Shown here: positions 1-64,000 of the stretch, piece by piece | Position numbering within the stretch: the stretch's first letter is position 1 | Layout: each line of letters begins with the position of its first letter | Virus record (IMG/VR): IMGVR_UViG_3300021964_000012 | Span: 62,001-126,000 of that record | Direction: 5' to 3' (one strand) | DNA length: 64,000 nucleotides | Translations under genes and position numbers: made by a program | The notes under the pieces: generated by a model | The model's input: the letters and a program-made list of their open reading frames with translations, nothing else | What the model was told of the DNA's origin: nothing | Database searches by the model: none

Positions 1-1066
1 AATCGTTATTTGGATAAACTCTTTCTAAGAGTTTTGAATAAGCATTTGCAATAGTTTTTTCATTTATAGCAGGTCCTATTGTTTTATTATCAATTATACA
101 TGTCCATACGTATGCTAGATAATTCAGTACAATTGAAGGATTTTGTCCGTACCCAATATCATATGGTAAAGCATTATGTGTGCCAACAGGATTATAAACA
201 TTTGCCTCACATAAACGATCAACTTCTTTACCACTGAAAGTTGTAATATCATAATCTTTAAGTTGGAAGTTTGCCAGTTCTTCTACAATTGCAATCCAGC
301 GATCAGAACAATCCATGGCCTTTCCTGCTAACATTGCTATACCAGAGCATACCTGCACATGAAAGTGTCCGCGTCCAGGTGCATCTAGTTTATCCATATA
401 AGATAATTCATCTGCAACCATTGCAACTTGATCAAATATATCATGGACTCCTGGTGTCTGAAAGTAACTTTTGCCTCCATAAGGAGCAGAAACATTAAGT
501 GCACCACCTATTTGTCCTTTTTTAACTTTGAAGTTAGTAAAACGATTTAACAGGTTATTGGCACGAAATGCACTTGTGATCTTATCTGCTTTGGTTTCAA
601 CTGCATCCATACTATCAATAATACCATATAATTTACATGCTTCGTATGCATCATCTACTTCGTATACTCTAACTGATACTTGTTCTGGTATAGGAAGTGT
701 TTTGACATTGTTATTAACCACTTGATTTTCAATGTAGTGTTTCTTCCATGCATATTGTCTAGTATTACCGTCTAGTACATATGTTGTATCTTTTCTAAAA
801 AATGCTGGCTTACTTGTGGTTTCACCGGTATAATGAAGTAGGTCAACTTCAGCATGTTTATACATTGGAGTTACAAAACGTGTGGCGGCCCTTTTGGCAC
901 GACGTTCAACGTCTCGGTTAGCTGGAAATGTTGGAATTTTTAAAAAATCATCAAGTTTCATAATACTAGCAAGGTCTTTAGACATTGGAAACTTTTTTAT
1001 TTCATAAGTTTTTTCTTCGTTAACGTCAAATAGGTCGTTAGTGACCAGCTCTAGATTTTTGTTCAT
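1..1066 (-). CDS. ParB/Srx-like (DGNTR-motif) domain protein, 3' end runs off the window
   Basis: Not in the ORF track. Translated by hand from ATG at 1066 (preceded by AAGGA): MNKNLELVTNDLF...PANRDVERRAK...YVLDGNTRQYAW..., open to position 1. LDGNTR resembles the ParB/DGQHR motif. Confidence 0.65.
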   Translation of the reverse strand, partial: MNKNLELVTNDLFDVNEEKTYEIKKFPMSKDLASIMKLDDFLKIPTFPANRDVERRAKRAATRFVTPMYKHAEVDLLHYTGETTSKPAFFRKDTTYVLDGNTRQYAWKKHYIENQVVNNNVKTLPIPEQVSVRVYEVDDAYEACKLYGIIDSMDAVETKADKITSAFRANNLLNRFTNFKVKKGQIGGALNVSAPYGGKSYFQTPGVHDIFDQVAMVADELSYMDKLDAPGRGHFHVQVCSGIAMLAGKAMDCSDRWIAIVEELANFQLKDYDITTFSGKEVDRLCEANVYNPVGTHNALPYDIGYGQNPSIVLNYLAYVWTCIIDNKTIGPAINEKTIANAYSKLLERVYPNND

Positions 1067-1102
1067 AGTTTTTTCCTTGTTCTCAAACAATGTTAATGTA
1101 TC

Positions 1103-1180
1103 GTTAACCGCAGTTAACTTACACTTTAGTTATTCAACCAAGATTGTCTTGGTTAAAATTCTATACACAACGTATAGAAT
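1103..1180 (-). promoter_or_regulatory. Three tandem hairpins between tRNA-Trp and the ParB-like gene (terminator, processing or operator)
   Basis: ATTCTATAC/GTATAGAAT (1158-1180), AACCAAGA/TCTTGGTT (1136-1154), GTTAAC-CGCA-GTTAAC (1103-1118). Confidence 0.45.
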
Positions 1181-1183
1181 ACT

Positions 1184-1257
1184 TGGCAGAGGACCAAGGA
1201 GTCGAACCCTGGCTTAGTGGGTTGGAGCCACTCGTGCTACCGTAACACTTGTCCTCT
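1184..1257 (-). tRNA. tRNA-Trp (CCA)
   Basis: Reverse complement AGAGGAC...GTCCTCT-G-CCA acceptor; anticodon loop CT-CCA-AC; T-loop GGTTCGACTCC; encoded CCA. Confidence 0.95.
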
Positions 1258-1263
1258 ATAATT

Positions 1264-1340
<77 letters not shown>

Positions 1341-1348
1341 GTAATTCT

Positions 1349-1432
1349 TTATACGTTTATCGCAACGTACACTAATAATGCAAAAATTCCAATGTTAATT
1401 AACATATTCACATAATGTGGATTTGGTGCCAT
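1349..1432 (-). CDS. 27-aa membrane peptide
   Basis: MAPNPHYVNMLINIGIFALLVYVAINV with a strong AGGAG RBS, directly downstream of a sigma70-type promoter. Confidence 0.55.
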   Translation of the reverse strand: MAPNPHYVNMLINIGIFALLVYVAINV

Positions 1433-1454
1433 TGTATTCTCCTAATAAAAATAC

Positions 1455-1482
1455 ATTATAGCATCTTTAGAATAAAAGTCAA
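1455..1482 (-). promoter_or_regulatory. sigma70-type early promoter (drives peptide and tRNAs)
   Basis: TTGACT-16 nt-TATAAT with extended TG. Confidence 0.7.
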
Positions 1483-1567
1483 CCAAAATATATATTATAA
1501 AGTATGCCTATTGTGACTGCACATATCACACAGTTCAACAGATGAAGTGCAATGTAATCTTGTGGCT

Positions 1568-1756
1568 TCATAAACGTTCTCCAAGATTAGGAGTATCTTC
1601 AATACAAACATAGCCAACACCAGGCTTGGCTTTTATCTCTGCTTGAAGTGCATCCGCATAACACTCCTCCAAAGTGATATAATAATTAAGTGTTTTTCCT
1701 TCAACATTTCCTTGCAAAGAAATATACACCATTGTCAAAATGTATCCTAGTATCAT
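1568..1756 (-). CDS. small secreted/membrane hypothetical protein
   Basis: Hydrophobic N-terminus and a T-x-E-E-C...C pattern; similar to 13840..14073 and 52465..52704. Confidence 0.6.
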   Translation of the reverse strand: MILGYILTMVYISLQGNVEGKTLNYYITLEECYADALQAEIKAKPGVGYVCIEDTPNLGERL

Positions 1757-1890
1757 TTTCTATATGTCCCATCTCTGTTGAAAAATAATGCATTGAATGC
1801 ACAATAGTATATGCTGGCAAAACGTCCATACACAGGTGCTTGTTGTTTGTACCACCAAATAAAATCTTCACAAAATGTTTTATAATGCAT
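1753..1890 (-). CDS. 45-aa hypothetical protein
   Basis: MHYKTFCEDFIWWYKQQAP...; start and stop overlap both neighbours (TAATG, ATGA). Confidence 0.5.
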   Translation of the reverse strand: MHYKTFCEDFIWWYKQQAPVYGRFASIYYCAFNALFFNRDGTYRK

Positions 1891-2900
1891 TAGCCAAGTA
1901 TTGTTTTTTGTTCTTTAAGATTTTTTTGCAACTTTTCTTTAAAAAGTTGATTTCTAAAATTTGGTGTGATTGTAAGCAGAGCTTGTTTTAAATTAGGTTC
2001 ACTGGTATGAATAATATTAAAACATTTTTTGAGAAAAATGTTTTCTAACAGTAGATCAACATTGTGTTGTAATCTTATTCTATTATCTTCCAGTATTGTT
2101 TTAAGCACTGCAACATCTTCAAACAGATGAAGGTTAAGTTCTAAAGACTGCACACATCGTTCTCTCGGATCTTCTAAAGATTCATAGCTGTGATCTACTA
2201 TATCATCAAATACATCAAATCCTAAGTTACGCATCGCGGTTGCATTTTTCCAACCGCCAAACCAAATTGGCAAAGTTCCACCCATTATAGACATAAAAGT
2301 TTTTTCAGTAAGTAAAGATTCCTTTTCATAATAGCATGGTTCGGTAATTATACTGATGCAACTTGGTTCAAATACTGTTTCTTTTAATAACTTGTTGTAT
2401 GTTTCTGCGTTCTTAAAGTTGCCATTTTTGATACTCTGTCCTAGTTGCACCTCAGGGCCAAATCTAAAATCAGTAACTGGTATGTCGTTCACGTCGTTAT
2501 ATTGCCAGGCTAAACTATGGGTATAGTTTTTAAAATTTAGACGTTTGATTTCTTCAAGTAATAATTTTCTATGAATTCTTGATTTGTTTATTGCAAAATT
2601 AAAAATTGCGGTCTTGTCTTTCCAATTAGTTTCTATATTCTGCTCTATAAACTCTTGGCATTCACTTGCTAAGAATATAGGAAAATAAACTAAATTGTAT
2701 TCTGACAATACATCATCATGAAGAACATGATCAAATATCAAAGTGTGTGATTTAGGATCACAGGCGCTGCTGTCTAAAAGTTTTTTTACATGAAAACATT
2801 GATCTTCTTCGTCGAAACAATGATCATTAATCCATATAAATTCAGGGTTAGTAAGTATTTCGCCCTTGTACTTGTAGGTTGGTCCAAGCAGTTCAATCAT
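1890..2900 (-). CDS. exostosin/GT10-like putative glycosyltransferase (TEKT family)
   Basis: NK-x-R-x-HR, IITEP, LTEKT, LGFDVFDDIVDHSYE motifs; paralog of 3641..4600 and 48868..49938. Start refined to MIELLGP. Confidence 0.55.
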   Translation of the reverse strand: MIELLGPTYKYKGEILTNPEFIWINDHCFDEEDQCFHVKKLLDSSACDPKSHTLIFDHVLHDDVLSEYNLVYFPIFLASECQEFIEQNIETNWKDKTAIFNFAINKSRIHRKLLLEEIKRLNFKNYTHSLAWQYNDVNDIPVTDFRFGPEVQLGQSIKNGNFKNAETYNKLLKETVFEPSCISIITEPCYYEKESLLTEKTFMSIMGGTLPIWFGGWKNATAMRNLGFDVFDDIVDHSYESLEDPRERCVQSLELNLHLFEDVAVLKTILEDNRIRLQHNVDLLLENIFLKKCFNIIHTSEPNLKQALLTITPNFRNQLFKEKLQKNLKEQKTILG

Positions 2901-3648
2901 TAAACCGTACTCCAGTCTTATCAATTTTTCTCTTTACAAATCGTGCATATTCTTGATGGGCTTCTCGAAAATAATGTCCACGAGGTTCTCTAGGAAATTC
3001 TTTTGTATCACAAAAATTACAAAATTCTAAACGGTGCCCGGGCAATGGACGGTAGATATCTTCTGGCCATGGAAATTGATGATGTATTCCTTGAAAACTA
3101 TCAAGGTTAATAACTTTAATACTTTTGCTTCGGGCTATTGCATTTAGTGCTAGTATATTTTTTAGCTTATTATTGTAGGCCCTTTGTTCATTGCCTTCAT
3201 AGGTAAGCCATTGTTTTCCATAGTTTTCGTAAAGCTCGTGGTCTTTGACTTTGGTTAGAACATTCCTACCTTGTAACAGTATATCATTTGGTGTTTTGGT
3301 AAATGAATCACTGTTTCCAACATTGATTGGAATCCAATAGTTGTGTTCTGTGTGAAACAGTTCACCACGATCTTTGCCTGTCCAGCAGGCTATTACTAGA
3401 TCAAAGTTATCTGCTTGTTCTAAAAATATTCTAAACATAGCATCATTTGATCCACCGCTTATTGCATGATTGTGTGGTGTGTATCCCAATAATTCAGCTA
3501 ACTTTACAGGGTAACTGTTTTTTGCACCGTACTCTGCCTCAATTTGATAATGGTCCTTTCCAGGTTCTCCTGCTAATACCAAACCTGGTTCTTCATGCAT
3601 TAGTGCACCAGCCGCATGTGAACATCCTAGTATAAGTGCGTTAGGCAT
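2893..3648 (-). CDS. SGNH/GDSL-like hydrolase or acyltransferase
   Basis: LGCSH, NHAISGGSN, WT..DR.E and C-terminal GHY motifs. Confidence 0.65.
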   Translation of the reverse strand: MPNALILGCSHAAGALMHEEPGLVLAGEPGKDHYQIEAEYGAKNSYPVKLAELLGYTPHNHAISGGSNDAMFRIFLEQADNFDLVIACWTGKDRGELFHTEHNYWIPINVGNSDSFTKTPNDILLQGRNVLTKVKDHELYENYGKQWLTYEGNEQRAYNNKLKNILALNAIARSKSIKVINLDSFQGIHHQFPWPEDIYRPLPGHRLEFCNFCDTKEFPREPRGHYFREAHQEYARFVKRKIDKTGVRFND

Positions 3649-4600
3649 CGGCTATTGCTTTTTTAACTTCTTGTAACTTTTGAGGCCAACGTTCAGTGTA
3701 ACCGTCAAGTAACTGTTTGTTTGTTGCAGCCGCAACTTCAAATCTTTCATAGTCTCTACGTGTGTATACTTTTTCTATAAACGTTTCTAATTGGTCTAAT
3801 AACATACGCATTCTATCTATTTTTCGAAATTCGTCATCGTATGAGTGATCTACATAATCATCTAGTACATCAAAACCATGTGTCCTAAGCAGAGATACAC
3901 TTTTAGGACTACAAAACAACAACCATGGACGTGGTAATTGTAATGCTCTAAACAGTTTTTCACTGAAGGTTATATGATCTTCATTCATAAAAGTTTCTAA
4001 AATAAAACTTACATTGGTTTTCATAATGACTTGTTCAAGGGATCCAAGGCGATCAACCTTGTTGTATGGTACAAGATCTTGTGCAATTAAGTGTTCATGG
4101 TTGTAACGAGACATTTGACCTGACTGATACTGGTTGTTTAGTTCTTCTTGTGTTATGTTATAACTCACTGCACCTTTGTCAAGTAAATTTCTACGTATTA
4201 ATTCGTAAAAAACTTCGTTTCTATCTCCTCGTACTCTGTTCATAAAACAGTTGTATCCCTGCGAGTCACAGTCTTCGTACACAGGATCAAAACGCCACAT
4301 ATGCCAAAGCTCTGGGAGTAAACTTATTACCTTGCCTGCGACCGAACGTAGTGCATGGTTGTCTGTAACTATGGTTGCATTAGGATCAGTCCAAGCATCA
4401 GGTGTAGGTTGAAACACACTATCAACGAATCTACAATGTAATCTCTGGTTGTCTTTTTGATATCCGTATGGATATCCAAAATTGTTACTATCATGTATTG
4501 TGGCCACATAGCCATGATCAAGTATGTACTTGCTTAAATCTTTTATTATTATAGGCTCTCTTTTGTCAGAGATCCAAATTCCATCGTTGCGTAGTGTCAT
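3641..4600 (-). CDS. exostosin/GT10-like putative glycosyltransferase (TEKT family)
   Basis: FMNRVRGDR, ILET, FSEKL, GFDVLDDYVDHSYD motifs. Confidence 0.55.
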   Translation of the reverse strand: MTLRNDGIWISDKREPIIIKDLSKYILDHGYVATIHDSNNFGYPYGYQKDNQRLHCRFVDSVFQPTPDAWTDPNATIVTDNHALRSVAGKVISLLPELWHMWRFDPVYEDCDSQGYNCFMNRVRGDRNEVFYELIRRNLLDKGAVSYNITQEELNNQYQSGQMSRYNHEHLIAQDLVPYNKVDRLGSLEQVIMKTNVSFILETFMNEDHITFSEKLFRALQLPRPWLLFCSPKSVSLLRTHGFDVLDDYVDHSYDDEFRKIDRMRMLLDQLETFIEKVYTRRDYERFEVAAATNKQLLDGYTERWPQKLQEVKKAIADA

Positions 4601-4607
4601 GACTAAT

Positions 4608-4614
4608 TACTTAT
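4608..4614 (-). promoter_or_regulatory. putative phage late promoter ATAAGTA
   Basis: T4-late-like box 7 nt upstream of the ATG at 4600; the same motif recurs before other genes. Confidence 0.45.
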
Positions 4615-5325
4615 ATGGCATACTGGGACAACCCTATAAAAACATATACCAACACAGTTCTTTCATACGAACGCGACTGTGATCCTATAGTACACAGTTC
4701 GCACGGAGGAGAACATTGTATATTTTTCCAACCCATGCTTCCAAAAGGTATTTTACAGTACCAACAGAAGTTAACAGATCTCTGTGATTGGGCAAACAAT
4801 CGCACTAATACTTTTACTGATCAGCCTGAAAATTTTTATGATATTGCAAATCTTGTTAAACTTAATCTATGGGTCACAGACATAAGAACACAAGGCATTG
4901 TTAAACCTTTGTTACTTGCATATGTAGAAGAAGATAAACCTTACCTAATCAACAATGGTGAAAGTAGACTGAGATGCTTGGAAATAATTCCTGAAGTTAA
5001 AACAGTGGATTGTTTTATAACCACTCATAGACGTCATGCTGATCGATTTCGAGCATTGCCACAAATTGAAAATTTTTCACAGTACGCAGAAATCTGTAGA
5101 GCTGAGATTGGACAACAGTTTCAATTTAGATTTACTGATCGTAATGCACCCTACGGTATAGATTGGTATGAAACCAACAGTCAAAAGACTGGTCAATTAA
5201 TGCTTTCACAAGAAGAATGTAGATTACTAATTAAAAATTATCTTAGAGAACACCCATTGGTAGTGTTTTCTCCAGACTGGTTTTCAACAGCAGTTGACTG
5301 GGATCTTTATAGAAAGAATCTGTAA
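4615..5325 (+). CDS. ParB/Srx-like domain protein
   Basis: GIVKPLLL...INNGESRLR resembles the ParB core; one of only two plausible plus-strand genes. Confidence 0.5.
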   Translation: MAYWDNPIKTYTNTVLSYERDCDPIVHSSHGGEHCIFFQPMLPKGILQYQQKLTDLCDWANNRTNTFTDQPENFYDIANLVKLNLWVTDIRTQGIVKPLLLAYVEEDKPYLINNGESRLRCLEIIPEVKTVDCFITTHRRHADRFRALPQIENFSQYAEICRAEIGQQFQFRFTDRNAPYGIDWYETNSQKTGQLMLSQEECRLLIKNYLREHPLVVFSPDWFSTAVDWDLYRKNL

Positions 5326-6757
5326 CTGCATCACGCCATTGCGTATTTCTATTTGTATCGCTAACTTTTACATTTAAATAAGGCAAACTATCGTTGCAAT
5401 GTCCACTAAAACCTTTTTTGGGCCATATATGTGATTCTTTCCAATGTTCTAAAAACAAATCTCTAATCAATGGCTTTGGGAATGTGCCTACTTTATATTC
5501 GAAAGGTAAATTAAGTGCAAATTGCATAATTGGTCTTGCAAGAAACGGGTTACGTGCTTCTATGCCAAATGCGCCTGCAATAGTATCCACACCTCTTATA
5601 TCGCATCCTGAAATTTGATGCCAATAGTCAGCAAGTAATGTGGCTTGTCCTGGATGCTGATTGTAACTATCTAAACACCATTTCCATAATGGAGAACCGT
5701 TACTGTATGGACTGTTGTTATTGTATTTTAATGTTTGATATATATTATAGCCACCAAACAATTCGTCGGCACCAGCACCAGTGAATAACACACGTTGTTT
5801 ACAATTTTTTGCTATTGCCCATTGACCAACAAAACTCCAACTTTGTACAGGCATTTTAGTTCGTGCAATTACATCAATAAAATCTCGTGCCCAATCTTCG
5901 TTGTTAATATGCAATTGATTAAGACGAGACATTTGACTGCCAGTCAAAAAGTCTTCGATATGATCTACAATTGGGTCTTTGCCAATCATGTTTGTTGTGT
6001 ATAATTCTGCACTATCCAGTTCAGCGAGAATAATACTACTATCCATTCCGCAACTATATGTCAGTGCATGATTGCATTGGGGTGTCATTTGACTAATAGT
6101 TTGCTTCCACAAAGCACCAAACTCTTCTCTTGCTTCTTGATAGGTGCAAGACTGAGGACGAATCCAATTCCATAGCATGTCTATTGGATTAGTAATTGTA
6201 CCGTCACGATATTCCCATCCTGGTATTACTCTTGTTATACCCTGATAAGGAGTTTGCTCTAGCATGGTCCAATGTCTAGTATTATAGGTTTGTTTTACTT
6301 TAGTGCAGTCAATGTATTCAAGTATAGGGGCAACTTCACTACACACTATTAGTATATCTTTATCTTTATACTGGTATAATGTTTTTTCGCCTTGAGGGTC
6401 AGCAGCATATCTCACAGTTTTTTTATCAGTCCAGGCCCATGCCCATGGACCCCAACCTTGAGCCAATAGTTTTGAATTTATGTTTACACATTCATCTACA
6501 AACTCTATATCATTAGAATAACTACCAATGTCTTTATAGTTGTATATTTCGCCATTGTATGCTAGAAAGTTTTCGTGAGAATGTTTGTAGTATTCATCTG
6601 AACCGGTTATGTGCAGTATAGCCTGTGCAATAAAAATATTATCGCTATGTTGATACCTTACACTGTCTGGCCCTCGGCTTTTCAATATATCAAGGGCTCG
6701 ATGATGTTGTTCTATAGGTAGTTTTTCTTTGCTTTTGACTAATAAGATGCCACACAT
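5243..6757 (-). CDS. asnB: asparagine synthetase B-like glutamine amidotransferase
   Basis: N-terminal MCGI (Ntn Cys), RGPD, NGEIYN, S-x-G-x-DSS, GAGADELFGGY, EARNPFL. Confidence 0.85.
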   Translation of the reverse strand: MCGILLVKSKEKLPIEQHHRALDILKSRGPDSVRYQHSDNIFIAQAILHITGSDEYYKHSHENFLAYNGEIYNYKDIGSYSNDIEFVDECVNINSKLLAQGWGPWAWAWTDKKTVRYAADPQGEKTLYQYKDKDILIVCSEVAPILEYIDCTKVKQTYNTRHWTMLEQTPYQGITRVIPGWEYRDGTITNPIDMLWNWIRPQSCTYQEAREEFGALWKQTISQMTPQCNHALTYSCGMDSSIILAELDSAELYTTNMIGKDPIVDHIEDFLTGSQMSRLNQLHINNEDWARDFIDVIARTKMPVQSWSFVGQWAIAKNCKQRVLFTGAGADELFGGYNIYQTLKYNNNSPYSNGSPLWKWCLDSYNQHPGQATLLADYWHQISGCDIRGVDTIAGAFGIEARNPFLARPIMQFALNLPFEYKVGTFPKPLIRDLFLEHWKESHIWPKKGFSGHCNDSLPYLNVKVSDTNRNTQWRDAVTDSFYKDPSQLLLKTSLEKTLPMGVL

Positions 6758-7897
6758 TTACTTTAGCAATTCGCAAATTTTATGTGCAATGGACTTAAAA
6801 TCTTTTTCTACTAAACCTCGTGTGGTTTCAGCGGCAGTTCCTATTCTTATTCCTGATGTTTCAACAAAGTTACGTGGATCGTTTGGCACACCGTTCTTGT
6901 TAACAGTAATACCATGCTCTTCTAGTATGTCTGCAGCCTGTCTACCACTGTGTTTACTTTTGCTTAGATCCATCAGTATGATATGACTGTCTGTACCACC
7001 AGTCTGCACTGGAAATCCTTTAGATTCAAATACTGTACACATTGCTTGAGCATTTTTTACAACCTGATCAGCATACTGTTCAAAACTAGGAAGTAATGCT
7101 TCACTATAACACTGTGCTTTCGCTGCAATAATATTCATGAGGGGACCGCCCTGTGTTCCTGGAAAGATTGCACTGTTTATACGACGAGTGTAATCAGGAT
7201 TGTTCCACAGTATCATTCCGCCTCTTGGTCCACGTAGTGTTTTATGTGTGGTGCTGGTAACAACATCTGCAAAAGGCAATGGTGATCCATATACACCACC
7301 TGCAACCAGTCCACTGTAGTGTGCCATGTCAACTACAAGAATAGCACCAACACTTTCAGCAATGTCTTTAAAAGCACTCCAGTCTATCTGCCTTGGATAT
7401 GCACTTGCACCTGCTACAATTACTCGTGGCATATTTAAACGTGCTATGCCTTCGATCTTATCGTAGTCGAGGAAACCATGATCGTCTACTCCATAGGTCA
7501 CACTATTGTAAACTTTACCACTAAGTGTAGGCGAAGCACCATGTGATAGGTGTCCGCCACTTGCTAGATCCATGCCCATTAGAACATCACCGGGTTTCAT
7601 AAATGCTTGATAAACGGCAGTATTTGCATTAACACCTGAGTGTGGTTGAACATTTGCAAATTCACAATCGTATAATTCGCAAACCTGTGCTATTGCTAAA
7701 CTCTCAATGACATCCATATTTTCGCAACCGTTGTAGTAACGTTTGCCTGGATAACCTTCAGCATATTTGTTGGTGAATACACTGCCACATAGTTCCATTA
7801 CGGCTTCACTTGCAAAGTTTTCACTGGCTATTAGTTCAAGAGTATCTTTTTGTCTGCCAAATTCTTTTGTAAGAATGTATCTAATATCTGGATTCAT
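6758..7897 (-). CDS. glyA: serine hydroxymethyltransferase
   Basis: LIASENF, NKYAEGYPGKRYY, GGHLSHG, TTHKTLRGPRGG (PLP Lys), SGIRIGT. Confidence 0.97.
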   Translation of the reverse strand: MNPDIRYILTKEFGRQKDTLELIASENFASEAVMELCGSVFTNKYAEGYPGKRYYNGCENMDVIESLAIAQVCELYDCEFANVQPHSGVNANTAVYQAFMKPGDVLMGMDLASGGHLSHGASPTLSGKVYNSVTYGVDDHGFLDYDKIEGIARLNMPRVIVAGASAYPRQIDWSAFKDIAESVGAILVVDMAHYSGLVAGGVYGSPLPFADVVTSTTHKTLRGPRGGMILWNNPDYTRRINSAIFPGTQGGPLMNIIAAKAQCYSEALLPSFEQYADQVVKNAQAMCTVFESKGFPVQTGGTDSHIILMDLSKSKHSGRQAADILEEHGITVNKNGVPNDPRNFVETSGIRIGTAAETTRGLVEKDFKSIAHKICELLK

Positions 7898-7898
7898 A

Positions 7899-8102
7899 CT
7901 ACTTGCTATGACTTGGCATTTTGGTTTCTATAAACCAAACATGCTTTTGTAATTTAGGATGATATTTTTTTACACGTATCTTTTTACCTTCACGTATCAT
8001 ACTCACAGTTTTGTGTGCTAGGTAATGATAGGTTGCGTTCTCACGTTTTTCGCCTTCAGGTATCATCCATGCTTTGGAGTCTTTATTTTTTTTAGCTGCC
8101 AT
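7899..8102 (-). CDS. rpmG: 50S ribosomal protein L33 (Zn-free type)
   Basis: Basic 67 aa with Y-x-Y-x-x-x-K...K-x-x-x-KKYHPKLQKHVWFIETK, the bL33 C-terminal signature; no Cys. Confidence 0.8.
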   Translation of the reverse strand: MAAKKNKDSKAWMIPEGEKRENATYHYLAHKTVSMIREGKKIRVKKYHPKLQKHVWFIETKMPSHSK

Positions 8103-8628
8103 CTACTGTTCCTGTTATTGTCATTGTACGTCTTATCTCTACACCTGCATTCACACCACTGTGTAGTATTTTCTGCCAAGGTGTAATGTCAAACACATCG
8201 CCTGCACTGTAGTTAGTTACAACTTGATCATCACCCATAAAAAGTGCATGTCCCATTTTATAGTCACCACAGGGTATCCAAAGCCTTTTTATGTCTCTGT
8301 TTACCCATCTATACTTTTTCCGTGACTGTGTATATGCATCAACATGAGGTTCAGTAAAACTTGCAGGTGGCAGTTCAATTATCCTGATAAGTGTTTTTCC
8401 AGTGTATCCTTCTGATGCTAAAAATCCGTCTGGTAACCATGTATGGAACGTATCGCTGGTATAACAATGATGGGCACAGTTATCAGTGTTGTAATATTTT
8501 TCACCATTGGCTATCATCTGTCTAAGAGTAATGTGTGGAGCCGGCTTACGGACACAACCATCTTCACGGTTTAGTCTATCATTAAACCAAACCCAATCAA
8601 TATCCAGTTTATTATGCGGCTTCAGCAA
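8092..8628 (-). CDS. cupin-fold Fe(II)/2OG-type oxygenase (Asp/Asn beta-hydroxylase-like), copy 3
   Basis: PHVD...RLWIPC...HSGVN...RR motifs. Confidence 0.7.
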   Translation of the reverse strand: MLKPHNKLDIDWVWFNDRLNREDGCVRKPAPHITLRQMIANGEKYYNTDNCAHHCYTSDTFHTWLPDGFLASEGYTGKTLIRIIELPPASFTEPHVDAYTQSRKKYRWVNRDIKRLWIPCGDYKMGHALFMGDDQVVTNYSAGDVFDITPWQKILHSGVNAGVEIRRTMTITGTVDGS

Positions 8629-9169
8629 CTTCTTCTCCGGTAACAGTCATAACTCTGCGTGTCTTTGTTCCAATATTAAATGCACTATGCATTATGTTCT
8701 GCGGAAATTCAAAAACATCGCCTGCTTTATAGTCAATCACAACTTGTTTCTCAACACAAAGCACATGTCCAAATTCATAGTCCATACAAGGAATCCAAAG
8801 GCGTTTTACTCTAGCATCCTTAGCCAATCCAAACTTGCGTTTGGCACTATTATATGTGTCCATGTGAGGCCATGTGTTTGTTCCTGGCGGATGTTCAAGT
8901 ATTTTTATAAGCACATTAGTTTCGCTTATTCCATTACGTTTCAAGAAGCCTTCAGGAAGTAGTGGTACAAATGTGTGTGACTCATACATAATTTTTTGTG
9001 CATTTAGTTGGTTAAGAATTGATTGTAGCTCATTGGGTATCTGTTCATAGCCTTCTTTATCGTACACATTTTCTAACAAAGCACCTCTGCTGACTTCAAC
9101 ATCCACTCTGTTGTCTAGTTGTTCGTTAAATGCTTCCCAATCAATATCTAATCGATCTTGTTTTAGCAA
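8612..9169 (-). CDS. cupin-fold Fe(II)/2OG-type oxygenase, copy 2
   Basis: PHMD...RLWIPC...HSAFN...RR motifs. Confidence 0.7.
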   Translation of the reverse strand: MLKQDRLDIDWEAFNEQLDNRVDVEVSRGALLENVYDKEGYEQIPNELQSILNQLNAQKIMYESHTFVPLLPEGFLKRNGISETNVLIKILEHPPGTNTWPHMDTYNSAKRKFGLAKDARVKRLWIPCMDYEFGHVLCVEKQVVIDYKAGDVFEFPQNIMHSAFNIGTKTRRVMTVTGEEVAEAA

Positions 9170-9738
9170 ACTTCAACTCCTCTAAAGCCTTTGCGGTCTA
9201 TTGCTTCGCCAGTTACTGTAATTATTCTACGTGTTTCAACTCCAAGGTTACCAGCACTATGCAGTATGTCACCGGGTATCTCATACACATCACCTGCTTT
9301 ATAATCGGTCATAATAAAATCATCACCAACACAAAGTATATGTCCAAACTTATAGTCGGTGCATGGTATCCATAATCTTTTTACTGGGCCGTCCTCAGCT
9401 AGATCAAATTTTTCTTTTGTGATATGATACCCATCTAAGTGGGGTTGTGTTACAACTCCTGGTTCATGCTCAAGAACTTTTATTATAACACGACCATCCA
9501 TACCTACTGTGGGCCAGAAATCTTTTGGAAACATATCAATAAAGTCATCGCTTACGTATTCTGTATAAATGCAAGTTGCTTTATCATAATGATGTTCATT
9601 TACTTTGTAGTTGTTGTCATATGTTTCTTGTTTTAGTGGCCAGTTATATTCTGTTGGCTTTTTAACTACACCATCAATATTGTCAATTCTGGCATTGAAT
9701 GCTTGCCAATCAATATGCAAGTGCCCTATTTTTTCCAT
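9163..9738 (-). CDS. cupin-fold Fe(II)/2OG-type oxygenase, copy 1
   Basis: PHLD...RLWIPC...HSAGN...RR motifs. Confidence 0.7.
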   Translation of the reverse strand: MEKIGHLHIDWQAFNARIDNIDGVVKKPTEYNWPLKQETYDNNYKVNEHHYDKATCIYTEYVSDDFIDMFPKDFWPTVGMDGRVIIKVLEHEPGVVTQPHLDGYHITKEKFDLAEDGPVKRLWIPCTDYKFGHILCVGDDFIMTDYKAGDVYEIPGDILHSAGNLGVETRRIITVTGEAIDRKGFRGVEVC

Positions 9739-9747
9739 GTTTAGCTC

Positions 9748-11091
9748 CTATGTTTTATATAATTTAATAAGTTCGTTTGCAAGTTTTTTATCACTTAATT
9801 TGCTTATCTCTCTTATGTGCCTATCACCAACACGATTGATCTTTTGTTTGAAACCCTTGTATTCTACTTCAGAATAGTCTACACCTTGATGTTTAACAAT
9901 ACTTGTATCTTCAAACCCATTTGGTATAAGTTCCTGTTGGCTATATATTTCTAATTTATCTATATCAATAAACCAAGCAAACTTGCCTTGGCTTGTCAAT
10001 GGTACAAAGCCTGTGCGACATTCAGGAAATATTTCAAAAAACCTTTCCATACAACGTGCATATTTACTTACTATATCCCATCTATCTGCGACTATAAAGT
10101 TTCCTTTTTCCATTGGGTACTTTGCGTTTTTTCCTAATTTTTTATCTGCATTAAATATTTCAGGCCGAGAAATTACATAATTTAAGTGATCTTGATCGTA
10201 AAATTTAAAAAAGGATAAGGTATTTGTTAAATCAAACTTTTTGTTGGCTAGTATATACTCTCGAAATAGTCTACTTTCTTTAATTAATGTTTTAACATTT
10301 CCTGGATGAGCCCAAAAGTAAATTGTATTCAACAAACCACCTCTATCATTCATTGCACTGTCAAGAAACGTAACGTACCAGCTATTTTTATAATAGACCA
10401 ATTGAGGTTTGTCTTTGCCAATGATAAAGCAACCCAGTGGGTCCATATCTAATTTTTGATCTAAATTTGTAGGCACACCATAATCATAAGGTGTTGCTCC
10501 ATTGTAAAAATTTTCAATTTGTAACGAGCTCATCGGCTCAATTATTGTACCACATTGTGGGCGTTTGAAAATTGCATATTCGTCTGAGAAATGTTCGAGT
10601 AATTCGTCCTCATGTTGATACAAAAAAGTTTGCTTATCTATTTTATCACGATATTTGTAAAGGCTAGGAAACGCATTTTCTCTGTACTCTTCATTCATGT
10701 TGTCATCAGTTTCAGTGAAAAAATGCATAACAGTCTCATCTACGCGAATATTGTTTTCAACAAAATCTAACAAAATTCTTTGACTGTCATAGCCGCCACT
10801 GTATAGTAAAGCAACATGTTTATATTCTTTTTTAAGTCTTTTTATAAAATCCAAACTATAGTTGTAATCCATGTCAAGAGTTTTGTCTGCAAGTGCATTT
10901 CTAAACTCATCCATTAGTGCTGGTGCACATACAAACGGCAACCAACAATCAAACACTTTTTCATACCATTTTACTAGGAACACGTTACCTAATCGTTTGC
11001 CGTCAGGAGTTTCCCAGTAGAAAGAGTAATTCATCTTTCGTGCTTGGCGGTTACCTAGTTCTACAAGTTCTAATAATTTTTCTTTAGACAT
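9748..11091 (-). CDS. PP-loop (adenine nucleotide alpha-hydrolase-like) protein
   Basis: VALLYSGGYDS PP-loop and IIGKDKP. Confidence 0.6.
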   Translation of the reverse strand: MSKEKLLELVELGNRQARKMNYSFYWETPDGKRLGNVFLVKWYEKVFDCWLPFVCAPALMDEFRNALADKTLDMDYNYSLDFIKRLKKEYKHVALLYSGGYDSQRILLDFVENNIRVDETVMHFFTETDDNMNEEYRENAFPSLYKYRDKIDKQTFLYQHEDELLEHFSDEYAIFKRPQCGTIIEPMSSLQIENFYNGATPYDYGVPTNLDQKLDMDPLGCFIIGKDKPQLVYYKNSWYVTFLDSAMNDRGGLLNTIYFWAHPGNVKTLIKESRLFREYILANKKFDLTNTLSFFKFYDQDHLNYVISRPEIFNADKKLGKNAKYPMEKGNFIVADRWDIVSKYARCMERFFEIFPECRTGFVPLTSQGKFAWFIDIDKLEIYSQQELIPNGFEDTSIVKHQGVDYSEVEYKGFKQKINRVGDRHIREISKLSDKKLANELIKLYKT

Positions 11092-11115
11092 CTTAAGTTC
11101 TTTGTAAATGCAGAA

Positions 11116-11146
11116 ATAGTATGACGAGCAGCACTCGTCATACTAT
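11116..11146 (-). terminator. perfect 13-bp hairpin after the TctC-like gene
   Basis: ATAGTATGACGAG-CAGCA-CTCGTCATACTAT; weak U-tail, so possibly a stabiliser or partial terminator. Confidence 0.65.
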
Positions 11147-11170
11147 AAAGTTTCGATTGATCAATAAGAT

Positions 11171-12133
11171 CTATTGTAGTTTACCAGCTTTCCAGTTGTT
11201 CACTGTATCAGCTTTAACACCACCTGGCATCCAATCAGCAGCATCTTTCCACCAATCTTCTAAACCAAGACCTCTTTTTTCCAATTCAGCTGAAGTTGGA
11301 ATAAAAGCAGTACCATAGTACTTCTTAAGGTCTGCATCGTTAGACATCATGTCACCAATAACAGCTTTAGCATCTGCTTTTTGAGCTTCATTTAGTTTAA
11401 TACCAAATACAACTGGAAATTCAACCAATGAACTTAATCCCCAATTTGGGAAAATATCAGCAAATTTAGCAGTACCGTTTACGCCACCTGTTGTAGCAAA
11501 ACAGTTTAGATCTGGTGTATTGATTTCTCTTGCAGTATAACCCAAGTACATTAGGTCAGTATCACCTGCTAAGAAACCTTTAAGTGTATTTGAAGAACCG
11601 TTGTATGCAACCTTCTTCCACTTGTTTCCAAACTGTTTTCCTAAGTCGGAGAAGTCATCTGGTAAGTTGTTAAAAGTACCAATTGTAACACGATCTTTTG
11701 CTTTGATCCATGCCATAATGTCTTTCAAGTCTGAACCGATATTGTCTGACTTACGAACACACATTGCATTTGATCTGTAAAAGAAAGGAGTTACATAACT
11801 AACGTCTTTGGTAACTTCTGGTGCAATAAAGCACTTCTTTCTAACTACATCACTAATCCATGATGATCCAGACTTAAAGTAAAATCCTGGACGGTCTGTA
11901 CCAGCAATGTATTTTTTGTTTTTAAAACAGTTAGCAGTATGTACTAACTTACTGTCATAACCTCTTTCTGTAAGAGCTTTCTGTAACATAACACCCTGTT
12001 TCCAGTTGTTACCTGTGTTAGAAGAAGCAACGATAACATCGAGGATCTTCTTTTCTGCCATTGCAGGACCAGAAACTCCTGCAAAAATTGTAAGTGCTAC
12101 TAGTACAGCACTTAGTCTTGATAGTAAGGTCAT
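11171..12133 (-). CDS. periplasmic solute-binding protein, divergent TctC/Bug-like
   Basis: Signal peptide (AMA cleavage); VAYNGSSNTLKGFLAGDTD matches the Bug PYxG...G-x-D motif; adjacent to TctA. Confidence 0.65.
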   Translation of the reverse strand: MTLLSRLSAVLVALTIFAGVSGPAMAEKKILDVIVASSNTGNNWKQGVMLQKALTERGYDSKLVHTANCFKNKKYIAGTDRPGFYFKSGSSWISDVVRKKCFIAPEVTKDVSYVTPFFYRSNAMCVRKSDNIGSDLKDIMAWIKAKDRVTIGTFNNLPDDFSDLGKQFGNKWKKVAYNGSSNTLKGFLAGDTDLMYLGYTAREINTPDLNCFATTGGVNGTAKFADIFPNWGLSSLVEFPVVFGIKLNEAQKADAKAVIGDMMSNDADLKKYYGTAFIPTSAELEKRGLGLEDWWKDAADWMPGGVKADTVNNWKAGKLQ

Positions 12134-12169
12134 ATATTTTTCTCCATAATTATGTTTAACCTATGTTGC

Positions 12170-12197
12170 ATTGTACAACACTTTAAGATGTTGTCAA
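12170..12197 (-). promoter_or_regulatory. sigma70-type promoter
   Basis: TTGACA-16 nt-TACAAT upstream of the TctC-like gene. Confidence 0.6.
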
Positions 12198-12216
12198 CCT
12201 TTGTTTTGGTTTTTTT

Positions 12217-13626
12217 CTAACCAAAATGTAAATTATATAATACGTTCGAACTCATCAATAGTTTATCTTGCAATATAAATGCAATTAAAAGTATTAGTGT
12301 TTCAGTTCTACGTAAAATATAGCCTAGTGGCAATAACAATACCATTACGGTAAAGTGATACCACATGTCGTATTGTTGGAAACCTGTGTACAACACAAGC
12401 CCAACCAGTATGGCACCAGTAGCATATATCATGTGTACCATGTTAAGTTTTTTAAGAACATTAACATATTTCACTGCTGGCCAACACAATATGACTGCTA
12501 CCATATTAATAAAGACAAACCAATAGGTAAGTCTTTCAAAAAAGTTTTGTTCAATACTAATTCTCCAATTGATTACATAGCTGTTCATTTCAATTAGACT
12601 TATTAGTATGGTTTCACTAGGACTCATTGGAATACCAATCAGCATCAACGGCAACAACAATACTAATGTACAACTGTTGTTGGCAGTTTCAGCACTTATG
12701 AGTGATTTCATGTGTCCGTCTTCTCGATAGCTACCTTCCTTTATAGCACGTTTCTTTTCCACTGCATAACTGAAGTTACTTGCAATACCTGTACCAATGT
12801 GCGGTACCAATCCAACAATTGCTCCAAATATACTACCACGTATGCTGGCCCATTTGTTTTGCCACCAATGTTTAAAATGTACCATTGGCGAGCTATCGTC
12901 AAAGTAGTCTTTGTCGTTTTCATATTTGAAGTCTTTGAACTGTTCCACAGTGTTAAGCAATGTAGGAAACACATAAAGTGCTACCACCACTGGAAACAAT
13001 GGCAAGCCTTCGTATAAACTTGGGAAAGTGTCGTATGGAATAAAGCCTTCGCCGAAGATAAAAAATGGAACGTTGTGTTGTCCTATGAGTCCTAGTGCGG
13101 CTCCGAGTATAAAGACAACTCCATTTTCTCGCCAACTGCGTCCTAATAAGAATACCACACTACAAGTTGCAATCCACAGTATGCCAAACTGTATTTCTGC
13201 ACTATAAAAGTTCATTAGGCCGTGGATAACAAATGGAAGCACTGCAAAGATCACACAAACGGAGATGAACGATCCAAACACACTTCCAATTGCAGCTCCA
13301 CTTATTGCAAAGTTTCCTTGCCCACGTTCGAACAATCGTTTACCTTCTCGTACGGCTGGTAAACTACTGGATTCGCCTGGTATTCCAAACACTGTTGCAA
13401 TAACACTGCCACTGAACTGCGAAACACTTGCCAAGCCAAGATAAAATACCAACATTTGAAAGAGAGTTGACTCCATAAGAAATGGGTAAAGCATGAACAA
13501 CATTATAGTATTGCCAATACCAGGGATTAAGCCAGCTAAAAAGCCTGCAAGGATACCACCCATCACATGGATAAAATCTATCCATTCAAAAGAGCCTACA
13601 ATGTGTACAACACCATCGTCGATCAT
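12217..13626 (-). CDS. tctA: tripartite tricarboxylate transporter permease TctA family
   Basis: GLIPGIG, FGIPGESSS, GLVPHIG, SAETANN, GIP motifs; multi-TM. Start refined to MIDDGV with AAGGA RBS. Confidence 0.88.
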   Translation of the reverse strand: MIDDGVVHIVGSFEWIDFIHVMGGILAGFLAGLIPGIGNTIMLFMLYPFLMESTLFQMLVFYLGLASVSQFSGSVIATVFGIPGESSSLPAVREGKRLFERGQGNFAISGAAIGSVFGSFISVCVIFAVLPFVIHGLMNFYSAEIQFGILWIATCSVVFLLGRSWRENGVVFILGAALGLIGQHNVPFFIFGEGFIPYDTFPSLYEGLPLFPVVVALYVFPTLLNTVEQFKDFKYENDKDYFDDSSPMVHFKHWWQNKWASIRGSIFGAIVGLVPHIGTGIASNFSYAVEKKRAIKEGSYREDGHMKSLISAETANNSCTLVLLLPLMLIGIPMSPSETILISLIEMNSYVINWRISIEQNFFERLTYWFVFINMVAVILCWPAVKYVNVLKKLNMVHMIYATGAILVGLVLYTGFQQYDMWYHFTVMVLLLPLGYILRRTETLILLIAFILQDKLLMSSNVLYNLHFG

Positions 13627-13654
13627 AATCAATCCTTTACTAATAAAAATACTC

Positions 13655-13803
13655 TTAACAGTAACACAGATAGGTCTGTGGTTCAACTGTTAACTTTACC
13701 TTTATTGTGAATTCGACTAGTGAAATAGAGCTGGGCGTTCTTGTTAAGTAAAGGCGTTAGCCAGGCGTCCGTTGTTGCTCGCGTCTTAGATGGCGCTGTC
13801 GAT
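13655..13803 (-). ncRNA. candidate structured leader/small RNA upstream of tctA
   Basis: GC-richer intergenic segment just downstream of a TAAATA box (13809-13814). Closing stem TCGAC/GTCGA, five RCGCS repeats, then a long hairpin 13655-13693 followed by a U-rich tract. Confidence 0.4.
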
Positions 13804-13839
13804 GTGAATATTTAGTGGGTGTGTCTATTAGGGTGTAAT

Positions 13840-14073
13840 TTATATGGCTTGTCTTTTGGTTCGATAATACATTACCTGGTTGGTATCTAAGCACTGAAAC
13901 CTCATGCCATTGTTTGTTGGTGCTATACTTTGAATGTCGTTGATAACACTTGGATTTTCTGTGAGATATTGTATGCATGCAGGTCTAGTTTTAAAACTAT
14001 CCTGCATGAGTTGCACTTCAATTCTATCAGTGTTAGGAAATGAAATAAATGCTACAATAAACCATTCTAGCAA
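13840..14073 (-). CDS. small secreted hypothetical protein
   Basis: W-x-hydrophobic N-terminus and F-x-T-x-x-x-C...C pattern, same family as 52465..52704. Confidence 0.6.
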   Translation of the reverse strand: MLEWFIVAFISFPNTDRIEVQLMQDSFKTRPACIQYLTENPSVINDIQSIAPTNNGMRFQCLDTNQVMYYRTKRQAI

Positions 14074-14074
14074 T

Positions 14075-14284
14075 TTATTTTGCTTCTTCTTTGGTAAGAG
14101 CTAGTTTGTAACAAACTTTTTTTCCTTGAACACTATCTATTGTAATAGCTGGCACGTCTGCCTTTACTATTCTGCATTTTTCAAGTTCGTGCCATTTATA
14201 GCCTGCCTGTTTTTGTGCTTCTACTGTTCGATTGAAATCTGCATTGTCAACAGAAAACAATAATGCTAGTATTAATAATGCCAT
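14075..14284 (-). CDS. small secreted hypothetical protein
   Basis: Signal-like N-terminus, two Cys, AAGGA RBS. Confidence 0.6.
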   Translation of the reverse strand: MALLILALLFSVDNADFNRTVEAQKQAGYKWHELEKCRIVKADVPAITIDSVQGKKVCYKLALTKEEAK

Positions 14285-14315
14285 TTTAGGTTCCTTTTAA
14301 ATTATAGTATTATTT

Positions 14316-14344
14316 ATAGTAACATTGAGACGACAGAATGTCAA
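14316..14344 (-). promoter_or_regulatory. sigma70-type promoter overlapping an ATAAATA late box
   Basis: TTGACA-17 nt-TACTAT with TG; ATAAATA at 14311-14317. Confidence 0.6.
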
Positions 14345-14359
14345 CCTCATGCTTAAAAA

Positions 14360-15043
14360 TTACCAGTGTTCAGGCCAGGCATAGTGTCTGTTTAGTGTGT
14401 TGTATATCTGTTGTACCTTATACTTGATCTCACTGCCACTGTTAATCTGCTGTAGTCTTTTTAACCAGTCAACCAATTGAACAATTTCAGTTTTTGTTCC
14501 GCTATGACTGGTCCTACCTATAGTCAACGGCCTGCCTCTTTTGCTTGCAAAGCCATAATTCCACAGTGTTTCTATTTGTGTATGTCTATTTTTGATTCTT
14601 TCAAACTTGTCGTCCTTAAACTGAAAAAATCCTTGTTCGCTTGGCAACACACTATAGTTTTCATAGTTTAAATTAAGCTCTAAACATTCGACACCTTGAT
14701 CACTTACTTCGCTTCTCCAAGTGCTTCGACTCCAATGATTTTCACTGGTATCAAATGCTTTTAATTGTTCGTCTGTCATTATTTCGTTTGCTATTACGGC
14801 GTCGTTACCAAGAAATTGTATTACTTTTGGTGTAATCAATACTGTGGGTATGAACAGTTCTTCTGCACGTGATAGTATTTCTTTTTGGTTTTGAACACTA
14901 TGTTCCTTAGCACTTTTTTGTGCAGTAAACTGTTGCAGTTGTAAACCTGCACGTTCCTCATTGAAGTTTCTATAGTACCTACCGTTTTTAAGTCTATTAG
15001 TGACTTTAGTATATAGACTAATATCTTTGGTTTCTAAGTGCAT
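14360..15043 (-). CDS. hypothetical protein
   Basis: 227-aa ORF with GGAG RBS and its own promoter. Confidence 0.7.
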   Translation of the reverse strand: MHLETKDISLYTKVTNRLKNGRYYRNFNEERAGLQLQQFTAQKSAKEHSVQNQKEILSRAEELFIPTVLITPKVIQFLGNDAVIANEIMTDEQLKAFDTSENHWSRSTWRSEVSDQGVECLELNLNYENYSVLPSEQGFFQFKDDKFERIKNRHTQIETLWNYGFASKRGRPLTIGRTSHSGTKTEIVQLVDWLKRLQQINSGSEIKYKVQQIYNTLNRHYAWPEHW

Positions 15044-15076
15044 TAATTAATCTCCAGTCTAATTCGATATAATTAC

Positions 15077-15104
15077 ATTATAACAAATAATCAGCAAAAG
15101 TCAA
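15077..15104 (-). promoter_or_regulatory. sigma70-type promoter
   Basis: TTGACT-16 nt-TATAAT with TG. Confidence 0.65.
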
Positions 15105-15619
15105 TGGATAAAATGTTACTCACAATTGGTGATAGTTTTACATACGGAACAGAACTTCTTGACATCAGTCTGTCCTGGCCTTATCAACTAGGTGCAAGAC
15201 TTGGTATGCCAGTGGTAAATCTTGCACAACCTGGAGCAAGTAATGATTATATTGTACGAACCACTGTGAATGCTATCAATGAGTACAATCCTGATCTTGT
15301 GATTGTAGGGTTTACAACGCCTAATAGATTTGAACTTAATTGGGAACACTATACACCAACTAAAACACCAAATTACTTTGACAATTGGAATGAAGAATGG
15401 GCAGAGAACAAGTTTCATACTCAGGTTTGTGTACTAGAGAGCTATATCAAATGCAAAAACTATTTCTTAGGTCCATGGGATTGTGATATAAGCTATTGTA
15501 GTAATTACATTGGTACTTTAGTTGAAATGTGTGAAGGTTTTGATAAAGGTTCTGGAGGACATCCACTGGTACAAGGCCACACCGTAATAGCAAAAAAAAT
15601 ATCAGAAATTATTGGCTAG
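15104..15619 (+). CDS. SGNH/GDSL-like hydrolase or acyltransferase
   Basis: IGDSFTYG, NLAQPGASN, T..NRFE, GHP motifs. Confidence 0.75.
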   Translation: MDKMLLTIGDSFTYGTELLDISLSWPYQLGARLGMPVVNLAQPGASNDYIVRTTVNAINEYNPDLVIVGFTTPNRFELNWEHYTPTKTPNYFDNWNEEWAENKFHTQVCVLESYIKCKNYFLGPWDCDISYCSNYIGTLVEMCEGFDKGSGGHPLVQGHTVIAKKISEIIG

Positions 15620-15952
15620 CCATGATTCTAGATCACCGGTAAGATTTGCCATCATTGCTTCTTGTGAACCAAAGAAACTCAAACGTTTTTGTCCGTAGTA
15701 ATAAGGAAATTGCAGTTTTCGATCAAGACCAAGTATAACTCGTTTGTTCTTACGGGCATAGTTGTCAGGTAGCACATAATCCCAATATTCAAATTTAAGT
15801 TTTTTTAGTACTGTAAAACCTGTAGTGGTTAGACGCATTCCCCCATTTTCACGTGTGTTATACCACCATGAATGTAACGCAGTTTTGTACTCAGTACGAT
15901 TTTCTTCTAATAGATTAAGAATACTAAGTGTAAGTTTTTTCTTATCCCGCAT
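15602..15952 (-). CDS. phage hypothetical protein
   Basis: WWYN.R..GGMRLT..GF...LDRKL..PYY; part of the 4-gene run after rnh. Confidence 0.7.
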   Translation of the reverse strand: MRDKKKLTLSILNLLEENRTEYKTALHSWWYNTRENGGMRLTTTGFTVLKKLKFEYWDYVLPDNYARKNKRVILGLDRKLQFPYYYGQKRLSFFGSQEAMMANLTGDLESWLANNF

Positions 15953-16238
15953 CTTTATAAACAACTTGACCTTTACTAAGTAATACCACAGTAAACTTGT
16001 CGGTCTTGAATTGTGTATTAAGTTTTTTTGCTAGGCTAATTGCATGCCCTGGGTTTGAGAAACTTACTTTTTTATACTTAGGCCCAGGATATTGTACCAG
16101 CATGTTTGATGTTTTTAGATTTATAGGTTTTTCATCAAAATATACTGCCCATATACCTTCACTGGCTAATACTTGTTCAGTTTTGTAAGTTACTTTGTCA
16201 GTGACTTCAACTAGTATCTTCGGTTTTGGTCTTGCCAT
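15942..16238 (-). CDS. phage hypothetical protein
   Basis: MARPKPKIL...GIWAV...GPKYKKVSFSNPGHA; GGAG RBS and ATAAATA at 16257-16263. Confidence 0.75.
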   Translation of the reverse strand: MARPKPKILVEVTDKVTYKTEQVLASEGIWAVYFDEKPINLKTSNMLVQYPGPKYKKVSFSNPGHAISLAKKLNTQFKTDKFTVVLLSKGQVVYKDAG

Positions 16239-16302
16239 ATTCGTTATCTCCATAGTTATTTATGATAAACTACGTAGATAACTTGGTTAACTGCTCAGTT
16301 AA

Positions 16303-16506
16303 TTACCATGTTCCACCATCTACTTCTATAGTATCTGGTTTTTGGAAATTTTCTTGTTTTTGAAGTAGATCTATGTCAAGTAATAGTTTGGTTATGTCTC
16401 CGTGTAGGTTTTTTGCATCCTGCATTGTCCAGACAAAATCTCTAGCATTTGTTGCATCACATTGTGCAACCCTGTCGATAAATTTTCTAATGTAAAGTCC
16501 ACTCAC
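16303..16506 (-). CDS. hypothetical protein
   Basis: 67-aa ORF coupled to the upstream gene; ends in DGGTW. Confidence 0.65.
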   Translation of the reverse strand: MSGLYIRKFIDRVAQCDATNARDFVWTMQDAKNLHGDITKLLLDIDLLQKQENFQKPDTIEVDGGTW

Positions 16507-16949
16507 TTGTAGTAGAATCCATCTGGTTCTCTAACTGGACCAACATAACCGTAACGATCTAGTATAATAAGTTTAGGACAAAACATTACCTTGGTTTTGT
16601 GATTGATTGTAACCATGTAATATCCTGCAGCATACCAGCTTTTAGATTTCTTTTCTTTGGTATATATTGGCAAACGTTGATTTATATCCCATACACCATT
16701 GTATGGTTTGCAATCTGTTGGAAATCGGTTTACTTGATTCTCTGGATGCTGGACACGTTCAAGTATGCTATCAAATTTTATTTTAGTAATGTCACGTAGA
16801 CTATTAATAGTTTTAAAACGACTTGCCTCTTTATTTGTTTTTAGAAAATAGCCAGTTGGAGTTTTTTCAACTGAACCAATCTTTTGGTTGTTTTGTTGTA
16901 AAACCCAAAACTTTCCATTAACTATAGGCTTTGCTATCGTGTCTGTCAT
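16503..16949 (-). CDS. hypothetical protein
   Basis: Start refined to MTDTIAKP (ATGA overlap with rnh stop). Confidence 0.7.
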   Translation of the reverse strand: MTDTIAKPIVNGKFWVLQQNNQKIGSVEKTPTGYFLKTNKEASRFKTINSLRDITKIKFDSILERVQHPENQVNRFPTDCKPYNGVWDINQRLPIYTKEKKSKSWYAAGYYMVTINHKTKVMFCPKLIILDRYGYVGPVREPDGFYYK

Positions 16950-17947
16950 ATTTTTAAAACTCCTTGGTATGTTTGATTCAACCAACGACCATACTGTTCA
17001 GCATTTTCGCTTAGTCGATTCAAATCGTATTTACCACAAAATTTAAGGAACTTAGAACCAACCTGTCCTACATCCTTGTTTGTGATTTGTTCTCTAATAA
17101 AATTGTCAAGTCTTTGTTTTATTTCTTCAGGTTGTGCAGTTAGATCGATCAGTTGTCGGTTTCGATTGTAGTCATCTAACACTCTGTGTTCTTTGCCTTC
17201 ATGATCTGTCCAACGTTGTAACATCATGTTGTTCCAAGCATAACCTTTGCTGGATCTATCTTCAAATGCTTCTTGTAAGCCAACCTTGTTTTTAGTGCCT
17301 TTCTTACGTACACCAGGAAATGCACTAAACACATTGTCACTGCTGTCGCCTCTCATACACTTTTCAAACAACAACCATTTAGGATTTGGAACTTCTTTAG
17401 GCAGTTTTGTTTTCTTGTCTATCACTGGCTTGCCTTTTGCATCAAATATGCCTTCGATGGTAATCAGTGTGTCATTGATGCCATTAAACTGTTTAACATT
17501 TTCTGCCAGCAGTTGATAAAAGTCACTGTCTGAACTGATAATAACATGTTCATCTGCAGGATGTAGATGTATCCAACGTGCTATAAGATCGTCAGCTTCT
17601 GCATCACCATCACGTAGTACACTACAATTAGTTTTTTCACGTAGGTATTGATTGAAGTCATCAAACGTATCCCAAAACAATTTTTCTTCTTCTTGCTCAC
17701 GTTCTGTTAGTGCGGCTCTTGCTTCTGAGCGATTGGCTTTGTATGGCTTGTAGTAATCTTTGCGCCAACTACGACCTTCTAAACAAAACACAACATGATC
17801 AGCATCAAACTTTTTTGCTACTTTGTTGATAGCGGCCATGCTGATGTGCAGTGCATATCCAACTTTCTCCCATGGATCACTTGCACGGAATGCAACGTGT
17901 CTTGCACGGAAAAACATATTAGCAGTGTCAATCAATAGATACTTCAT
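16946..17947 (-). CDS. rnh: T4 RNase H-like 5'-3' exonuclease (flap endonuclease)
   Basis: LLIDTAN, SWRK..Y..YKANR, EADD, SSDSDF, GDSSDN, NRQLIDL motifs. Confidence 0.9.
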   Translation of the reverse strand: MKYLLIDTANMFFRARHVAFRASDPWEKVGYALHISMAAINKVAKKFDADHVVFCLEGRSWRKDYYKPYKANRSEARAALTEREQEEEKLFWDTFDDFNQYLREKTNCSVLRDGDAEADDLIARWIHLHPADEHVIISSDSDFYQLLAENVKQFNGINDTLITIEGIFDAKGKPVIDKKTKLPKEVPNPKWLLFEKCMRGDSSDNVFSAFPGVRKKGTKNKVGLQEAFEDRSSKGYAWNNMMLQRWTDHEGKEHRVLDDYNRNRQLIDLTAQPEEIKQRLDNFIREQITNKDVGQVGSKFLKFCGKYDLNRLSENAEQYGRWLNQTYQGVLKI

Positions 17948-17974
17948 AGTACACCTTTTGTTAGTAATATGTTT

Positions 17975-18003
17975 ATTATAACACTAGATAAGTTTATTGT
18001 CAA
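17975..18003 (-). promoter_or_regulatory. consensus sigma70 promoter
   Basis: TTGACA-17 nt-TATAAT with TG, overlapping the 3' end of the upstream gene. Confidence 0.8.
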
Positions 18004-18685
18004 CTATATACTTTGTGAGATATTGTGCCCATGCTCTGTGTCCATTTGTTCCATAATGGTAGCTTGCTGGGCTTACAGTTTCGCATTTTTGTGATACAAC
18101 TGCATCGAATGTGTTTGCTGGATTATAGGGACCAATAAAACTTGAGCCCCAATCTTTTTGTATTTCTATTTTACTAAAGTCATTGTTGCCGTTAAAGAAA
18201 ATATGTTTTGCTCCAAGAGACTCAAGTTCTAGATGAAATTGCCAAATTTTATCGTGTGCTTCACTGGTTTTCTTTTTCCAATCAACGTTTGCTACATATT
18301 CTTTGTATTTTTGTTGATGGCTGTCAGGCACATCATCTATGCCACTAGCATTTATCTGATAGTATGCACCATCTATCAGCCATTCTTCTCTTTCCCAAGT
18401 GCTCCACTGAATAACATAAAGTGTTCTGTAGATGTCTTTTGCTTGTTGTTCTAGCCATCGACGTGTAGTTCTCATAATACGATCGTTAGAACTCGCACTT
18501 TCAGCCTCACACTTGAAACCACAATTCAACCTGTTGCTCAGTAGTTTACCCCAAGAATGTGCAATGTTATCGGGATGTGGAACTCTACCCATCATCCAGT
18601 ACTGTGGATCATCTTCAGCAAAAGCATGATTATTCACACATTCAGCGGCCGCAGTATGCGAATCTCCGTTAACATATAGTATCAT
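17984..18685 (-). CDS. SGNH/GDSL-like hydrolase or acyltransferase
   Basis: MILYVNGDSH, AESASSN, QWSTWEREEW, HYG..GH. Confidence 0.7.
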   Translation of the reverse strand: MILYVNGDSHTAAAECVNNHAFAEDDPQYWMMGRVPHPDNIAHSWGKLLSNRLNCGFKCEAESASSNDRIMRTTRRWLEQQAKDIYRTLYVIQWSTWEREEWLIDGAYYQINASGIDDVPDSHQQKYKEYVANVDWKKKTSEAHDKIWQFHLELESLGAKHIFFNGNNDFSKIEIQKDWGSSFIGPYNPANTFDAVVSQKCETVSPASYHYGTNGHRAWAQYLTKYIVDNKLI

Positions 18686-19308
18686 ATAAGTTTGTTTTCT
18701 CTAATGTAATCGATTAAAAATTCAGCCCACACTTTGTGGCCATCAGCTTCATAGTGATACCATTTGTCTGGACGTAAACCTTTGTTTTTGAGATACCAGT
18801 AATAACTTTGATTGTTATCATATGGACCTACGAATTTGTTGTTCCAGTCATACTTTTTGTTTTTATTAACCTGAAAATGCAAAAACAAATCATACATGCA
18901 ATTGAAGAACAAATGCGTAATGTTTTTATGTTCTAGTTCAAGATGAAAACTATAGATGCGTTTGTGCCATTCTCTAGCCTTTTCCATCCATAAATCAGGC
19001 GTTTGTTCAGTTACCCACTGTTTGTACTTGCTTTGAAGTTCCTTAGGTATACTGTCTGTTCCGCTTGCGGTTACTGTGTAGTATCTGTCATTGTGTAACC
19101 ATTCTTCACGTTCCCAGGTGCTCCATCCAATTACAATAAAGTCTGGTGTTGAGTGCTCTAAATATTCCTGTGTGCGTCTAATGATGCTTGAATTGCTACT
19201 ACCACCTTGTGCTTGGTTTATTAAATTGAATCCAAATTCTTTTGCAACAATACCTGCATAACTAAAATCTGGAGCAGTATGTGAATCGCCGTTGGCATAT
19301 AAAATCAT
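18682..19308 (-). CDS. SGNH/GDSL-like hydrolase or acyltransferase (tandem paralog)
   Basis: MILYANGDSH, AQGGSSN, GWSTWEREEW, HYEADGH; ends NKLI like its neighbour. Confidence 0.7.
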   Translation of the reverse strand: MILYANGDSHTAPDFSYAGIVAKEFGFNLINQAQGGSSNSSIIRRTQEYLEHSTPDFIVIGWSTWEREEWLHNDRYYTVTASGTDSIPKELQSKYKQWVTEQTPDLWMEKAREWHKRIYSFHLELEHKNITHLFFNCMYDLFLHFQVNKNKKYDWNNKFVGPYDNNQSYYWYLKNKGLRPDKWYHYEADGHKVWAEFLIDYIRENKLI

Positions 19309-19694
19309 TACTTTACTTCGGTATATCCGTTGCCAAGATCACGACTCTGTGTATACCGTATTTCAGGATCTGCCTGCTCTTGTTCGTATGTTTCAAGAGC
19401 AACATTTCTACAAACATTCTGAAACCAACGATCAACTATTACATGCTCTTCTTCGTTTGGCTTTTGTTGATAGCCAGCACGAACAAGATTTGCAATAAAT
19501 TTTTCGTTCCAGTCTAGTTCAAATGCACCATTGTTTATATCTTCTGGATCAACATCCATGCTTAGTATAGACACATATGGTTCACCGTTAGCAGTTGCAA
19601 TTTCTTTTGCTGTTTTTTTCGTACGAGAAACTTTATTGCCTTCATGGACTCCTTTTTTAGTTGCTTTCTTTTTACCAAACAATCTTTCAAACAT
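19308..19694 (-). CDS. phage hypothetical protein
   Basis: KEIATANGEPYV...GAFELDWN...IVDRWF; coupled ORF. Confidence 0.7.
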   Translation of the reverse strand: MFERLFGKKKATKKGVHEGNKVSRTKKTAKEIATANGEPYVSILSMDVDPEDINNGAFELDWNEKFIANLVRAGYQQKPNEEEHVIVDRWFQNVCRNVALETYEQEQADPEIRYTQSRDLGNGYTEVK

Positions 19695-20299
19695 TACACT
19701 CTCCCTTGTTGTTTAAGTATATCAGTTACCTTTGACAAAACTTCATTGTAATTTTCTGGCTTTGCTGTAGGTTTAAAATCGCTTTCGTTCAATAAATTTA
19801 AGATATCTTCGTAATATAATTGTACACTATACGAGCTTTCTTTTATACCATCTAAATAATCTAAATTTAAAAGTTGTTTGTGTACGCAATACTTAATAAA
19901 GTCGTCATCAATATCTACAGTAGGTATTTGTATTACTTTGGTATTGTTCCATACATCTGTTTTCATACTAATAATCCAACTGGTAATTTGTTTTGCTATA
20001 TCCTTTCGTAGCAGTTTTATAACATAACTGCTACTCCAAGTTTGAAAGCACTCTTCTCTTTCACTATCAACCAGTGGGATATGATCAGGAAACAACTTCC
20101 ATACATAATTTTTATTGTCTTTTTTGTACTTAAAAAAATCGGCCCACTTTGCTCGTACATCGTCGTTCCAGTGATATGGTTCTTCGAAGTATTTAGAGTT
20201 TAGTTTCTTTGCTAGAAAACTTCCAAGTGCAGTTGATCCACTACGATAACTGCCTAAAATCATAACAGGAACATTGTCAGGTATTGTAAATTTTTTCAT
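19694..20299 (-). CDS. Stf0-like sulfotransferase-family protein
   Basis: GSYRSGST (5'-PSB loop), FEEP, LLRKD...QITS, YYED. Confidence 0.65.
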   Translation of the reverse strand: MKKFTIPDNVPVMILGSYRSGSTALGSFLAKKLNSKYFEEPYHWNDDVRAKWADFFKYKKDNKNYVWKLFPDHIPLVDSEREECFQTWSSSYVIKLLRKDIAKQITSWIISMKTDVWNNTKVIQIPTVDIDDDFIKYCVHKQLLNLDYLDGIKESSYSVQLYYEDILNLLNESDFKPTAKPENYNEVLSKVTDILKQQGRV

Positions 20300-20340
20300 T
20301 ACAATTTTCCATCTTCCCTTTTGATTTTATCAAACATATT

Positions 20341-21093
20341 CTACCTCTTGTTTTTAAAAACCGGTATAGGTTGCATTTTATGCAAGTTTTTAGCTCTAAG
20401 TTCGCGATATTTTTCCAATGATTCTACTTCAGGGCCAACTGCAAGTGCATTTAGGTCATCAAGTTGCATTGCTCTTTCCATCTGTTGGTAAGATAGTCCT
20501 CCTAATTGATCTTGGTCAGTTCTGCCATCCTCCCATAACCCATCAGTTGGTTGAGCATCAATGATACGTTGGTCGATTCCTAGGTCTCTGCCAAGTTGCC
20601 ATACTTCAGTTTTGTATAAATCTGCAATAGGTGAAATGTCAACACCACCGTCACCATATTTTGTATAAAAGCCAACACCAAAGTCTTCAACTTTGTTTCC
20701 TGTACCTACAACTATGCCACCAAATGTTTGTGCCTTTTGATACAATGTCATCATTCTCAACCTAGCACGTGAGTTTGCCAGTGCTAGTTCATTTTTTGGA
20801 AACTGAAATAGGTCTTCAAATTTTTCAAATACTGGTGTAAGATCAATCATTTCAAAACTAGAATTCATGTAGTGTTCGCCTAACCATAAACAGTGATCTA
20901 CACCTAAGTCAGTTTGCTCTTGTTTCTGCCTTATTGGCATTACTAATGCAAGTGTTGGAATACCAGTCATTGAACACAATGTACTAACCACAGCACTATC
21001 TATGCCACCGCTTACACCAACTACTAACTGCTGAATGTTATGCTCTTTACAGTAGGTTTTAATCCAATCTTTAATCTCAGTTTTTAAATCCAT
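20341..21093 (-). CDS. nadE: NH3-dependent NAD+ synthetase
   Basis: GVSGGIDSA, NSRARLRM, GTGNKVE, GFYTKYGDG, PIADLYKTEV, PTDGLW. Confidence 0.95.
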   Translation of the reverse strand: MDLKTEIKDWIKTYCKEHNIQQLVVGVSGGIDSAVVSTLCSMTGIPTLALVMPIRQKQEQTDLGVDHCLWLGEHYMNSSFEMIDLTPVFEKFEDLFQFPKNELALANSRARLRMMTLYQKAQTFGGIVVGTGNKVEDFGVGFYTKYGDGGVDISPIADLYKTEVWQLGRDLGIDQRIIDAQPTDGLWEDGRTDQDQLGGLSYQQMERAMQLDDLNALAVGPEVESLEKYRELRAKNLHKMQPIPVFKNKR

Positions 21094-21094
21094 A

Positions 21095-21706
21095 TTAAAA
21101 GAAATACTCCTTATGTTTATCAGTATCTAACAGTACTTGCAAGATAGTATTATATAGTATATTTTCACTTTTGTCAACACTGAAATCAGGGTAGATTCCA
21201 AACGTTTTAAAATTATTTTGTTCCGAAAAACATTTCATTTGAAGATAATTAAAGTATTTGAAACTGCTATAATCAGGATGCTTGTTATTGTCTTTGACGT
21301 TATGTTTCATGTAACTACTTAACATCCAACCAATTTTAGTTTCGGCATGTATACTATCTCTTAATGTGTGAACAAGCAAAAAAGGCAGTTGACAACTTAA
21401 CCAATTACTTCTGGTCCAGTCTTTAATAAGTGTCCATGTTTGAAGAGTATCTGTTTTCAAACTAAAGTTTTGTTCTGCAAGACTACTAGAATTCTGACTA
21501 AAAAATATAAAATCTATTGGATGGTCAAACCTACAATGACGTTGTACAAATAATATATCAATATCTTTCCAGTCTACTGTAATATTATTACATTTTGGAT
21601 GCTGACTGCTCCCAATATTGGTAACTGAATATCCATTTTCAAGTAGTGTATCAACAACAATTGCACCTTTGCCTTGTCCGCCACCTACTACAATTGCATT
21701 TTTCAT
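21095..21706 (-). CDS. short-chain dehydrogenase/reductase-like protein
   Basis: VVGGGQGKG Rossmann motif and YSSFK (YxxxK). Confidence 0.6.
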   Translation of the reverse strand: MKNAIVVGGGQGKGAIVVDTLLENGYSVTNIGSSQHPKCNNITVDWKDIDILFVQRHCRFDHPIDFIFFSQNSSSLAEQNFSLKTDTLQTWTLIKDWTRSNWLSCQLPFLLVHTLRDSIHAETKIGWMLSSYMKHNVKDNNKHPDYSSFKYFNYLQMKCFSEQNNFKTFGIYPDFSVDKSENILYNTILQVLLDTDKHKEYFF

Positions 21707-22848
21707 ACCAACTCCGGATAAAGATTTTTCCAATTACTACCCTGCAATTTATCAATTTTATCAAAATATTGTCTATAATCATTGACTGCATCATATTCAA
21801 GTTCACGTAAGCAATTCTTAATATTGCCACTGATATTCAAATTGTCACAGTACTTTACTAGATAATCTTCTAGTTTAGTTTTCACCTGTTCTTTTATTTT
21901 TGTAGGTAGATTCCTACAACGTAGGCGTTCTTGTCCCATGGTTACTTGATTTATCGTATGATCAATGGCACCCACTTCTTGCATAAAGTAATCAATGATG
22001 TCTGGAAGTTCTTGTGCAGTTAGTACAAAAAATACAGTATTGGCTCTCAAGTCAACATTAGTTTGTGCTTGGAGAAACTTTATATTATTGAGCGTGGTAT
22101 TCCAGTTGCCACCTCTTCTAATATAATTAAATTTTTCCCCAAATCCGTCGATGCTACAAGTAAACATCACATTAGGAAATTTAAGTATTTCTTGCACAAT
22201 GGCATTGTCTTGTTTCCACTGCATATTTGTGTTTACTCTTACAAGCAAATCAGGACGTTTTTCAATCTGCCTCAGTAATTTAAGATTATACTTGATAAGT
22301 GTGGGTTCACCACCGCTCATATAAATTTCATTGAGTCTGGCTTGATGGGTGACTACATAATCTATTATTTTATTAGCAACTGCAGGAGGAGTATGTTGTA
22401 CTGGCATATTTTGCTCTACTGCAATGCTACTACTTTGTTTGTGCCAACAAGTAACACATTTAAGATCGCATAAACTACTCCAATGTAAATCTAATGCTTT
22501 AAGTTGGAACTGTGATACATCTGTATAATCTATAGTGCTATCAATGCTTAACTCATTATAAAGATTGCGTAGGCTTAAAAAGTCACCGGCACCTGTTGAA
22601 TTTTCTAAACTTAGACAACTTTTGCAATTGTCTGTAATATTGTCATTGAGAATTTTTTTTCTAAGAGTTTTATATTTGTCATTGAACAATGTTTCTTCAA
22701 GCGTCGTATTGGTTAGATCATAGCTTACGAGACTACGAGTACAAGCCCTTGTGAATCCATTTGTATCCACATACAGCACGGTCCATGGAGCACTACAAAA
22801 ATGTTTGTGTTGCTTAAAAAGTTTAAATTTTGTTTTAGGATCAAACAC
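21703..22848 (-). CDS. radical SAM protein with N-terminal Twitch/SPASM-like domain
   Basis: FCSAPW...C...CKSC, then CDLKCVTC, GGEP, NTN, SIDG, YIR. Confidence 0.85.
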   Translation of the reverse strand: MFDPKTKFKLFKQHKHFCSAPWTVLYVDTNGFTRACTRSLVSYDLTNTTLEETLFNDKYKTLRKKILNDNITDNCKSCLSLENSTGAGDFLSLRNLYNELSIDSTIDYTDVSQFQLKALDLHWSSLCDLKCVTCWHKQSSSIAVEQNMPVQHTPPAVANKIIDYVVTHQARLNEIYMSGGEPTLIKYNLKLLRQIEKRPDLLVRVNTNMQWKQDNAIVQEILKFPNVMFTCSIDGFGEKFNYIRRGGNWNTTLNNIKFLQAQTNVDLRANTVFFVLTAQELPDIIDYFMQEVGAIDHTINQVTMGQERLRCRNLPTKIKEQVKTKLEDYLVKYCDNLNISGNIKNCLRELEYDAVNDYRQYFDKIDKLQGSNWKNLYPELV

Positions 22849-23287
22849 TATTTAATAACCATGTATAGAAAGGCGTTGTATAGAATAAAGTCCAATAACC
22901 ATTCCATCCCCAAACAAGAGATCCAGTTTGATATTCAGGTAAAGTAATACCTTGATCCTTTTGTTCTGTATACCAAGGTTCGGGGTACTTTGGAAAATAC
23001 TTTGAATGATCTAAGATCTTTGCTAGATCTATTCCATCAACAGACATTGAAGTAAGTTCTAACTGTTGAGAATTAATTTCATCATGATTTTCTCTTAATA
23101 TTTTTAAACAATAGTCACTGTTACTATTAAGATTAAGTTCAAAATTAGCAGTATAATTGTTGTTAACTATTGTAGATGGATATACAATTTCATTGTTATT
23201 AAGAATAACAAAACTAGGGGGCAGTAGTTCGTATGTTGCTTTAAAATTAACAGTGAAATTAATTTGTTCAGAATTACTAAAATTCAT
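22841..23287 (-). CDS. hypothetical beta-rich protein
   Basis: YPEPW...WGWNGYW...PFYTWL; resembles the N-terminal part of 35668..36717. Confidence 0.6.
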   Translation of the reverse strand: MNFSNSEQINFTVNFKATYELLPPSFVILNNNEIVYPSTIVNNNYTANFELNLNSNSDYCLKILRENHDEINSQQLELTSMSVDGIDLAKILDHSKYFPKYPEPWYTEQKDQGITLPEYQTGSLVWGWNGYWTLFYTTPFYTWLLNSV

Positions 23288-23354
23288 CTATAAGCCCTTG
23301 CTTCTTAACTTGCTCAAGTCTATTGGTGCTTTCATTGCTCGTTCAAGCGGTGTA

Positions 23355-24290
23355 CTAGGTGCCCCATGCGTTTCCGAAGAGGCTAATGTGTAGTCTGGGT
23401 GTAAACCTCCATCCTCTCTCCATGCAGAGTCTTGCAACTTCTTGGACGTTGAGAACATATTCTTCACTCCTGCCACCCAACGGCATAAGATATACAGGAC
23501 ATTCAATCCCTGCTTGCCTATACTCGTCAACAGCTCGACCAGCTTCATTGATATCAGTTTCATCAGCAACCACAAACTTGAGATACATGTCACTACCGAC
23601 CACAGACTGATAATCACGAGCCACTGCAGGCTTAATAGCAGTCTCCCAAGGTTCTCCTGAAACTGTGAGCTTTGGGGAACAACTCCAAGTAACCTTAAAC
23701 CTCTCTTGAGTGGAGAGATAATCGCCAAAATCTTCATGTAGCATTTGTGTTGTATTAGTTTCAAATGTAACATTTTTCAAGTCCTTCATTTTTGGATGTT
23801 CAAACAATTCAACATACAATCTTTGCCAAGCAAGTAAAGGCTCACCACCTGTCATTATCAAGTGTACGTCTTGCCCATTATCCATTGTCCATTTGCCTTC
23901 TGGCAGTAAACTGATTAAATGTTCAACTACTTCATCAACTGTACGTAGCATGTTGAAGTGTTTAAACTCAGGATAGATACTAGCATATGTATCGCAACCT
24001 GTGTGTATTATTGGCAAGTCGTTGAACTCTTTTGTATTTTTATGTATGCCTGTATCAAGCAAACCTTGTACTTCTTGATTGTGTATTATACCTTGTTTTT
24101 GTTTTTCATCTCGCATGGGTTCTGATCTATCCAAACCAAAGTTCATGCATCTAAAGTTACAACCAAATGTACGTAAGAACACACTAGGTACTCCTACAAA
24201 TTTACCTTCGCCTTGCACACTGTAAAAGGCTTCACTGTATCGTAATTTTGCTTGTTTGTTGGTGGCAACTGTTTGTTCTTCTACTACCAT
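23355..24290 (-). CDS. queE: 7-carboxy-7-deazaguanine synthase (radical SAM)
   Basis: EAFYSVQGEG, FLRTFGCNFRC-(long insert)-CDT, TGGEP, ETN, SPK, RLH. Confidence 0.9.
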   Translation of the reverse strand: MVVEEQTVATNKQAKLRYSEAFYSVQGEGKFVGVPSVFLRTFGCNFRCMNFGLDRSEPMRDEKQKQGIIHNQEVQGLLDTGIHKNTKEFNDLPIIHTGCDTYASIYPEFKHFNMLRTVDEVVEHLISLLPEGKWTMDNGQDVHLIMTGGEPLLAWQRLYVELFEHPKMKDLKNVTFETNTTQMLHEDFGDYLSTQERFKVTWSCSPKLTVSGEPWETAIKPAVARDYQSVVGSDMYLKFVVADETDINEAGRAVDEYRQAGIECPVYLMPLGGRSEEYVLNVQEVARLCMERGWRFTPRLHISLFGNAWGT

Positions 24291-24493
24291 ATTCCTAATG
24301 TCCTTCCGTTACCCATTATTATAGCACAACATGTAACAATATGCAAGACTATCCAAAAGGTTCGCATAGCAAGAGCAAGTCTGACATTTTGTTGTGTAAT
24401 AGGCAAAAACTCAGGCTTGTCATCATCAGTGATGCCAATTGGCATTCCAACTGTTCTTGCCCAGGTCCTAAGCCAACGTCGTTGTCCACTCAT
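24284..24493 (-). CDS. small membrane protein
   Basis: WLRTWARTVG...single C-terminal TM; coupled ORF. Confidence 0.6.
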   Translation of the reverse strand: MSGQRRWLRTWARTVGMPIGITDDDKPEFLPITQQNVRLALAMRTFWIVLHIVTCCAIIMGNGRTLGIW

Positions 24494-24714
24494 TTAGATT
24501 CAGTTACTTTCTGTAGTTGAAGTTCTTTGCCAACTATTTCACGCAGTTTTAATCCGTTACCCATTGGGTCCATGTTTTCATAACGTGTTAAACAATCACG
24601 TGCATTAATATCTTTCCAGATTTCCTTACGTCCATCTGGCCAAGATATTTCGTACCTACGTAAACTTTTGTCCCAGCTCTTAGGCGAGCCGTCTTTCATA
24701 TAGGTAACAGTCAT
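24490..24714 (-). CDS. hypothetical protein
   Basis: 74-aa ORF coupled on both sides. Confidence 0.6.
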   Translation of the reverse strand: MTVTYMKDGSPKSWDKSLRRYEISWPDGRKEIWKDINARDCLTRYENMDPMGNGLKLREIVGKELQLQKVTESK

Positions 24715-25304
24715 TACCGCATAACCTCTTCATTTGGATTCCAACGACTCCACCATTCTTCCCATGGAAAAACAATCCAACTTGGATCATCTACTTTGTT
24801 GATTTCTTCTGCGGCATAGCTAACTTTCAGAACTGCGTCGCTTGCACTGTTATCATATAATACTGCAAAACGTGTTGATTCATTCCATATAGTATTCCAA
24901 ACATAGAGTAAATTATCATCGATCTTTTTATTGATTGTGTTTTCCCAATCTTGTTTGATCCAATTAATAGTTGCACCTGAATCATTTATATCATCTACAA
25001 TTAGGACTTTCTTACGTTGCCCAACGTCCCATCTTGCACCACTGTGTCGACCGTCATTCATGCCAAATGCTATTTCTGCTAATTTCTCATTGCTTTCACA
25101 TGGTACATGTTTGCCATCACGTAATCTTACATCAAGTGTATACATAGTAACATCTAAATATTGACTTAACAAGTTGCTTAGTGTTAGTCCGCCTCTTGTG
25201 ATACCCACGATAAAGTCAGGCTTCCATGAATCTTTCTGCATTTGACGCAATATTTCTTGAGTTTGTCTTTGTACATCATGCCAGGTTACATAGACTTTTT
25301 TCAT
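24714..25304 (-). CDS. type I purine phosphoribosyltransferase (Gpt/Hpt-like)
   Basis: IVGITRGG, VLIVDDINDSGAT (PRPP-binding), WIVFPWE. Confidence 0.88.
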   Translation of the reverse strand: MKKVYVTWHDVQRQTQEILRQMQKDSWKPDFIVGITRGGLTLSNLLSQYLDVTMYTLDVRLRDGKHVPCESNEKLAEIAFGMNDGRHSGARWDVGQRKKVLIVDDINDSGATINWIKQDWENTINKKIDDNLLYVWNTIWNESTRFAVLYDNSASDAVLKVSYAAEEINKVDDPSWIVFPWEEWWSRWNPNEEVMR

Positions 25305-25317
25305 AGTATTAATCCTT

Positions 25318-26151
25318 TCAAGTGCTGACTTTATAGGTGGTTAGGAATCCTTTGGTATCTTGTTCTAATAACTTGTCATTATAATTTGCTTTGCCTTCTT
25401 GTACACTATCAAAGAATCCATTGTCTTGTCCAAGTCTTTTTCTAAGCCAATTCATTTTTAAAGTCCATTGCCATCTAAGATTGACTGTGTCTTTGTGTAG
25501 GAAATCACCTGGTTTGTCTGGATTTCCTTCGTGAGTTAGATCTCTTTCTTTATAGGTATCATCATTGTTATTGCCTGTAAGATCATGTCTATCGTGTAAG
25601 CATCGGCTTTTTAATTGTATTACTGCATCATTAGGGTAAGCCACTTGACTTATCCATGCATCAATATAAGGAAAAGGACTGCAGGTACCAAAGAATACAA
25701 CCCAGTCACGTGGTATGATTGGAAATATTGCATAAGGATGTCCATGATTATCTTGCATTCTTAGTACTGCAAATTGCCCATTATAACTGAGCACTTCTGT
25801 ATCCCATCCTTTACTTTCCATTCTGGCATCATCATTCCATGTAAGTAACCATCGACCTCGAGACTCAGTTGCCAATTGATTATCATATTCATTGAGCCTA
25901 GCATAACCTAATCTAGGCTGAACAAAACACTGAAAATCAACGTCTGCCTCTTCAAAATAAGGAACCATTGTGTTGTTTACATAATCAATCGTTTCTTTAT
26001 CGTCGTCGTCAACTGCTACTAAAAATTCTATACCACTAGGATCATCAGCAGTTTCTATACAACTTTTCATGCTTTCTAAAGCCAGTTCTGGACGGCCACG
26101 AGTTGCCATTTTCACACTGATATTTGTTGAAGGTTCTATATTAAATGGCAT
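25318..26151 (-). CDS. GT-A (GT2-like) glycosyltransferase
   Basis: ATRGRP, VDDDD, WNDD, HDRHDLTGNNND; paralog of 51602..52312. Confidence 0.7.
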   Translation of the reverse strand: MPFNIEPSTNISVKMATRGRPELALESMKSCIETADDPSGIEFLVAVDDDDKETIDYVNNTMVPYFEEADVDFQCFVQPRLGYARLNEYDNQLATESRGRWLLTWNDDARMESKGWDTEVLSYNGQFAVLRMQDNHGHPYAIFPIIPRDWVVFFGTCSPFPYIDAWISQVAYPNDAVIQLKSRCLHDRHDLTGNNNDDTYKERDLTHEGNPDKPGDFLHKDTVNLRWQWTLKMNWLRKRLGQDNGFFDSVQEGKANYNDKLLEQDTKGFLTTYKVST

Positions 26152-26738
26152 TATCTTTTCTCTACTATTTTATCAACCAATCCATAATCTAAGGCTTGTT
26201 CTGCACTCATAAATTTGTCACGATCCATGTCTCGATCAAAATCTTCGTAGGTTTTGCCTTTGGTGTTATGTTTTACATAAAGTTTTGTGAGTGTTTCTTT
26301 GATGTTTTGTATTTCTTTATAACGTATTTCAATGTCACTGGCTTGTCCGCTGGCGCCACCACTTGGTTGATGTATCATGTGTCTTGCATTAGGCAACATC
26401 AAACGTTTTCCTGGTGCACCTGCATTGGCTAAAAAACTACCCATTGAACAGGCCTGTCCCATCACAACAGTGGTTACATCTGGTTTGATGAATTGCATGG
26501 TATCGTATATGCTCATGCCAGCAGTGACTACGCCACCTGGTGAATTAATATAGAACAATATATCTTTGTCAGGATCTTCTGATTCTAAGAATAACATTTG
26601 TGCTACAATTAAATTTGCACTGTAGTCTTCAACCGTTCCATTAAGCATTACAATTCGATCTTTTAACAACCTACTGTAGATATCATATGCACGTTCACCT
26701 TTAGAGGTGGTTTCTACCACCATTGGTACCAAAGCCAT
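26151..26738 (-). CDS. clpP: ATP-dependent Clp protease proteolytic subunit
   Basis: [33 protein letters not shown] triad motifs. Start refined to MALVPMV. Confidence 0.96.
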
Positions 26739-27193
26739 TATGTTGTGATCCTTTTGTATATTGCACTGTTTGCACCATGTTCCATACACTCAACTGAATG
26801 TACCCAACATCTGCCATCTGTTTGTTCTTTAATTAGTTTATCTGCAAAATCATATGCATGTTTGGCAAACATCTCTGCACCAACACCATCAAGTATTGTT
26901 AGTTGTGCTAGTCCTGCATCTTCTAATGTGTGAAAGTAGTGAAGTTTGTCATCATTCTCATCAAGCACAACCTTGTGATCAAATGTATCTTCTAACCACT
27001 GTTTCAATGGCTTCAATCCACCAAAGTCCACTGCCCAGTTTTTATTGTCAAGTTTGCTACAAGCAAATACAAACTTGAATCCTAAACTGTAGCCATGTAA
27101 GAATCTACAATGAGAATGATCTGCATGCGGTTGTCTAAACACTGCACTAAGTCCAATGTTGTGTCCATAAGTTTTTGTACTATAGTATGCCAT
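26738..27193 (-). CDS. queD: 6-carboxytetrahydropterin synthase
   Basis: C-x-x-LHGYS, [21 protein letters not shown]. Confidence 0.9.
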
Positions 27194-27201
27194 ACGTTCT
27201 C

Positions 27202-27504
27202 CTATTCAGCATCTTCATCTAACCATGGTTGGTACCATGCTTCCCAATCCATGTTAAAACTTTCGTCTTGTTCAGCATAGTGTTTTGCTTCTTCTAACAG
27301 TCCTGGGTATTGTTCTAGCATTTCACGGAAGTAGCCTGCTTGTTCTTCACTTGCTTCTTCTTTTACTTCTTCTGCACGATCCCAATCATCTTCATTGTCG
27401 CTTTCCATTAATCTATCTGATTCTTCCCAGGTATCCCATGCTTGATGATGTGCTTCTTCATTTAGATCATGAATTATATCATGTACTTCTTCTTTGGTTC
27501 TCAT
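27202..27504 (-). CDS. small, very acidic helical protein
   Basis: Start refined to MRTKEEV; Asp/Glu-dominated with several Trp. Confidence 0.65.
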   Translation of the reverse strand: MRTKEEVHDIIHDLNEEAHHQAWDTWEESDRLMESDNEDDWDRAEEVKEEASEEQAGYFREMLEQYPGLLEEAKHYAEQDESFNMDWEAWYQPWLDEDAE

Positions 27505-27505
27505 A

Positions 27506-28273
27506 TTAGTAGTCCCATACTCGTGCATAATAGCCTTTGCCTGTGGTGTCACCACCTACGTTATCAACTGGTTCACCTTTGTATTCAACTTCTGTTATTA
27601 TGGTATCACCATTTGGTTGTGCTTCCACATAAATTTTCAACTTTGTTGGGTCAAATTTTGAACCATCATCAACATGCACAACACCGTCAAAGAACGATCC
27701 TTTTTCTGCACTCATACCATAAAACACATATGGACCAGGAACGGTACCGTCATCTAGTGGCAATGGTTCACCTTCATTGTCGCCTTCTTCTACAAATCCA
27801 TTTGGGTATAGTGCTTTGTCAAGATCAAATTCACCATCTTCTTTTTCTATATTGTTGTCAGTAATATACTTTGGAGTGTCTTCATTGTCAACTATATCGG
27901 CAATATGTTTTGAGCTATAGTCTTCTCCGTCTCGTTCTTCAATGTTTATCCAACTGTTGTCTATATCAACTCCATAGTTGTGTTCTAATTCACCAGGTGC
28001 TTCATACCATTCACTGTAGAAATCTTCTCCAGCATTGTATAGAAAGTTTGCTTCAGTCGGTAAGTCTGGATTAGTATCTGTAACATAGTCTTCTGGTGAA
28101 CCCATGTAGCTTTCTAATTCACTGTCACCCTGTTCATTCCAATATTCGAATGCTTCTTGACTGATACGTGCATAGACTGTTTCACCACCATAGCCACCAA
28201 TGCTTATGTGATAGTATCTGTCTGGACGTTTAATTGCTTCAATTAGTTCTTCATCAGTTGCCATAGTTGCCAC
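27506..28273 (-). CDS. acidic hypothetical protein
   Basis: IGGYGGE...SAEKGSFF...FDPTKL...GDTTGKG; highly acidic. Confidence 0.7.
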   Translation of the reverse strand: MATMATDEELIEAIKRPDRYYHISIGGYGGETVYARISQEAFEYWNEQGDSELESYMGSPEDYVTDTNPDLPTEANFLYNAGEDFYSEWYEAPGELEHNYGVDIDNSWINIEERDGEDYSSKHIADIVDNEDTPKYITDNNIEKEDGEFDLDKALYPNGFVEEGDNEGEPLPLDDGTVPGPYVFYGMSAEKGSFFDGVVHVDDGSKFDPTKLKIYVEAQPNGDTIITEVEYKGEPVDNVGGDTTGKGYYARVWDY

Positions 28274-28637
28274 TCCCTGGTATTACGTTGCGAACTCCGC
28301 CTGTGGGGTCTTTTGTATCGCCATCACGTCTAAAAATTAAATGCACATGAGGATACATCACAGTTTGACCTGCACTGGTACCTACGTTGATACCAACGTT
28401 AAAGCCTGTAATTTCGTTGTCTTTGCCTTCAACGTTTGCATTACCCATTTGCATTGCATAATTGAAACAACGAAGCAAGTTCTGCATGTTCGACTCACGA
28501 GGCACAACCAGTGTGTGCCCTGGCGTAACCGGAAAGCCATCATTGTAGACAACAAATTCTTTTGTTTCTAGTTGCACATCGGTCCAAGGGGCTCTACCCT
28601 CTTGCTTTGCCACTTCTAACGTATCTAAACTATGCAT
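28254..28637 (-). CDS. HIT-family nucleotide hydrolase
   Basis: DGFPVTPGHTLVVP, N-x-G-x-x-AGQTV-x-YPHVH, RRDGD. Confidence 0.9.
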   Translation of the reverse strand: MHSLDTLEVAKQEGRAPWTDVQLETKEFVVYNDGFPVTPGHTLVVPRESNMQNLLRCFNYAMQMGNANVEGKDNEITGFNVGINVGTSAGQTVMYPHVHLIFRRDGDTKDPTGGVRNVIPGSGNYGN

Positions 28638-28662
28638 CGCTTGCCTCGTTGTTAATACTGTT

Positions 28663-28690
28663 ATTATAGCAGTTTATGAGCAAATGTCAA
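28663..28690 (-). promoter_or_regulatory. sigma70-type promoter
   Basis: TTGACA-16 nt-TATAAT with TG. Confidence 0.7.
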
Positions 28691-29547
28691 CCATAACTTT
28701 GACTTAATCGCCACATTAGATATTCTTTTGATTCAATTGGGTCGTAATGGTTTGGTTCTTTTAGTAGATTTTCAACTATTGTGCCTGGTTCAGGATCCAC
28801 AAAGTGTGGCATACTGTATCTTGGTAAATGACAGTAACTGTTTTCTACTCTATGACGTGTGCTTTTGAAGTAGTCGTTTGTCCAACGTTGTAGTAGGTCG
28901 CCAATGTTAACAACAACTCCATTCCAAACATATGGCACGGCATGCCATTTGCCATCTAAATCTTCAACTTCTAGTCCTGGCACACTGTCAAGTTGCCATA
29001 AGAGTGTAATAGTGCCATAGTCTGAATGTTCGCCAATACGTAGCATTCTATCTTCAGTTGGTTTCATTGCTGGATAATGTATAACTCTAGTTGTGTTATA
29101 AGGACGTCTATGTGCATCTACCAGTGTAGTGCCCGAATCTAGTATTAGATCAAATTTATGCAGTATGTCCAATGTAAGTCTATCTGCAATGTCAATTGAT
29201 TGCAGTGCAAGTTCTTTAAAATTTTCTATATCAGTAGGCCAAAGTTCATCTGGCATACGAGTGTTGTTGTAGTTGAAACTTTCTTTCATATCTTTAGGAG
29301 CAGTAGGGTCTACATTTTCTGCGCCTACTATGCTATAGCCTAAATTGTTTTCTGCTTGATATTTGTATTTGTTTTTTGTGTCTTGATCTTGATCAAAAAA
29401 ATCTTGCATTAGTTCCCACCAAGATTTCATATCACTTTGATCTTTGTTGTTAAGTGCATGTTGAAAGACTGCAAAGCCTACTGTGGTGTAGGCTTCGCGA
29501 ATCTCTTCCAGTATGTTTTTACTATTGTAATCAATAACTGGAATCAT
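28687..29547 (-). CDS. isopenicillin-N-synthase-like 2OG-Fe(II) dioxygenase
   Basis: IPVID, GF, HYP, GEHSDYGTITLL, NIGDLLQRWTND...STRHRV, RYS. Confidence 0.9.
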   Translation of the reverse strand: MIPVIDYNSKNILEEIREAYTTVGFAVFQHALNNKDQSDMKSWWELMQDFFDQDQDTKNKYKYQAENNLGYSIVGAENVDPTAPKDMKESFNYNNTRMPDELWPTDIENFKELALQSIDIADRLTLDILHKFDLILDSGTTLVDAHRRPYNTTRVIHYPAMKPTEDRMLRIGEHSDYGTITLLWQLDSVPGLEVEDLDGKWHAVPYVWNGVVVNIGDLLQRWTNDYFKSTRHRVENSYCHLPRYSMPHFVDPEPGTIVENLLKEPNHYDPIESKEYLMWRLSQSYG

Positions 29548-29549
29548 TT

Positions 29550-30617
29550 TTAGTTCCCTGGCACTTTAGCATCAATACCTTCAACATAGTACATCATGCT
29601 GTTGAGGTGAGCATCATCAGCAATTTCTCCAGCTTTTAACTGAATCTTTCCTGTGTTGTCTTTGATAGGACCTGTAAATGCAAAGTATTTGCCGGTCTTG
29701 ATACTATCTTTGATCTTTTGTGCAAATGCTTTTACGTCTGCTGGCATGTTTGTGAATGGAGCCATTTGTACTACGTCATCATTCATATGTCCAAAGTAGT
29801 CACCTGATTTCCAGTTACCATCAATTACTGCTTGTACTTTACTAATGTAGTAAGGTGACCAGTTATCGATTGTTGCAGTTAACTGAGCCTTTGGTGCAAA
29901 TTTGTATTGATCACTTGCTTGGCCAAAACCAAGTACACCTGCTTTTTCAGCAGTTTGTAGTGGTGCTGGTGAATCAGTGTGTTGTGCAACCATATCACAA
30001 CCTTCAGCAATCATAACGTCTGCAGCCTGTGCTTCTTTACCTGGATCATACCATGTGTTTACCCATACAATATCAATGTCAATATCTGGATTAACAGTCT
30101 TAGCACCTAGGTAGTAAGTGTTAATTTCACGAATAACTTCAGGTATCGGAAATGCGCCAACATAACAAATTTTATTTGTCTTAGTCATTAATCCAGCAAT
30201 AACACCTTGTACATGTCTTGCTTGATATAATCTTAAACCATAAGTTGCCATGTTTTTACTACGTTTGTAACCAGTAGCATGTTCAAATTTTACATTTGGA
30301 AAATCTTTAGCAACCTTTAGCATAGGCTCCATGTAACCAAAACTTGTTGCAAATATAATATCTGCACCTGATTTTGCCATGGCTCTAATAGCTCTTTCAC
30401 TATCAGGGCCATACTTTACATTTTCCAAATATACTGTTTCCACTTTGTCTCCAAAGTGCTTTTCAACATCTAATCTTCCGATGTCATGTCTGTAGGTCCA
30501 TCCATGGTCACCAATTGGTCCAACATAGATAAAACCTACTTTGATTTTGTCTCCAGCATGTGCAACACTGAAAAACATAACTGACAGTAATACTGCCAAT
30601 AATTTTAGAACGTTCAT
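29550..30617 (-). CDS. BMP-family (purine nucleoside-type) ABC substrate-binding protein
   Basis: Signal peptide; GFIYVGPIGDHGW, TSFGY, EHATGY, TWYDP, QHTDS motifs. Confidence 0.92.
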   Translation of the reverse strand: MNVLKLLAVLLSVMFFSVAHAGDKIKVGFIYVGPIGDHGWTYRHDIGRLDVEKHFGDKVETVYLENVKYGPDSERAIRAMAKSGADIIFATSFGYMEPMLKVAKDFPNVKFEHATGYKRSKNMATYGLRLYQARHVQGVIAGLMTKTNKICYVGAFPIPEVIREINTYYLGAKTVNPDIDIDIVWVNTWYDPGKEAQAADVMIAEGCDMVAQHTDSPAPLQTAEKAGVLGFGQASDQYKFAPKAQLTATIDNWSPYYISKVQAVIDGNWKSGDYFGHMNDDVVQMAPFTNMPADVKAFAQKIKDSIKTGKYFAFTGPIKDNTGKIQLKAGEIADDAHLNSMMYYVEGIDAKVPGN

Positions 30618-30669
30618 TTTGTTTCCTTCTCGAGGGTGTTAAGGCAGGATCGACTCTGCCATGGTTGAT

Positions 30670-31356
30670 TTATCGTGGACTATATTCTTGTTGCAACTTG
30701 ATATTGTCCATGAACTCCTTTTTTGTGCCAGAGTCAGTTTTGAATGCACCTTTAAGTACAGTGGTCTGTGTAAGACTACTGTGTGCCATTATGCCTCTGT
30801 TTTCACAACAACCATGTGTTGCTTGTATGTAAACACCAACATCTTCACTGTCAGTTGCTCTCATTATTTCTCTGGCTATGTCCATTGCAAGTTCTTCCTG
30901 CAATGTACCTCTTCTTGCACACCATTGTGCAATTCTTGTGTATTTGCTTAATCCTATTAGATGATCTGCGGCTAGTATACCAATATAAGCAGTTCCAGTA
31001 ACTGGTTGATGATGATGCGAACACATGCTCTTCAATTCGCTACGAACCACCAACATACCATCATATCTATCTTCAAGATGATTGGGAAAACTGGTTGCGT
31101 TTGGCATAGGACTGTATCTGCCTGCCATCAATTCATTGATATACATCTTAGCTAAACGTTTACCTGTGCCATGTGAGTTTGGATCATTTTCTCTGTCAAT
31201 GATCAAACTGTCAAGCACACCATTGAACTTTTCAGTAAGTTCTTCTATCAATGCTTCTTTGTCGCCGTCATGCAGATAACCACTGATGTTGTCACCAGCC
31301 CAATATCTTTTTTTGGCTTTTTTAATTCTTTGTGTAATTATATTGGAAATTGTCAT
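30670..31356 (-). CDS. folE: GTP cyclohydrolase I
   Basis: SMCSHHHQP, GLSK..R, R..LQE, HGCCENRG. Confidence 0.95.
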   Translation of the reverse strand: MTISNIITQRIKKAKKRYWAGDNISGYLHDGDKEALIEELTEKFNGVLDSLIIDRENDPNSHGTGKRLAKMYINELMAGRYSPMPNATSFPNHLEDRYDGMLVVRSELKSMCSHHHQPVTGTAYIGILAADHLIGLSKYTRIAQWCARRGTLQEELAMDIAREIMRATDSEDVGVYIQATHGCCENRGIMAHSSLTQTTVLKGAFKTDSGTKKEFMDNIKLQQEYSPR

Positions 31357-31403
31357 TTAGGATTCTCCGAGTTTGGGTCGAGGATGACCACAATAGTTTA
31401 CTT

Positions 31404-31432
31404 ATTGTACGATTATTTATACAACTGGTCAA
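31404..31432 (-). promoter_or_regulatory. sigma70-type promoter with internal ATAAATA box, for folE
   Basis: TTGACC-17 nt-TACAAT; ATAAATA at 31414-31420. Confidence 0.6.
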
Positions 31433-31433
31433 G

Positions 31434-32024
31434 TCAATCGATTATTTTTATCTTGGTCAAGTCAGGATAGTTAACCAGTTGAGATTGTTTGGTTTTCAGT
31501 TGATTATTTGCGAGCATGTACATTCCTTTCTCGCAATCTTCAATGCTGGGTTTATAATGATATCCAACACGAAAAGTTTTTTGATCTTGCCAGGGAGCTA
31601 TTGCTAGATCTCGACCATCATAGGCCATTTTTCTCAGTGTCTTCGCATCTCGTTCATTGTTAGTTAGAATAGCGCCACCATGTCCAATTTCAAGTCGTTT
31701 ACTGTGACCAAAACTTAAACATTGAAACTGACCTGCTCTATACATGTCACTGTCTAACCCTCTAGCACTATCCCATACATTTGTTAGTCCGATTCTATAT
31801 TCGTGTGTCCATTCAACTTTGTCATAGCGATAATCTATGTTGAGTTTGTGCATGGTCATTGGAATGCTTATGTAACTTCTGTATGGAAGATTTACTATGC
31901 TGACCTTTTGCATTCGCAAACAAAGTTCCACTGCATGAGTGCAACAGTCAGTAAGTACCACATGTGGTGCACCAGTATAATCACCGAGTGCCTTTTCAAA
32001 TTGTGCGAACTTTTCAAACCCCAC
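31434..32024 (-). CDS. short DegT/DnrJ/EryC1-family PLP aminotransferase
   Basis: FEKAL..Y.G, DCCTHA, WDSA, LSFGHSK (PLP Lys), GHGGAI, GR, GYHY; lacks the usual C-terminal domain. GTG start inferred. Confidence 0.75.
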   Translation of the reverse strand: MGFEKFAQFEKALGDYTGAPHVVLTDCCTHAVELCLRMQKVSIVNLPYRSYISIPMTMHKLNIDYRYDKVEWTHEYRIGLTNVWDSARGLDSDMYRAGQFQCLSFGHSKRLEIGHGGAILTNNERDAKTLRKMAYDGRDLAIAPWQDQKTFRVGYHYKPSIEDCEKGMYMLANNQLKTKQSQLVNYPDLTKIKIID

Positions 32025-32967
32025 AGTTATACCAATTCCATGCATGTTCTACAATGTCATCAACATGATATTCGTTTTGCCACTGGCATGTTTCATAGAA
32101 CTTTTTGTTACTTGCTACTAACGTATCTGGGTCACCTGGTCTGCCTGGACCTTCTACAACCGTACTAGGTTTACTTCCACTTACAGTGCAACACTTACGC
32201 AGTATCTCTAGATTACTTGCACCCATTCCTGTGCTTAAATTGTAAAATCCAGTACTTACTCTTGGTTCTGTGCAATAGAAGTGTGCTTTTGCAATATCAG
32301 ATACATGTACGTAGTCTCTTACACAGGTTCCATCTTCGGTTGCTAGGCCTGTGCCATTGAGTGTGAACTGTTTTTGTTCTTTAATTGCTTCCATTACTCT
32401 TGCGATAATGTGTGTGGCAGATTTTTCTTGTCCGTGTCTTCCTTTAGGATCTGCACCAGCAGCATTGAAATAACGCAATCCTACATAGTCTAGGTTATAT
32501 GCAACACCATATGCTTCAAGCATCTGTTCAACCATCAGTTTGCTTAGTCCATATGGTGATATTGGATTTTTTGGATCTTCTTCTGCTATTGGTGTCATCA
32601 TCGGATTACCATACACTGCGGCACTACTTGAAAAAACTATACGAGGATGCAGTTTCATACCAACAACATAATCTAGCATGCGTTTTGTAGCAACAAAGTT
32701 GTTTTCAAAATATCTGCTAGGATCTTTTATGCTTGGACCAACTAAACTACTACCAGCACAGTGTACTATAACATCTGTGTAGTGTAGTTGTCCGAGAGTT
32801 TGTTTGCTTTCAAAGTCGTCGTGTATGACATAATCCACAAAAGGTCCAAGTCTATCTGGAACAGGATTGCGATCAATAACAGTAACCTCCCATCCTTGTT
32901 CTTTAAAATATATAGCAGTTTGGCCACCAATGTAGCCTCCGCCACCAGTAATTGCTACTTGTTTCAT
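32014..32967 (-). CDS. galE: UDP-glucose 4-epimerase
   Basis: TGGGGYIG, FSSSAAVYG, PYGLSK, LRYFNAAGA, DGTCVRDYVHV, RPGDP. Confidence 0.92.
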   Translation of the reverse strand: MKQVAITGGGGYIGGQTAIYFKEQGWEVTVIDRNPVPDRLGPFVDYVIHDDFESKQTLGQLHYTDVIVHCAGSSLVGPSIKDPSRYFENNFVATKRMLDYVVGMKLHPRIVFSSSAAVYGNPMMTPIAEEDPKNPISPYGLSKLMVEQMLEAYGVAYNLDYVGLRYFNAAGADPKGRHGQEKSATHIIARVMEAIKEQKQFTLNGTGLATEDGTCVRDYVHVSDIAKAHFYCTEPRVSTGFYNLSTGMGASNLEILRKCCTVSGSKPSTVVEGPGRPGDPDTLVASNKKFYETCQWQNEYHVDDIVEHAWNWYNCGV

Positions 32968-33515
32968 GATAGGTTTGCTTTCCATAGTTTGTGTAAATAT
33001 TTTGCTTTGTCTTTGTTGATAGCAGATGTTAAGAAAAAATCAAGCCTATCTAGTACTTCATCTATGTCATCACTGAATAATTCATACACACTGATATTCA
33101 TAATATCTTCCATGTTGCTTCCAAAATAATTGTGCATCATATGCGGTTCATATAAAAATATTTGTTCATGATCAAAATAACCATCTAACTTTAGTTCTCC
33201 ATTACGTTTGTAAAGAATTGATCTGCATTCATATGTATCTGGTGATATGAGTATCCACTTTTTATTGTCTGTTTGGCGTATATCTTCTCTAATACTCATT
33301 ATTTCGCCAAAGTGGCCGTGTACTATATTGTTTTTATGATACTTTTCCTTTGTTAAGTTTGGTTCACCCTCAACTTCATGAACACCAATTTGCTTATTTT
33401 TTTTGTTTCTAGTATAAATTTGTTTATAGTAGTCAAAGTTATCTTCATTGAGATGAAGTATGTTCTTAAGATGGTTACCGCCGCCAAAAGGAACAAAGCA
33501 AATTATTATTTTCAT
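32964..33515 (-). CDS. hypothetical protein, sulfotransferase-like N-terminal loop
   Basis: FVPFGGGNHL resembles 34787..35392 (YIPGSAGNLL); both end with H-x-x-W / W-x-x-W. Confidence 0.45.
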   Translation of the reverse strand: MKIIICFVPFGGGNHLKNILHLNEDNFDYYKQIYTRNKKNKQIGVHEVEGEPNLTKEKYHKNNIVHGHFGEIMSIREDIRQTDNKKWILISPDTYECRSILYKRNGELKLDGYFDHEQIFLYEPHMMHNYFGSNMEDIMNISVYELFSDDIDEVLDRLDFFLTSAINKDKAKYLHKLWKANLS

Positions 33516-33544
33516 GAAAACAGTTCCTATTGTCAAGTGTCTTC

Positions 33545-34732
33545 TTAAATTTTTACAACTTGATACTTTGCACCAGCAACATGATCTCTATACCTGTTAC
33601 CTGTACGTAACCATTGTTCACCTTTGCCCTGCATGATGTCAACCACCCTATCAACAGTACCATCAGTATGATCGCTTATCAAGCCCATGTTGTGATGTGC
33701 TTCTTTTAGTAGGTTTCCTAGTTTAACTTCGACATCATCAATGCTCCAAGGCACATACAATCTGTTTGGATCGTTTGCAAATGTTTCTGGAAAACTTCTG
33801 TATGCTGGATACAGTACATTACAACCTAGTGCATCTGCTTCACTGACAGTGTTGCTTACCCAATCTTGTAAAGCACAGTTAAACAATACTCTACTATCAT
33901 TTAGTATTTTGTAGTATTCATGCTTTTGCAAGTTTTCGTGTATTTCTAGTATGCCACGTGCTTCAAGTTCTCTTGCACGAGTTATATATTTTTCATTGTT
34001 ACTACGCAATGGTCCACCTTGTAGTATTGCAAACGTTTGAGAACCTGGATGTTGTTCGCTATAACGTTCTACTAGATCCATAAAGAAGTCTGGTTGCTTC
34101 TCTTGATCAAATCTTGCACTAAAGCAAATCCTATTAGCACGTTCATGAAAAGGCTTTATCCGTTCGCCCAACCTTTCCTGAACTTCTGCTTTGCCAAATG
34201 CCAAGCCTGAGATATTGTATATAGGTGACTCCCAGCCAGCAATCTTCATGTGTGCTACCATTTCTTCATTGGTAGCCAAGACTGTGGCAAACTCACATAC
34301 CATCTTCTCATATAGGCCCATCCACTTGGACATTCCCCACACATGTACGAAATCATCTGGATCAATTGCTTGGGCAAGACAGCGTACATATACTCGGGGT
34401 CTTTGGGTACTTGGAATCTGATCCATAATATATGGCAGACTCTCTATACCCGGCTGAAACATATCTTCAAAGTAAATAACATCTTCTCCACCGCATTCAC
34501 CATTACGCATCATTTGCACTAGATTCATAATCTGGCTCATACCAAAATAACTGCGTCCATGTGCATCTAATACTTGTCCAACTGATATACTTTTTGAGTC
34601 ATCAATTGTTGTACCTGGAACATACACAACATCAAGTCCTCTACGATCAAACACACGTCGATTCCATTCAGTTAATTGTAATGTATATCGAGCTTCATAA
34701 GATTCAAGACCCATGTAGAATAGTTTACGCAT
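33545..34732 (-). CDS. GT-B (GT4-like) glycosyltransferase
   Basis: RFDQEKQP, LQDWVSNTVSEA..GC..LYP.YRSFPE (E-x7-E-like). Start refined to MRKLFYM with GGAG RBS. Confidence 0.75.
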   Translation of the reverse strand: MRKLFYMGLESYEARYTLQLTEWNRRVFDRRGLDVVYVPGTTIDDSKSISVGQVLDAHGRSYFGMSQIMNLVQMMRNGECGGEDVIYFEDMFQPGIESLPYIMDQIPSTQRPRVYVRCLAQAIDPDDFVHVWGMSKWMGLYEKMVCEFATVLATNEEMVAHMKIAGWESPIYNISGLAFGKAEVQERLGERIKPFHERANRICFSARFDQEKQPDFFMDLVERYSEQHPGSQTFAILQGGPLRSNNEKYITRARELEARGILEIHENLQKHEYYKILNDSRVLFNCALQDWVSNTVSEADALGCNVLYPAYRSFPETFANDPNRLYVPWSIDDVEVKLGNLLKEAHHNMGLISDHTDGTVDRVVDIMQGKGEQWLRTGNRYRDHVAGAKYQVVKI

Positions 34733-34757
34733 TTTTACTCCTTTGAAATATGTACTA

Positions 34758-34786
34758 ATAATAACAACCAATTAAATGGTTGTCAA
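34758..34786 (-). promoter_or_regulatory. sigma70-type promoter
   Basis: TTGACA-17 nt-TATTAT with TG. Confidence 0.65.
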
Positions 34787-35392
34787 CTATTTAGGTAACC
34801 GAACTAGGTGTGTTGTTTCTTTGTGCCATTTGTACCATATCTCTTTTACATAATCTCTATAGTATACAACGTCTATGATGTTACAAATTTTTTCTACTTC
34901 TGCACTAAATGTAGCATAAGCAATTAGAGCAGTAAAATTTATTGTATATGTTGATTCTTGTACTAAACTATGATACATTTTTATTTGTGAGTTTAAGAAA
35001 TCATTATGATCCAAGTCGGGCCGTTTTGTTTCGGCAAGTTTTTTAATTGTTTCCATGTCATCCGGAGCAATAAAAATTAGGTTTTGCCACTGATAATCAC
35101 CAGTCCAAAGATTGAGTTTACCATCTATAAATTGATCAGGATGAAGTCTATGTATCAATTTTAGAGAATTGGTTTCATGCACAAAAAAGTCGCCTTTGCC
35201 TTTTTGATATCCAACTTCTAATTCAGTTTCAGTTTTAAGCCAGTTTTTACTATTCCAATTATTGTATTCTTGAAATTTGCTGTTTAAAGTAGTAGCCTTA
35301 CCAAAAGGCACTGTAGATAGATCCAATGATAAACATCTTGTTAGCAAGTTTCCGGCACTTCCTGGAATATATACTATACATGCAGTAAGCAT
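34787..35392 (-). CDS. hypothetical protein, sulfotransferase-like N-terminal loop
   Basis: YIPGSAGNLL...HRLHP. Confidence 0.45.
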   Translation of the reverse strand: MLTACIVYIPGSAGNLLTRCLSLDLSTVPFGKATTLNSKFQEYNNWNSKNWLKTETELEVGYQKGKGDFFVHETNSLKLIHRLHPDQFIDGKLNLWTGDYQWQNLIFIAPDDMETIKKLAETKRPDLDHNDFLNSQIKMYHSLVQESTYTINFTALIAYATFSAEVEKICNIIDVVYYRDYVKEIWYKWHKETTHLVRLPK

Positions 35393-35667
35393 TAGAAGTC
35401 AACATCTCTTCCGTTTATATTGTAAGTACCGTGTGTGAAACCTCTATCCATCTTTTCGATTTCGGTCATGTCGTCACTATCAATCCTGCGATTAGGATCT
35501 CGTTTCATTTGTGCTAGACGGTCTTTTGCATTGTCTTTGCCACACACAGAGCATACGCCTGATGCACCACCGCAACTGCCGCTTACACGACGGCCTCTTA
35601 GGAGGCCTATACTCATTGCCAATACTGTAATTAATAAGATGACCAAGCATATTAAAAATGTCTCCAT
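35392..35667 (-). CDS. NqrM-like (Na+-NQR maturation, DUF539) membrane protein
   Basis: TM helix ending LAMSIG, then R-x-x-GSCGG...CSVC. Confidence 0.65.
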   Translation of the reverse strand: METFLICLVILLITVLAMSIGLLRGRRVSGSCGGASGVCSVCGKDNAKDRLAQMKRDPNRRIDSDDMTEIEKMDRGFTHGTYNINGRDVDF

Positions 35668-36717
35668 TTAGTATTCGTAATGTATATTTCTATCGCCTTG
35701 TAATATTAACATAGGACGGTCGTAATTGCTATTGTTAATTGAACAATGTGAAAAATATTGTTGATTGAAAAATGCTCCATCATTGATTGGCACTAAGCCT
35801 GCTGGCCCTAGTTTATACTTGTTTTTGTCTGCTTCTTTTTCTTGCAGATTAAGTAAAAATATTACTGGACCTTTAGTATAATACATTGCTTCTTTTATGC
35901 CATATGGATCTTGAATATATGCATCATCAATATGTGGTTTAAAACTTGCGCCTGCTGGTAATGTTTGTAAATTTATATCTAACATACGAGTAAAACCAAT
36001 CTGTTCACATAATTTTCGTAGTTCTTTGTTTTGAATTTGATCAAGTTCTGTAAACGGTAAGTGTGCATGCTCAGACATTACCTTACGATGCAATATGCGT
36101 GTCTTTCCATCTTGTTTTCCAAACTGTGAAATATCTTTATCAATTACCAATTTACAGTCTAATTCTATATCATGTATAATTTTTTGTCTGTCAATGTTTG
36201 AAATCTTCTCTGGTGGAACTATATCATAAGGTTCAGCCAATGATCCTTTTCTCCACCACCCAGGACCATGCCCTGCTCTATAATAACTTCTGATGCGTTC
36301 TGGCCAGATTGGATCGATATCAATAGGCTTGTCAACTGTATGCAAATAAAGAGGAAATTTGTCTAACCCATAATCTCCGTTTCTAATATTCTGTTGCATA
36401 AATATTTCTAGATATCCAAATTCTGTATGTAACCATATACTATAATAACCTTCTGTCCATACTGCATTTGCAGGTTGAAACCTTTTTCCTGTGCTAGACT
36501 CTGTAAAAAACCCTGTATAAAAATAATGTCGAAGTGTTTCACCATTTATTTTCATGTCACTAAGCTCTATTTTTTCTCCGGTGTATTCTAGTATAAAATT
36601 ATACCAACCAGGAGGTATATCAAATGATTCGTGATTTGTAAACTGTATTACTTCGTCTTTTAGGTTTTTTAGATAATATTTTCCTAAAGGTTTATCAGCA
36701 AAAATTTCAATCTTCAT
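35668..36717 (-). CDS. two-domain protein with C-terminal cupin 2OG-Fe(II)-type oxygenase
   Basis: PHIDD...HCSIN...R in the C-terminal half. Confidence 0.6.
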   Translation of the reverse strand: MKIEIFADKPLGKYYLKNLKDEVIQFTNHESFDIPPGWYNFILEYTGEKIELSDMKINGETLRHYFYTGFFTESSTGKRFQPANAVWTEGYYSIWLHTEFGYLEIFMQQNIRNGDYGLDKFPLYLHTVDKPIDIDPIWPERIRSYYRAGHGPGWWRKGSLAEPYDIVPPEKISNIDRQKIIHDIELDCKLVIDKDISQFGKQDGKTRILHRKVMSEHAHLPFTELDQIQNKELRKLCEQIGFTRMLDINLQTLPAGASFKPHIDDAYIQDPYGIKEAMYYTKGPVIFLLNLQEKEADKNKYKLGPAGLVPINDGAFFNQQYFSHCSINNSNYDRPMLILQGDRNIHYEY

Positions 36718-36718
36718 A

Positions 36719-37162
36719 TTAGTAACTTACGCAACAACCATTTTCTCCATCTTCACTGACTTCAATGGTTACGGCCCTTCCTGGGTATTTATTAGCTATT
36801 TGCAAATACAAATCATCCGCTATCATCTCACAGGACTTGTAGTCCAGCTCAAGCACTCCAGTGTCACCGTGTCCTTCACTTCCGTCCGGTACCATATCAT
36901 ACAATCGTTGTAGCCAACGTTTGAATTGTATAAATTCAATTTCTCTGTCGTCATGGAATACTTCGATTTGCACCCTGAAATGGAAAATATGACGATGAGG
37001 ATAACCAAGAAACGATACATCATCCCAACCTCCTGTTGCTAGTTTTGGATCATCCAATGCCGCTGGATACTTGTGAATACCTTCACGTTTAAAGGTTACC
37101 CAAATCTGCCTGGAGGCTTTGTCTTTTGCATTTTCAACGGCTTCACGTTCTGCTTGTATCAT
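36719..37162 (-). CDS. QueD-like T-fold protein, probable CDG decarboxylase (DpdL-like)
   Basis: EGIHKYP, LGYPHRHIFHF, DREIEF, SCEMIA, VSEDGENG. A second QueD-fold protein lacking the QueD C-x-x-x-HGH/Y motif. Confidence 0.7.
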   Translation of the reverse strand: MIQAEREAVENAKDKASRQIWVTFKREGIHKYPAALDDPKLATGGWDDVSFLGYPHRHIFHFRVQIEVFHDDREIEFIQFKRWLQRLYDMVPDGSEGHGDTGVLELDYKSCEMIADDLYLQIANKYPGRAVTIEVSEDGENGCCVSY

Positions 37163-37947
37163 ATTAACTCCTTGTAAAGTAAAGGATACCTTTTTTCTAT
37201 GGTATCTAATACGTTATCGCATATCATTTTGTGTCCTTCAGGACTAGGATGCCCAGGATGTAATCCTTTGTCATCATCAATATGATTGTACACTAAATCA
37301 CTCCATGGGTCAAGTACCAATTGCCACTCGTCAAATTTTGTTTTAAAAAAATTAAAAGCCGCAACGTATTCATGTGTTGAATAGTCATCAATATCCGCAC
37401 CTGTACTTCTTACCCAAGCATTTGGATCCTTGTCTATGTCTTGATATGCAGTTGCAAGATCATACTTAGCATTAGGTGAAGACCAACTGTTAAAAAATAT
37501 TACAGGACAGTTGAAATAGTTAGTAGCAAGTTCGTATATCTGCCATATTTGATTGAACATTTGGTATATGTATTCAACTTCGTCGTATACATCGTCTACA
37601 AAAAAAGCAAGCAATTTATTTTCATTAGTGAAATCACGATGAAATTTTACATCATTTTTCTTAGCAAATCTATCATTGATTATACCATGTCCTATATTCC
37701 AACTAGAGCCCATCTTACTTGGTAAATGCCAACGTGAATGTACAGTCAATCCTATTAAGATAAGTTTTGGTTTAGAATTTGTATGATATAATTTATAAAG
37801 GTTACTTAGAATTCTACTATTACTTCCACAACCAGCAGCCTGATTTATAACCTTACATTTAACACGTGATTGCAATACACAAGGCCAACTGTAATCAGGA
37901 TCTATATTACTACGTTGTGACCAAGAATCACCATTGACATAAATCAT
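37159..37947 (-). CDS. SGNH/GDSL-like hydrolase or acyltransferase
   Basis: MIYVNGDSW, NQAAGCGSN, T..SR, GHPSPEGH. Confidence 0.7.
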   Translation of the reverse strand: MIYVNGDSWSQRSNIDPDYSWPCVLQSRVKCKVINQAAGCGSNSRILSNLYKLYHTNSKPKLILIGLTVHSRWHLPSKMGSSWNIGHGIINDRFAKKNDVKFHRDFTNENKLLAFFVDDVYDEVEYIYQMFNQIWQIYELATNYFNCPVIFFNSWSSPNAKYDLATAYQDIDKDPNAWVRSTGADIDDYSTHEYVAAFNFFKTKFDEWQLVLDPWSDLVYNHIDDDKGLHPGHPSPEGHKMICDNVLDTIEKRYPLLYKELI

Positions 37948-38450
37948 TTTATAATCTCATCTTTAGAATAATCTGTCCAAGGAGTAAACTTTCGTCTATC
38001 CATAAGTTTGTGTAAGCTGTGTGTCCATACACCAGGATTTGTTGCATCAAAGTCGATGTCATCAATCTTTAACATTGTATTGTAGTTCCAGTGTTTGATA
38101 AAAGGGATGCCAACTCTCAACTGTGGAATAAAAGTATTGTATTCGCAGTAACCTTCTTCATGGAATGCTTCAAACTGCGATACAGGTATATCCAGTGTAC
38201 ACCATACATTGTCTCTAAGAAAAGGCATGATCATAAACGACCATTCATAATGTTCATCATCATCTTTGGGATCATATGTATGATTGGCACCAAAGAATAT
38301 GTGCTTACACCCATGCTTTTCATATGCTTCTTTGACTGCAACTACATCTTGTATACCAACAACAAACAGTGTCTTCATACCAAACGCAGGAGTGTGTTCA
38401 ACTTCAGTGCCTATAAACCATTGTACGTTTTCGTGATCAGGACGTTCCAT
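37944..38450 (-). CDS. unknown protein immediately after dpdA
   Basis: FIGTEVEHTPA.G.KTLFVVG, HIFFGANH, TLD, KIDD.DF.ATNPGVW. Start refined to MERPDH. Confidence 0.75.
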   Translation of the reverse strand: MERPDHENVQWFIGTEVEHTPAFGMKTLFVVGIQDVVAVKEAYEKHGCKHIFFGANHTYDPKDDDEHYEWSFMIMPFLRDNVWCTLDIPVSQFEAFHEEGYCEYNTFIPQLRVGIPFIKHWNYNTMLKIDDIDFDATNPGVWTHSLHKLMDRRKFTPWTDYSKDEIIK

Positions 38451-38469
38451 TGTTTGCCTTTTTCTGTTT

Positions 38470-38498
38470 ATTATACAACAACTTGTACTGTATGTCAA
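38470..38498 (-). promoter_or_regulatory. consensus sigma70 promoter
   Basis: TTGACA-17 nt-TATAAT. Confidence 0.75.
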
Positions 38499-39958
38499 TC
38501 AAATAGTGCATTAAACTGACTTGCACTGTTTACTATCTTCTTGCCAGTAAAACCTCTTGTACCTTTAATACTATCCCAAAACTTACTGTTGTCTTCGATA
38601 ATTTGCATGCTTTTGTTATAATCTCGTGCTTCAAATACTCTTTCAACAACATCACGGAACAACACACGTTCAAATGTTTCGTGTACTAGCATTCCAGGAA
38701 GGATACCTTCATCATATCTGACATTAGCATCTTGTACTGCTCTTATGTGTTGCCATACATTGTGTCCCATTAGCAGTGCATAACTGAAACTATCCCAACT
38801 TGTCTTACCTTCTTTACCAATCTTATTTAGGTCGCCGGGTGCATAGTAACAAATATCTCCAATAGTTAGTCTTGAGCTTATCGGTGAATCTTCAAATTTT
38901 TCATGTATACCATCACGTAGCACTACGTCACGAAAACTGTCTGTGCCATGTGCATATTTCTTATCATCAGCAGTGGCTTCCATCATGTAACTCCACTTGC
39001 CTCTATCTTCAGTACGCAGGTTGGTATACACTTGTCCGTTAGCAGTTGCAAGGAATGGCGACGCACAATCAAAACTAATAGTAAAGTTTGCATTCGCATG
39101 ACGACGTACACTACGTTGTATATCAGTTAACAAACATGCCCACTCTAGTTTGCTAGTGCCTAAAAAGTGCATCCAATCATGGTGTCCTTTTTCTAGCAGT
39201 CCTTCATGTATAAGTGTAACCAAACGTTTCAATACCAAGTGTACATCACACATGTTCTGTCCACCCATACCCCAACCATCAAATGGCCTGTCATACTTGT
39301 CTGAACAAAACTTTTTCATAGTATCGTACCATTGATCCGCTTCAGTGTGATTTGAACCTTGTAGCACGTTTAGTATCTTCAGCTCGCCACTTCTACTCTT
39401 CATCCAAAATTCATTGTTAAACAAGGTAGCATCAACTGCATCTTGATAACTTTTTATTCCACATGCTTCACTTGCTTCTTTATCCAAGTAAGTCCATGTA
39501 GGAATATCCATGGTCATACCATGTGTTGCTATGCCCATTTGCCATGCAATAACCTGTTCACGTTTCTTCTCACAGGCTTTATCTTTAGGATCAGCCCATG
39601 CTCCTGGCCACACACCTTTGGCAATTTGGAATCCACCTGAGTCAGCAAGCATGATAGTATCTGCTTCTCTATTACGCACCATATCTTCTTTTGGCACTGT
39701 GATACTTAGATCCATATTGGCATGTCCAGCTGAATACAAACTATACTTGTAAGGAAACAAACTTTCTTTGCTGTTCAGCCAATTCATAGCCTCCATATTA
39801 GGAATGCCCTTGGGCAACCTATTACCAATAATCTTGTTTTTATCACCTGCAGGAAAACGTTCCTTACCAATGTAACCAGCATAAAAACTGCTGATTGCAG
39901 GCAAGAATACTGCATAGTCTTTTTGTTTTAGTGTTAGATTATCTTGTTTAGTTTCCAT
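38495..39958 (-). CDS. TGT-fold guanine transglycosylase (DpdA-like)
   Basis: LADSGGFQ, MDIP, VLQG, GWGMGG, HFLG, ISFDCAS: ordered TGT catalytic motifs; no C-x-C-x-x-C zinc site. Confidence 0.8.
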   Translation of the reverse strand: METKQDNLTLKQKDYAVFLPAISSFYAGYIGKERFPAGDKNKIIGNRLPKGIPNMEAMNWLNSKESLFPYKYSLYSAGHANMDLSITVPKEDMVRNREADTIMLADSGGFQIAKGVWPGAWADPKDKACEKKREQVIAWQMGIATHGMTMDIPTWTYLDKEASEACGIKSYQDAVDATLFNNEFWMKSRSGELKILNVLQGSNHTEADQWYDTMKKFCSDKYDRPFDGWGMGGQNMCDVHLVLKRLVTLIHEGLLEKGHHDWMHFLGTSKLEWACLLTDIQRSVRRHANANFTISFDCASPFLATANGQVYTNLRTEDRGKWSYMMEATADDKKYAHGTDSFRDVVLRDGIHEKFEDSPISSRLTIGDICYYAPGDLNKIGKEGKTSWDSFSYALLMGHNVWQHIRAVQDANVRYDEGILPGMLVHETFERVLFRDVVERVFEARDYNKSMQIIEDNSKFWDSIKGTRGFTGKKIVNSASQFNALFD

Positions 39959-40607
39959 AAAATTCCACACGTTCTATTAGATCAAAATCTTCCTGATAAA
40001 AATATTTAATTTTACTCATTAAAAAACTATCTTGACTAACAAGATCTCTATAATATTTTATCAATTCTAACTTTTTGGTATCTTCAGTGACGTTTTCCTT
40101 TTTTTCATATTTGTTAGGTATAGTAAGTTTTTTGTTAGATGCCCACGAGAAAAAATTTTCTGTAAACTGTTCGTCTAAATAAAACCAAGTTGTAGAAGAT
40201 TCCTCTAATTTTCTTATAAATTTGGATACAAATCTATTTTGTGGTTTGGTATGAATATCCAATCCGTCTGCACCATTTGATCCTATTTTTGCAGGTAAAC
40301 CATTCGAGAGTACTGTTTCCTTAGCATTTATAAAAAATTCTAATACTTGCCTTTCGTTCCGTTCACGGCCTGGAAAAGACGCTAGATATTGTGCAACACC
40401 AGATGCCCAACGTTCTATAGGATCTCGAAGAACACAAACCTTATTAGTATGCGATGATTCTGTGCGTTTTAGTTCTCTTCCTAGGTTTCTCTCTAACCAA
40501 CTGCTGGCATTTTTTGGAATACAAATCACCATGTGTGAATTTTTGACATCAGACATTTCATCATCATAATATTCGTTTATAAAAATATACTCTGGATCAG
40601 CCCTCAT
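39948..40607 (-). CDS. sulfotransferase family 2-like protein
   Basis: IPKNASS, LRDPIERWAS, HTKPQ, NVT, YQEDF. Confidence 0.7.
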   Translation of the reverse strand: MRADPEYIFINEYYDDEMSDVKNSHMVICIPKNASSWLERNLGRELKRTESSHTNKVCVLRDPIERWASGVAQYLASFPGRERNERQVLEFFINAKETVLSNGLPAKIGSNGADGLDIHTKPQNRFVSKFIRKLEESSTTWFYLDEQFTENFFSWASNKKLTIPNKYEKKENVTEDTKKLELIKYYRDLVSQDSFLMSKIKYFYQEDFDLIERVEFYGN

Positions 40608-41339
40608 CTATTTACTTTGTGCAGGAAGTATGTAATCATAAACTGCAATACCTGAATCAACTGTGATCTTTGTTGCTCCACTGTCGCTTATTCTCACAGT
40701 TTTGTCACCGGTTAAGTTCATGATTGCTATAAACTGTTGTACTGGCCAACTCCAACTTTTAGTTAATTTTCCGCCAACGTCATGTTGGAACACAAAGTCA
40801 CCTGCGTGTGTGCTATGATCACCAAACAAGAACTTTAAATGTCCATCTTCAGTTTTGGTTTGAAATGTTGTCTCTTCAGCATTTGCTTGGGCTTGCATTT
40901 TCAATCTCATGATACTTGCAGTTGTTGGCTCAAACTCAATATCCCATGGCACATCTTTCATCTTAACGCCTTTGAGCTTTTCATTTACAATTTCACTGAC
41001 CATAAATCTATAGTCATTCTTGAAGTCACCAGCGGCATTCTTAAAGTGCAATCCAACTGGAGCTTGTTCGCCATTGCGTTCTTGTCTCTTCACAGTTATT
41101 TCTGCATTTTCTCTATACTCGCCGATGTTAAGCAGTATCTTTAGTTTTGCTAGATTAGGCATGCCAAATGTACCAATATAGTCTGCAACTGGTGCGGCAA
41201 ACTTTGCTTGTAATACAACACTCTTATCCTCTGCAAGTCCGTCAACTGCGGTTGCAGTATCTGTTCCTGTTATCTTAATCAAATCAATACAACCTAAGTC
41301 ATAGCTATGTTCAACTAAGTCTAGTAGATAATCTCTCAT
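40608..41339 (-). CDS. DNA polymerase sliding clamp (gp45-like)
   Basis: About 243 aa, FGMPNL.KL, ends YDYILPA; lies two genes from the polymerase. Confidence 0.65.
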   Translation of the reverse strand: MRDYLLDLVEHSYDLGCIDLIKITGTDTATAVDGLAEDKSVVLQAKFAAPVADYIGTFGMPNLAKLKILLNIGEYRENAEITVKRQERNGEQAPVGLHFKNAAGDFKNDYRFMVSEIVNEKLKGVKMKDVPWDIEFEPTTASIMRLKMQAQANAEETTFQTKTEDGHLKFLFGDHSTHAGDFVFQHDVGGKLTKSWSWPVQQFIAIMNLTGDKTVRISDSGATKITVDSGIAVYDYILPAQSK

Positions 41340-42361
41340 TCGTTTTCTCCATTCCATAATCGATTAATTGCACCGAGGTTTTGTCCACCTCTAAGGCTTG
41401 TAAGTTTTCCAGGTTTACGTATTTCAAGCCAGCTTACACACCAATTTGTAAATTGGTTTTCGCCATCATAACTAGACACAATCTCATACCCAGTTGTTTT
41501 GCAGAACTCTTTAAGTGTGTAACCATTTGTGTAAGTGTAGTGCATTTCATCAACTTTGTCAATCGCTTTTGGAAAACTACAATTATTATAGGTAAAAACT
41601 ATTGCTCCACCTGGCTTTAAAAGGTCAAATGCACTCCTAATATACTTTTCTATTACATCTTGTGTCTTAAAATTAAACCAATTGAATGATACAATTAAAC
41701 CAAGTTGACTTTTTGGCAACATGTGCATGGGATTATCAGTAGTGTCGTCAAATTCATAATATCTTAGTCTCTTTTGATACAATTTACTCCATAGTTTTTT
41801 AGTTTCAATGAACCTGCCTTCAACATTATCTGCAAGGTACAAAGGATCAAGAGCAACAAGTTGTTTGGTATAATATCCTTTCAATGGTCCAATTTCTAAA
41901 CCAGGCCATTTGAAATCTACATATTTTTTTATAGTTCCAACAAATTGTTTTTCTATTTCTGATGGTTCTTCTCCTGAGATAGGTGGTGTAAAAAATAATT
42001 CGTGGTAATCAGCTTGAAAATTCTTGTGTTCTGGTGGTTGAACAAGATCCGCTTTCTGTATCTCAATGCTTTTTTCGTGATAGGTTTTTTCTAAATTTAA
42101 AATCATTTGGTCCAGTTCTAATATGAATCTATTTAGATAGGTGTATAGATCAGTGATATTTTTTAGAATTTCTCTTTGAGTATTGTGCATACTTTCTTTG
42201 AGATTATCAATTTCGATATTTTCTAAATTTACTGATGCATTGAAATTTTCTAATTCTTGAAAAATTGGTCTTTCAATTTTTTGATAATCAAGACTGTCTC
42301 TATTAGTAGATATAATACGATATAACGTATTGCGATAGTTTATTAGGTCTTTAAATTGCAT
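41336..42361 (-). CDS. class I SAM-dependent methyltransferase with N-terminal coiled coil
   Basis: GLEIGP motif I, LLKPGG, FTYN. Confidence 0.65.
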   Translation of the reverse strand: MQFKDLINYRNTLYRIISTNRDSLDYQKIERPIFQELENFNASVNLENIEIDNLKESMHNTQREILKNITDLYTYLNRFILELDQMILNLEKTYHEKSIEIQKADLVQPPEHKNFQADYHELFFTPPISGEEPSEIEKQFVGTIKKYVDFKWPGLEIGPLKGYYTKQLVALDPLYLADNVEGRFIETKKLWSKLYQKRLRYYEFDDTTDNPMHMLPKSQLGLIVSFNWFNFKTQDVIEKYIRSAFDLLKPGGAIVFTYNNCSFPKAIDKVDEMHYTYTNGYTLKEFCKTTGYEIVSSYDGENQFTNWCVSWLEIRKPGKLTSLRGGQNLGAINRLWNGENE

Positions 42362-45021
42362 TATTCAAACTCAAATAGTGTGTTAAATGTGTTGGTGGTA
42401 TCTGTTTCGCTTGCTAGATCCCAGTCAAGAACACCAAGCAAATTGCTTATTTTTTGATCCACAACTGTTGCTTCCATCAGGGCATTATCAAAAGGTAGTT
42501 CTTTGAACCATTGTGGCAAGTGCATCTCATCTGTTGGATAACCAATTGATGTCCAGTTAAGTGGATTGGATTTTAGTTTGCAAACAATAGTTTTCATTCC
42601 GTCTACAATACTTTGACTGTAGTTGTCTGAATTCATCTTCTTCATGTTATTCCAGTTAAGTGCAGCTCTAACATGTCCAGGCATGTTTGCACGACCTTCT
42701 TGTTCTTCACGTTTGCCATACATTGTGAGATTATTAACACGTTTAGGAGATCCTTTTTCCCAAGCAGGGCGTTCTTTGAAGTCAATCTTAAATGCTTTGA
42801 TCATGTCGATTATTTCCTGACGTTCAGCACCAGCAAGAACTCTTGTTAATAGTGTCATCAAGAAGTCCTGTATCACCTTAGGAGTATCACTGCGTTTCAA
42901 GTCCAAACCCATTGCTTTAATCTTACCTTGTTTTCCTGCAACATCAAGACGTTTACCTTCGTTGTCAAAGATATTAATTGCATAACGTTTCTTTGTGATG
43001 AACAAGCCTCTATCAGCAATACTTTCTCTACCACCTTTGATAATAAGTCCGTTTTCTCTTGGCACATGAAATGCCTGTTCCATAAATGCAGGCCAACTGT
43101 CGTTCAGTTGATCACTTATAGCATCATAAAGTTGTATACAAATTTCTTTGTTCCATTCCATGTTGCCTGCATCAATGTCTTTCTTAAGTATTGGATATGC
43201 ACTGAAATATACACTATCTGTATCACCATATATTACTGCATCACCAACATGATCATACTTTCCAGTGATTGCTTCATTAACAAATGCATCCATATGATAT
43301 GCAATACTTCTGCCAGTGAGTGTGGTTGATTGTCCTATGCGTTTGTCAAAGAATCTACAACCTGGATTGAGAATAGCACCATATAAACTGTTCAAGTTAA
43401 TCTTCTTAACCAACTGTCTCTTGTCCAAAAATTCTATTTCTGCTGGGTCAGTTGCTTGTCTAAGATTTGCTTGTATCTCTTGTCTCTCTCTATACCAACG
43501 TGCAAGTAAGCCAGGAACAATACCTTCTTTTTCATATGTAAAAATAGTACCATTTGCACTCAGCATCCAAGGTTGGTTGCTATCAAAGATCAGTTTCCAA
43601 ATCTCTGCGGCACTGTGTACACTTTCTTCGCCGTTTTCCCAGTCAATGGTAATCTCTGTGCCACGTTCTTGTTTCATAACCGCAGTGTATTCTAGTGTGC
43701 CAAACAATCCTTCCCACGCCATAGCAAATGAACTTTTGTTGTTCATCTTGTTCTTGATATAGTTGTCGGTCATTATAGGTCGCAGTTGTCCTACAATGGT
43801 TTCGCCGGCCATGTTCAGAGCTCTAATAGCACTTGGATACAAACTGTTGATGTCTATAGCACCTATCCATTCATGTATACCTTTTTTAGGATATGCAACA
43901 TATGCACCTGCCGCCGCAGTATCTTCATCAGTGAGCCTTTGACGTCTGTTTGGAACAACTAAGCCTTGTTCGTGTGCTTCGTTAATGATTGCTTGTTCTG
44001 TAACTGCTACTGCACCCATTGTTGTTTGTAGTAGCACAGTATTTGCATGTGCTAGTTCATTTGCAAGTGCTAGGAAACGCAGTTTCTTATCCAGTTTATC
44101 TAGCAGTGCAGTATCTTGTCTAGAATACTCTATAAACGTTTCAAAGTTCTGATTGTACAGTTGATCTAATGTGCCTTCATAAGCAGTTTTCTTCTCATCA
44201 AGTTCATGTTCGCCAATGGCATCCAAACTATAACTGTGACGCTCTTCGTATGTGTATTTTCTGTACAGTTGCATATAGTCCATATGTACTCTGCCAATGG
44301 TATCAAATGTGATATTCTCTGATCCAAAACGTTCAAATGTACGTTTCTTTGGCAGTTGACTCCATAGACAAAAACGTCTAGTGTCATCTTTGCTCAGTAT
44401 CCTTGCAGTTCTATTAACAAGATAAGGTATATCATAACCTTCACTGTTCCAACCACTGATTACATCAGCATCTTCAATTAGGTCTAAAAATGTTGTGAGC
44501 AAGTCTTCTTCACGTTCAAGCAATATTGTGTTCGGAAACTTACTGCATATCTCTTGAGCTGTCTCCCAGCTCAGTGTCTTGGGAGGAAGTACTAGTGTTA
44601 TTAATTGTTCCATCCATTGTAAGTATACACTTATAGCAGTGACTGGATTAAATGGATCGGCAACACTACTGTATCCTCGCACAGGATCAAAATCAGTTTC
44701 AATATCAAAAAAAGCAGTTTGCAATGTTGGTGCGTTTTGATCTTTGTAGTTCTCTTCAAAACATCTAAACACAGGATTGATATCAGATTCAAATATATCT
44801 TTACCTGATTGCATTCTAAGTTCCTTACGAAACTCTTTGTTGTTACGTGTTGAAAATCTACTTACAGGTTTACCATAGATACTTTTGTATTTGCCTCTAG
44901 GATCTGCATAATAGAAACAATACGATGCAGGATACTCACGGTACTCTCTTTTGCCATCTACACGTTCTACAACGTGTATGCGATCTTTTTCTCTGTCAAA
45001 TAGTGCATCAACATAGCTCAT
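42361..45021 (-). CDS. family B DNA polymerase
   Basis: FFDIET, GWNSEGYD, DINSLYPS, KINLNSLYG, YGDTDS, KKRY. Start refined to MSYVDA. Confidence 0.97.
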   Translation of the reverse strand: MSYVDALFDREKDRIHVVERVDGKREYREYPASYCFYYADPRGKYKSIYGKPVSRFSTRNNKEFRKELRMQSGKDIFESDINPVFRCFEENYKDQNAPTLQTAFFDIETDFDPVRGYSSVADPFNPVTAISVYLQWMEQLITLVLPPKTLSWETAQEICSKFPNTILLEREEDLLTTFLDLIEDADVISGWNSEGYDIPYLVNRTARILSKDDTRRFCLWSQLPKKRTFERFGSENITFDTIGRVHMDYMQLYRKYTYEERHSYSLDAIGEHELDEKKTAYEGTLDQLYNQNFETFIEYSRQDTALLDKLDKKLRFLALANELAHANTVLLQTTMGAVAVTEQAIINEAHEQGLVVPNRRQRLTDEDTAAAGAYVAYPKKGIHEWIGAIDINSLYPSAIRALNMAGETIVGQLRPIMTDNYIKNKMNNKSSFAMAWEGLFGTLEYTAVMKQERGTEITIDWENGEESVHSAAEIWKLIFDSNQPWMLSANGTIFTYEKEGIVPGLLARWYRERQEIQANLRQATDPAEIEFLDKRQLVKKINLNSLYGAILNPGCRFFDKRIGQSTTLTGRSIAYHMDAFVNEAITGKYDHVGDAVIYGDTDSVYFSAYPILKKDIDAGNMEWNKEICIQLYDAISDQLNDSWPAFMEQAFHVPRENGLIIKGGRESIADRGLFITKKRYAINIFDNEGKRLDVAGKQGKIKAMGLDLKRSDTPKVIQDFLMTLLTRVLAGAERQEIIDMIKAFKIDFKERPAWEKGSPKRVNNLTMYGKREEQEGRANMPGHVRAALNWNNMKKMNSDNYSQSIVDGMKTIVCKLKSNPLNWTSIGYPTDEMHLPQWFKELPFDNALMEATVVDQKISNLLGVLDWDLASETDTTNTFNTLFEFE

Positions 45022-45815
45022 TATTTGTTTAGTCCATTCGTACAGTAAGGTATTAGTATTTCTTGTGTCCAAGCAAGATCTCCATCAGGTGAAGGATGGA
45101 AGTCGTCATCAGATATAAGCATTCTTTTTACACAAAAACTATATATGTCTTGCATTGGGTCCATAATAGCAGTATAAGTCTCTTTGATTGAATCTGGTAA
45201 AAATTTTACAATATTAAAATTTTCACTGCGATTAGGAACAGATGGATCTAAAAAATCAACAAATATTGACCGATAACCACTAGCATCAAGATATTTTTTC
45301 AATTGTATTTTCCAAATTGCATTTTCAACCGCTCTTGATTCAAAACTCTTGTATTTGTGTATGTCTCGATAACCCCACCAATTTAATGTTATATCGCCTT
45401 CACGACTTGCACCTCCAGTTGATCCATGACACACATTATCTGTATAATTATAAACAAAATTTGCATTTTTGTCAACTGCGTCGGCTGAAAAAATTGCATC
45501 TTCACGATCATGTCCAGACCACATAACTACTACCATAGTCTGATCTGGTGATAATTTAGAGTTTTCTAATCCCCATACTATACTTTTTGAAATGAAATTA
45601 TTGCCAGCACCAGGCATAGCACAAGAATAGACTTCATTGAATCCTGCAAGATCTCTAAAGTAGTATGGCCAACTAACAGGAACTTGGGTAGGATTAGTGT
45701 AGGTAAAACTACATCCACCTACCACAAGATTTTCAAAACCAAGATCTATAACTTGATCAAATTGTTTTGATACTTTCTGTGTTTGCATAGACTGTATATG
45801 GATAACACGATCCAT
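45021..45815 (-). CDS. SGNH/GDSL-like hydrolase or acyltransferase
   Basis: GGCSFT, AMPGAGN, MWSGHDRED, DDFHPS. Confidence 0.7.
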   Translation of the reverse strand: MDRVIHIQSMQTQKVSKQFDQVIDLGFENLVVGGCSFTYTNPTQVPVSWPYYFRDLAGFNEVYSCAMPGAGNNFISKSIVWGLENSKLSPDQTMVVVMWSGHDREDAIFSADAVDKNANFVYNYTDNVCHGSTGGASREGDITLNWWGYRDIHKYKSFESRAVENAIWKIQLKKYLDASGYRSIFVDFLDPSVPNRSENFNIVKFLPDSIKETYTAIMDPMQDIYSFCVKRMLISDDDFHPSPDGDLAWTQEILIPYCTNGLNK

Positions 45816-45818
45816 ATA

Positions 45819-46076
45819 CTATAAAGTCCTGCCTGCAGTTGTAAGTAGCTCATCTAGTACTTCTTGGTCTTCTTTTTCAGCAGTGTAACTAGCCTTGTGG
45901 GCAATACGTATTGCTTTTTTAAGCACACTAGGCTTAATCTGTAGTTCTTCAGCAATGCTTTTTACTGTATCATTTAGTCCTTCGTTCAGTGCGTCTACTT
46001 CGCTCATTACACCCATACCTTCGTTGATAATCTGTGTAATTTTTGCTTTCTGTTCTGAGTCAAATTGGGTTGTCAT
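45819..46076 (-). CDS. T4 DsbA/GapR-like dsDNA-binding protein
   Basis: 85-aa helical protein, VKSIAEEL.IKPSVLKKAIRIAHK; upstream of the polymerase. Confidence 0.6.
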   Translation of the reverse strand: MTTQFDSEQKAKITQIINEGMGVMSEVDALNEGLNDTVKSIAEELQIKPSVLKKAIRIAHKASYTAEKEDQEVLDELLTTAGRTL

Positions 46077-46100
46077 GTAAATACTCCTTATAATCTACAC

Positions 46101-46129
46101 ATTGTATACTAAACGTTGACGGATGTCAA
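46101..46129 (-). promoter_or_regulatory. sigma70-type promoter for the replication operon
   Basis: TTGACA-17 nt-TACAAT. Confidence 0.7.
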
Positions 46130-46131
46130 GT

Positions 46132-47259
46132 TTATTTTTCTAAATTTAGTATCTGAAATATAGTTTCTAAACTTTGTTCGTCCTTTAACAGTATGTTCTC
46201 ATCAGCAAATAGAATTTGCTGTCCGCTTTTGATGCTTTGTTCAAACAACTGTTTTGTTTTTTCTAGTGTACCTGAAAATGCATGTATGCTAGGCACTACT
46301 AGTCCGCTTATGTTTTTTCTTTCTACAAAATCTTGTAGTTTAGGCATCCAAGTACAACCCCAATATTCGTTACTCCATTCAACTACATCAAGTTTGAGAG
46401 AACGTGCTTTGCCTAATAAAAATTCACGTATGATAAAGTGTGGAGTCTCGCCTATGTATGTACTGTTTTGATCTACAAATACTACCCAAGGACCACTTGC
46501 AAGATCAGCAGGATCTAGTTTGCTATAATGTCCTTGCATTCTGTAAAAACTACCTGCACGTCTTGGCCCAAGATCATGTCCTATCAGGGCATAACGTGCA
46601 TCAAAACTTACTCTAGTGATATCGGTTTCGTTGTTTATGTTTCCATGCACATGGCCTTGATTAAACAACCATGCTTGTCCTACATCAATTTCAACAGGAA
46701 AACATTTTTCAATGCTAAGTCTTTGTATTTCATTCAATGGCAATTGTTCGTTGTGTATGCGATTCATTATTTCTATACTATCATTCCAACTTACAACTTG
46801 CATGGTGTTTGTACCCCATGTTTTGGTAAGTGGTATCCATACTGTGCCCATGTGATTATTGTAGCCTGTCCAATAGCCTGTATGAAATGCAAGTAATCTT
46901 CCAAGTGCATCCTGATTAGGAACAACAAAACGTATGCCACTGGTTGATTGTATTAGGTAATCTTTACCATCTACAAGATCACTTACATAGTCTGCAAAGA
47001 AACTGTCAAGTCTTGTGCTAAATTCTTTACTGTTTGTAAAAAGTTCAAGGTGTTTTCTTAAATCAATAAACTCTGTGGTTTTAAAATACTTGTGAATTTG
47101 TGTAAGGTCAGGTAGCTCTGGCTTTAGTTCACGCACTGCATTAAAAAAATATTCTGTCCAATTGTGTTTATCTTTGTCGTAATCAAGTATCTTGTTATCC
47201 CAACGTTCATCAATTTCCCAATTGTAACTTTCTAATACATTTTCAATTCTTGCTGGCAT
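46132..47259 (-). CDS. StrG-like 2OG-Fe(II) oxygenase fused to a LIC12192-like (sporadic carbohydrate cluster) domain
   Basis: FHTG, WIPLT, HGNINN.T..TRVSFD.R; C-terminal EY..C...GLVV.SI...LFADE. Confidence 0.55.
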   Translation of the reverse strand: MPARIENVLESYNWEIDERWDNKILDYDKDKHNWTEYFFNAVRELKPELPDLTQIHKYFKTTEFIDLRKHLELFTNSKEFSTRLDSFFADYVSDLVDGKDYLIQSTSGIRFVVPNQDALGRLLAFHTGYWTGYNNHMGTVWIPLTKTWGTNTMQVVSWNDSIEIMNRIHNEQLPLNEIQRLSIEKCFPVEIDVGQAWLFNQGHVHGNINNETDITRVSFDARYALIGHDLGPRRAGSFYRMQGHYSKLDPADLASGPWVVFVDQNSTYIGETPHFIIREFLLGKARSLKLDVVEWSNEYWGCTWMPKLQDFVERKNISGLVVPSIHAFSGTLEKTKQLFEQSIKSGQQILFADENILLKDEQSLETIFQILNLEK

Positions 47260-47261
47260 GT

Positions 47262-48329
47262 TTACTCCTTATACTCTACTTCTAAATTTTGTTCACCAAT
47301 CAAATTAAACTTATCGCCACACATCACACCACAACGTTCTAGTTTGCTTCCGTTTGTCCAACTACGTTTTATGTTATCAAACCAAGGTCCTTCTACTATT
47401 TCTTGTAGTTTTCCATGAAACACATTTGTGCGTGGTAAACCTCCACTCTGTTGCATTAGTTTTTTTATTAAAATTTGATCAGCGGTACCGTCAACTTCTG
47501 GACCATATAGTCTGTCATGTAGCCAACCACACGGAAATACAAAGCCGTCAGCACCAATGTAAATCTCTTTGATATTTAACGCATTACAACTTATACACGC
47601 AGTTTTTACGTATTCACCGATGCTACCAGTTGGAAGTTTGTCATAGTTACTGTTGCGGTACTTTGGATCGCTTGGTGGATATATAATATAGTCTACTAAA
47701 TTTTTTTTATTGTAAACTGTTACTTTACTTTCGTACTCGTGTTTGCGATTCAAGAACCTACCAGTACGTTTTGCACTGAACTTTTTAAAACCCATTTTCT
47801 TACTTAATCGTTCTGCAGCATCTACTTGATCTTGATTGTGATCAAAAACAATGTAATCCCAATATGCAACACCACCGCCTGCAATAAAAGTACTAGCATT
47901 ATCCATTACTTTATCCCATAGTACATTTCTACGATATATGTGATTTGTATCTTCTAGTCCGTCAATACCAAATGCAATAAAATCTACATAAGGTGCTACT
48001 TCTACGTATGTTTTATTCTTGCCTATCCCGCCATTGGTATGGATACCAATTTTAACCTCTGGCAAGATAGATTTTATATGTTGCACTATCTGCGTGATAT
48101 AATAGTTGCTAAACGGATCACCGTATGTACCGCAAAAATACACTTGCTCTAAACTTGTAAATTGTTCTAAAGGAATACTTTCCTTGAACTCTGTAAGTGT
48201 CCAGTTCTTCAATGGAAGTGTTGTTAGTGTTTTGCCGCCAAAAAAATTACGTGGACATTGTGGACATGCCGCATTACATAAGTTTGTAATTTCAAGTTGT
48301 AAACTCTTTACATCAGAAAGTTTTATCAT
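47262..48329 (-). CDS. radical SAM protein with C-terminal SPASM/Twitch-like domain
   Basis: CNAACPQC, GTYGDP, HTNG, IDG, YR, C...VFPCGW...CGVMCG. Confidence 0.85.
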   Translation of the reverse strand: MIKLSDVKSLQLEITNLCNAACPQCPRNFFGGKTLTTLPLKNWTLTEFKESIPLEQFTSLEQVYFCGTYGDPFSNYYITQIVQHIKSILPEVKIGIHTNGGIGKNKTYVEVAPYVDFIAFGIDGLEDTNHIYRRNVLWDKVMDNASTFIAGGGVAYWDYIVFDHNQDQVDAAERLSKKMGFKKFSAKRTGRFLNRKHEYESKVTVYNKKNLVDYIIYPPSDPKYRNSNYDKLPTGSIGEYVKTACISCNALNIKEIYIGADGFVFPCGWLHDRLYGPEVDGTADQILIKKLMQQSGGLPRTNVFHGKLQEIVEGPWFDNIKRSWTNGSKLERCGVMCGDKFNLIGEQNLEVEYKE

Positions 48330-48871
48330 CTTATTACAGCAATTTGTGTATAACGTTTATCGATACAGTCTTTTACGACATCTACAACTCTTTCAATGGG
48401 CATTCCGCCTGACCAATTGTTCATTTTACTGTTAAACTTACCTACCTCAAACGTTGAAACAACGTTACGTGCTTCGTGTACTATTTTTCTGTTATATAAT
48501 TTACCAAACTTACTTAGACAGTTTTTGCTTAGGTTGTAGAAGAATTTATTATCTTTGATGCCTGGATAACTGCTCCAGTAAGAGCCTGTACTTGAAAAGT
48601 TAATAATGTGTGCACCTTGTAATTTTTTATAAAATAAATCAGTGATATAAACCATACTTGTAAAGTTTACGGTCAATTGATCCCAAGCATCATCAACCTG
48701 TGGCCCAAGTGCAAAAGTGTTTATAACAACATCTGGCGTAAAATCCTTTACAATCCGTTTACATTCATAACGGCTACTGAAATCATACTCAGGCTTTCCA
48801 ACTACAACGGTATCTGGTAAGGCACTTTCTAATTTCTTTGCTATTGTGCTTTTTCCTAGTATTAGTATCAT
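48326..48871 (-). CDS. short SDR-like oxidoreductase
   Basis: LILG..TIA, VVIN, INFSS, YNLSK. Confidence 0.65.
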   Translation of the reverse strand: MILILGKSTIAKKLESALPDTVVVGKPEYDFSSRYECKRIVKDFTPDVVINTFALGPQVDDAWDQLTVNFTSMVYITDLFYKKLQGAHIINFSSTGSYWSSYPGIKDNKFFYNLSKNCLSKFGKLYNRKIVHEARNVVSTFEVGKFNSKMNNWSGGMPIERVVDVVKDCIDKRYTQIAVIR

Positions 48872-49938
48872 GATAGCTCTGCAATAACTTTATTTGCACT
48901 TTGTTCGTTTGCTTTTTTACAAAGGTTGCCAAAGTCTTCGCTGATGATATATTCACGATTATGTTCGCTCGATTCCTTTGTATAATGCAATAATTCATCA
49001 ATGGTATAAATGTTTATAGTTTTACAAAGCTCAACAATTTTTTCAAGTCGACTTAGGTTACCAGGATCACGATCAAAGGACAAGTCTAAAGGACCGTAAT
49101 CAAACATAAAGCCAAGTTGTTGCAATTGATTGTACACATCAAATTGACTAACAGGAATAAAAGCAGTTTCTCCTAATAAACATTTTAGTGTCTTTTCACT
49201 AAGGTGTGGCCCTGCCCTAGTGTATTTTCCATAATCATCTATCATGTAACTGTAGTGATAGCTCTCTAAACAGAAATGCAGTGCCGCATCTGTTAATGCT
49301 ATGCTAAATGGATTACTGTTATATCTTTGTTTGTTGATAGAAAAATTATCAAGTAAAATTGTATTACCTTCGTACTTTTGTCTAAAAATTTCAGTCAGTT
49401 CATCTAGTATAGGATAACCAGTTTCCTGATACCAGTTTACATTCTTTGGTTCAATCCAATTGTTTAGTTTTACAAGACTGTTATCTTCAATTAATTCCAT
49501 AATAGCAGTAAAAATAATTAATTTGCTTTGGGTGACTCTATTATTAATAGCACTCACTTTATACTTTTGTTGCTTCTCTGGCATCGTAGGAAAAAGTTCA
49601 TTTATTTGTTGTAATTGATAGTGCCAACTATGAAAGGTATAAAAGTCTACATTTGGTAGTTGATCAAAATTATCGTAAGGCAGACCATCATTGATTATAA
49701 TTATACGACCGTCGATGTTTTTTGCTTGCTCTCTAATCCATTCCCAATGGAATCGTTCCATATGATAAGACAGTATGTAATTATCATAACCTTTAGGCAA
49801 ATCAGGATCAAATCCTCGCAACCATAAGCCAAAGAAGTTATTGCCCGGAAGATCATGCAACCAATCTAGTTCATTCCATGCTAACCTATCAGGAAGAGTG
49901 CCAAAAATTCGAGGTGGTGCAAGATCGTCGTTAATCAT
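48868..49938 (-). CDS. exostosin/GT10-like putative glycosyltransferase (TEKT family)
   Basis: NNR, LES, LSEKTLK, LGF.F....SFD. Confidence 0.5.
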   Translation of the reverse strand: MINDDLAPPRIFGTLPDRLAWNELDWLHDLPGNNFFGLWLRGFDPDLPKGYDNYILSYHMERFHWEWIREQAKNIDGRIIIINDGLPYDNFDQLPNVDFYTFHSWHYQLQQINELFPTMPEKQQKYKVSAINNRVTQSKLIIFTAIMELIEDNSLVKLNNWIEPKNVNWYQETGYPILDELTEIFRQKYEGNTILLDNFSINKQRYNSNPFSIALTDAALHFCLESYHYSYMIDDYGKYTRAGPHLSEKTLKCLLGETAFIPVSQFDVYNQLQQLGFMFDYGPLDLSFDRDPGNLSRLEKIVELCKTINIYTIDELLHYTKESSEHNREYIISEDFGNLCKKANEQSANKVIAELS

Positions 49939-49943
49939 ATTGA

Positions 49944-49950
49944 TACTTAT
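49944..49950 (-). promoter_or_regulatory. putative late promoter ATAAGTA
   Basis: 5 nt upstream of the ATG at 49938; no SD. Confidence 0.45.
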
Positions 49951-49962
49951 GGAACGTTATTA

Positions 49963-50057
49963 TGGCACTTTAAAAACCGGGGTAGCGATATCTCGGTTCT
50001 AGGGCAGGTCCCTCCCTAGCCTTTTGGATCGGTCCTAAGGCTATCCTATGCAAGTGC
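49963..50057 (-). ncRNA. candidate multi-hairpin structured RNA
   Basis: Three adjacent stems (49975-49998, 49999-50019, 50017-50043) closable by GCACTT/AAGTGC. Confidence 0.45.
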
Positions 50058-50148
50058 TTAAAAACTGTAGCATTTGACTGTTACGTGCCACATAAGGCAA
50101 CGACAGTACAGTAAGTATGCCCAACACATACCACATTGCATAAATCAT
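50041..50148 (-). CDS. 35-aa membrane peptide
   Basis: MIYAMWYVLGILTVLSLPYVARNSQMLQFLSTCIG; ATGA overlap with the upstream stop. Confidence 0.5.
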   Translation of the reverse strand: MIYAMWYVLGILTVLSLPYVARNSQMLQFLSTCIG

Positions 50149-50906
50149 TGTTGATACTCCATTGTAACATGCCATGCTGTTCCATCACGAAATTCATCTC
50201 TAGAAAACTGACTGTGAGCAATATGTTCTAGCATTTCTTGCCTATCAAAGTTGGTTTTATTTTGCCACAGTTGCACTGCACTTTCTCCTAGTATTTCTAC
50301 AGGCTTGCCCAAGCAAAGAGCTTCCACTGCCGCCATACTATGATGCGTAATAACTTTTTTAGATTTTCGTATCAACGGCAAAATATCTTTGTACCTTTGT
50401 TGTCTACTTGCTCTTCCGACTGGTTTGTCTCTAACCAAACAGTATATATCCAAATTATGATAGTGTTCTAAAGTTTCTTGTCTCCAGGTTTCATAATCTT
50501 TGCCAAACCAGGAGAACAACTTGTTTGGTAAAGGCATTACCAATAGATTATAATCACCATCTGTATTCCAATCTTCGTATCTATCATCTAGTTCAAGTGT
50601 GTGTATTCTACTTTTACCAAACTGACCTAGCCTTGTGTTCTGCAGACTGTTACGACTAATACGATAGTACCATGGTTTTTTATAGTTGTGATTGCCAATA
50701 TAGCCATTGTCGATATAAAAAAAGTCTAAATTGTATTTGCGTATTGATTCTTGCAGGTATATTTCAAATGGGGCACTAGTAATTAGAACACGATCAGGAT
50801 CAATGTCATCAGCACTGCTGACGATTTTACAATCATAATTTTTGATTAGATACGGAAAAAGTTGCTCACGTATGCGTAAAGATTCACTTGGTATCTGTAT
50901 TTTCAT
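50145..50906 (-). CDS. capsular-polysaccharide-type (KpsS/KpsC-like) GT-B protein
   Basis: YIDNGY, VRDKP, ITHHSMAAVEALCLGKPV. Confidence 0.55.
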   Translation of the reverse strand: MKIQIPSESLRIREQLFPYLIKNYDCKIVSSADDIDPDRVLITSAPFEIYLQESIRKYNLDFFYIDNGYIGNHNYKKPWYYRISRNSLQNTRLGQFGKSRIHTLELDDRYEDWNTDGDYNLLVMPLPNKLFSWFGKDYETWRQETLEHYHNLDIYCLVRDKPVGRASRQQRYKDILPLIRKSKKVITHHSMAAVEALCLGKPVEILGESAVQLWQNKTNFDRQEMLEHIAHSQFSRDEFRDGTAWHVTMEYQQ

Positions 50907-51612
50907 TATCTATGTGTTGTATGTGTTGTTCAAGGTTTCGTGTTAACGATAGAGTCTTCATAGCATTTTGTTCAATATACTCTGGATGTATTCGAACAAT
51001 ACTGGGTTTGATGTGTTGTATGTCTGTGAATTCAGTTGTATGTAGCATGTGATCAGCTGGTCTATAACCATGCATTCTTGTTTGTCCAACTAGATGAAGA
51101 GCTGCGTGCGGTTTAACAATATACCCATAGCCGCCCATTGAATAGAGTCCTTGACTATGAACAAACTTTCCATGATCTTCTCTGTCATGTAGACTCCATA
51201 TTTCCTCTTCTACATATTCTTGTTCTTTAATATGCATATTATACATTTTACTGTATGGATTAAGATAGTCTAATTTTAGAATATCTGTGAATCTATCCAT
51301 AATATCTTCAGGGAGTGGTCGTAGCATATAAGCATCATGTTCTAAAATCATAAAAGGTTCATCTGCCTCTACACATTCACACCAAAGAAAATAATGACTC
51401 AAAAAACATCCAAGTACACCAAGTCTTCCACCTTTCATTTTAAACTTGTACTGTCTTAGTCCAAGCTCTTCAAGGATTGCCGGAGCATCAGCACCATGTA
51501 CTGCTGAAAAAATTTCTGGACTGATGCCAACCTCTTTAGCTCTTTTAATACATTTTTGTCCCATAGTGGCACTATGTTTATTTGATTCTAAAACAATAAT
51601 CTTAGTTTTCAT
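50884..51612 (-). CDS. GT25-family glycosyltransferase
   Basis: FSAVHG, GCFLSHY.LW, ILEHDA, GYIVKP.AA, PAD. Confidence 0.8.
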   Translation of the reverse strand: MKTKIIVLESNKHSATMGQKCIKRAKEVGISPEIFSAVHGADAPAILEELGLRQYKFKMKGGRLGVLGCFLSHYFLWCECVEADEPFMILEHDAYMLRPLPEDIMDRFTDILKLDYLNPYSKMYNMHIKEQEYVEEEIWSLHDREDHGKFVHSQGLYSMGGYGYIVKPHAALHLVGQTRMHGYRPADHMLHTTEFTDIQHIKPSIVRIHPEYIEQNAMKTLSLTRNLEQHIQHIDNENTDTK

Positions 51613-52312
51613 TGATTGTACTTCTCCAGCGTTCTATCCACTGTTGCTTTAGTTCATTTACTTCAGCGGTTTTGTAGGCACGTTTGGTTGACTTCTTAGT
51701 ACGTGATGTTTCTTGATATATTTCATCGTTGTTGTTGCCAGTAAATTGGAAATGATCATGAAACAGTTTACTTGAGATGCGTTTGTACGCACCAAGGTCA
51801 TAGGTAATATCTTGCACCCATTGATCAACAGGATTAATACCTATCATGTCAAAAGTATCAATCCATAATCGAGGTAAGCAAGGAAACAGTGTACTATCAG
51901 GACGCTTGCCGTTGGACTCCATGCTTATCAGCGAGTTGTAGTCACGATGCTTGTAGATTTCATCATCCCATCCTTGGTCACGCATGTACACATCATCATT
52001 CCATACAAGATACCATTCACTGTCTATGGATCTTGCCATATGATTGTAGTATTCGTGTAAGCCACTCCATCCTGTGCGTTCCATTTTGTGTACTGATTGC
52101 GTTGCACCAGTTTGTTCAACCAGCATTTTCCAGCGATTGCTATTAAAGTAATCGTCGCTTTCAGTATCATCATCGTCATAGGCTACTGCAATATGCAGTC
52201 TCTGGGGATTGTTTGCAAATTCCAACAGGCCTTTCACACTCTTTTCTGCAAGCATGGTACGCATGCGAGTAGGTAACAGAACTGTTAAAAAAGGTTTACT
52301 TAGGTCGTTCAC
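51602..52312 (-). CDS. GT-A (GT2-like) glycosyltransferase
   Basis: LPTRMR, YDDDD, WNDD, HDHFQFTGNNND. GTG start inferred because an upstream small ORF occupies 52296..52460. Confidence 0.7.
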   Translation of the reverse strand: MNDLSKPFLTVLLPTRMRTMLAEKSVKGLLEFANNPQRLHIAVAYDDDDTESDDYFNSNRWKMLVEQTGATQSVHKMERTGWSGLHEYYNHMARSIDSEWYLVWNDDVYMRDQGWDDEIYKHRDYNSLISMESNGKRPDSTLFPCLPRLWIDTFDMIGINPVDQWVQDITYDLGAYKRISSKLFHDHFQFTGNNNDEIYQETSRTKKSTKRAYKTAEVNELKQQWIERWRSTINEN

Positions 52313-52460
52313 ACTTTTCACATCTGCAATGATCACACGCCTTGTAAATATTGTTACCATCTTGTGGATAGCCTTTGTTCTCTTTCCACAATGGTTCACC
52401 ACAATGACTGTAGTGTCCGCAATTTTTACAATTTGTTGGTTGATAGTCTAGTATGCTCAT
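52296..52460 (-). CDS. 54-aa Cys/His-rich metal-binding protein
   Basis: MSILDYQPTNCKNCGHYSHCG...KACDHCRCEKCERPK (hand translation). Confidence 0.65.
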   Translation of the reverse strand: MSILDYQPTNCKNCGHYSHCGEPLWKENKGYPQDGNNIYKACDHCRCEKCERPK

Positions 52461-52464
52461 ACAT

Positions 52465-52704
52465 TTAATTATCTTGGTACATACGACGACGCATTTCTTT
52501 TATACTTTCTGTATGAAAGCATCTAATTAAAGTTTTTTCTATGTTTGGATAGCGTTCAAGCAATTGTTTATTAAGTAACTCGTCATTTGCTTTGCGATAG
52601 GTTTTACATTCATCAAAAGTCGCAAAACGCAGACCAGCATGTATTTTTAAATCAGGGGATGCTGAATTGCTATAGGTCACTAATGCAACTAATAACCAAT
52701 TCAT
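52465..52704 (-). CDS. small secreted hypothetical protein
   Basis: MNWLLVALV...F.TFDEC...C. Confidence 0.6.
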   Translation of the reverse strand: MNWLLVALVTYSNSASPDLKIHAGLRFATFDECKTYRKANDELLNKQLLERYPNIEKTLIRCFHTESIKEMRRRMYQDN

Positions 52705-53087
52705 TTTGTTTTGACGTTTTTAGCCTTACCACGTCTATTTTTGTCTGGGTCTTGTTTACGTTTACGGTTGGCAGCAGTCTTACGACCTTTTTTGCCTAGT
52801 GCGTGTGCTTTCTTTTGTGGTAGACATTTTGGCTTGCCTTCTGACTTACTGCCCCTAGCACAGTCGCCACGTATTTTTCCATCTGGACCAAAACGCACCC
52901 ATTTTTCTTTAAACCATTTTTTTAGATCTTCATCGAGGTTTTCAGCAAATATTAGTTGTCCATCTGCTCCAAGTTGCACATCTTCTTTCTTGACACAGTT
53001 GGGTACACGTTTGCCGAACATGGTCTTCATGCCCTTCTTTTCGTAACCGTCCCAACATTTTTCGCCGAGTATTTCTTCTATAAGCAT
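52701..53087 (-). CDS. probable capsid-internal modular basic protein
   Basis: Start MLIEEILGE; modules KCWDGY...VPNCVK and DLKKWFKEKWV...KPKCLP. Confidence 0.65.
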   Translation of the reverse strand: MLIEEILGEKCWDGYEKKGMKTMFGKRVPNCVKKEDVQLGADGQLIFAENLDEDLKKWFKEKWVRFGPDGKIRGDCARGSKSEGKPKCLPQKKAHALGKKGRKTAANRKRKQDPDKNRRGKAKNVKTK

Positions 53088-53088
53088 A

Positions 53089-53787
53089 TTACTTCTTCTT
53101 TGAATTGCCCCAGTTTGCGGCACCTTTTTTACGGCATTGTACAAGAGCTCCACTTGCGTATGCACTTGGCCATACTTTGTAACGTGACTTTACTTTATGA
53201 TAGCATGCATCTTTTTCGCCAGCAGCTTCATCAAATTGTTCTTCAGTTATTAATGAAGCACTTTCGTTAAGTCCGTCAACTTTGGCTTTCATTTGATTTA
53301 GAAGTAGTTTTAAGCTATCAACTTCTTGTTGCAGTTTAGCAATATCTCTCTGATCTTCGTCGTTGCTTAGGTTTTTCTTTGCTTTGTCCAAAGATAGTAA
53401 TACTGCTTCGAAGTCATTCTTTGCAGTTGGATTGTTTGCTCTAATTAGATTTAGTATGCGTTGTGATCTTTTGTTAGTTGTAGGAAGATCTGAATCAACG
53501 TCTTCGTTTTTCTTGGCTGTTTTTGCCGCATACTTGCGTTTTTCATATTCACTTGGAACATCACTTATGCGTAGATTTTTTAATTTAGGATCAGGCTTGT
53601 ATGTTGCTTTTTCTTCTACATAGTCTTCGTTCTTGGCTTGCTTGGTTGCTACCGCATGCATTACTGATTCAGCATCTTTGCCATAGCGATCAACAAAGTC
53701 ACCTTTTACTTTTTTAAGTTTCTTGAATTTGGCTTCTTTGCTACGCTTTTCGCCACCAGTAAGTTTTCTTTCTTCAATATCAGACAT
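53089..53787 (-). CDS. probable capsid-internal modular protein
   Basis: Basic modules separated by xxE sites; C-terminal KDACYHKVKSRYKVWPSAYASGALVQCRK. Confidence 0.65.
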   Translation of the reverse strand: MSDIEERKLTGGEKRSKEAKFKKLKKVKGDFVDRYGKDAESVMHAVATKQAKNEDYVEEKATYKPDPKLKNLRISDVPSEYEKRKYAAKTAKKNEDVDSDLPTTNKRSQRILNLIRANNPTAKNDFEAVLLSLDKAKKNLSNDEDQRDIAKLQQEVDSLKLLLNQMKAKVDGLNESASLITEEQFDEAAGEKDACYHKVKSRYKVWPSAYASGALVQCRKKGAANWGNSKKK

Positions 53788-53790
53788 TGT

Positions 53791-55347
53791 TTACTTCTTC
53801 ATGCGTGATTTAAATTTGTAATCTTTTACTATCTTACGTATATCGTCTGTGTTTGTTGTACCTTTATTTGCAAACATACCAACAATAGCATCCATGCTTT
53901 TACCATCATCTACTGCTTTATGTATCTTGTTCATTGATAACTTGCCTTCGCCTAAAGGTTTACCAAAAACTTTTCTATATGCGTACTTGCGTGCATCTTC
54001 TGGTGAAAGGCCTTGCTTTTCAAACTTTTTTGTATGCTTGTCTACCATGTGTTGATCATATGCATCGCCAGTTCTTTGCTTGAGCCTTTTTTCGTCTTTG
54101 CTTGGTGTAAACAAGTCAGATATTACACCTTCATTTCTCATAGTGTATGCTGGTGAAGTTTTCTTTAAGGTCTCAACTTCTTGTTGTAGTTTTTTGTAGT
54201 ACTTTGTAGAAATCATATCACGTAGTTTTTGTTGTTCTGGCATAATACTGCCTTGAGCACTGTGCATTCCGTTAATACCACGTATTACCATCGATTCTGG
54301 ACCAGTTCCGTAAAGATTAACAAGCATCTCTGCTACTTCACCGTGTTGGTTTTGATCTTCAAGTTCCATTACTTTGTCATAAAACTTTTTAAGGTCATAA
54401 TCAAATTCACTTGTTGGAATCGCAGCTTCAACCATTTTGAATGTAGCACTGCTAGTGGCCATTTTTATAAAATCTTTAATTTTACCTGCAGGGCCAGACA
54501 CTTTTATACTGTTACTGCCTGCTGGTTTTGCATTAAACTTTATGCCTTTGAAACTTGGACTTCTATGTGCGTTGTTCATTGTTGCTGCAACAGATTGAGG
54601 GTCATCTATGTTTCCAACTATCATGGTTACATTTTTAGAATCAGTCTTCATTTGTCTTGCAGCCAGTGAGCGGTCGCCGAAACTGGATTCCCCAACACCT
54701 TCACGTTGATCATTCATATGATCTCTTGGATCTTCTGGTATTATGCTATAAGCTCTACGTATTGCACCAGACATTTTTGTGTTAGCATTGAACATTGTAG
54801 TTATTTGATCTGTTAAATCACCGTTGTCGAGGTCGGCTAATTTGATAATCTCGTTTTCGAGCATACGTCTTGATTCACTTAATTCTCTTAACTGTGCTTT
54901 AGCTTTGTAAGCACTATAAGGTTTACCCTTCACAGTTGTTTCTGCTTCTTTGACATCAACTTTCACTGTGCCTTCTTTGTCGACCATCTTCTGTCCAAAA
55001 GCCATCATTTTCATAAGGCTGTCTTTTGTTATCTTGATAGGATTTTTATTGTCCTGTGGCATGTCTGGATCAGGAGCATATCTACCTTCACCGTTTACAA
55101 TGTCCAAAAGTTCCTGCATGTTCTTTGCACCAAAAGCAGTACCATATTCTGGTAAGTGTGTTGCTACTCTTGACAGTGCAATTTGTAGATTCTCATCTGA
55201 GGTGGTCTCTGCTTTATCCATTAGTTTAACTGCAATGGCAGCCAGTCTTGCCTGTGCTGGATTGGTTTCATAGTTAGGTTCTGCTTCCTGCACATGCACT
55301 TCGCTAATTTTCATTTTTTCTTCCTCAAATAGATGTAGTAGTCTCAT
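53791..55347 (-). CDS. probable capsid-internal modular protein
   Basis: MRLLHLFE / MKISEVHVQE leaders; repeated VKE, LSE, VGE, MVE, RNE, LGE junctions. Confidence 0.6.
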   Translation of the reverse strand: MRLLHLFEEEKMKISEVHVQEAEPNYETNPAQARLAAIAVKLMDKAETTSDENLQIALSRVATHLPEYGTAFGAKNMQELLDIVNGEGRYAPDPDMPQDNKNPIKITKDSLMKMMAFGQKMVDKEGTVKVDVKEAETTVKGKPYSAYKAKAQLRELSESRRMLENEIIKLADLDNGDLTDQITTMFNANTKMSGAIRRAYSIIPEDPRDHMNDQREGVGESSFGDRSLAARQMKTDSKNVTMIVGNIDDPQSVAATMNNAHRSPSFKGIKFNAKPAGSNSIKVSGPAGKIKDFIKMATSSATFKMVEAAIPTSEFDYDLKKFYDKVMELEDQNQHGEVAEMLVNLYGTGPESMVIRGINGMHSAQGSIMPEQQKLRDMISTKYYKKLQQEVETLKKTSPAYTMRNEGVISDLFTPSKDEKRLKQRTGDAYDQHMVDKHTKKFEKQGLSPEDARKYAYRKVFGKPLGEGKLSMNKIHKAVDDGKSMDAIVGMFANKGTTNTDDIRKIVKDYKFKSRMKK

Positions 55348-56282
55348 TTTTCGCTCGCATAGTCTCTTGATCTTTGTACAAAGGTTTCACATGCCATTAC
55401 TGCATCTTGAAGTTTGCCAAAGGATTTTTTGGATTCTTTTCCGTTTACTTTTACTCTGTAGCCGTCATCTTCTGAACCATATACTTTAAGTTCTTTGCCA
55501 TCGTCTGTGGTAAAAGTCTTAACAGGTTCTGCTAACATTTCTTCGTTTTTCTTTTTTTCAATGTCGCCAAGATAGTCCATGATTGATTTTTTATCGCCGA
55601 TACTATCCTCAGGTAACTCTGCTTTTTTACTAGCAGGGTTAATTGGTCCGCTTAGTGTTTGATCTGTGTCTGGCGAAACGCCGTCCCATGATTCTTCATC
55701 TCCTGGATTTGGTCCTTCGCCTAGTTCCTGCTTCATGTAGTCTCTGGATATATCAAGATAGTCAAGTGCTTTGATAATTTTACCTTGCACCCATTCTGGC
55801 AAGTTTTCATCATCGTCTAAGATGCCTTGTAGTTCTAGTGCTGCATCTGCTGCTCGTGCAAGTTGATCTTTGGCCATTGCACCTTCTTCGTCATACTCAC
55901 CTTTGTCCTTGATATCTACTTCTTCTGCATCGTTTGCATAGGCAGAAATATCAATTGTTTCTGCGTCTTCACCAACAAGATATCCTTTAGTCGGGTTTTT
56001 CTCTTTGTTGCTTCCTACAACTGGACTTACTTCTGGCATCTTGTAATCAGCCGGAAGTTGCTTTGGCTTATAGCCTTTTTCAAATTCTTTAGTGCTGACA
56101 GTCTTAGCACTTTCAAATGGAATGTCACGGTATAGGTTTTCTAGAATGCTGGTCATATCATTGGCCTTCATACCTTCTTTGATATGATTGACCTTTGATT
56201 TAAATTGACGCTCATGAGGCTTTCTGGCTTCATCAATTTGATTAAGTTTACTTACTAGGTTTGCAAAACTGTTATCGTCCAT
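55344..56282 (-). CDS. probable head/scaffold-associated protein
   Basis: EYDEEGAMAKDQL...DDENLPEWVQGKI...DYL module; Glu-site junctions. Confidence 0.6.
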   Translation of the reverse strand: MDDNSFANLVSKLNQIDEARKPHERQFKSKVNHIKEGMKANDMTSILENLYRDIPFESAKTVSTKEFEKGYKPKQLPADYKMPEVSPVVGSNKEKNPTKGYLVGEDAETIDISAYANDAEEVDIKDKGEYDEEGAMAKDQLARAADAALELQGILDDDENLPEWVQGKIIKALDYLDISRDYMKQELGEGPNPGDEESWDGVSPDTDQTLSGPINPASKKAELPEDSIGDKKSIMDYLGDIEKKKNEEMLAEPVKTFTTDDGKELKVYGSEDDGYRVKVNGKESKKSFGKLQDAVMACETFVQRSRDYASEK

Positions 56283-56725
56283 TACTCTCTACTCTCTTTT
56301 AAAAAACTTTTTAACATCCATCCATGTTTAGCATGAGCGTCTAATCGCTCAGCAATAAAATTTTCTATTCCTCTATTCTTTTCTGCACCTGCAGATTGAA
56401 ACGATTGTTCTAGTATGCTTTCTAACGCACGATTATCATCAAGTAGTTCTTGCATCATGATTGATGCTCTTGGCACTTTTGTCTGTCCTTGTATTACACT
56501 TAGTTCAGAGAATCTTTCAAACGATCCTGGAGTGTAAGTATCTAATGTTCTGATATATTCTGCGATCTGATCAATGGCATTTTCATTTAATTCTTCATAT
56601 AGATTAGCAAAAAATTCGTGATACTGTGCAAAGTTTGATCCTTCAACATTCCAATGAAAGTATTGAGCTTTTATTGCGAAAGCATAGGTGCTTGCCAACA
56701 GTGTCTTTAAATCGTCAGATAACAT
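56282..56725 (-). CDS. dps: Dps-family DNA-protecting ferritin
   Basis: HWNVEG.NF...HEFF..LYEE...D.IAE.IR...H.K..WML; ATAAATA at 56747-56753. Confidence 0.92.
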   Translation of the reverse strand: MLSDDLKTLLASTYAFAIKAQYFHWNVEGSNFAQYHEFFANLYEELNENAIDQIAEYIRTLDTYTPGSFERFSELSVIQGQTKVPRASIMMQELLDDNRALESILEQSFQSAGAEKNRGIENFIAERLDAHAKHGWMLKSFLKESRE

Positions 56726-56776
56726 TTTTAATTCCTTTATTAAGAGTATTTATCTGAAAGAAACAATAAGGGGTTG

Positions 56777-57295
56777 TTAAATGAGATTGAAATATCGATA
56801 GTTAGGGCTTAGTCTCTGACTGTTAACAACTTTTGCCCAACCTTCTACAGGATATGCACATGTCAAGTCTTTGCAAATATAACATTCAATACCGAGACTG
56901 CTCATGTTTTTATATCCTGTGCGGCGATTGATTATGCACTCTTGTTCATGAAAACCACAGTAGATAATATTTGTAAGGTTGTAATGTTTAAGGTACTTTT
57001 CAACTACAAAAGGTCCAGCTTTGTTTGGATAATGCTGAACGTAGGGTAGATTTTGTAATACGTCTGGTGATTTGTCAATCTCGGTTGTAACCACCAGAGG
57101 ATATTTCATGTTTGGGAGATACTCGATTATCTTTCTCATGTAGACACTGTTCCAAGAATTTAGTTCTCCAGGTCCAAGGTTTTCTGGCACCCAAAATGGA
57201 AATAATTCTTCTTGGTTTTCCCAAGGATCCATGATTATCCAAATAGAATTTTCGTTCAGTTCTGCAATTTGTACTTTGGAAAGTTTAACAAACAT
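56777..57295 (-). CDS. isochorismatase/cysteine-hydrolase-like protein
   Basis: IIMDPW (catalytic Asp) and IIYCGFHEQECII (catalytic Cys), DLT. Confidence 0.55.
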   Translation of the reverse strand: MFVKLSKVQIAELNENSIWIIMDPWENQEELFPFWVPENLGPGELNSWNSVYMRKIIEYLPNMKYPLVVTTEIDKSPDVLQNLPYVQHYPNKAGPFVVEKYLKHYNLTNIIYCGFHEQECIINRRTGYKNMSSLGIECYICKDLTCAYPVEGWAKVVNSQRLSPNYRYFNLI

Positions 57296-57297
57296 TG

Positions 57298-57465
57298 CTA
57301 AGATTTTTTTGGTTTGTACTTTGTTGGATTAGGTGTGTTACCATAAGCACGTGGTCCTACACGTTTTATGGGTTGAGCAAATAGATTGGATTGCACAACT
57401 GCAACGTTACTTGCACTGGTTGTTGATGCGTCAGCATTTTCTTGTATGATGTCTTTGATTTTCAT
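57298..57465 (-). CDS. 55-aa probable capsid-internal protein
   Basis: MKIKDIIQE-NADASTTSASNVAVV...KYKPKKS (hand translation). Confidence 0.6.
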   Translation of the reverse strand: MKIKDIIQENADASTTSASNVAVVQSNLFAQPIKRVGPRAYGNTPNPTKYKPKKS

Positions 57466-57654
57466 TTACTTGCCCTCTGTAAAACTAAGCATGCCTTCAT
57501 AGAAACTGTTGTTAGTGTCTGTAGGAAGATCTTGTGGATTAACAATATTACGAGCCTTGGCCCAAGCATAGCCAGCCATATGTCCTGAGCAGTCTTTGGT
57601 ACAAGGATAGCCTTTGTACATTAATCCTTCTTTTAAGATTTCTTCTGCTTTCAT
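57466..57654 (-). CDS. small probable capsid-internal protein
   Basis: MKAEEILKE-GLMYKGYPCTKDCSGHMAGYAWA. Confidence 0.65.
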   Translation of the reverse strand: MKAEEILKEGLMYKGYPCTKDCSGHMAGYAWAKARNIVNPQDLPTDTNNSFYEGMLSFTEGK

Positions 57655-57851
57655 TTTTTCTTCTTACCCGACTTCATGTTTGCACACCAGTGATACATCT
57701 TTGCACGTTCACCAGATGCTTTCTTTGCTTTTGCACGCAAGTCAGTTACACTTCCTTTGCAACTAGCACCTGCACGTTTTACTCTACCTGGTCGGCTTTT
57801 CCCCTTTACTTTGCCATCTGCAAAGTTTTCTACTATTTCAAAGGCTCGCAT
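57651..57851 (-). CDS. small basic probable capsid-internal protein
   Basis: MRAFEIVE-NFADGK...CKGSV...HWCANMKSGKKKK. Confidence 0.65.
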   Translation of the reverse strand: MRAFEIVENFADGKVKGKSRPGRVKRAGASCKGSVTDLRAKAKKASGERAKMYHWCANMKSGKKKK

Positions 57852-58134
57852 TTTCTTTTACTATACGAAAGGTTGAATTATCAACGATCTCAGCTGATCC
57901 GTAACTACATCTTAGTTTTCTTGTTTTAAATTCACCACCATGATTTTCAATGCGTACAGTGTATTCACCTGGTTCTGCTGAAATTTGCAGTATTTCTGTC
58001 ACGTATTCGATCGGATACCAAGTGTAGTTGCGTTCATTGAACAGTTCATCGTTGACGTAGATTCTATACATCGGTGGTTTGTTTTGCCATTTAGCAAAAA
58101 CATCTAGTTCCATTTTAACAAATTGTTTTTCCAT
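57838..58134 (-). CDS. hypothetical beta-sandwich protein
   Basis: PMYRIYVNDELFNER.Y.W...PGEY.VRIE. Confidence 0.65.
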   Translation of the reverse strand: MEKQFVKMELDVFAKWQNKPPMYRIYVNDELFNERNYTWYPIEYVTEILQISAEPGEYTVRIENHGGEFKTRKLRCSYGSAEIVDNSTFRIVKENASL

Positions 58135-60728
58135 TATAGAACCGCTATCTCTGTTGCAGTGTAATCAGGTGTAAATTGACTGTTAATCTGGAAAAAATAC
58201 TGTGCCTGTTTCATTATCTCATCTCTTGCTTCATCTCTATTGGCGGCTTTTATTGTTCCATCATAGGTTTGATATCTACTATCCCCGGTGTAAGGTATTC
58301 TATATGAAAACTTTTTTAAGTCTGCCTTGTCTGGTTCAGGAAGATCAATCTCTACTTTTAGTGTGTTGAAATCTGGTGTATCAGTTTTCTTCTGTGGATG
58401 CTCAAACACGTTTAAGGCATCTTGTATTGCTGCCTGCGTGGCAGTTTGAGCACTGGATGCGTTTACCTTACGTTCCATTGTTTTTTCTGTACCATCTGCT
58501 GTAGTGTACTGCATAGTATACTTCCACGGCTTTACTGGGCCACCAAGATCCTTTTGCAACTGCTTTGCTTTTGCCAAACGTTTATCATCCGGCCGGCCAT
58601 CAAGTTTGTTTAGTATTGCTTGATTCTGTTTTTGTTGTACAACAAGATTGGCCCAACGCTTTTTAAATACTTCTTTGTTGATATCACCTGATTGAAAGTC
58701 AGCAAACAGACTGTCAATTGTGCGAGCACTGCTTTCGCTTTTGCTCAGTGTTTTGTACAGTTTCTTTTGATACTCTTGTCTGTATGCTTGTGGATCAGCG
58801 GCTATGGTCATTGCTCTTGCAAATCTCAACATAGTATCCATTACTTCATCTACTTCTTGAGCAGTGTACTGTCCGCCTGGTCCTCTAAACTCAATGTAAC
58901 CGTCCTTGATATGTATACTGGTGTATTTTGCTTGTCCAGTACCAGCACGCACATATTCTTCAGCTGCATCTTCCAAGTTGTCTTTCATTTTCTGCATTGC
59001 TTGTGCGGCTTTTTCAGGTGGTAACTGAGCTGCACGAGCTTCCAACTGTCCTAATGCACTGGCTGCATAGTTGTTACTGAGACGCCCGTACTTGCCAAGA
59101 ATGTACTTGTCACCTGAGAATAGCACAAGTTTTGTATAGTCAATGTCGTTGCCCTGTGGTACACTTATATTCATGTGTAGGCCAGTGCTTTGATTTGTAT
59201 AGATGTCTCCATCTTTATCTTCAATATAAGCAAATAGTTTTTCCAGTTGATCAAGTGCTTCATCAAGAGGCATTACCGGTGATACCAGTTCCCAACCAGC
59301 ATCAGGCCCTTCGTCAGCAGTCAAACTGCTGTCTGGTTCAAGAGTATACTTGCCTTCTTCTTTATCACTGCCATGGTACTGATCACTAACGTTTGTGCCT
59401 TTGCCGGTTATCTCACTTATGTCCTGAGCCCAGGAGTCTATTGATATTCCACCACCGCCTTCGGTAAAGTATGGCCACACTAGGTCGTACTTGTTGAGCA
59501 GATCACTCATGGCTTCAATGCCTTCGTGTTCCCAAAACTGATTCCATGTTACACTACCATGTATTTCTTCTTGTACTTCTTCTTGGACTTCTGTCCAGAT
59601 GTTGCCTTGCTCTTCAACTTCCTGGTTCAAGAAGTCTTCTTGTTCATCTTCGTCCATTGATTCAAAGTTTTCATCGCCTTTTAACTTATCTCGTACCAAG
59701 GTGTATTCTTCGTCCATCATTTTTTCTGCTACGAGCATTGATTCGTATTCCATAAGGTCGTCGATGACTACCTCACGAAATCGTTCAGCTTCAATTGGTT
59801 GTAGATTAAGCCATGCATCTTCGTAGCCATAAAACGTACTAATATCATCCAACGTGCCAATTGGCTCATCATAGTCCATGTCTGCTTCATCACCATATTC
59901 ATCTGTTTCACGTTGTGTGTCTACAAATATAAGTTCTAATTCAAATCCTGCACGCACACCTTGAGCTAGTTCACTTTTTGCCCAACTGCGTAATGCACTG
60001 CTTGACATATCTACTTCAAGTAAGTCTTCTTCTTTGATTGCTTGATAACGTTCCATTAGGCTTTCGGCTAATGTTTTTTTCTTACGTTTTTTACCTGGCT
60101 TGGTTTTGTTCACCAGATCCATATTGAGATTCAAGCCAAGTTTTTCTATGTTGCGTTGGTCCTCACCTGGACGTACATCCACAGTGAGTGCAGTTTTGAA
60201 TCTTGGATCGTTTGCTTGTGCGGCAGTTGGAATGTAACCAGATGCTTCGTTTACTTTTTTCTTCTTGCCTGCACAGTGAGCTTTTTGTGAAAAGCCTTTT
60301 GGATTTGAACAGTCAATACTGTCCTTGTATTTTTGACTCCAACCTTCTTCAACTTGCTCTTTTACTTCGTCTGAATATTCAATATCTTCTGCTCCAACTA
60401 TAACTGCTGGTAAGGTTTCTAAGCCTGCTTTACGAGCCGCATGCATTCTATGATGTCCGTCTAAGACTTGATAGCCTTTTGGATCTTTGCGTACCACAAT
60501 TGGCTTTCCTCCCCAAGTGCCAGTTTTCATCTTGAGTGCCATTTTTAGCACAGAATTTTTGTGATGTATGTCATCCATCTTACTAGACGGTTCATAGCCA
60601 AACAGACTCTTCACTGGCACAGGTTTGCTAGGACGTTGCTGATAACTGTCAGGTACATCTGCACCAAAGTACGCAGGATCTGTGTACAGTGTGATTAATT
60701 CTCGATTTTCAAACCAGGTTGCTTTCAT
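58134..60728 (-). CDS. multidomain protein: ParB-like domain, small basic modules and putative amidoligase (COOH-NH2 ligase type 2)
   Basis: VLDGHHR; GWSQKYKDSIDCSNPKGFSQKAHC; GFELE, EPDSSL, ELVSP, TGLHMNIS, KYTSI, IEFRGPGG. Confidence 0.75.
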   Translation of the reverse strand: MKATWFENRELITLYTDPAYFGADVPDSYQQRPSKPVPVKSLFGYEPSSKMDDIHHKNSVLKMALKMKTGTWGGKPIVVRKDPKGYQVLDGHHRMHAARKAGLETLPAVIVGAEDIEYSDEVKEQVEEGWSQKYKDSIDCSNPKGFSQKAHCAGKKKKVNEASGYIPTAAQANDPRFKTALTVDVRPGEDQRNIEKLGLNLNMDLVNKTKPGKKRKKKTLAESLMERYQAIKEEDLLEVDMSSSALRSWAKSELAQGVRAGFELELIFVDTQRETDEYGDEADMDYDEPIGTLDDISTFYGYEDAWLNLQPIEAERFREVVIDDLMEYESMLVAEKMMDEEYTLVRDKLKGDENFESMDEDEQEDFLNQEVEEQGNIWTEVQEEVQEEIHGSVTWNQFWEHEGIEAMSDLLNKYDLVWPYFTEGGGGISIDSWAQDISEITGKGTNVSDQYHGSDKEEGKYTLEPDSSLTADEGPDAGWELVSPVMPLDEALDQLEKLFAYIEDKDGDIYTNQSTGLHMNISVPQGNDIDYTKLVLFSGDKYILGKYGRLSNNYAASALGQLEARAAQLPPEKAAQAMQKMKDNLEDAAEEYVRAGTGQAKYTSIHIKDGYIEFRGPGGQYTAQEVDEVMDTMLRFARAMTIAADPQAYRQEYQKKLYKTLSKSESSARTIDSLFADFQSGDINKEVFKKRWANLVVQQKQNQAILNKLDGRPDDKRLAKAKQLQKDLGGPVKPWKYTMQYTTADGTEKTMERKVNASSAQTATQAAIQDALNVFEHPQKKTDTPDFNTLKVEIDLPEPDKADLKKFSYRIPYTGDSRYQTYDGTIKAANRDEARDEIMKQAQYFFQINSQFTPDYTATEIAVL

Positions 60729-60748
60729 AACAACGTATTTATCGCAAG

Positions 60749-61687
60749 TTAACTTGCTTTCTTTTTCTTGCGTTTGCTAGTGGTTTTGGCAAGCACTTTT
60801 GCACTGCGTCTTTCTGGAGGAAGTTCTGCTTGTTGTTTTGGAATTCCTGCTTCAATTTTTCCTTGATCAGGATCTATAACCAATGGTGCACGATCTTTGA
60901 GTTCGGCATGCAAGGCTTTGTAAGTAGCATCTTGACCAACATGATCGTATGTGTAGGTACCAGTATGTTTCAGTAACACACGTTTGTCAATCCAAACTTG
61001 TCCACCTAGATCTCTCCAGTTTTCACAAAAGGTCCAATCTTCTGAATAGTAACGACCTTCTCTAACATCTGTGTCAAAGAATGTACGCATGTCTTTGTTA
61101 AGTGCAGGGTCTAATCCTATGTCATTGGTAAAAGGAATAGTTGCAGGATGATCAACTAATTTTGCAAACACATGTCTTTTGATCAACATAAAACCTGTAC
61201 CAGTTTTGCTAACTTCTTGTAGCCTACCTAAATCTTCAGTAGCACCACCTTCAATGCCGTTCACGCACCATTTAACTGGCAAACCTTTTAGAGGATACAT
61301 ACCACCAATCACATCTTTGTCATGATGTAATAGCAGTAACAGATGCCACGGTTCCCAACCGATATCGCTATCAATAAACATTAGGTGTGTGCTTTCTGGA
61401 TTGCTTAAAAACTTTGCAACCATGGTATTTCTTGCACGTGATATTAAACTTTCGTTTGTGAGTGTTTCTACAGTATAGTCAATGCCTAACTGTCTAGCAG
61501 TATTTGACCAACGTATAAAACTCATAAAAGTTGATTCTGTTAACATACCTCCATAACAAGGCATACATATATGTACTTTTGTTTTTTTAAGTTTTTCAAT
61601 ATCAACCTGTACTTTGTTTGGATCAGCAACATCCACTTGTGTGTTTTCTGTAACAATTTCGTCAGTGGTTTTCATTTCCTCAGCCAT
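60749..61687 (-). CDS. GT-A fold glycosyltransferase
   Basis: PCYGG, ESLISRARN, FIDSDI (DxD), GTGFMLIKR, SEDWTFC, HTG. Confidence 0.75.
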   Translation of the reverse strand: MAEEMKTTDEIVTENTQVDVADPNKVQVDIEKLKKTKVHICMPCYGGMLTESTFMSFIRWSNTARQLGIDYTVETLTNESLISRARNTMVAKFLSNPESTHLMFIDSDIGWEPWHLLLLLHHDKDVIGGMYPLKGLPVKWCVNGIEGGATEDLGRLQEVSKTGTGFMLIKRHVFAKLVDHPATIPFTNDIGLDPALNKDMRTFFDTDVREGRYYSEDWTFCENWRDLGGQVWIDKRVLLKHTGTYTYDHVGQDATYKALHAELKDRAPLVIDPDQGKIEAGIPKQQAELPPERRSAKVLAKTTSKRKKKKAS

Positions 61688-61747
61688 TGGTCCCTCATAG
61701 GTAATAGTTATATAGGTATTTAATGATTTAGTGCTAGTGGTGGTAAT

Positions 61748-62812
61748 TTATTTGATATCGTTGCTGAGTTCATCTTCTGGCAAGTAATCTTCATTGCTTA
61801 TGTCAATTTCAACTTCTTTTTTAATTGGACGGTTACCACGTTTGTTTTTAAAACTTTGATATTGTCTAAGTGCTGATACCAGTGATTCCATAGCACCTGA
61901 TTTGTAAATTACATATTCAAGGTTATCATAGTTCTCATCTTCCAGCATGTCTGAAAGTGTACGCAATTTGTCCGCCAGGTTGCTTTTAATTGATTGTTCA
62001 CTGTGTGATCCCATACCACCTGCTGGTAGTATGCTTACTTCATTGTCTTTTTGTATTATACGTGTTTCTTTTACTTTATGCTCTGAATCTTTCATTAGTT
62101 CACCGTCAGGCATTACATGATAGCCTTTTGGAATTGGCTTACACTTTTGACTCTGTCTACAGTAGTATTCTCCCAGACCGCACTTTTTATCTTCTTCAAT
62201 TGATCCCATTGGTATTGAAACTGGTTGTTTGTTGCCTAGCACAGTGTTGAATATTTCAATAGCCTTGTTGATCATTGGCTTTGAATTCATTGGGTATAGA
62301 TTAACAATGAGATCTTCTTTTTCATCGTCGCTCATGGTTGGCCATTTGCCACGTATTTCAGTAGCACTGGTCATGCCTGGTCCAAACTGCACTGTAGGTA
62401 AGTAGGTCATGAACCCATGTTGTTTCATGTTTTCTGGCTTGTTTCGTTTTAATGGTTGTAAGTAACTTGCACTACCGTCTTTTTTAAAGCCACCTGGTAA
62501 GGGTGCCACACCACTGTCCTTGTCACTACGTATGAATATTAATTGCGTTGTTTCTGGATCATACAAATCTGTGATCTCTCGTGGCTGGAAAGGTGATTTA
62601 ACTTGCACAAATCTATGTGCAGGAATACCTGCTATCCCAGCAAGTGTTTTCTTTAGTTTGAACGGAAATGGTCTTGAGCTTTTGTCATCTGTGGCGGCAA
62701 TAAACACATCAGCCTTAGGAAACTGTGCAACAGCCGCATCATACAATGCCTTATGTCCTGCATGGAACGGATGAAATCCTCCTGGTATAATAACTAATTT
62801 TTTTAATGCCAT
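61748..62812 (-). CDS. HxGH nucleotidyltransferase (cytidylyltransferase-like) with C-terminal modules
   Basis: PGGFHPFHAGH, SATEIR; then Cys module KKCGLGEYYCRQSQKCKP after an IEE site. Confidence 0.75.
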   Translation of the reverse strand: MALKKLVIIPGGFHPFHAGHKALYDAAVAQFPKADVFIAATDDKSSRPFPFKLKKTLAGIAGIPAHRFVQVKSPFQPREITDLYDPETTQLIFIRSDKDSGVAPLPGGFKKDGSASYLQPLKRNKPENMKQHGFMTYLPTVQFGPGMTSATEIRGKWPTMSDDEKEDLIVNLYPMNSKPMINKAIEIFNTVLGNKQPVSIPMGSIEEDKKCGLGEYYCRQSQKCKPIPKGYHVMPDGELMKDSEHKVKETRIIQKDNEVSILPAGGMGSHSEQSIKSNLADKLRTLSDMLEDENYDNLEYVIYKSGAMESLVSALRQYQSFKNKRGNRPIKKEVEIDISNEDYLPEDELSNDIK

Positions 62813-62820
62813 CTTTTTTC

Positions 62821-63216
62821 CTAGTAGCTCATTGTTATTGGGCCAATTTCGCCATCAGTAAAATCAGTTACAACTGCTCTAACCCATGTAAATTTTCCAT
62901 ATAGAGTAATGCTTTGGTCAGTTGTAATTAAACTAGAACCATCTGCACTATCATTTGGAAAAGTATATGCATCAAACCAATCTGTGGCTTGTGCGTATGG
63001 AATCTCGCCTGTTGGATCAGATGTCTTTGGATCAGTATCAAGGCTGGCTTGAACTATAACTGTTCCAGGAAAGTCATTGCATTGAAATCTAATCTGTTGA
63101 CTGTTGCCTTGTCCGCCATAGTAGCCTACACCTTTTTGTCTAGTTCCTAAAATGGTTGCAGGTGTGCCTAGCTCATGTGTGGTTTGTGCTATAAGTTCAA
63201 GGCTGCTAGATTTCAT
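62821..63216 (-). CDS. hypothetical (probable virion) protein
   Basis: GYYG...QASL...DWF...GKFTWVRA. Confidence 0.6.
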   Translation of the reverse strand: MKSSSLELIAQTTHELGTPATILGTRQKGVGYYGGQGNSQQIRFQCNDFPGTVIVQASLDTDPKTSDPTGEIPYAQATDWFDAYTFPNDSADGSSLITTDQSITLYGKFTWVRAVVTDFTDGEIGPITMSY

Positions 63217-63218
63217 TT

Positions 63219-63398
63219 TTACTCTGCTTTTAATACTTCTACTAGAACAGGCCCAGGAGCACCTTCACTGGCAAGTTGTGTAATTACTTGCTCTAGTTGT
63301 GAAATTACATCTTGACTTAGTAATTCTCTACTAGGAGAATCGTCTTTAACCAGTTCGCTTACTGTGATTGCTATTGATGTTGAATTTATCTTTGCCAT
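63219..63398 (-). CDS. 59-aa hypothetical protein
   Basis: MAKINSTSIAITVSELVKDD...VLVEVLKAE; ATAAATA 5 nt upstream. Confidence 0.6.
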   Translation of the reverse strand: MAKINSTSIAITVSELVKDDSPSRELLSQDVISQLEQVITQLASEGAPGPVLVEVLKAE

Positions 63399-63416
63399 GC
63401 TGTTATTTATCCATTC

Positions 63417-64000
63417 CTATTCTTGTGTTTCATTGACAGTTACAATACCATTTGTGTCTATGTAAGCATCACTGGGTGAGCCTTTAGGTTTAACATCAAG
63501 TGTTATTCTTGGACGTTTGCCTTTGAACCATACATCAGCAGTTACATGAACATTTTCCAGTTTTTCAAAAAGTATCTTTTTACTTAACGGCACTTTGATA
63601 ATTTCGTCAATCTTTCTGCCCAATGGTCTTGCACCCATTTTAGGATCATATCCAACGTCAACAAGATATTCTACCATTGCTTCTGTTACAATAATATTAA
63701 TATTTTTTTGTTTTAGGTTTGCTCTGAGTTCGTTGATAAACTTTGCAACAATTTTTTTGATTGCAAATGGTTCTAGTGTTTTGAACTTGACTATCAGATC
63801 TAATCTGTTGCGTAGTTCTGGCTTGAAAAAATCTTTTACTGCTTTGTCTTCACTGCCAGTACGTACAAGTTCTTGACCAAATCCAATATTGTTGTTTTCG
63901 TTGTCTCTAGCACCAAGATTTGATGTTAGTATAATAATACAGTTTTTTACATCAACAGTTTTGCCATTTGATCCTGTGATCTTACCTTCGTCCATCATTT
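63417..64000 (-). CDS. ClpA/ClpB-family AAA+ ATPase, C-terminal part
   Basis: DEGKIT, IILTSNLGA, FKPELRNRLD, GYDPKMGARPL; 5' part lies outside the window. Confidence 0.9.
   Translation of the reverse strand, partial: MMDEGKITGSNGKTVDVKNCIIILTSNLGARDNENNNIGFGQELVRTGSEDKAVKDFFKPELRNRLDLIVKFKTLEPFAIKKIVAKFINELRANLKQKNINIIVTEAMVEYLVDVGYDPKMGARPLGRKIDEIIKVPLSKKILFEKLENVHVTADVWFKGKRPRITLDVKPKGSPSDAYIDTNGIVTVNETQE

What the first reader, a model, noticed from the sequence alone, without database searches (positions are those of the whole stretch)
23355..39958. 7-deazaguanine DNA-modification pathway co-linear with a glycosyltransferase, GalE and an amino-sugar aminotransferase: candidate glycosylated deazaguanine
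Seen: downstream of the polymerase and clamp, and ignoring inserted genes, the order is TGT/DpdA-like (38495), unknown (37944), QueD-like T-fold (36719), GT-B (33545), GalE (32014), DegT-like (31434), FolE (30670), HIT, QueD (26738), PRTase, QueE (23355). Known: FolE-QueD-QueE make 7-carboxy-7-deazaguanine (CDG); phage DpdA enzymes exchange guanine in DNA; a QueD paralog (DpdL) is proposed to decarboxylate CDG to 7-deazaguanine. No QueC, QueF or ArcS occurs in the window. Inference: the GT, with GalE and DegT supplying its NDP-sugar, sits inside this run, shares an early promoter with galE/degT, and may sugar-decorate the inserted base (on the CDG carboxylate or at free C7 of DG). I know of no glycosylated deazaguanine in DNA.
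Basis: partly seen in the sequence, partly recalled or inferred. Interest (0 to 1): 0.9.

Follow-up and report, generated by a model that had tools for sequence, protein, structure and literature searches.

The report
Deazaguanine DNA-modification cluster with dedicated glycosyltransferase
A 328-kb estuarine jumbo phage carries the genes that replace guanine in DNA by 7-deazaguanine, and a sugar-transferring enzyme is tied to them in many unrelated phages, which predicts (no chemistry done) a sugar-bearing purine not yet reported in DNA.

Summary
On the minus strand of 23355-39958 lie FolE, QueD and QueE (they make CDG), a DpdL with its exact signature motif, and a very divergent TGT/DpdA-like enzyme. 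The same block holds a GT4-type GT-B glycosyltransferase, GalE and a 203-aa mini-DegT. The complete genome has no QueC, QueF, ArcS, ThyA-type or other GT1-type gene.

The GT-deazaguanine link is not chance:
- All 47 related viral loci with enough flank carry u184, DpdL, GT and GalE. GT is the best-conserved gene of the block.
- GT homologues at only 30-46% identity sit beside DpdL in 7 of 7 independent contexts.
- In six cultured lineages (PA5oct group, ACP17, X1/BUDD, BCSR5, Phosso, BUCT-ZZ01) a family member abuts dpdL or dpdA.
- Six other DpdL lineages, including phiST with plain dDG, lack it entirely.

Best reading: DpdL-derived 7-deazaguanine is glycosylated, before or after insertion into DNA. 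The chemistry is untested, and I found no paper describing it. Details to correct: the DegT-like gene is truncated and dispensable, and ClpP and the GT2 lie between QueD and the PRTase.

The parts
38495..39958 (-). TGT/DpdA-like base-exchange enzyme (487 aa), very divergent
   Evidence: It carries the DSGGFQ and FDCASP motifs. Foldseek's best matches are tRNA-guanine transglycosylases. hhalign gives 99% probability against the DpdA-like proteins of X1, BCSR5, BUCT-ZZ01 and ACP17. It has no Pfam or PADLOC hit. The gene is present in 80 of 80 related loci.
37944..38450 (-). u184, conserved protein of unknown function between the TGT-like gene and DpdL
   Evidence: Present in 47 of 47 loci with enough flank. 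A homologue lies between GT and DpdL in an unrelated lineage, L086. No family hit.
36719..37162 (-). DpdL (QueD paralogue, proposed CDG decarboxylase)
   Evidence: It carries the LxxxHRHxF signature, which is found in 62 of 62 relatives. It matches phrog_17812 at E 1e-32. Homologues occur in phiST, ACP17, PA5oct and others.
33545..34735 (-). GT4-like GT-B glycosyltransferase, the core of the finding
   Evidence: AF2 pLDDT is 95.6. Nearest solved folds are BshA, MshA, SPS and PimA. The donor site R207, K212 and D290-x7-E298 is conserved. The gene is present in 47 of 47 relatives and is the best-conserved gene of the block, at median 75% identity.
34758..34786 (-). sigma-70-like promoter directly upstream of GT
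   Evidence: TTGACA-17-TATTAT with an extended TG, 11 of 12 matches. This is a consensus match only.
32014..32985 (-). GalE, UDP-glucose 4-epimerase
   Evidence: TIGR01179 scores 260.7 bits against a cut-off of 262.3. The best PDB matches are all GalE. Present in 47 of 47 relatives.
31434..32045 (-). mini DegT-like PLP domain (203 aa)
   Evidence: PF01041 at E 4e-13, partial match. It keeps Asp92 and Lys116 but lacks about 40 N-terminal residues, about 47 internal residues and the C-terminal domain. Present in 32 of 42 relatives at the same length.
30670..31356 (-). FolE, GTP cyclohydrolase I
   Evidence: PF01227 at E 5.5e-39.
28254..28637 (-). HIT-family (HinT-like) protein, recurrent in the block
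   Evidence: PF01230 at E 4e-10 and NF045834. It recurs between FolE and QueD in relatives.
26738..27193 (-). QueD, CPH4 synthase
   Evidence: PF01242 at E 1e-13 and TIGR03367. Its motif is CxxxHGY, as in 20 of 20 relatives.
25318..26151 (-). GT2-type (GT-A) glycosyltransferase, second GT of the block
   Evidence: phrog_14945 'glycosyltransferase' at E 6e-9. ESM Atlas score 0.99, sharing 225 of 256 features with viral PF00535 clusters. It follows QueD in relatives.
24714..25304 (-). xanthine/guanine phosphoribosyltransferase-like enzyme
   Evidence: PF00156 at E 2e-13, NF006613 and phrog_8995. A PRTase also lies inside the BUCT-ZZ01 and PA5oct clusters.
23355..24290 (-). QueE, CDG synthase (radical SAM)
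   Evidence: phrog_2076 at E 6.5e-50.
40608..45072 (-). context: DNA polymerase (42361-45072), u341, and a clamp-like u249 (40608-41357)
   Evidence: These genes are syntenic in 77-80 of 80 loci. The u249 homologue in Phosso is annotated as a sliding clamp.

Best explanation
This is a QueC-less, DpdL-type 7-deazaguanine DNA-modification module that has gained a glycosylation branch.

Proposed steps:
1. FolE, QueD and QueE turn GTP into 7-carboxy-7-deazaguanine (CDG). This follows from the known families.
2. DpdL removes the carboxyl group to give 7-deazaguanine (DG). This role is proposed in the literature and inferred here.
3. The divergent TGT/DpdA-like enzyme swaps guanine in phage DNA for the deazapurine. 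This is inferred from fold, motifs and context.
4. The dedicated GT4-type glycosyltransferase then transfers a hexose or N-acetylhexosamine to the deazaguanine. The donor would be a UDP-sugar that GalE epimerises. This step is inferred. The site is most plausibly the free, electron-rich C7 in the major groove. Transfer could occur on DNA after insertion or on the free base before it.
5. The GT2-type enzyme may add a second sugar.
6. The XGPRT-like enzyme may recycle the guanine released from DNA back towards GTP.

The predicted product is a glycosyl-2'-deoxy-7-deazaguanosine in virion DNA. A sugar there would shield the DNA from restriction enzymes and from host glycosylases that excise plain dDG.
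For: Pathway genes and gaps: FolE, QueD, QueE and DpdL are present, and the whole genome lacks QueC, QueF and ArcS.

The TGT-like enzyme belongs to the right superfamily: fold and catalytic motifs fit TGT/DpdA. Its PA5oct homologue lies with DpdL and QueE. PA5oct DNA has an unidentified modified G (PMC12191111).

The GT looks catalytically competent: the model is confident (pLDDT 95.6) and GT4-like. The pyrophosphate-binding Arg and Lys and the [D/E]-x7-E motif are kept in all seven lineages examined.

The GT is tied to the deazaguanine genes:
- 47 of 47 relatives carry it, a median of 281 bp from DpdL.
- 7 of 7 distant homologues lie next to DpdL.
- Six cultured lineages have GT abutting dpdL or dpdA. 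In ACP17 and PA5oct the dpdA stop overlaps the GT start.
- The T4-like cyanophage BUCT-ZZ01 packs QueE, PRT, QueD, FolE, a second GT, DpdA, DpdL and GT into one operon. Its GT is 67% identical to the window's.
- The family is absent from cellular genomes except for misbinned phage contigs.

The GT is not simply part of making dDG: six DpdL lineages, including phiST with proven plain dDG, have no family member anywhere in their genomes (PMC10516641).

No other acceptor is evident: there is no ThyA-type gene and no other GT1-type gene in the genome.

A selective reason exists: host Dag glycosylases attack dDG-containing phages (bioRxiv 10.1101/2025.10.29.685425).
Against: - There is no chemical evidence. 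No nucleoside mass, no enzyme assay and no raw-signal sequencing data were available.
- DG has no hydroxyl group, so the transfer would have to be a C- or N-glycosylation. No GT4 enzyme is known to do that (my knowledge).
- The closest solved folds (BshA, MshA, sucrose-phosphate synthase, SenB, LmbT) use small-molecule acceptors, so the acceptor may not be DNA. The family's median pI of 5.8 adds little, because the DNA-acting TGT-like protein is acidic too (pI 6.2).
- DpdL's decarboxylase activity has never been shown in vitro (PMC10516641).
- A distant GT branch (the PhiXhv group) occurs without DpdL.
Confidence: 0.5

Rival explanations
1. The GT belongs to the deazaguanine pathway but acts only on a free base or precursor, for example as a transient carrier, for solubilisation or for self-protection. 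The DNA then ends up with plain dDG, or another non-glycosylated derivative.
For: The nearest structural relatives are small-molecule GT4 enzymes. Expressing ACP17 dpdA plus dpdL in E. coli without the gene that lies between them gave no dDG (PMC10516641; that gene is a GT-family member). This would fit a GT needed upstream of insertion.
Against: phiST and five other DpdL lineages make do without any family member. A GalE is conserved in 47 of 47 relatives, and a second GT is present in the window and in BUCT-ZZ01. A dedicated sugar supply of that kind suits a stoichiometric end product better than a catalytic intermediate.
Confidence: 0.2
2. GT, GalE, mini-DegT and the GT2 glycosylate something other than a nucleic acid, such as a virion protein or host envelope glycans. 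They sit here only because they share early expression with replication genes.
For: Phage GT4 and GT2 enzymes with GalE are common in surface-glycan contexts (my knowledge). The PhiXhv outgroup GT lies with GlmS and a deacetylase rather than with dpd genes.
Against: GT lies within about 1.5 kb of DpdL in every context sampled, across unrelated phage lineages and different DpdA types. The family is small and found only in phage contexts. Family-specific N-terminal acceptor-side residues are conserved only in the dpd-linked members.
Confidence: 0.1
3. The TGT-like enzyme and the GT act on tRNA rather than DNA. They would make a glycosylated deazaguanosine in phage or host tRNA, by analogy with galactosyl- and mannosyl-queuosine.
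For: tRNA is the ancestral substrate of the TGT superfamily. Glycosylated queuosine exists in eukaryotic tRNA (my knowledge).
Against: PA5oct, which has the same TGT-like, GT and DpdL trio, has restriction-resistant DNA. It is also targeted by nucleases that sense modified G in DNA. DpdL-type phages have dDG in DNA. The genes lie in the replication module, next to the polymerase and clamp.
Confidence: 0.07
4. The GT decorates a different DNA base, such as a hydroxymethyl- or hydroxy-pyrimidine, as in T-even phages or RB69.
For: All known DNA sugar modifications are on pyrimidines or on the J base (PMC13326640, and my knowledge).
Against: No thymidylate-synthase-family match was found in the complete genome (control genomes matched). 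No TET/JBP match was found either, but that model matched no control genome, so its absence is unverified. The association is with DpdL specifically.
Confidence: 0.03

Closest known systems
DpdL-type 7-deazaguanine (dDG) systems of Cellulophaga phage phiST and relatives (PMC10516641)
   Same: Both have FolE, QueD and QueE plus DpdL with the LxxxHRHxF motif, a TGT-superfamily transglycosylase, and no QueC. In both, the genes lie next to the replicative polymerase, with an unknown gene between the transglycosylase and DpdL.
   Different: phiST has no glycosyltransferase of this family anywhere in its genome, and it has no GalE, DegT-like or GT2-type gene in the 14-kb region I read around its cluster. 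Its DpdA3 is not detectably related to the window's 487-aa enzyme (hhalign probability 2%). Its product is plain dDG.
Pseudomonas jumbo phage PA5oct (Wroclawvirus) and Acidovorax phage ACP17 deazaguanine clusters
   Same: The core trio is the same: a transglycosylase, a GT-family member and DpdL, with QueE alongside. PA5oct also shares the polymerase, u249 and TGT-like synteny. PA5oct DNA carries an unidentified modified G.
   Different: Their GTs are shorter (342-353 aa). They match the family profile at E 1e-43 (ACP17) and 2e-41 (PA5oct), and a direct tblastn of the window GT did not find them at E 1e-3. They use the canonical E-x7-E motif. No GalE, DegT or GT2 lies nearby. The published analysis I read of ACP17's dpd genes does not mention a glycosyltransferase (PMC10516641).
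Phage DNA glucosyl- and arabinosyltransferase systems (T4 alpha- and beta-GT on 5hmC; RB69 and DLP3 arabinosyl-5-hydroxycytosine, PMC13326640)
   Same: The logic is the same: a non-canonical base is made first and is then decorated from an NDP-sugar. In RB69 and DLP3 the phage also encodes its own sugar-nucleotide enzymes.
   Different: In those systems the acceptor is a pyrimidine hydroxyl made by a ThyA homologue, which this genome lacks. Here the predicted acceptor is a purine analogue with no hydroxyl. The GT resembles DNA alpha-GT only at the generic GT-B level (rank 41, TM about 0.5).
GT4 retaining glycosyltransferases BshA and MshA
   Same: They are the best structural matches (E 1e-13, TM 0.6-0.67). 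The GT-B fold, the Arg/Lys pyrophosphate site and the EX7E-type motif are shared.
   Different: Sequence identity is only 11-16%. The N-terminal acceptor domain carries its own invariant set (E10, R15-Y16-T17, Q67, D90, D127, E142). The genomic context is entirely different.

Membership tests
TGT/DpdA superfamily (base-exchanging transglycosylases) | TIM-barrel TGT fold | tested here: met
   The AF2 model (pTM 0.81) has nine TGT chains as its only Foldseek matches at E <= 0.001, though with modest TM scores of 0.4-0.5.
TGT/DpdA superfamily (base-exchanging transglycosylases) | Catalytic aspartates in the DSGGFQ-type and FDC(V/A)xP-type motifs | tested here: met
   D106 in DSGGFQ and D297 in FDCASP are invariant in 16 family members. 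They align with DSGG and DS/DC in the phage DpdA-like proteins. Equating them with TGT Asp102 and Asp280 rests on my knowledge of Z. mobilis TGT.
TGT/DpdA superfamily (base-exchanging transglycosylases) | Match to curated models (Pfam PF01702, PADLOC DpdA) | tested here: not met
   No hit at E <= 0.01 in Pfam, PHROGs, PADLOC or NCBIfam. PF01702 is absent from the six-frame genome search. The protein is therefore a very divergent, unnamed branch. It is not bDpdA, and it was not shown to be DpdA3.
TGT/DpdA superfamily (base-exchanging transglycosylases) | Exchange of guanine in DNA for a 7-deazaguanine | not testable with these tools
   Support is indirect only: PA5oct carries a homologue and has a modified G in its DNA.
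DpdL (QueD-paralogue, proposed CDG decarboxylase) | LxxxHRHxF in place of QueD's CxxxHGH | tested here: met
   The motif LGYPHRHIF is at residues 52-60. It is present in 62 of 62 relatives and in phiST, ACP17, X1, Phosso and BUCT-ZZ01.
DpdL (QueD-paralogue, proposed CDG decarboxylase) | Sequence homology to phiST and ACP17 DpdL | tested here: met
   tblastn gives 52% identity to ACP17 (E 3e-38) and 33% to phiST (E 8e-8).
DpdL (QueD-paralogue, proposed CDG decarboxylase) | Co-encoded with FolE, QueD, QueE and a DpdA, with no QueC | tested here: met
DpdL (QueD-paralogue, proposed CDG decarboxylase) | CDG decarboxylase activity | not testable with these tools
   The activity has not been demonstrated in the literature either.
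GT4-type retaining GT-B glycosyltransferases | Two-Rossmann-domain GT-B fold | tested here: met
   pLDDT 95.6. There are 419 PDB matches at E <= 0.001, and the top-ranked ones listed are GT-B glycosyltransferases, mostly GT4-type.
GT4-type retaining GT-B glycosyltransferases | Pfam Glycos_transf_1 above the gathering score | tested here: inconclusive
   The protein scan gives 24.8 bits against a cut-off of 26.4. The genome scan gives 27 bits, over the cut-off. Relatives carry PF00534.
GT4-type retaining GT-B glycosyltransferases | EX7E motif and Arg/Lys donor-phosphate ligands | tested here: met
   R207, K212 and D290-x7-E298 are conserved, with E-x7-E in X1, BCSR5, ACP17, PA5oct and Phosso. 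The functional assignment of these residues comes from my knowledge of GT4 enzymes.
Known DNA glycosyltransferases (T4 AGT and BGT and relatives) | Specific structural or sequence kinship beyond the generic GT-B fold | tested here: not met
   Cyanophage DNA alpha-GT appears only at rank 41 (E 3e-8, TM 0.51-0.54, 7% identity). None appears in the PDB top 50.
GalE (UDP-glucose 4-epimerase) | Equivalog-level model match | tested here: inconclusive
   TIGR01179 scores 260.7 bits against a cut-off of 262.3, just below it. The best 30 or so PDB sequence matches are all GalE (E down to 4e-65), and 4,6-dehydratase models score far lower.
DegT/DnrJ/EryC1 sugar aminotransferases | Full fold-type-I architecture (about 360-400 aa with a C-terminal domain) | tested here: not met
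   The protein is only 203 aa. Two short segments align, and the N-terminus, an internal stretch of about 47 aa and the C-terminal domain are missing. The PLP-binding Lys116 and Asp92 are retained.

The most novel reading that the evidence does not exclude
Virion DNA of this abundant aquatic jumbo-phage group carries 7-deazaguanine with a sugar, possibly two, attached by a carbon-carbon bond at C7. The same would hold for the cultured phages PA5oct, ACP17, X1, BCSR5, Phosso and BUCT-ZZ01. It would be the first glycosylated purine analogue in DNA and the first C-glycosidic base hypermodification. It would also make the GT the first GT4-type enzyme known to act as a C-glycosyltransferase on a nucleobase. 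It could also explain why dpdA plus dpdL alone failed to reconstitute the ACP17 modification.
Probability: 0.33. Interest if true: 0.92.

Novelty: new variant of a known kind. Interest (0 to 1): 0.82.

Why it matters
Every sugar-bearing DNA base known so far is a pyrimidine (or base J). All eight known 7-deazaguanine DNA modifications have small C7 groups.

A glycosylated deazaguanine would open a new chemical class of DNA hypermodification. It would also define a new enzyme activity, and possibly a tool for labelling 7-deaza-dG in DNA.

It could give a reason why dDG phages escape the deazaguanine-specific glycosylases and END-type nucleases that were described recently.

The prediction can be tested at once, because six cultured phage lineages carry the gene. 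The gene family is also very common in marine, estuarine and freshwater viromes, with more than 8000 clusters at 90% identity.

Tried and rejected
- Megablast of 10 kb against 50,697 phage records found nothing.
- Pfam, PHROG, PADLOC and NCBIfam scans, and a PDB profile search, all failed on the TGT-like protein. Only structure prediction and profile-profile comparison placed it.
- u184 stayed unexplained. The ESM Atlas returned only weak outer-membrane-like look-alikes, which I treat as noise.
- I checked whether 'GalE' might be a 4,6-dehydratase feeding the DegT-like protein. This was rejected: dTDP-glucose dehydratase models score 102 bits against 261 for GalE.
- The 590-aa GT fusion protein P0146 is not a GalE fusion. 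Its extra N-terminal 186 aa match nothing in the window.
I repeated it with 11 sequences.
- The full-text search for 'DpdL' was swamped by unrelated acronyms.
- Sequencing runs are held only as contigs, so no base-calling signal at G could be examined. RNA-library contigs cover GT, DpdL and the TGT-like gene, but DNA carry-over cannot be excluded.
- The isoelectric point does not tell DNA-binding from non-DNA-binding proteins here.

Full report
**Where the window lies**

The window is bases 62001-126000 of a 328,292-bp viral genome with direct terminal repeats, judged complete. Near-identical sequence occurs in many estuarine and marine metagenomes from 2018 to 2025. All genes in the region are on the minus strand.

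**Checking the observation**

Family scans confirm these genes:
- FolE at 30670-31356.
- QueD at 26738-27193.
- A HIT protein at 28254-28637.
- A xanthine/guanine-type phosphoribosyltransferase at 24714-25304.
- A GalE-type epimerase at 32014-32985.
- A partial DegT/DnrJ match at 31434-32045.
- A weak Glycos_transf_1 match at 33545-34771.
- QueE at 23355-24290. It has no Pfam hit but matches phrog_2076 at E 6.5e-50.

The 487-aa protein at 38495-39958:
- It contains DSGGFQ and FDCASP.
- It belongs to a family of more than 8000 clusters of about 507-aa hypothetical proteins.
- Its AlphaFold model (pTM 0.81) has tRNA-guanine transglycosylases as its only Foldseek matches at E <= 0.001 in the PDB.
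- Its profile aligns with the DpdA-like proteins of phages X1, BCSR5, BUCT-ZZ01 and ACP17 and two metagenomic phages, at 99% probability and E 2e-18.
- It is not detectably related to phiST DpdA3.

The 147-aa protein at 36719-37162:
- It carries LGYPHRHIF, the exact LxxxHRHxF signature by which DpdL was told apart from QueD.
- It is 52% identical to ACP17 DpdL.

- ClpP (26151-26789) and a second glycosyltransferase lie between QueD and the PRTase. That glycosyltransferase, at 25318-26151, is of the GT2/GT-A type (phrog_14945; Atlas score 0.99).
- The DegT-like protein has only 203 residues. It keeps the PLP lysine and aspartate but lacks the C-terminal domain and two other segments.

Six-frame searches of the whole genome found no QueC, QueF, ArcS C1 domain, PF01702 or thymidylate-synthase-family match. 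No TET/JBP match was found either, but that model matched no control genome, so its absence is unverified. The only GT1-type match is the one under study.

**Is the arrangement more than chance?**

I fetched 80 related viral loci through the TGT-like protein and mapped the window's proteins on them.
- The order recurs throughout: polymerase, u341, clamp-like u249, TGT-like, u184, DpdL, GT, GalE, mini-DegT, FolE, HIT, QueD, (ClpP), GT2, PRTase.
- All 47 loci with at least 6 kb downstream of the TGT-like gene carry u184, DpdL, GT and GalE. The mini-DegT is present in 32 of 42.
- Among relatives whose TGT-like protein is under 75% identical, GT is the best-conserved gene. Its median identity is 75%, against 73% for the polymerase and 66% for the TGT-like protein.

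**Does the glycosyltransferase travel with deazaguanine genes outside this phage group?**

The family is small and discrete. An exhaustive HMMER search of 1.84 billion cluster representatives gave only 824 matches.

I looked up seven representatives at 30-46% identity.
- In all seven independent contexts a DpdL homologue lies within about 1.5 kb.
- Where the contig is long enough, PTPS, GTP cyclohydrolase I and radical-SAM genes and a DpdA-like gene are there too.

A profile of the family finds members in six cultured lineages:
- BUCT-ZZ01: 480 bits, 67% identity.
- X1/BUDD and BCSR5: about 190 bits.
- ACP17: E 1e-43.
- The PA5oct group: E 2e-41.
- Phosso: E 1e-43.

Their arrangements are telling.
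- In ACP17 the order is dpdA, GT, dpdL, queE, with overlapping or abutting stop and start codons.
- In PA5oct it is TGT-like, GT, DpdL.
- In X1 it is GT, DpdA, DpdL, QueE.
- In Phosso it is DpdL, GT, FolE.
- In the T4-like cyanophage BUCT-ZZ01, one operon reads QueE, PRTase, QueD, FolE, a second GT4-like GT, DpdA, DpdL, GT.

These phages are unrelated in size and taxonomy. They also use at least two different DpdA types, so the association has been kept or assembled repeatedly.

tblastn with the ACP17 and X1 GTs finds 18 phage records holding a family member, and all are among the 28 DpdL-positive records.

A scan of one genome from each of 185,579 prokaryote species found only seven loci, all MAG contigs. 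Five of the seven show the same phage synteny, one short contig has DpdL beside GT, and one shows only part of GT.

Conversely, six DpdL lineages have no family member anywhere in their genomes. These are phiST-like, RHph_I1_18, Ahp1, Bakedbeans, D479 and MA9V-3. The positive controls matched in the same search.

One distant branch is an exception. The PhiXhv, Ep026 and Ep032 phages have a GT at 24.6% identity and 86 bits. It lacks the family's N-terminal conserved residues and lies beside GlmS and an LmbE-like deacetylase, with no DpdL detected.

**What kind of enzyme is it?**

The AlphaFold model is very confident (pLDDT 95.6) and has a GT-B fold.
- The nearest solved and Swiss-Prot structures are retaining GT4 enzymes with small acceptors: BshA, MshA, sucrose-phosphate synthase, PimA and GlgM. 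The S- and Se-glycosyltransferases LmbT and SenB also appear.
- Known DNA alpha-glucosyltransferases appear only as generic GT-B matches.
- The best viral matches are a 370-aa unnamed protein, the same length as the BCSR5 GT, and the ACP17 protein, at TM 0.74-0.84.
- The donor-side residues R207, K212 and [D/E]290-x7-E298 are conserved in all seven lineages compared. So is a family-specific acceptor-side set: E10, R15-Y16-T17, Q67, D90, D127 and E142.
- The enzyme therefore looks catalytically competent, with a specialised acceptor site rich in acidic and aromatic residues.

**Mechanism**

Shown or well founded:
- The genes for CDG synthesis are present.
- A DpdL and a TGT-superfamily enzyme with both catalytic aspartate motifs are present.
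- The genome has no route to preQ0.
- A competent GT4-type enzyme is genetically locked to DpdL.
- A GalE is locked to that GT in this phage group.

From the literature:
- DpdL phages such as phiST and VP1 carry dDG in their DNA.
- PA5oct has an unidentified modified G.

Inferred:
- The GT's acceptor is the DpdL product, 7-deazaguanine. It could act before or after the TGT-like enzyme places the base in DNA.
- The donor is a UDP-hexose or UDP-HexNAc balanced by GalE.
- The GT2-type enzyme may extend the sugar.
- The PRTase may salvage the released guanine.

Because DG has no hydroxyl, the bond would be a C-glycoside (at C7 or C8) or an N-glycoside. That is unprecedented for this enzyme class, and it is the main reason my confidence stays near one half.

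The failure of ACP17 dpdA plus dpdL to give dDG in E. coli takes on new interest, because the gene lying between them is a member of this GT family. The same experiment also failed for phiST, which has no GT.

**Rival explanations**

I weighed four rivals:
- The GT acts only on a free intermediate.
- The sugar genes serve a non-nucleic-acid target.
- The system acts on tRNA.
- The acceptor is another DNA base.

Each is detailed in its own section. The third and fourth are weak, given PA5oct's DNA phenotype and the lack of a pyrimidine-hydroxylating enzyme.

**Expression**

- A near-consensus sigma-70-like promoter ends 23 nt upstream of the GT start codon. Perfect 12-of-12 sites precede u184 and HIT. 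The overall count of such sites is no higher than in shuffled sequence.
- Contigs from three marine and salt-marsh RNA libraries cover GT, DpdL and the TGT-like gene. They skip the strain-specific inserts. DNA carry-over cannot be excluded.

**Novelty**

Full-text searches found no report of a glycosylated deazaguanine in DNA. The paper that defined DpdL never mentions a glycosyltransferase. The finding is a new variant of a known kind of system. It is widespread in nature and can be tested directly in cultured phages.

Noticed in passing
window 25318-26151 (-): A second glycosyltransferase, of the GT2/GT-A type, lies between ClpP and the PRTase and follows QueD in relatives. BUCT-ZZ01 likewise has two GTs in its cluster.
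   Followed up: partly
window 21703-22848 (-); L053:12519-13601; L073:11777-12919: A radical-SAM/SPASM protein lies just downstream of QueE in the window. In two relatives its homologue is inserted between u184 and DpdL. It may therefore belong to the same functional neighbourhood.
   Followed up: no
window 29550-30617 and 28687-29547 (-): A Bmp/PnrA-like nucleoside-binding lipoprotein (PF02608, E 3e-55) and a 2OG-Fe(II) oxygenase sit between FolE and HIT. They are present in only 4 and 3 of the 80 related loci, including L008, L011 and L076. A nucleoside-binding lipoprotein is an unusual phage cargo.
   Followed up: no
window 31434-32045 (-): The DegT-like protein is a conserved 203-aa 'mini' version. 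It keeps the PLP Lys and Asp but lacks the C-terminal domain. It is conserved at this length in 32 of 42 relatives, so it is not a pseudogene fragment. Its function is unclear.
   Followed up: partly
window 38470-38498 and 28663-28690 (-): Two perfect sigma-70 consensus sites (TTGACA, 16-17 nt spacer, TATAAT) lie immediately upstream of u184 and of the HIT gene. The first lies inside the 3' end of the TGT-like gene.
   Followed up: no
window 34752-35396 and 35664-36715: Metagenome and metatranscriptome contigs join across these stretches. Relatives in nature therefore lack u201 and u349, which is presence/absence polymorphism of inserted genes inside the cluster.
   Followed up: partly
window 26738-27193 (-): QueD reads CxxxHGY instead of the canonical CxxxHGH. 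The same variant is found in 20 of 20 relatives and in BUCT-ZZ01 and ACP17 QueD.
   Followed up: partly
window 26151-26789 (-): A full-length ClpP protease (PF00574, E 1e-79) overlaps the 3' end of QueD. In some relatives (L012, L018-L020) the ClpP homologue lies upstream of the polymerase instead.
   Followed up: no
L111:6747-9981 (Xanthomonas phage PhiXhv-15): The nearest outgroup of the GT family sits in a GlmS, LmbE-like deacetylase, GT arrangement that recalls bacillithiol/mycothiol-type chemistry. The phage has a lone QueD-like gene 88 kb away. This may be a different, uncharacterised sugar modification.
   Followed up: partly
L081:5605-10831 (PA5oct); L056:3500-7551: The DNA polymerase gene is split in PA5oct, where the intervening gene is annotated as a homing endonuclease, and in one metagenomic relative by an insert of about 1.4 kb. 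It is uninterrupted in the window.
   Followed up: no

Follow-up and report, generated by a model that had tools for sequence, protein, structure and literature searches.

Phage deazaguanine pathways and their PRTase

Complete replacement of G in phage DNA has been reported for Cellulophaga phage phiST, in which all G is dDG, for Flavobacterium phage immuto_2-6A (fdPreQ1), and for the Campylobacter Firehammervirus CP220 (dADG) (Table 1 of Cui et al. 2023, PMC10516641). According to the same account, the Campylobacter phages stop at CDG, and a QueC homologue, QueC*, is proposed to synthesize ADG. The signature of DpdL, a proposed CDG decarboxylase, also stems from this work, which is silent on the Gpt-like phosphoribosyltransferase (PRTase) that phiST encodes as well (PMC10516641).

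Here, we describe an uncultured marine jumbo phage in which a PRTase of this family lies within a cluster of que genes, giving a handle on how fully modified genomes arise. Outside the phage world, the toyocamycin and tubercidin pathways of Streptomyces encode the PRTases ToyH and TubE together with FolE, QueD, and QueE homologues; these enzymes act on preQ0 or CDG to yield secondary-metabolite nucleosides.

A minus-strand que island in a jumbo phage

The window analyzed here, a stretch of 64,000 nt, is part of a complete 328-kb marine jumbo phage genome. It contains a minus-strand island of ~17 kb (roughly 23.3 to 40.0 kb), the middle of which (24714-30617) had been picked out in an original prediction as a PRTase, a HIT hydrolase, an isopenicillin N synthase-like oxygenase, and a BMP-family binding protein embedded among folE, queD, and queE. 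All four gene calls hold (minus strand, translation table 11; Table 1), their identities being borne out by Pfam and structure matches. From FolE, the genes of this interval and its flanks run through Bmp, a 2OG oxygenase, HIT, QueD, ClpP, a GT-A glycosyltransferase, and the PRTase to a divergent QueE. Upstream of this block are the genes for a DpdL homologue and for a TGT-like protein of 491 aa.

Table 1. Features of the que island, with positions in the window
Feature	Coordinates	Strand	Basis
Divergent QueE (7-carboxy-7-deazaguanine synthase)	23355..24290	-	NCBIfam models, motifs, phmmer
Gpt-like type I purine PRTase, 196 aa	24714..25304	-	PF00156
GT-A fold glycosyltransferase, 277 aa	25318..26151	-	AF2 model, Foldseek
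ClpP protease subunit	26151..26789	-	PF00574 1.3e-79; NF001368 2.2e-94
QueD-type T-fold enzyme, CxxLHGY subfamily	26738..27193	-	PF01242 9.6e-14
Two acidic ORFs, 117 and 255 aa	27202..28273	-	No family match
Small HIT-family protein, 127 aa	28254..28637	-	PF01230
2OG-Fe(II) oxygenase, DIOX_N type	28687..29547	-	PF03171 1e-20; PF14226 2.2e-13
Periplasmic Bmp/PnrA-family substrate-binding protein	29550..30617	-	PF02608
GTP cyclohydrolase I (FolE)	30670..31356	-	PF01227 5.5e-39
Sugar-nucleotide genes beside folE	31434..34771	-	Pfam; conserved in relatives
DpdL homologue, QueD-like T-fold	36719..37162	-	phmmer 1.4e-11 to phiST DpdL
TGT-fold, DpdA-like transglycosylase, 491 aa, unnamed subfamily	38495..39970	-	Motifs and fold

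FolE and QueD both match their phiST counterparts (phmmer 3.1e-43 and 3.7e-33, respectively); QueD, the sole PTPS gene of the genome, also matches the QueD of Synechococcus phage BUCT-ZZ01 (2.4e-47) and carries the CxxLHGY motif common to phiST, immuto, BUCT-ZZ01, and MA9V-3. QueE has no Pfam match, and its hits to five QueE models of NCBIfam (1e-8 to 1e-11) all fall below the cut-offs. It possesses the motifs QGEG and CX3C...CDT, with a roughly 50-aa insert separating CX3C from CDT, and is homologous to the annotated QueE of BUCT-ZZ01 (phmmer 2e-61). In the DpdL homologue, the motif LGYPHRHIF aligns with DpdL relatives.

The original prediction had presumed a DpdA-type base exchange, and a DpdA-like enzyme is indeed present in the window, recognizable by motifs and fold as opposed to Pfam. 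This 491-aa protein, which is without a Pfam match and is not picked up by the DpdA3 profile, displays ADSGGFQ, LNVLQG, HFLG, and SFDCASP motifs. The top 50 Foldseek matches of its AF2 model (pLDDT 82.6) are all TGTs (E about 2e-6), and the gene was found in 5/5 related jumbo genomes searched. QueC was not found in the genome, which does encode RNR, dNMP kinase, and MazG. The gene content makes it quite possible, if a little short of probable, that the island serves to modify phage DNA with a 7-deazaguanine whose synthesis bypasses QueC.

Comparison with other phages

The system of phiST is alike in FolE, a CxxLHGY QueD, QueE, DpdL (xHRHxF motif), the Gpt-like PRTase, a MazG-like protein, and the lack of QueC, and this common set counts in favor of the deazaguanine reading. 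Nonetheless, the PRTase lies within the que cluster here, whereas in phiST it is about 17 kb away, beside dNMP kinase and RNR, and the transglycosylase differs as well. The jumbo phage additionally possesses HIT, GT-A and GT-B glycosyltransferases, sugar-nucleotide genes, and the Bmp-oxygenase cassette.

BUCT-ZZ01 (ON615601), a T4-like cyanophage of 156 kb, has a similar arrangement, namely, QueE-PRTase-x-QueD-FolE followed by a glycosyltransferase, a DSGGLQ-type TGT-like protein, DpdL, and a homologue of the GT-B protein GT1. However, its TGT-like protein has no detectable sequence similarity to the 491-aa protein, and the 18-kb locus examined yielded no homologues of HIT, Bmp, the oxygenase, or ClpP. 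In CP220, a homologous PRTase sits beside a QueE-like rSAM gene, and in immuto between QueE and FolE; both phages differ from ours in using DpdA3 and lacking HIT, and the immuto pathway continues via preQ0 and preQ1 (QueF, DpdN).

A PRTase family tied to que genes

The PRTase scores 50.6 bits against PF00156 (cut-off 26.3; E 1.8e-13) and, among solved structures, is closest to archaeal purine PRTases (PDB 1VDM, 1.6e-8; 4Z1O, 1.7e-5). It belongs to the same fold family as these and E. coli Gpt/XGPRT and likewise has a PRPP loop with a catalytic Asp and a C-terminal W-x-x-F-P-W-E base-stacking motif. The motifs RGG, VDDINDSGAT, and WIVFPWE are kept throughout the phage homologues, and the DDxxD(S/T)G loop keeps its catalytic Asp, as in ordinary 6-oxopurine PRTases. 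Unlike the cellular enzymes, the phage PRTase carries two clade-specific insertions (about 15 and 25 residues) and falls far under the NCBIfam equivalog cut-offs (42 bits versus 138). Its metagenomic homologues number 5635.

Among cultured phages, a TGT-like gene was present in 5/5 PRTase-bearing lineages checked. Of 66 related viral loci with 4 kb or more of downstream sequence, 61 encode a QueE homologue with the PRTase, so the arrangement goes beyond chance. In Vibrio Queuovirinae (MG592577, a 56-kb siphovirus that differs in having QueC), a compact yet full PRTase domain of 116 aa is fused to the FolE N-terminus, directly followed by a DSGAF-type DpdA; this fusion ties the PRTase to the initial step, in which GTP is consumed. 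Relatives of this lineage insert the modified base post-replicatively (PMC6884629). Judged by gene order and distribution, the link of the PRTase to the deazaguanine module, as originally suggested, is evidently not due to chance, because the family is rare (34/50,697 phage records), lies beside FolE, QueD, or QueE in five other phage lineages (e.g., immuto, CP220, BUCT-ZZ01, and MaInes, but not phiST), and forms a fusion with FolE in a further lineage. MA9V-3, which encodes DpdA3, DpdL, FolE, QueE, and QueD, is devoid of the PRTase, fitting an accessory role.

HIT and a host-derived Bmp-oxygenase cassette

HIT matches PF01230 with 40.5 bits (cut-off 21.5; E 4.4e-10) and, structurally, PDB 2EO4 (6e-7) and the Ap4A phosphorylase 3WO5 (1e-6); its histidine triad, YPHVHLI, retains the nucleophile His. 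The gene is located upstream of that for the PRTase in 27/36 related loci, overlapping it by 11 nt in the relative L122, and is restricted to the jumbo clade. A predicted function in sanitizing the nucleotide pool found no support; phiST, CP220, immuto, and MA9V-3 all lack HIT. The protein may be a partner of the PRTase in nucleotide handling, specific to this clade. No relative examined combined PRTase and HIT with a lack of dpd genes.

Bmp, which has a Sec signal peptide, matches PF02608 (187.9 bits, 2.8e-55) and the purine-type periplasmic binding proteins Brucella BMP (PDB 3S99, 2.3e-124) and AtzT (6PI5, 3.3e-105), so that by homology it, too, is a purine-type binding protein, as anticipated. 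It differs from these in being paired with a 2OG oxygenase, in host and phage alike. The oxygenase (DIOX_N and 2OG-FeII_Oxy domains) finds its best solved match in thymine dioxygenase (5C3P, 1.3e-24), with isopenicillin N synthase weaker (5e-6); a role for it in purine uptake as such is not supported. In SAR116 genomes, the same pair (Bmp 86-87% and oxygenase 67-68% identical to the phage proteins) is arranged with Bmp directly upstream of the oxygenase, followed by a 163-aa Gpt-like PRTase. By these identities, the pair is evidently a cassette copied from a SAR116-type host, SAR116 being the likely host of this phage, which appears to have acquired the first two cassette genes and set them beside folE. 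An auxiliary binding protein carried by phages is also known in PstS. No permease genes adjoin Bmp, which would therefore need a host transporter.

Proposed guanine salvage and competing routes

Our preferred reading, put forward tentatively and with slightly less than balanced confidence, is that guanine is salvaged to GMP and GTP for FolE. FolE, QueD, and QueE would convert GTP to 7-carboxy-7-deazaguanine, the DpdL homologue would probably trim this product, and the TGT-fold enzyme would probably exchange the base in DNA, expelling guanine. Free guanine, from base exchange or from import aided by the host-derived periplasmic Bmp, would be joined to PRPP by the PRTase, and the resulting GMP would return as GTP to the pathway at FolE. 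Such salvage could halve the amount of purine spent on a heavily substituted genome and clear the exchange product, with Bmp and oxygenase as an auxiliary cassette whose host version adjoins a host purine PRTase. What the analysis shows directly are the identities and homologies of the genes, their folds, synteny, and distribution; all substrates, the modification of the DNA, and the direction of flux are inferred from these.

Guanine recycling was one of two options in the original prediction, itself partly supported overall, and gains somewhat more support than the other because of the PRTase-FolE fusion by DpdA, the host cassette by folE, a TGT-like gene in the cultured PRTase lineages checked as well as the jumbo clade, and MA9V-3 with DpdA3 but no PRTase. 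The phiST-like gene set, the absence of QueC, the TGT fold, and the retained catalytic Asp also argue for salvage. Conversely, hosts encode Gpt or Hpt themselves, so that a separate phage enzyme tied closely to queE seems to go beyond what simple salvage requires, and complete replacement, seen in all three PRTase-bearing lineages characterized by experiment, is elsewhere in phages typical of pre-replicative dNTP-pool rewiring.

The other option, incorporation at the nucleotide level, we regard as rather unlikely. Here, the PRTase would join 7-deazaguanine, or CDG before its decarboxylation, to PRPP, for which ToyH and TubE, ribosylating preQ0 and CDG, set a precedent; kinases and the phage RNR would provide a dNTP for the polymerase, MazG and/or HIT would deplete competing G nucleotides, and the TGT-like enzyme would polish residual G or have another target. 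The presence of the PRTase family in all three lineages with experimentally complete replacement, together with its absence from the tblastn matches for partially modified phages, favors this route, as do its adjacency to dNMP kinase and RNR in phiST and MaInes, the PRTase/HIT gene overlap, and the RNR, dNMP kinase, and MazG of the jumbo genome. For Campylobacter phages, a modified-dGTP route has been put forward (PMC6884629). Moreover, cells infected with CP220 were reported to contain ADG nucleoside (cited in PMC10516641), and DpdL plus DpdA3 gave no dDG in E. coli (PMC10516641); the latter two, and the kinase/RNR adjacency, would also speak against salvage. Yet every cultured PRTase lineage checked retains a TGT-like gene, as does the jumbo clade, in whose distant members the encoded protein is better conserved than the PRTase (60-72% versus about 56-59% identity). 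Further arguments against nucleotide-level incorporation are the fusion next to a DSGAF-type DpdA, the PRTase-less MA9V-3, the host purine-uptake cassette, which points to ordinary purines, the retention of an Asp whose counterpart in canonical enzymes contacts N7, and the fact that no dedicated dGTPase was identified.

It seems improbable that one PRTase takes both guanine and 7-deazaguanine, feeding modified nucleotides to replication while recycling guanine freed by the transglycosylase. This would square the universal TGT-like partner with complete replacement, and the two bases are presumably isosteric, but every step of it is conjectural and a 7-deaza-GTP ribonucleotide pool could get into RNA too. 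That PRTase, HIT, Bmp, and oxygenase are generic salvage auxiliaries lying by chance in a nucleotide-metabolism region is more improbable still: the lack of HIT in phiST, CP220, immuto, and MA9V-3, the confinement of Bmp and oxygenase to the nearest subclade, a fecal phage contig with the PRTase and no que genes in the 15 kb at hand, and relatedness as a possible sole cause of jumbo-clade synteny would fit, but not so rare a PRTase family beside que genes in unrelated lineages or its fusion to FolE.

Further genes of the island

The interval also contains genes that the original prediction left out: the GT-A glycosyltransferase, two acidic ORFs, and ClpP. The glycosyltransferase has no Pfam match; its AF2 model (pLDDT 89) resembles TarP, TarS, SpsA, and RmlT in Foldseek (E about 5e-9), and the gene, whose place between PRTase and QueD is conserved, is found in 29/36 related loci. 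Beside folE, the sugar-nucleotide genes comprise a short DegT-like protein, an NDP-sugar 4,6-dehydratase/epimerase, a 190-aa ORF, and GT1, which matches the BUCT-ZZ01 ORF adjoining DpdL (phmmer 6.4e-186). The acidic ORFs gave no match in Pfam, NCBIfam, or PADLOC, and the 255-aa protein was rejected as a QueE candidate, being cysteine-free. ClpP, which is outside the deazaguanine pathway, occurs in 8/36 related loci, all in the nearest subclade.

A phiST-type deazaguanine gene set in a complete jumbo phage

The window spans positions 62001-126000 of an IMG/VR virus record. The record comprises 328,292 bp with direct terminal repeats and represents a complete jumbo phage genome; its GC content is 35-41%, and the minus strand holds nearly all genes. 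We called ORFs with genetic code table 11 and scanned them against Pfam and NCBIfam, which placed the domains and the QueE signature where the original prediction, made from the sequence alone, had located a purine phosphoribosyltransferase (PRTase), a HIT protein, a Bmp-family binding protein and an oxygenase among folE, queD and queE. At the nucleotide level, a search of the phage collection returned ClpP-like segments as its sole matches.

Features of the window and, where prefixed G000, of the whole phage genome; the last column gives phmmer E-values obtained with phiST proteins as queries against the full ORF set of the phage
Feature	Coordinates	Strand	Family	phiST query
TctA tricarboxylate-transporter membrane subunit	12217-13686	-		
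NadE	20341-21093	-		
Radical-SAM gene	21703-22848	-	NF033640, 1.6e-69	
311-aa ORF (QueE)	23355-24290	-	no Pfam match	QueE, 3e-7
Two small ORFs	24284-24714	-		
PRTase	24714-25304	-	PF00156, 1.8e-13	PRTase, 4.1e-14
277-aa ORF	25318-26151	-	no Pfam match	
ClpP, full-length	26151-26789	-	PF00574, 1.3e-79	
PTPS/QueD	26738-27193	-	PF01242, 9.6e-14	QueD, 3.7e-33
Two acidic ORFs	27202-28273	-	no Pfam/NCBIfam match	
255-aa ORF	27506-28273			
HIT protein	28254-28637	-	PF01230	
Promoter-like element	28663-28690	-		
2OG-Fe(II) oxygenase	28687-29547	-	DIOX_N + 2OG-FeII_Oxy	
Bmp/PnrA binding protein, Sec signal peptide	29550-30617	-	PF02608, 2.8e-55	
FolE	30670-31356	-	PF01227, 5.5e-39	FolE, 3.1e-43
Sugar genes of the folE-DpdL gap	31434-34771	-		
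DpdL homologue	36719-37162			DpdL, 1.4e-11
491-aa ORF (TGT-like)	38495-39970	-		
MazG	G000 143017-143424			MazG, 2.4e-4
302-aa ORF	G000 143491-144399			
CGPG_00044 homologue	G000 277187-277810			

FolE, QueD and QueE, which served as one membership test for phage 7-deazaguanine DNA-modification systems, are all encoded. The 311-aa ORF bears the QueE signature, ending GCDTY, and matches the protein annotated as QueE in Synechococcus phage BUCT-ZZ01 at 2e-61; five NCBIfam QueE models recognize it at 1e-8 to 1e-11, every one under its cut-off. Two other QueE candidates were ruled out, namely the larger acidic ORF, of 255 aa, which has no cysteine and no matches, and the radical-SAM gene, an N-terminal-twitch protein not conserved with the module. 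Fifteen radical-SAM ORFs are encoded genome-wide. No PTPS gene other than QueD occurs in the genome; this QueD belongs to the CxxLHGY subfamily common to phiST, immuto, BUCT-ZZ01 and MA9V-3. A genome-wide search for QueC returned nothing but the PP-loop of NadE (E 0.117), in agreement with systems of the phiST type, which follow the 7-carboxy-7-deazaguanine (CDG) branch. That NadE amidates CDG in place of QueC is pure speculation; the protein scores as a true NAD synthase and is found in only part of the clade.

DpdL, a QueD paralogue with the motif LxxxHRHxF, has been proposed as the CDG decarboxylase, and DpdA3, a distant homologue of tRNA-guanine transglycosylase (TGT), as the inserter, although their co-expression in Escherichia coli did not yield the modified base dDG (Cui et al., PMC10516641). 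The DpdL homologue of the window carries LGYPHRHIF, and phiST DpdA3 found nothing among the jumbo-phage ORFs by phmmer up to E 10. DpdL-like T-fold proteins also occur in many jumbo phages without a match in the PRTase search (the PA5oct group, Phosso, BCSR5, Xanthomonas X1). The DpdL-like family is perhaps not specific to deazaguanine.

The system is a variation on a known phage 7-deazaguanine type, a phiST-type gene set in an abundant uncultured jumbo clade. What is new here is the predicted TGT-like subfamily, the PRTase and HIT genes inside the cluster, the glycosyltransferases and a purine-uptake cassette of apparent host origin. Since aquatic metagenomes are very rich in this clade, yielding thousands of homologues both of the PRTase and of the TGT-like protein, deazaguanine modification may be common in the sea.

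PRTase genes accompany que genes across unrelated phage lineages

The PRTase scores 50.6 bits against Pfam Pribosyltran (gathering threshold 26.3). Its PRPP-binding loop, VLIVDDINDSGAT, with an acidic pair followed by xxD(S/T)G, and its aromatic C-terminal base-stacking motif WIVFPWEEW are both invariant in nine phage homologues and in an enzyme of SAR116 bacteria. As an orthologue of xanthine/guanine PRTases it falls short, at 42 bits against a cut-off of 138 for NF006613 and 25.7 against 150 for TIGR01203. We predict a type I purine PRTase of the Gpt/COG2236-like kind.

Within the jumbo clade, sampled as 235 viral contigs with a PRTase relative from which 80 loci were fetched, a QueE homologue stood alongside the PRTase in 61 of the 66 loci whose downstream flank extends for 4 kb or more. 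Upstream, QueD (30/36), the 277-aa ORF (29/36), HIT (27/36) and FolE (24/36) were frequent, and ClpP (8/36), Bmp (3/36) and the oxygenase (3/36) were not. In the 181-kb relative L122 (7454-8387), the PRTase and HIT genes share an 11-nt overlap, and a 68-aa ORF, FolE and QueE come next.

Because synteny among relatives is weak proof by itself, the search was widened beyond the clade. By tblastn, the window PRTase found only Cellulophaga phages phiST, phi13:1 and phi19:2 and Synechococcus phage BUCT-ZZ01 among cultured phages, and the phiST PRTase as query matched just 34 of 50,697 phage records.

Phages among the 34 matches to the phiST PRTase query
Phage or group	Gene order or neighbourhood
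phiST group	
Flavobacterium phage immuto_2-6A	QueD-x-QueE-x-x-PRTase-FolE-...-DpdA
Campylobacter Firehammervirus CP220 and relatives	PRTase, one ORF, then QueE-like radical-SAM gene
Brevundimonas phages MaInes, StAshley	RNR-dNMP kinase-FolE-PRTase; QueE and DpdA3-like 266-aa ORF close by
BUCT-ZZ01	QueE-PRTase-x-QueD-FolE-GT, then TGT-like protein with DSGGLQ, then DpdL
Two fecal contigs	
Five Vibrio phage records (Queuovirinae where examined)	

In Vibrio phage 1.207.B (MG592577; 5800-6723), a protein of 307 aa that carries the annotation GTP cyclohydrolase I proves to be a PRTase domain fused to FolE; the PRTase part is complete, compact and N-terminal (residues 1-116, family profile E 2.3e-11), and a gene for a DSGAF-type DpdA follows directly. 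Since unrelated phage lineages share the que-gene neighbourhood, the association is real: the PRTase family is tied to FolE, QueD, QueE and a TGT-like gene independently of phylogeny. Set beside this distribution, a PRTase with no specific link to the pathway is very improbable. The association does have exceptions. Chryseobacterium phage MA9V-3 encodes DpdA3, DpdL, FolE, QueE and QueD, and even the family profile found no PRTase there.

Complete replacement of G has been reported in exactly the phiST, immuto and CP220 lineages (Table 1, PMC10516641). A phosphoribosyltransferase is nowhere mentioned by Cui et al. (PMC10516641), and the PRTase is absent from both deazaguanine surveys searched, Hutinet 2019 (PMC6884629) and Cui 2023 (PMC10516641). 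Nor did the literature searched yield the cross-lineage association or the PRTase-FolE fusion; some GenBank records of Campylobacter phages label the PRTase gene as related to queuosine biosynthesis.

The hypothetical gene adjoining the phiST PRTase (CGPG_00044, 9431-10039) is a dNMP kinase (PF21448, 3.2e-5), whose jumbo-phage homologue adjoins an Rv2179c-like exonuclease. BUCT-ZZ01 too encodes such an exonuclease near its cassette.

A transglycosylase-like protein outside the DpdA3 subfamily

The 491-aa ORF shows the TGT hallmarks ADSGGFQ, LNVLQG, HFLG and SFDCASPFLATANG. Searches of the protein against Pfam, PADLOC, PDB sequences and PDB profiles were blank, and the DpdA3 profile produced no significant match in the genome, reaching this ORF only weakly (hmmsearch E 0.22). 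By hhalign, the protein aligned with DpdA3 at a probability of 21% (E 1e-3), colinear across 117 columns only. An AlphaFold2 model from 22 homologues (pLDDT 82.6, pTM 0.86) had TGT structures as all of its top 50 Foldseek matches (E ~2e-6, probability 1.00, TM 0.4-0.54). On the strength of the motifs and of this fold match, we assign the phage a predicted DpdA-like enzyme of a subfamily not yet described, which by its sequence lies outside the DpdA3 subfamily of phiST, MA9V-3 and immuto. Each of the five related jumbo genomes that were searched encodes a homologue (60-82% identity), and metagenomes add at least 7,946 members to the family, none of them named; it may constitute a further DpdA subfamily.

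Two other leads were dropped. A blank Pfam TGT search might have been read as absence of DpdA; it carries no information, as an identical search likewise overlooked the DpdA genes that Queuovirinae, BUCT-ZZ01 and MaInes possess. The 302-aa ORF near MazG had the top DpdA3-profile score (E 0.07), but its alignment is not colinear and it has no Pfam match.

A putative purine-uptake pair captured from SAR116 bacteria

The Bmp protein (Pfam, 187.9 bits) starts with an export signal, MNVLKLLAVLLSVMFFSVAHAG, and has PDB matches in a basic membrane lipoprotein of Brucella (3S99, 2.3e-124) and in the Pseudomonas binding protein AtzT (6PI5, 3.3e-105), both of which were reportedly crystallized with purine bases bound. 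The oxygenase contains both of its Pfam domains and, in GEHSDYG, STRHRV and PRYSMP, the HxD...H iron triad and the RxS 2OG site. Originally described as an IPNS-like dioxygenase, it does belong to the DIOX_N/IPNS-like clan of 2OG-Fe(II) oxygenases, but its best solved relative is a fungal thymine dioxygenase (1.3e-24), whereas isopenicillin N synthase reaches only 5e-6.

When one genome per prokaryotic species was scanned, the oxygenase turned up at 67-68% identity in five SAR116 genomes from single cells or metagenomes, and in all five a Bmp gene 86-87% identical to that of the phage lies directly upstream, in the same order. A sixth match, PBLX01000022.1, filed under a Legionellales MAG, carries FolE (79%), DegT (52%), Bmp (76%) and the oxygenase (70%) in the order of the window and is probably a phage contig mis-binned into a bacterial genome. 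Given the same-order pair in SAR116 and its restriction to the nearest relatives of the phage, we conclude that Bmp and oxygenase were taken up recently from the host as a cassette, predicted to serve purine-base acquisition. SAR116 is the likely host.

The next gene in the annotated SAR116 locus encodes a 163-aa PRTase (PF00156, 2.6e-17). This gene was apparently left behind when the pair was inserted just after folE, which suggests that the phage's own PRTase may serve the bases handled by the host cassette. The pair is a clean case of a host purine-uptake function placed beside a GTP-consuming pathway, and its capture would widen the auxiliary-gene concept to purine-base acquisition.

The HIT protein is confined to the jumbo clade

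The small HIT protein (Pfam, 40.5 bits against 21.5) resembles Fhit and Ap4A phosphorylases (PDB 2EO4, 6e-7; 3WO5, 1e-6). Aligned to 2EO4, its counterpart of the HxHxHxx triad, Y-P-H-V-H-L-I, has tyrosine for the first histidine and retains the middle and last, including the nucleophilic one. JGI labels its 1,644 metagenomic homologues as ATP adenylyltransferase or Ap4A hydrolase. In the 49 nt that separate the stop codon of the oxygenase from the start of HIT lies a sigma-70-like promoter element matching at 12 of 12 positions with an extended -10 TG, in a setting where the total of promoter-like elements is not above that of shuffled sequences.

The original prediction proposed co-occurrence of PRTase and HIT with dpd genes as a check. 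The PRTase indeed accompanies que and dpd genes across lineages; HIT, in contrast, is tightly linked to the PRTase inside the wider jumbo clade but absent from phiST, MA9V-3, CP220 and immuto. Its suggested part as a sanitizer of the nucleotide pool is consequently left without cross-lineage support, as is any other role in the pathway.

Guanine salvage or deazaguanine nucleotides?

Phage DNA with 7-deazaguanine for every G resists most restriction enzymes. The route to complete replacement is debated: a nucleotide pool was proposed in 2019 (PMC6884629) and a transglycosylase in 2023 (PMC10516641), the latter with a failed reconstitution. The PRTase is a conserved partner of these systems, and knowing which substrate this one enzyme prefers would tell the two routes apart.

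The reading we lean to, at somewhat less than an even chance, is that the PRTase salvages guanine for FolE. Each inserted deazaguanine would spend one GTP and free one guanine, so that salvage would halve the purine demand and remove the exchange product, with the greatest benefit under complete replacement. The Vibrio fusion, which joins the PRTase to FolE as the enzyme of the GTP-consuming first step and has a DSGAF-type DpdA beside it, speaks for this reading, and DpdA of this type has reportedly been tied to preQ0 insertion into DNA (by Hutinet et al. in 2019). So do the host purine cassette beside folE, the TGT-like gene present in the five cultured PRTase lineages checked as well as the five jumbo genomes, the dispensability of the PRTase in MA9V-3, and a retained catalytic Asp typical of 6-oxopurine enzymes.

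That the PRTase instead turns a deazaguanine into its nucleotide we consider unlikely on balance, though several observations argue for it. The enzyme coincides with complete replacement; in phiST and MaInes its neighbours are RNR and a dNMP kinase (PF21448); and the jumbo genome has RNR, a dNMP kinase and MazG. ToyH and TubE of Streptomyces offer a precedent. A modified dGTP was once proposed for Campylobacter phages (PMC6884629) and ADG nucleoside is cited from infected cells (PMC10516641), and the failure to reconstitute insertion with DpdL and DpdA3 (PMC10516641) points the same way. A dual-specificity PRTase also deserves mention, and we think it decidedly improbable.

In its boldest form, which we rate as doubtful, the nucleotide route makes the PRTase the missing enzyme of complete G replacement, converting 7-deazaguanine or CDG into a nucleotide with which the polymerase writes the genome while the TGT-like protein acts as back-up. 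If true, this would cover phiST, CP220, immuto and the jumbo clade and overturn the 2023 view of all phage insertion as post-replicative; in the jumbo clade, two glycosyltransferases and sugar-nucleotide genes could then mean a sugar-bearing deazaguanine yet to be described.

Glycosyltransferases and other auxiliary genes

The 277-aa ORF between PRTase and QueD adopts a GT-A glycosyltransferase fold in its model (pLDDT 89), with TarP, TarS and SpsA as Foldseek matches at ~5e-9. Between folE and DpdL lie genes for a short DegT-like protein, an NDP-sugar dehydratase/epimerase and a GT-B protein, the last matching a BUCT-ZZ01 ORF adjoining DpdL at 6.4e-186, and these sugar genes are kept in distant relatives. 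Judging by these genes, the final product may be more elaborate than dDG, for instance sugar-bearing.

TctA, NadE and ClpP are further auxiliary genes of the window, and a DctP binding protein is encoded by one relative; among such genes, transporter components seem to recur.

What the first reader, a model, noticed from the sequence alone, without database searches (positions are those of the whole stretch)
36719..37162. Second QueD-fold protein with an LxxxHRHxF motif (DpdL-like decarboxylase)
Seen: a canonical QueD (C-x-x-LHGYS) is at 26738, and a distinct T-fold paralog here carries EGIH, LGYPHRHIF and EDGENG. As I recall it, this matches the signature proposed for the CDG decarboxylase DpdL. 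With no QueC in the window, the predicted base is unsubstituted 7-deazaguanine.
Basis: partly seen in the sequence, partly recalled or inferred. Interest (0 to 1): 0.6.

Follow-up and report, generated by a model that had tools for sequence, protein, structure and literature searches.

The report
DpdL-type deazaguanine gene in marine jumbo phage
This small gene is a genuine member of the DpdL family, the QueD-like protein proposed but never shown to strip the carboxyl group from a 7-deazaguanine precursor. It sits in a complete phage DNA-modification gene set whose conserved sugar-transferase neighbours suggest the final DNA base may not be plain 7-deazaguanine.

Summary
Window 36719..37162 (-) is a 147-aa ORF carrying EGIH, LGYPHRHIF and EDGENG.

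- **Family:** it scores 171 bits against an HMM of six cultured-phage DpdLs and 2.5 bits against a phage QueD HMM. It has no Pfam PTPS match. It is 52% identical to Acidovorax phage ACP17 DpdL and 33% to the founder, Cellulophaga phage phiST CGPG_00067.
- **Genome:** a complete 328-kb marine jumbo-phage genome, distantly related to Pseudomonas phage PA5oct. It encodes FolE, QueD and QueE, but no QueC anywhere.
- **DpdA:** It has a TGT fold and the DSGGFQ and FDC motifs.

So this is a new member of a known, very abundant family (at least 8000 metagenomic clusters).

DpdL's decarboxylase activity has never been demonstrated. In this clade the DpdA-DpdL pair always travels with a GT4-like glycosyltransferase and a gp122-like protein, and usually with a purine phosphoribosyltransferase. 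"Unsubstituted 7-deazaguanine" is therefore the leading guess, not a safe prediction.

The parts
36719..37162 (-). DpdL-family T-fold protein, 147 aa. It keeps the QueD-type His triad (H30, H56, H58) and has Leu52 in place of the QueD catalytic Cys.
38495..39970 (-). DpdA-like DNA/tRNA-guanine transglycosylase-fold protein, 491 aa, with DSGGFQ (110-115) and FDC (300-302). It is a large subtype shared with PA5oct gp168 and Sinorhizobium phage Phosso.
37944..38498 (-). Conserved 184-aa protein of unknown function, ACP17 gp122-like. It lies in the DpdA-DpdL block in the marine relatives and ACP17.
37159..37947 (-). 262-aa ORF that looks SGNH/GDSL-like by eye. It is a variable insert, absent from the Tara relatives, and has paralogues at 17984..19308.
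   Evidence: No family match.
35668..36717 (-). 349-aa ORF directly after dpdL, possibly a cupin / Asp-Arg-hydroxylase-like oxygenase. It is a variable insert.
   Evidence: a lead only. Absent in L007, L012 and L013.
33545..34771 (-). GT4-like (GT-B) glycosyltransferase, 408 aa. It is 67% identical to the GT next to dpdL in Synechococcus phage BUCT-ZZ01 and 22% to the ACP17 gp124 / PA5oct gp167 / Phosso 224 type.
32014..32985 (-). NAD-dependent sugar-nucleotide epimerase/dehydratase, conserved next to the GT in the Tara relative.
30670..31356 (-). FolE, GTP cyclohydrolase I.
26738..27193 (-). Phage-type QueD (CPH4 synthase) with a CxxxHGY motif.
24714..25304 (-). Type-I purine phosphoribosyltransferase, nearest to xanthine PRT. 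It recurs next to QueE in PA5oct and BUCT-ZZ01, and near the module in marine relatives.
23355..24290 (-). QueE-like radical-SAM CDG synthase.

Best explanation
The ORF encodes a DpdL-family protein. DpdL is a QueD/PTPS-derived T-fold protein that keeps the three-histidine metal site and the conserved acidic residues but has leucine where QueD has its essential catalytic cysteine. It is part of a phage module that diverts GTP into a 7-deazaguanine for the phage's own DNA.

**Proposed pathway**
1. FolE, QueD and QueE make 7-carboxy-7-deazaguanine (CDG).
2. No QueC is present, so the pathway cannot go on to preQ0.
3. DpdL most likely removes the C7 carboxyl group by metal-assisted decarboxylation, acting on the free base or on its ribonucleotide.
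4. The TGT-fold DpdA-like enzyme two genes upstream exchanges guanine in DNA for the product.

**Shown here:** family membership, fold, conserved residues, gene context, absence of QueC, and presence of a DpdA-like enzyme.

**Inferred:** the decarboxylation itself, the substrate form, which base DpdA inserts, and whether the conserved GT4-like and gp122-like proteins act on the same base.
For: **Family membership**
- The DpdL motif and role are as published.
- tblastn finds ACP17 gp125 at 52% identity (E 3e-38) and phiST CGPG_00067 at 33% (E 8e-8).
- HMM scores are 171 bits (DpdL) against 2.5 bits (QueD), with a single copy of each family in the genome.

**Fold**
- The AF2 model has pLDDT 77.
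- Foldseek's ten best chains are all E. coli QueD, at probability 1.0.
- The His triad and acidic residues are invariant.

**Pathway context**
- FolE, QueD and QueE are in the window.
- QueC is absent from the complete genome. The only weak hit is NadE.
- QueC is absent from 5 of 5 other DpdL phages and detected in two control phages.
- The 491-aa protein's top 50 Foldseek matches are all TGT, and it has DSGGFQ and FDC.

**Experimental background**
- phiST-group DNA carries dDG in place of G.
- PA5oct, whose gp166 is 51% identical to this protein, has restriction-resistant DNA consistent with modified G.
Against: - No enzymatic activity has been shown for any DpdL. phiST and ACP17 dpdL co-expressed with dpdA in E. 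coli gave no dDG, and no later paper in the library validates it.
- dDG has been measured only in phiST-type phages, whose DpdL is 33% identical and which use DpdA3 and have no GT.
- In this clade a GT4-like gene and a gp122-like gene are conserved within the DpdA-DpdL block. Sugar-nucleotide genes and a PRTase recur nearby. The end product may therefore differ from plain dDG.
Confidence: 0.6

Rival explanations
1. The DNA base in this clade is not plain dDG but a sugar-decorated 7-deazaguanine. DpdL still makes the deazaguanine core. The conserved GT4-like enzyme, fed by the nearby sugar-nucleotide genes, then glycosylates it before or after DpdA inserts it. The exocyclic N2 is one possible site, as in the huimycin and dapiramicin natural products.
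For: - ACP17 gp124-type GT homologues occur in 23 of 50,697 phage records. Eighteen of those are DpdL phages, with the GT 0-4 kb from dpdL, in about six unrelated lineages.
- The window's GT subtype is directly adjacent to dpdL in BUCT-ZZ01.
- Marine relatives L007, L012 and L013 all have a GT-like gene just downstream of dpdL.
- Epimerase/dehydratase, PMM, UDPG dehydrogenase and DegT genes recur nearby.
- Glycosyltransferases acting on 7-deazapurine bases are known from huimycin-type clusters.
- The failed dpdL+dpdA reconstitution left room for missing enzymes.
Against: - GT Pfam scores are mostly below the gathering threshold.
- Several DpdL phages have no such GT: phiST, RHph_I1_18, Ahp1 and the Vibrio phages.
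- The GT family also occurs away from deazaguanine genes, as in PhiXhv-16.
- Marine phages often carry sugar genes for other reasons.
- No mass-spectrometry evidence exists.
Confidence: 0.25
2. The pathway follows tubercidin-like nucleotide logic. The PRTase first couples CDG to PRPP, and DpdL then decarboxylates 7-carboxy-7-deaza-GMP rather than the free base. The product enters DNA through the nucleotide pool, or is trimmed back to the base for DpdA.
For: - A purine-type PRTase lies next to or near QueE in the window, PA5oct and BUCT-ZZ01. One occurs within 10 kb of dpdL in L007, L012 and L013, and elsewhere in the phiST genome.
- In tubercidin biosynthesis, which also lacks QueC, TubE is a CDG-specific PRTase that rejects deazaguanine. 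Decarboxylation follows at the nucleotide level.
- This would explain why dpdL+dpdA alone gave no dDG.
Against: - No PF00156 match was found in ACP17, Phosso or RHph_I1_18.
- A DpdA-like transglycosylase is present, which argues for base exchange.
- The PRTase may simply recycle guanine released by DpdA.
- The published DpdL model was read as binding the free base.
Confidence: 0.2
3. DpdL acts one step earlier, on a pterin. As a QueD paralogue it would bind QueD's product CPH4, or H2NTP, and alter it, for example by decarboxylation. QueE would then yield a deazaguanine without the carboxyl group.
For: The nearest structural relatives are pterin enzymes: QueD/PTPS, then dihydroneopterin aldolases. 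The metal site is conserved.
Against: There is no precedent for QueE acting on a pterin that lacks the 6-carboxylate. This is inference only. The published model favours CDG.
Confidence: 0.08
4. It is an ordinary or redundant QueD/PTPS, or a catalytically dead paralogue with only a scaffolding role.
For: It shares the T-fold and His triad with QueD.
Against: - There is no Pfam PTPS match even at E 10, and only 2.5 bits against the phage QueD HMM.
- Leucine replaces the catalytic Cys that the paper says QueD needs for activity.
- A separate bona fide QueD is encoded.
- The family has its own invariant residues (SCE, EDxEN) and co-occurs strictly with absence of QueC.
Confidence: 0.04

Closest known systems
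DpdL of Cellulophaga phage phiST (CGPG_00067) and Acidovorax phage ACP17 (gp125), the proposed CDG decarboxylase (Nucleic Acids Res 2023, PMC10516641)
   Same: It shares the LxxxHRHxF motif, three His and two Glu, the T-fold, the small size, and a genomic setting with FolE, QueD, QueE and a DpdA but no QueC. It is 52% identical to ACP17 and 33% to phiST.
   Different: - It has a 17-residue N-terminal extension and a disordered acidic loop (residues 91-101).
- It is partnered with a 491-aa DpdA subtype rather than DpdA3.
- It is embedded with GT4-like, gp122-like, PRTase and sugar-nucleotide genes that phiST lacks.
- dDG has been measured only for the phiST group.
QueD (6-carboxytetrahydropterin synthase) / PTPS, e.g. 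E. coli QueD 4ntk and 3qn9
   Different: The catalytic Cys is replaced by Leu52. There is no PF01242 match. It has its own invariant SCE and EDxEN motifs. A separate QueD is encoded in the same genome.
Tubercidin pathway (TubE CDG-PRPP transferase plus TubF UbiD-type decarboxylase)
   Same: The pathway logic is the same: FolE, QueD and QueE without QueC, a purine-type PRTase, then loss of the C7 carboxyl.
   Different: The decarboxylase there is a prFMN-dependent UbiD enzyme unrelated to T-folds. The product is a free nucleoside antibiotic, not DNA.
tRNA-guanine transglycosylase / phage DpdA1-DpdA4
   Same: The neighbouring 491-aa protein has the TGT barrel, DSGGFQ (Zymomonas mobilis D102-Q107 is DSGGYQ) and FDC (Z. 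mobilis D280-C281).
   Different: It is not recognised by Pfam TGT. It has no BLAST similarity to phiSM DpdA1, Iggy DpdA or phiST DpdA3. It is about 200 residues longer than those, so it cannot be assigned to a subfamily here.

Membership tests
DpdL | QueD-like T-fold | tested here: met
DpdL | LxxxHRHxF in place of QueD's CxxxHGH | tested here: met
   L52-GYP-H56-R-H58-I-F60. The Arg is not universal: PA5oct has HFH.
DpdL | Three His and two Glu shared with QueD | tested here: met
   H30, H56, H58, E112 and E137 are invariant in 15 sequences. Their placement on strands 1 and 2 of the model matches QueD. Equivalence is inferred from position, not from a superposition of side chains.
DpdL | Significant sequence similarity to the founder proteins | tested here: met
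   phiST CGPG_00067 E 8e-8 and ACP17 gp125 E 3e-38. It scores 171 bits against an HMM built without the window protein.
DpdL | Genome encodes DpdA, FolE, QueD and QueE but no QueC | tested here: met
   with controls.
DpdL | CDG decarboxylase activity, with dDG in virion DNA | not testable with these tools
   This has never been shown for any member. Heterologous tests were negative.
QueD / PTPS (PF01242) | Match to the family profile | tested here: not met
   No Pfam hit at E <= 10, no NCBIfam hit, and 2.5 bits against the phage QueD HMM.
QueD / PTPS (PF01242) | Catalytic cysteine four residues before the HxH pair | tested here: not met
   Leu52 occupies that position and is invariant in the family.
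DpdA / TGT (for the neighbour at 38495..39970) | TGT barrel with the catalytic Asp motifs | tested here: met
   The top 50 Foldseek matches are all TGT. DSGGFQ and FDC are invariant in 30 homologues.
DpdA / TGT (for the neighbour at 38495..39970) | Assignment to a named subfamily (bDpdA, DpdA1-4) | tested here: inconclusive
   There is no BLAST similarity to phiSM DpdA1, Iggy DpdA or phiST DpdA3. DpdA2, DpdA4 and bDpdA were not on hand.

The most novel reading that the evidence does not exclude
In the large clade that includes this marine jumbo phage, PA5oct, Phosso, ACP17 and cyanophage BUCT-ZZ01, DpdL works inside a conserved four-protein block: a large DpdA, a gp122-like protein, DpdL and a GT4-like transferase. 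Often a PRTase is also present. Together they would install a so-far undescribed sugar-bearing 7-deazaguanine in DNA. That would also explain why dpdL+dpdA alone could not be reconstituted.
Probability: 0.25. Interest if true: 0.8.

Novelty: new member of a known kind. Interest (0 to 1): 0.45.

Why it matters
DpdL is the only proposed route to 7-deazaguanine DNA, and its chemistry is still unproven. This window shows the family is not a curiosity of a few Cellulophaga phages. It is one of the commonest genes of a widespread marine jumbo-phage group.

In most lineages DpdL is locked to three further conserved genes: a large unclassified DpdA, a gp122-like protein and a GT4-like transferase. That gives a concrete list of candidates for the components missing from the failed reconstitution. 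It also gives cultured relatives (PA5oct, ACP17, Phosso, BUCT-ZZ01) in which the actual base can be measured.

Tried and rejected
- **Pfam TGT (PF01702):** a six-frame search of the genome found nothing. The same search is also blind to the DpdAs of phiST, ACP17 and Phosso, so it says nothing. DpdA was found by atlas features, fold and motifs instead.
- **Other DpdA searches:** phiST DpdA3 by tblastn, and PHROG 20335 and 10773, gave no hit in the genome.
- **Sequence link between DpdL and QueD:** the DpdL profile against PDB sequences found no QueD hit. hhalign against a small phage QueD alignment gave only 24% probability. The link to QueD therefore rests on the predicted structure.
- **Weak QueC hit at window 20917-21027:** this is the PP-loop of NadE (PF02540, E 8e-50), not QueC.
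- **QueD-DpdL obligate pair idea:** the co-encoded QueD lacks two zinc-ligand histidines (F for E. coli H16, Y for H33). I asked whether QueD and DpdL might therefore be an obligate pair. Rejected: the same FRQ/HGY QueD occurs in phiSM and Iggy, which have QueC and no DpdL.
- **Possible second DpdL-like stretch at genome 205.6 kb:** the tblastn hit (E 0.003) is not supported by the HMM scan.
- **Searches not run:** the large representative protein search, the read-mapping tools and the complex predictor, because no claim here depends on them.

Full report
**1. The observation**

Window 36719..37162 on the minus strand is an open frame of 147 residues. Its start codon overlaps the stop of the upstream gene (ATGA). 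The next gene begins one base after its stop, so it sits in a tightly coupled minus-strand operon.

**2. Where the window lies**

The window is bases 62001-126000 of a 328,292-bp virus record with direct terminal repeats, estimated 100% complete. No cultured phage is close at the DNA level. The DNA polymerase, clamp-like protein, exonuclease and the block around the finding are 30-55% identical to, and syntenic with, two jumbo phages: Pseudomonas phage PA5oct and Sinorhizobium phage Phosso. The closest protein relatives come from marine metagenomes, including Tara Oceans.

**3. Family assignment**

- Pfam finds nothing for the protein even at E 10, and NCBIfam finds nothing. PHROGs places it in the unannotated phrog_17812 at E 1e-32.
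- tblastn against 50,697 phage records finds 28 records. Among them are Acidovorax phage ACP17 gp125 (52% identity, E 3e-38) and Cellulophaga phage phiST CGPG_00067 (33%, E 8e-8).
- These are the two proteins that the 2023 Nucleic Acids Research paper names DpdL.
- I built an HMM from six cultured-phage DpdLs, leaving the window protein out, and another from six phage QueDs. The window protein scores 171 bits against DpdL and 2.5 bits against QueD. The window's QueD scores the reverse, 181 against 1.4. Each family has exactly one copy in the genome.

**4. Fold and conserved residues**

- The AlphaFold2 model, built on 30 homologues, has mean pLDDT 77 and a strand-strand-helix-helix-strand-strand layout.
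- Foldseek's ten best PDB chains are all E. coli QueD, at probability 1.0.
- Sequence-only methods do not see the link.
- Across homologues down to 33% identity, H30, H56, H58, E76, S110-C111-E112 and E137-D138 are invariant. L52 sits where QueD has its catalytic cysteine.

**5. The pathway around it**

- All on the minus strand, the window carries QueE (23355..24290; phrog_2076 at E 6.5e-50), QueD (26738..27193) and FolE (30670..31356; Pfam E 5.5e-39).
- A six-frame search of the complete genome with the QueC profile gives only a 9.7-bit match. That match is the PP-loop of an NAD synthase (PF02540, E 8e-50).
- The same search finds QueC in phiSM and Iggy and finds none in five other DpdL phages.
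- The published rule, DpdL with FolE, QueD and QueE but no QueC, therefore holds here.

**6. The missing DpdA**

Pfam TGT finds nothing in the genome, but it is equally blind to the DpdAs of phiST, ACP17 and Phosso. The 491-aa protein at 38495..39970, two genes upstream of dpdL, is the DpdA:
- A protein-language-model search pointed to TGT-like clusters (score 0.94).
- Thirty homologues keep DSGGFQ (110-115) and FDC (300-302) invariant. These correspond to the Zymomonas mobilis TGT catalytic segments D102-Q107 and D280-C281. That correspondence rests on established knowledge of TGT; the residue numbers also appear in the PDB titles.
- Its model has pLDDT 86, and all of its top 50 Foldseek matches are TGT structures.

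Its homologues are PA5oct gp168 and proteins in Phosso and the marine relatives. It shows no BLAST similarity to phiSM DpdA1, Iggy DpdA or phiST DpdA3. ACP17 gp123 and BUCT-ZZ01's 416-aa protein are a further type carrying DSGGLQ.

**7. What travels with DpdL**

Comparison with ACP17, PA5oct, Phosso, BUCT-ZZ01 and three marine contigs shows a conserved block: DpdA, a 130-184-aa gp122-like protein, DpdL, and a GT4-like glycosyltransferase.

- The GT comes in two distantly related subtypes. One is ACP17 gp124 / PA5oct gp167 / Phosso 224 / L012 / L013. The other is the window's 33545..34771, which is 67% identical to the GT abutting dpdL in BUCT-ZZ01.
- ACP17 gp124 homologues occur in 23 phage records. 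Eighteen of these are DpdL phages with the GT 0-4 kb from dpdL. Independence would predict about 0.01 shared records. By my count of host genera, these represent about six separate lineages.
- Sugar-nucleotide genes recur nearby.
- A purine-type phosphoribosyltransferase sits beside or near QueE in the window, PA5oct and BUCT-ZZ01. One occurs within 10 kb of dpdL in the marine relatives and elsewhere in phiST. None was detected in ACP17, Phosso or RHph_I1_18.
- The 262-aa and 349-aa genes flanking dpdL in the window are variable inserts, absent from the relatives.

**8. Mechanism**

The best-supported reading is the published one. CDG accumulates because QueC is absent, DpdL removes the carboxyl group, and DpdA swaps the product for guanine in DNA.

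What is known experimentally:
- phiST-group DNA has dDG in place of G.
- PA5oct DNA resists G-containing restriction sites.
- Co-expressing dpdL with dpdA from phiST or ACP17 did not give dDG.
- No later validation exists in the searched library.

Two precedents shape the rivals:
- Tubercidin biosynthesis also lacks QueC. It attaches CDG to PRPP before decarboxylation.
- Huimycin-type clusters use glycosyltransferases on 7-deazapurine bases.

The conserved PRTase and GT therefore make two outcomes realistic: a nucleotide-level step, and a sugar-decorated end product. The PRTase could equally be recycling guanine released by DpdA back into the GTP pool. That alternative is my inference.

**9. 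Verdict**

The family assignment is sound. The gene is a new member of a known and very abundant family (at least 8000 clusters). The prediction of unsubstituted 7-deazaguanine is plausible but not secured for this clade. The added value of the second look has three parts: the DpdA gene, the whole-genome absence of QueC, and the conserved gp122-like and GT4-like partners that are obvious candidates for the components missing from the failed reconstitution.

Noticed in passing
window 26738..27193 (-); also L002:3463-3957, L003:3805-4281, L009:2986-3477, L010:2989-3447: The phage-type QueD has Phe where E. coli QueD has zinc ligand H16, and Tyr where it has H33 (CxxxHGY, not CxxxHGH). It therefore lacks two of the three canonical metal ligands. 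The same holds in phiSM and Iggy, which have QueC and no DpdL, so this is a general phage QueD subtype whose metal dependence is unclear.
   Followed up: partly
window 28254..30617 (-); L007:13000-16350: A PnrA/Bmp-type purine-nucleoside binding protein with a clear signal peptide, a 2OG-Fe(II) oxygenase and a HIT hydrolase sit next to FolE. The arrangement is conserved in a Tara relative. The binding protein may boost purine uptake for GTP supply.
   Followed up: partly
window 33545..34771 (-) versus L011:12001-13167: The GT4-like gene is 67% identical to that of the freshwater T4-like cyanophage BUCT-ZZ01. The other module genes are only 33-49% identical between the two phages. This suggests recent exchange of the GT, or unusually strong constraint on it.
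   Followed up: no
window 26151..26789 (-): A full-length ClpP protease (Pfam E 1.3e-79) overlaps the end of QueD by about 50 bases.
   Followed up: no
window 20341..21093 (-) and 21703..22848 (-): An NH3-dependent NAD synthase (NadE) and a second radical-SAM protein with a SPASM domain lie just downstream of QueE. A sulfotransferase-like ORF is at 19694..20299.
   Followed up: no
window 31434..32045 (-): A DegT/DnrJ-type aminotransferase ORF of only 203 aa matches only the middle of the 360-position profile. It is probably a truncated remnant. Relatives have a HIT gene at this position instead.
   Followed up: no
window 17984..18685, 18682..19308 and 37159..37947 (-): Three paralogous ORFs: the first two are 36% identical, and the third is more distant. 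One matches DUF6071. The copy at 37159..37947 is inserted between the gp122-like gene and dpdL.
   Followed up: no
window 42361..45072 (-) versus L005:5834-11060: The family-B DNA polymerase is one intact 903-aa gene here. In PA5oct it is annotated in two pieces separated by a Hef-like homing endonuclease gene.
   Followed up: no
L014:6747-9981 (Xanthomonas phage PhiXhv-16): A member of the same GT family sits beside GlmS-like and BshB-like (GlcNAc deacetylase) genes, in a phage that has QueD but no detectable DpdL. This hints at an amino-sugar donor for this GT family.
   Followed up: partly
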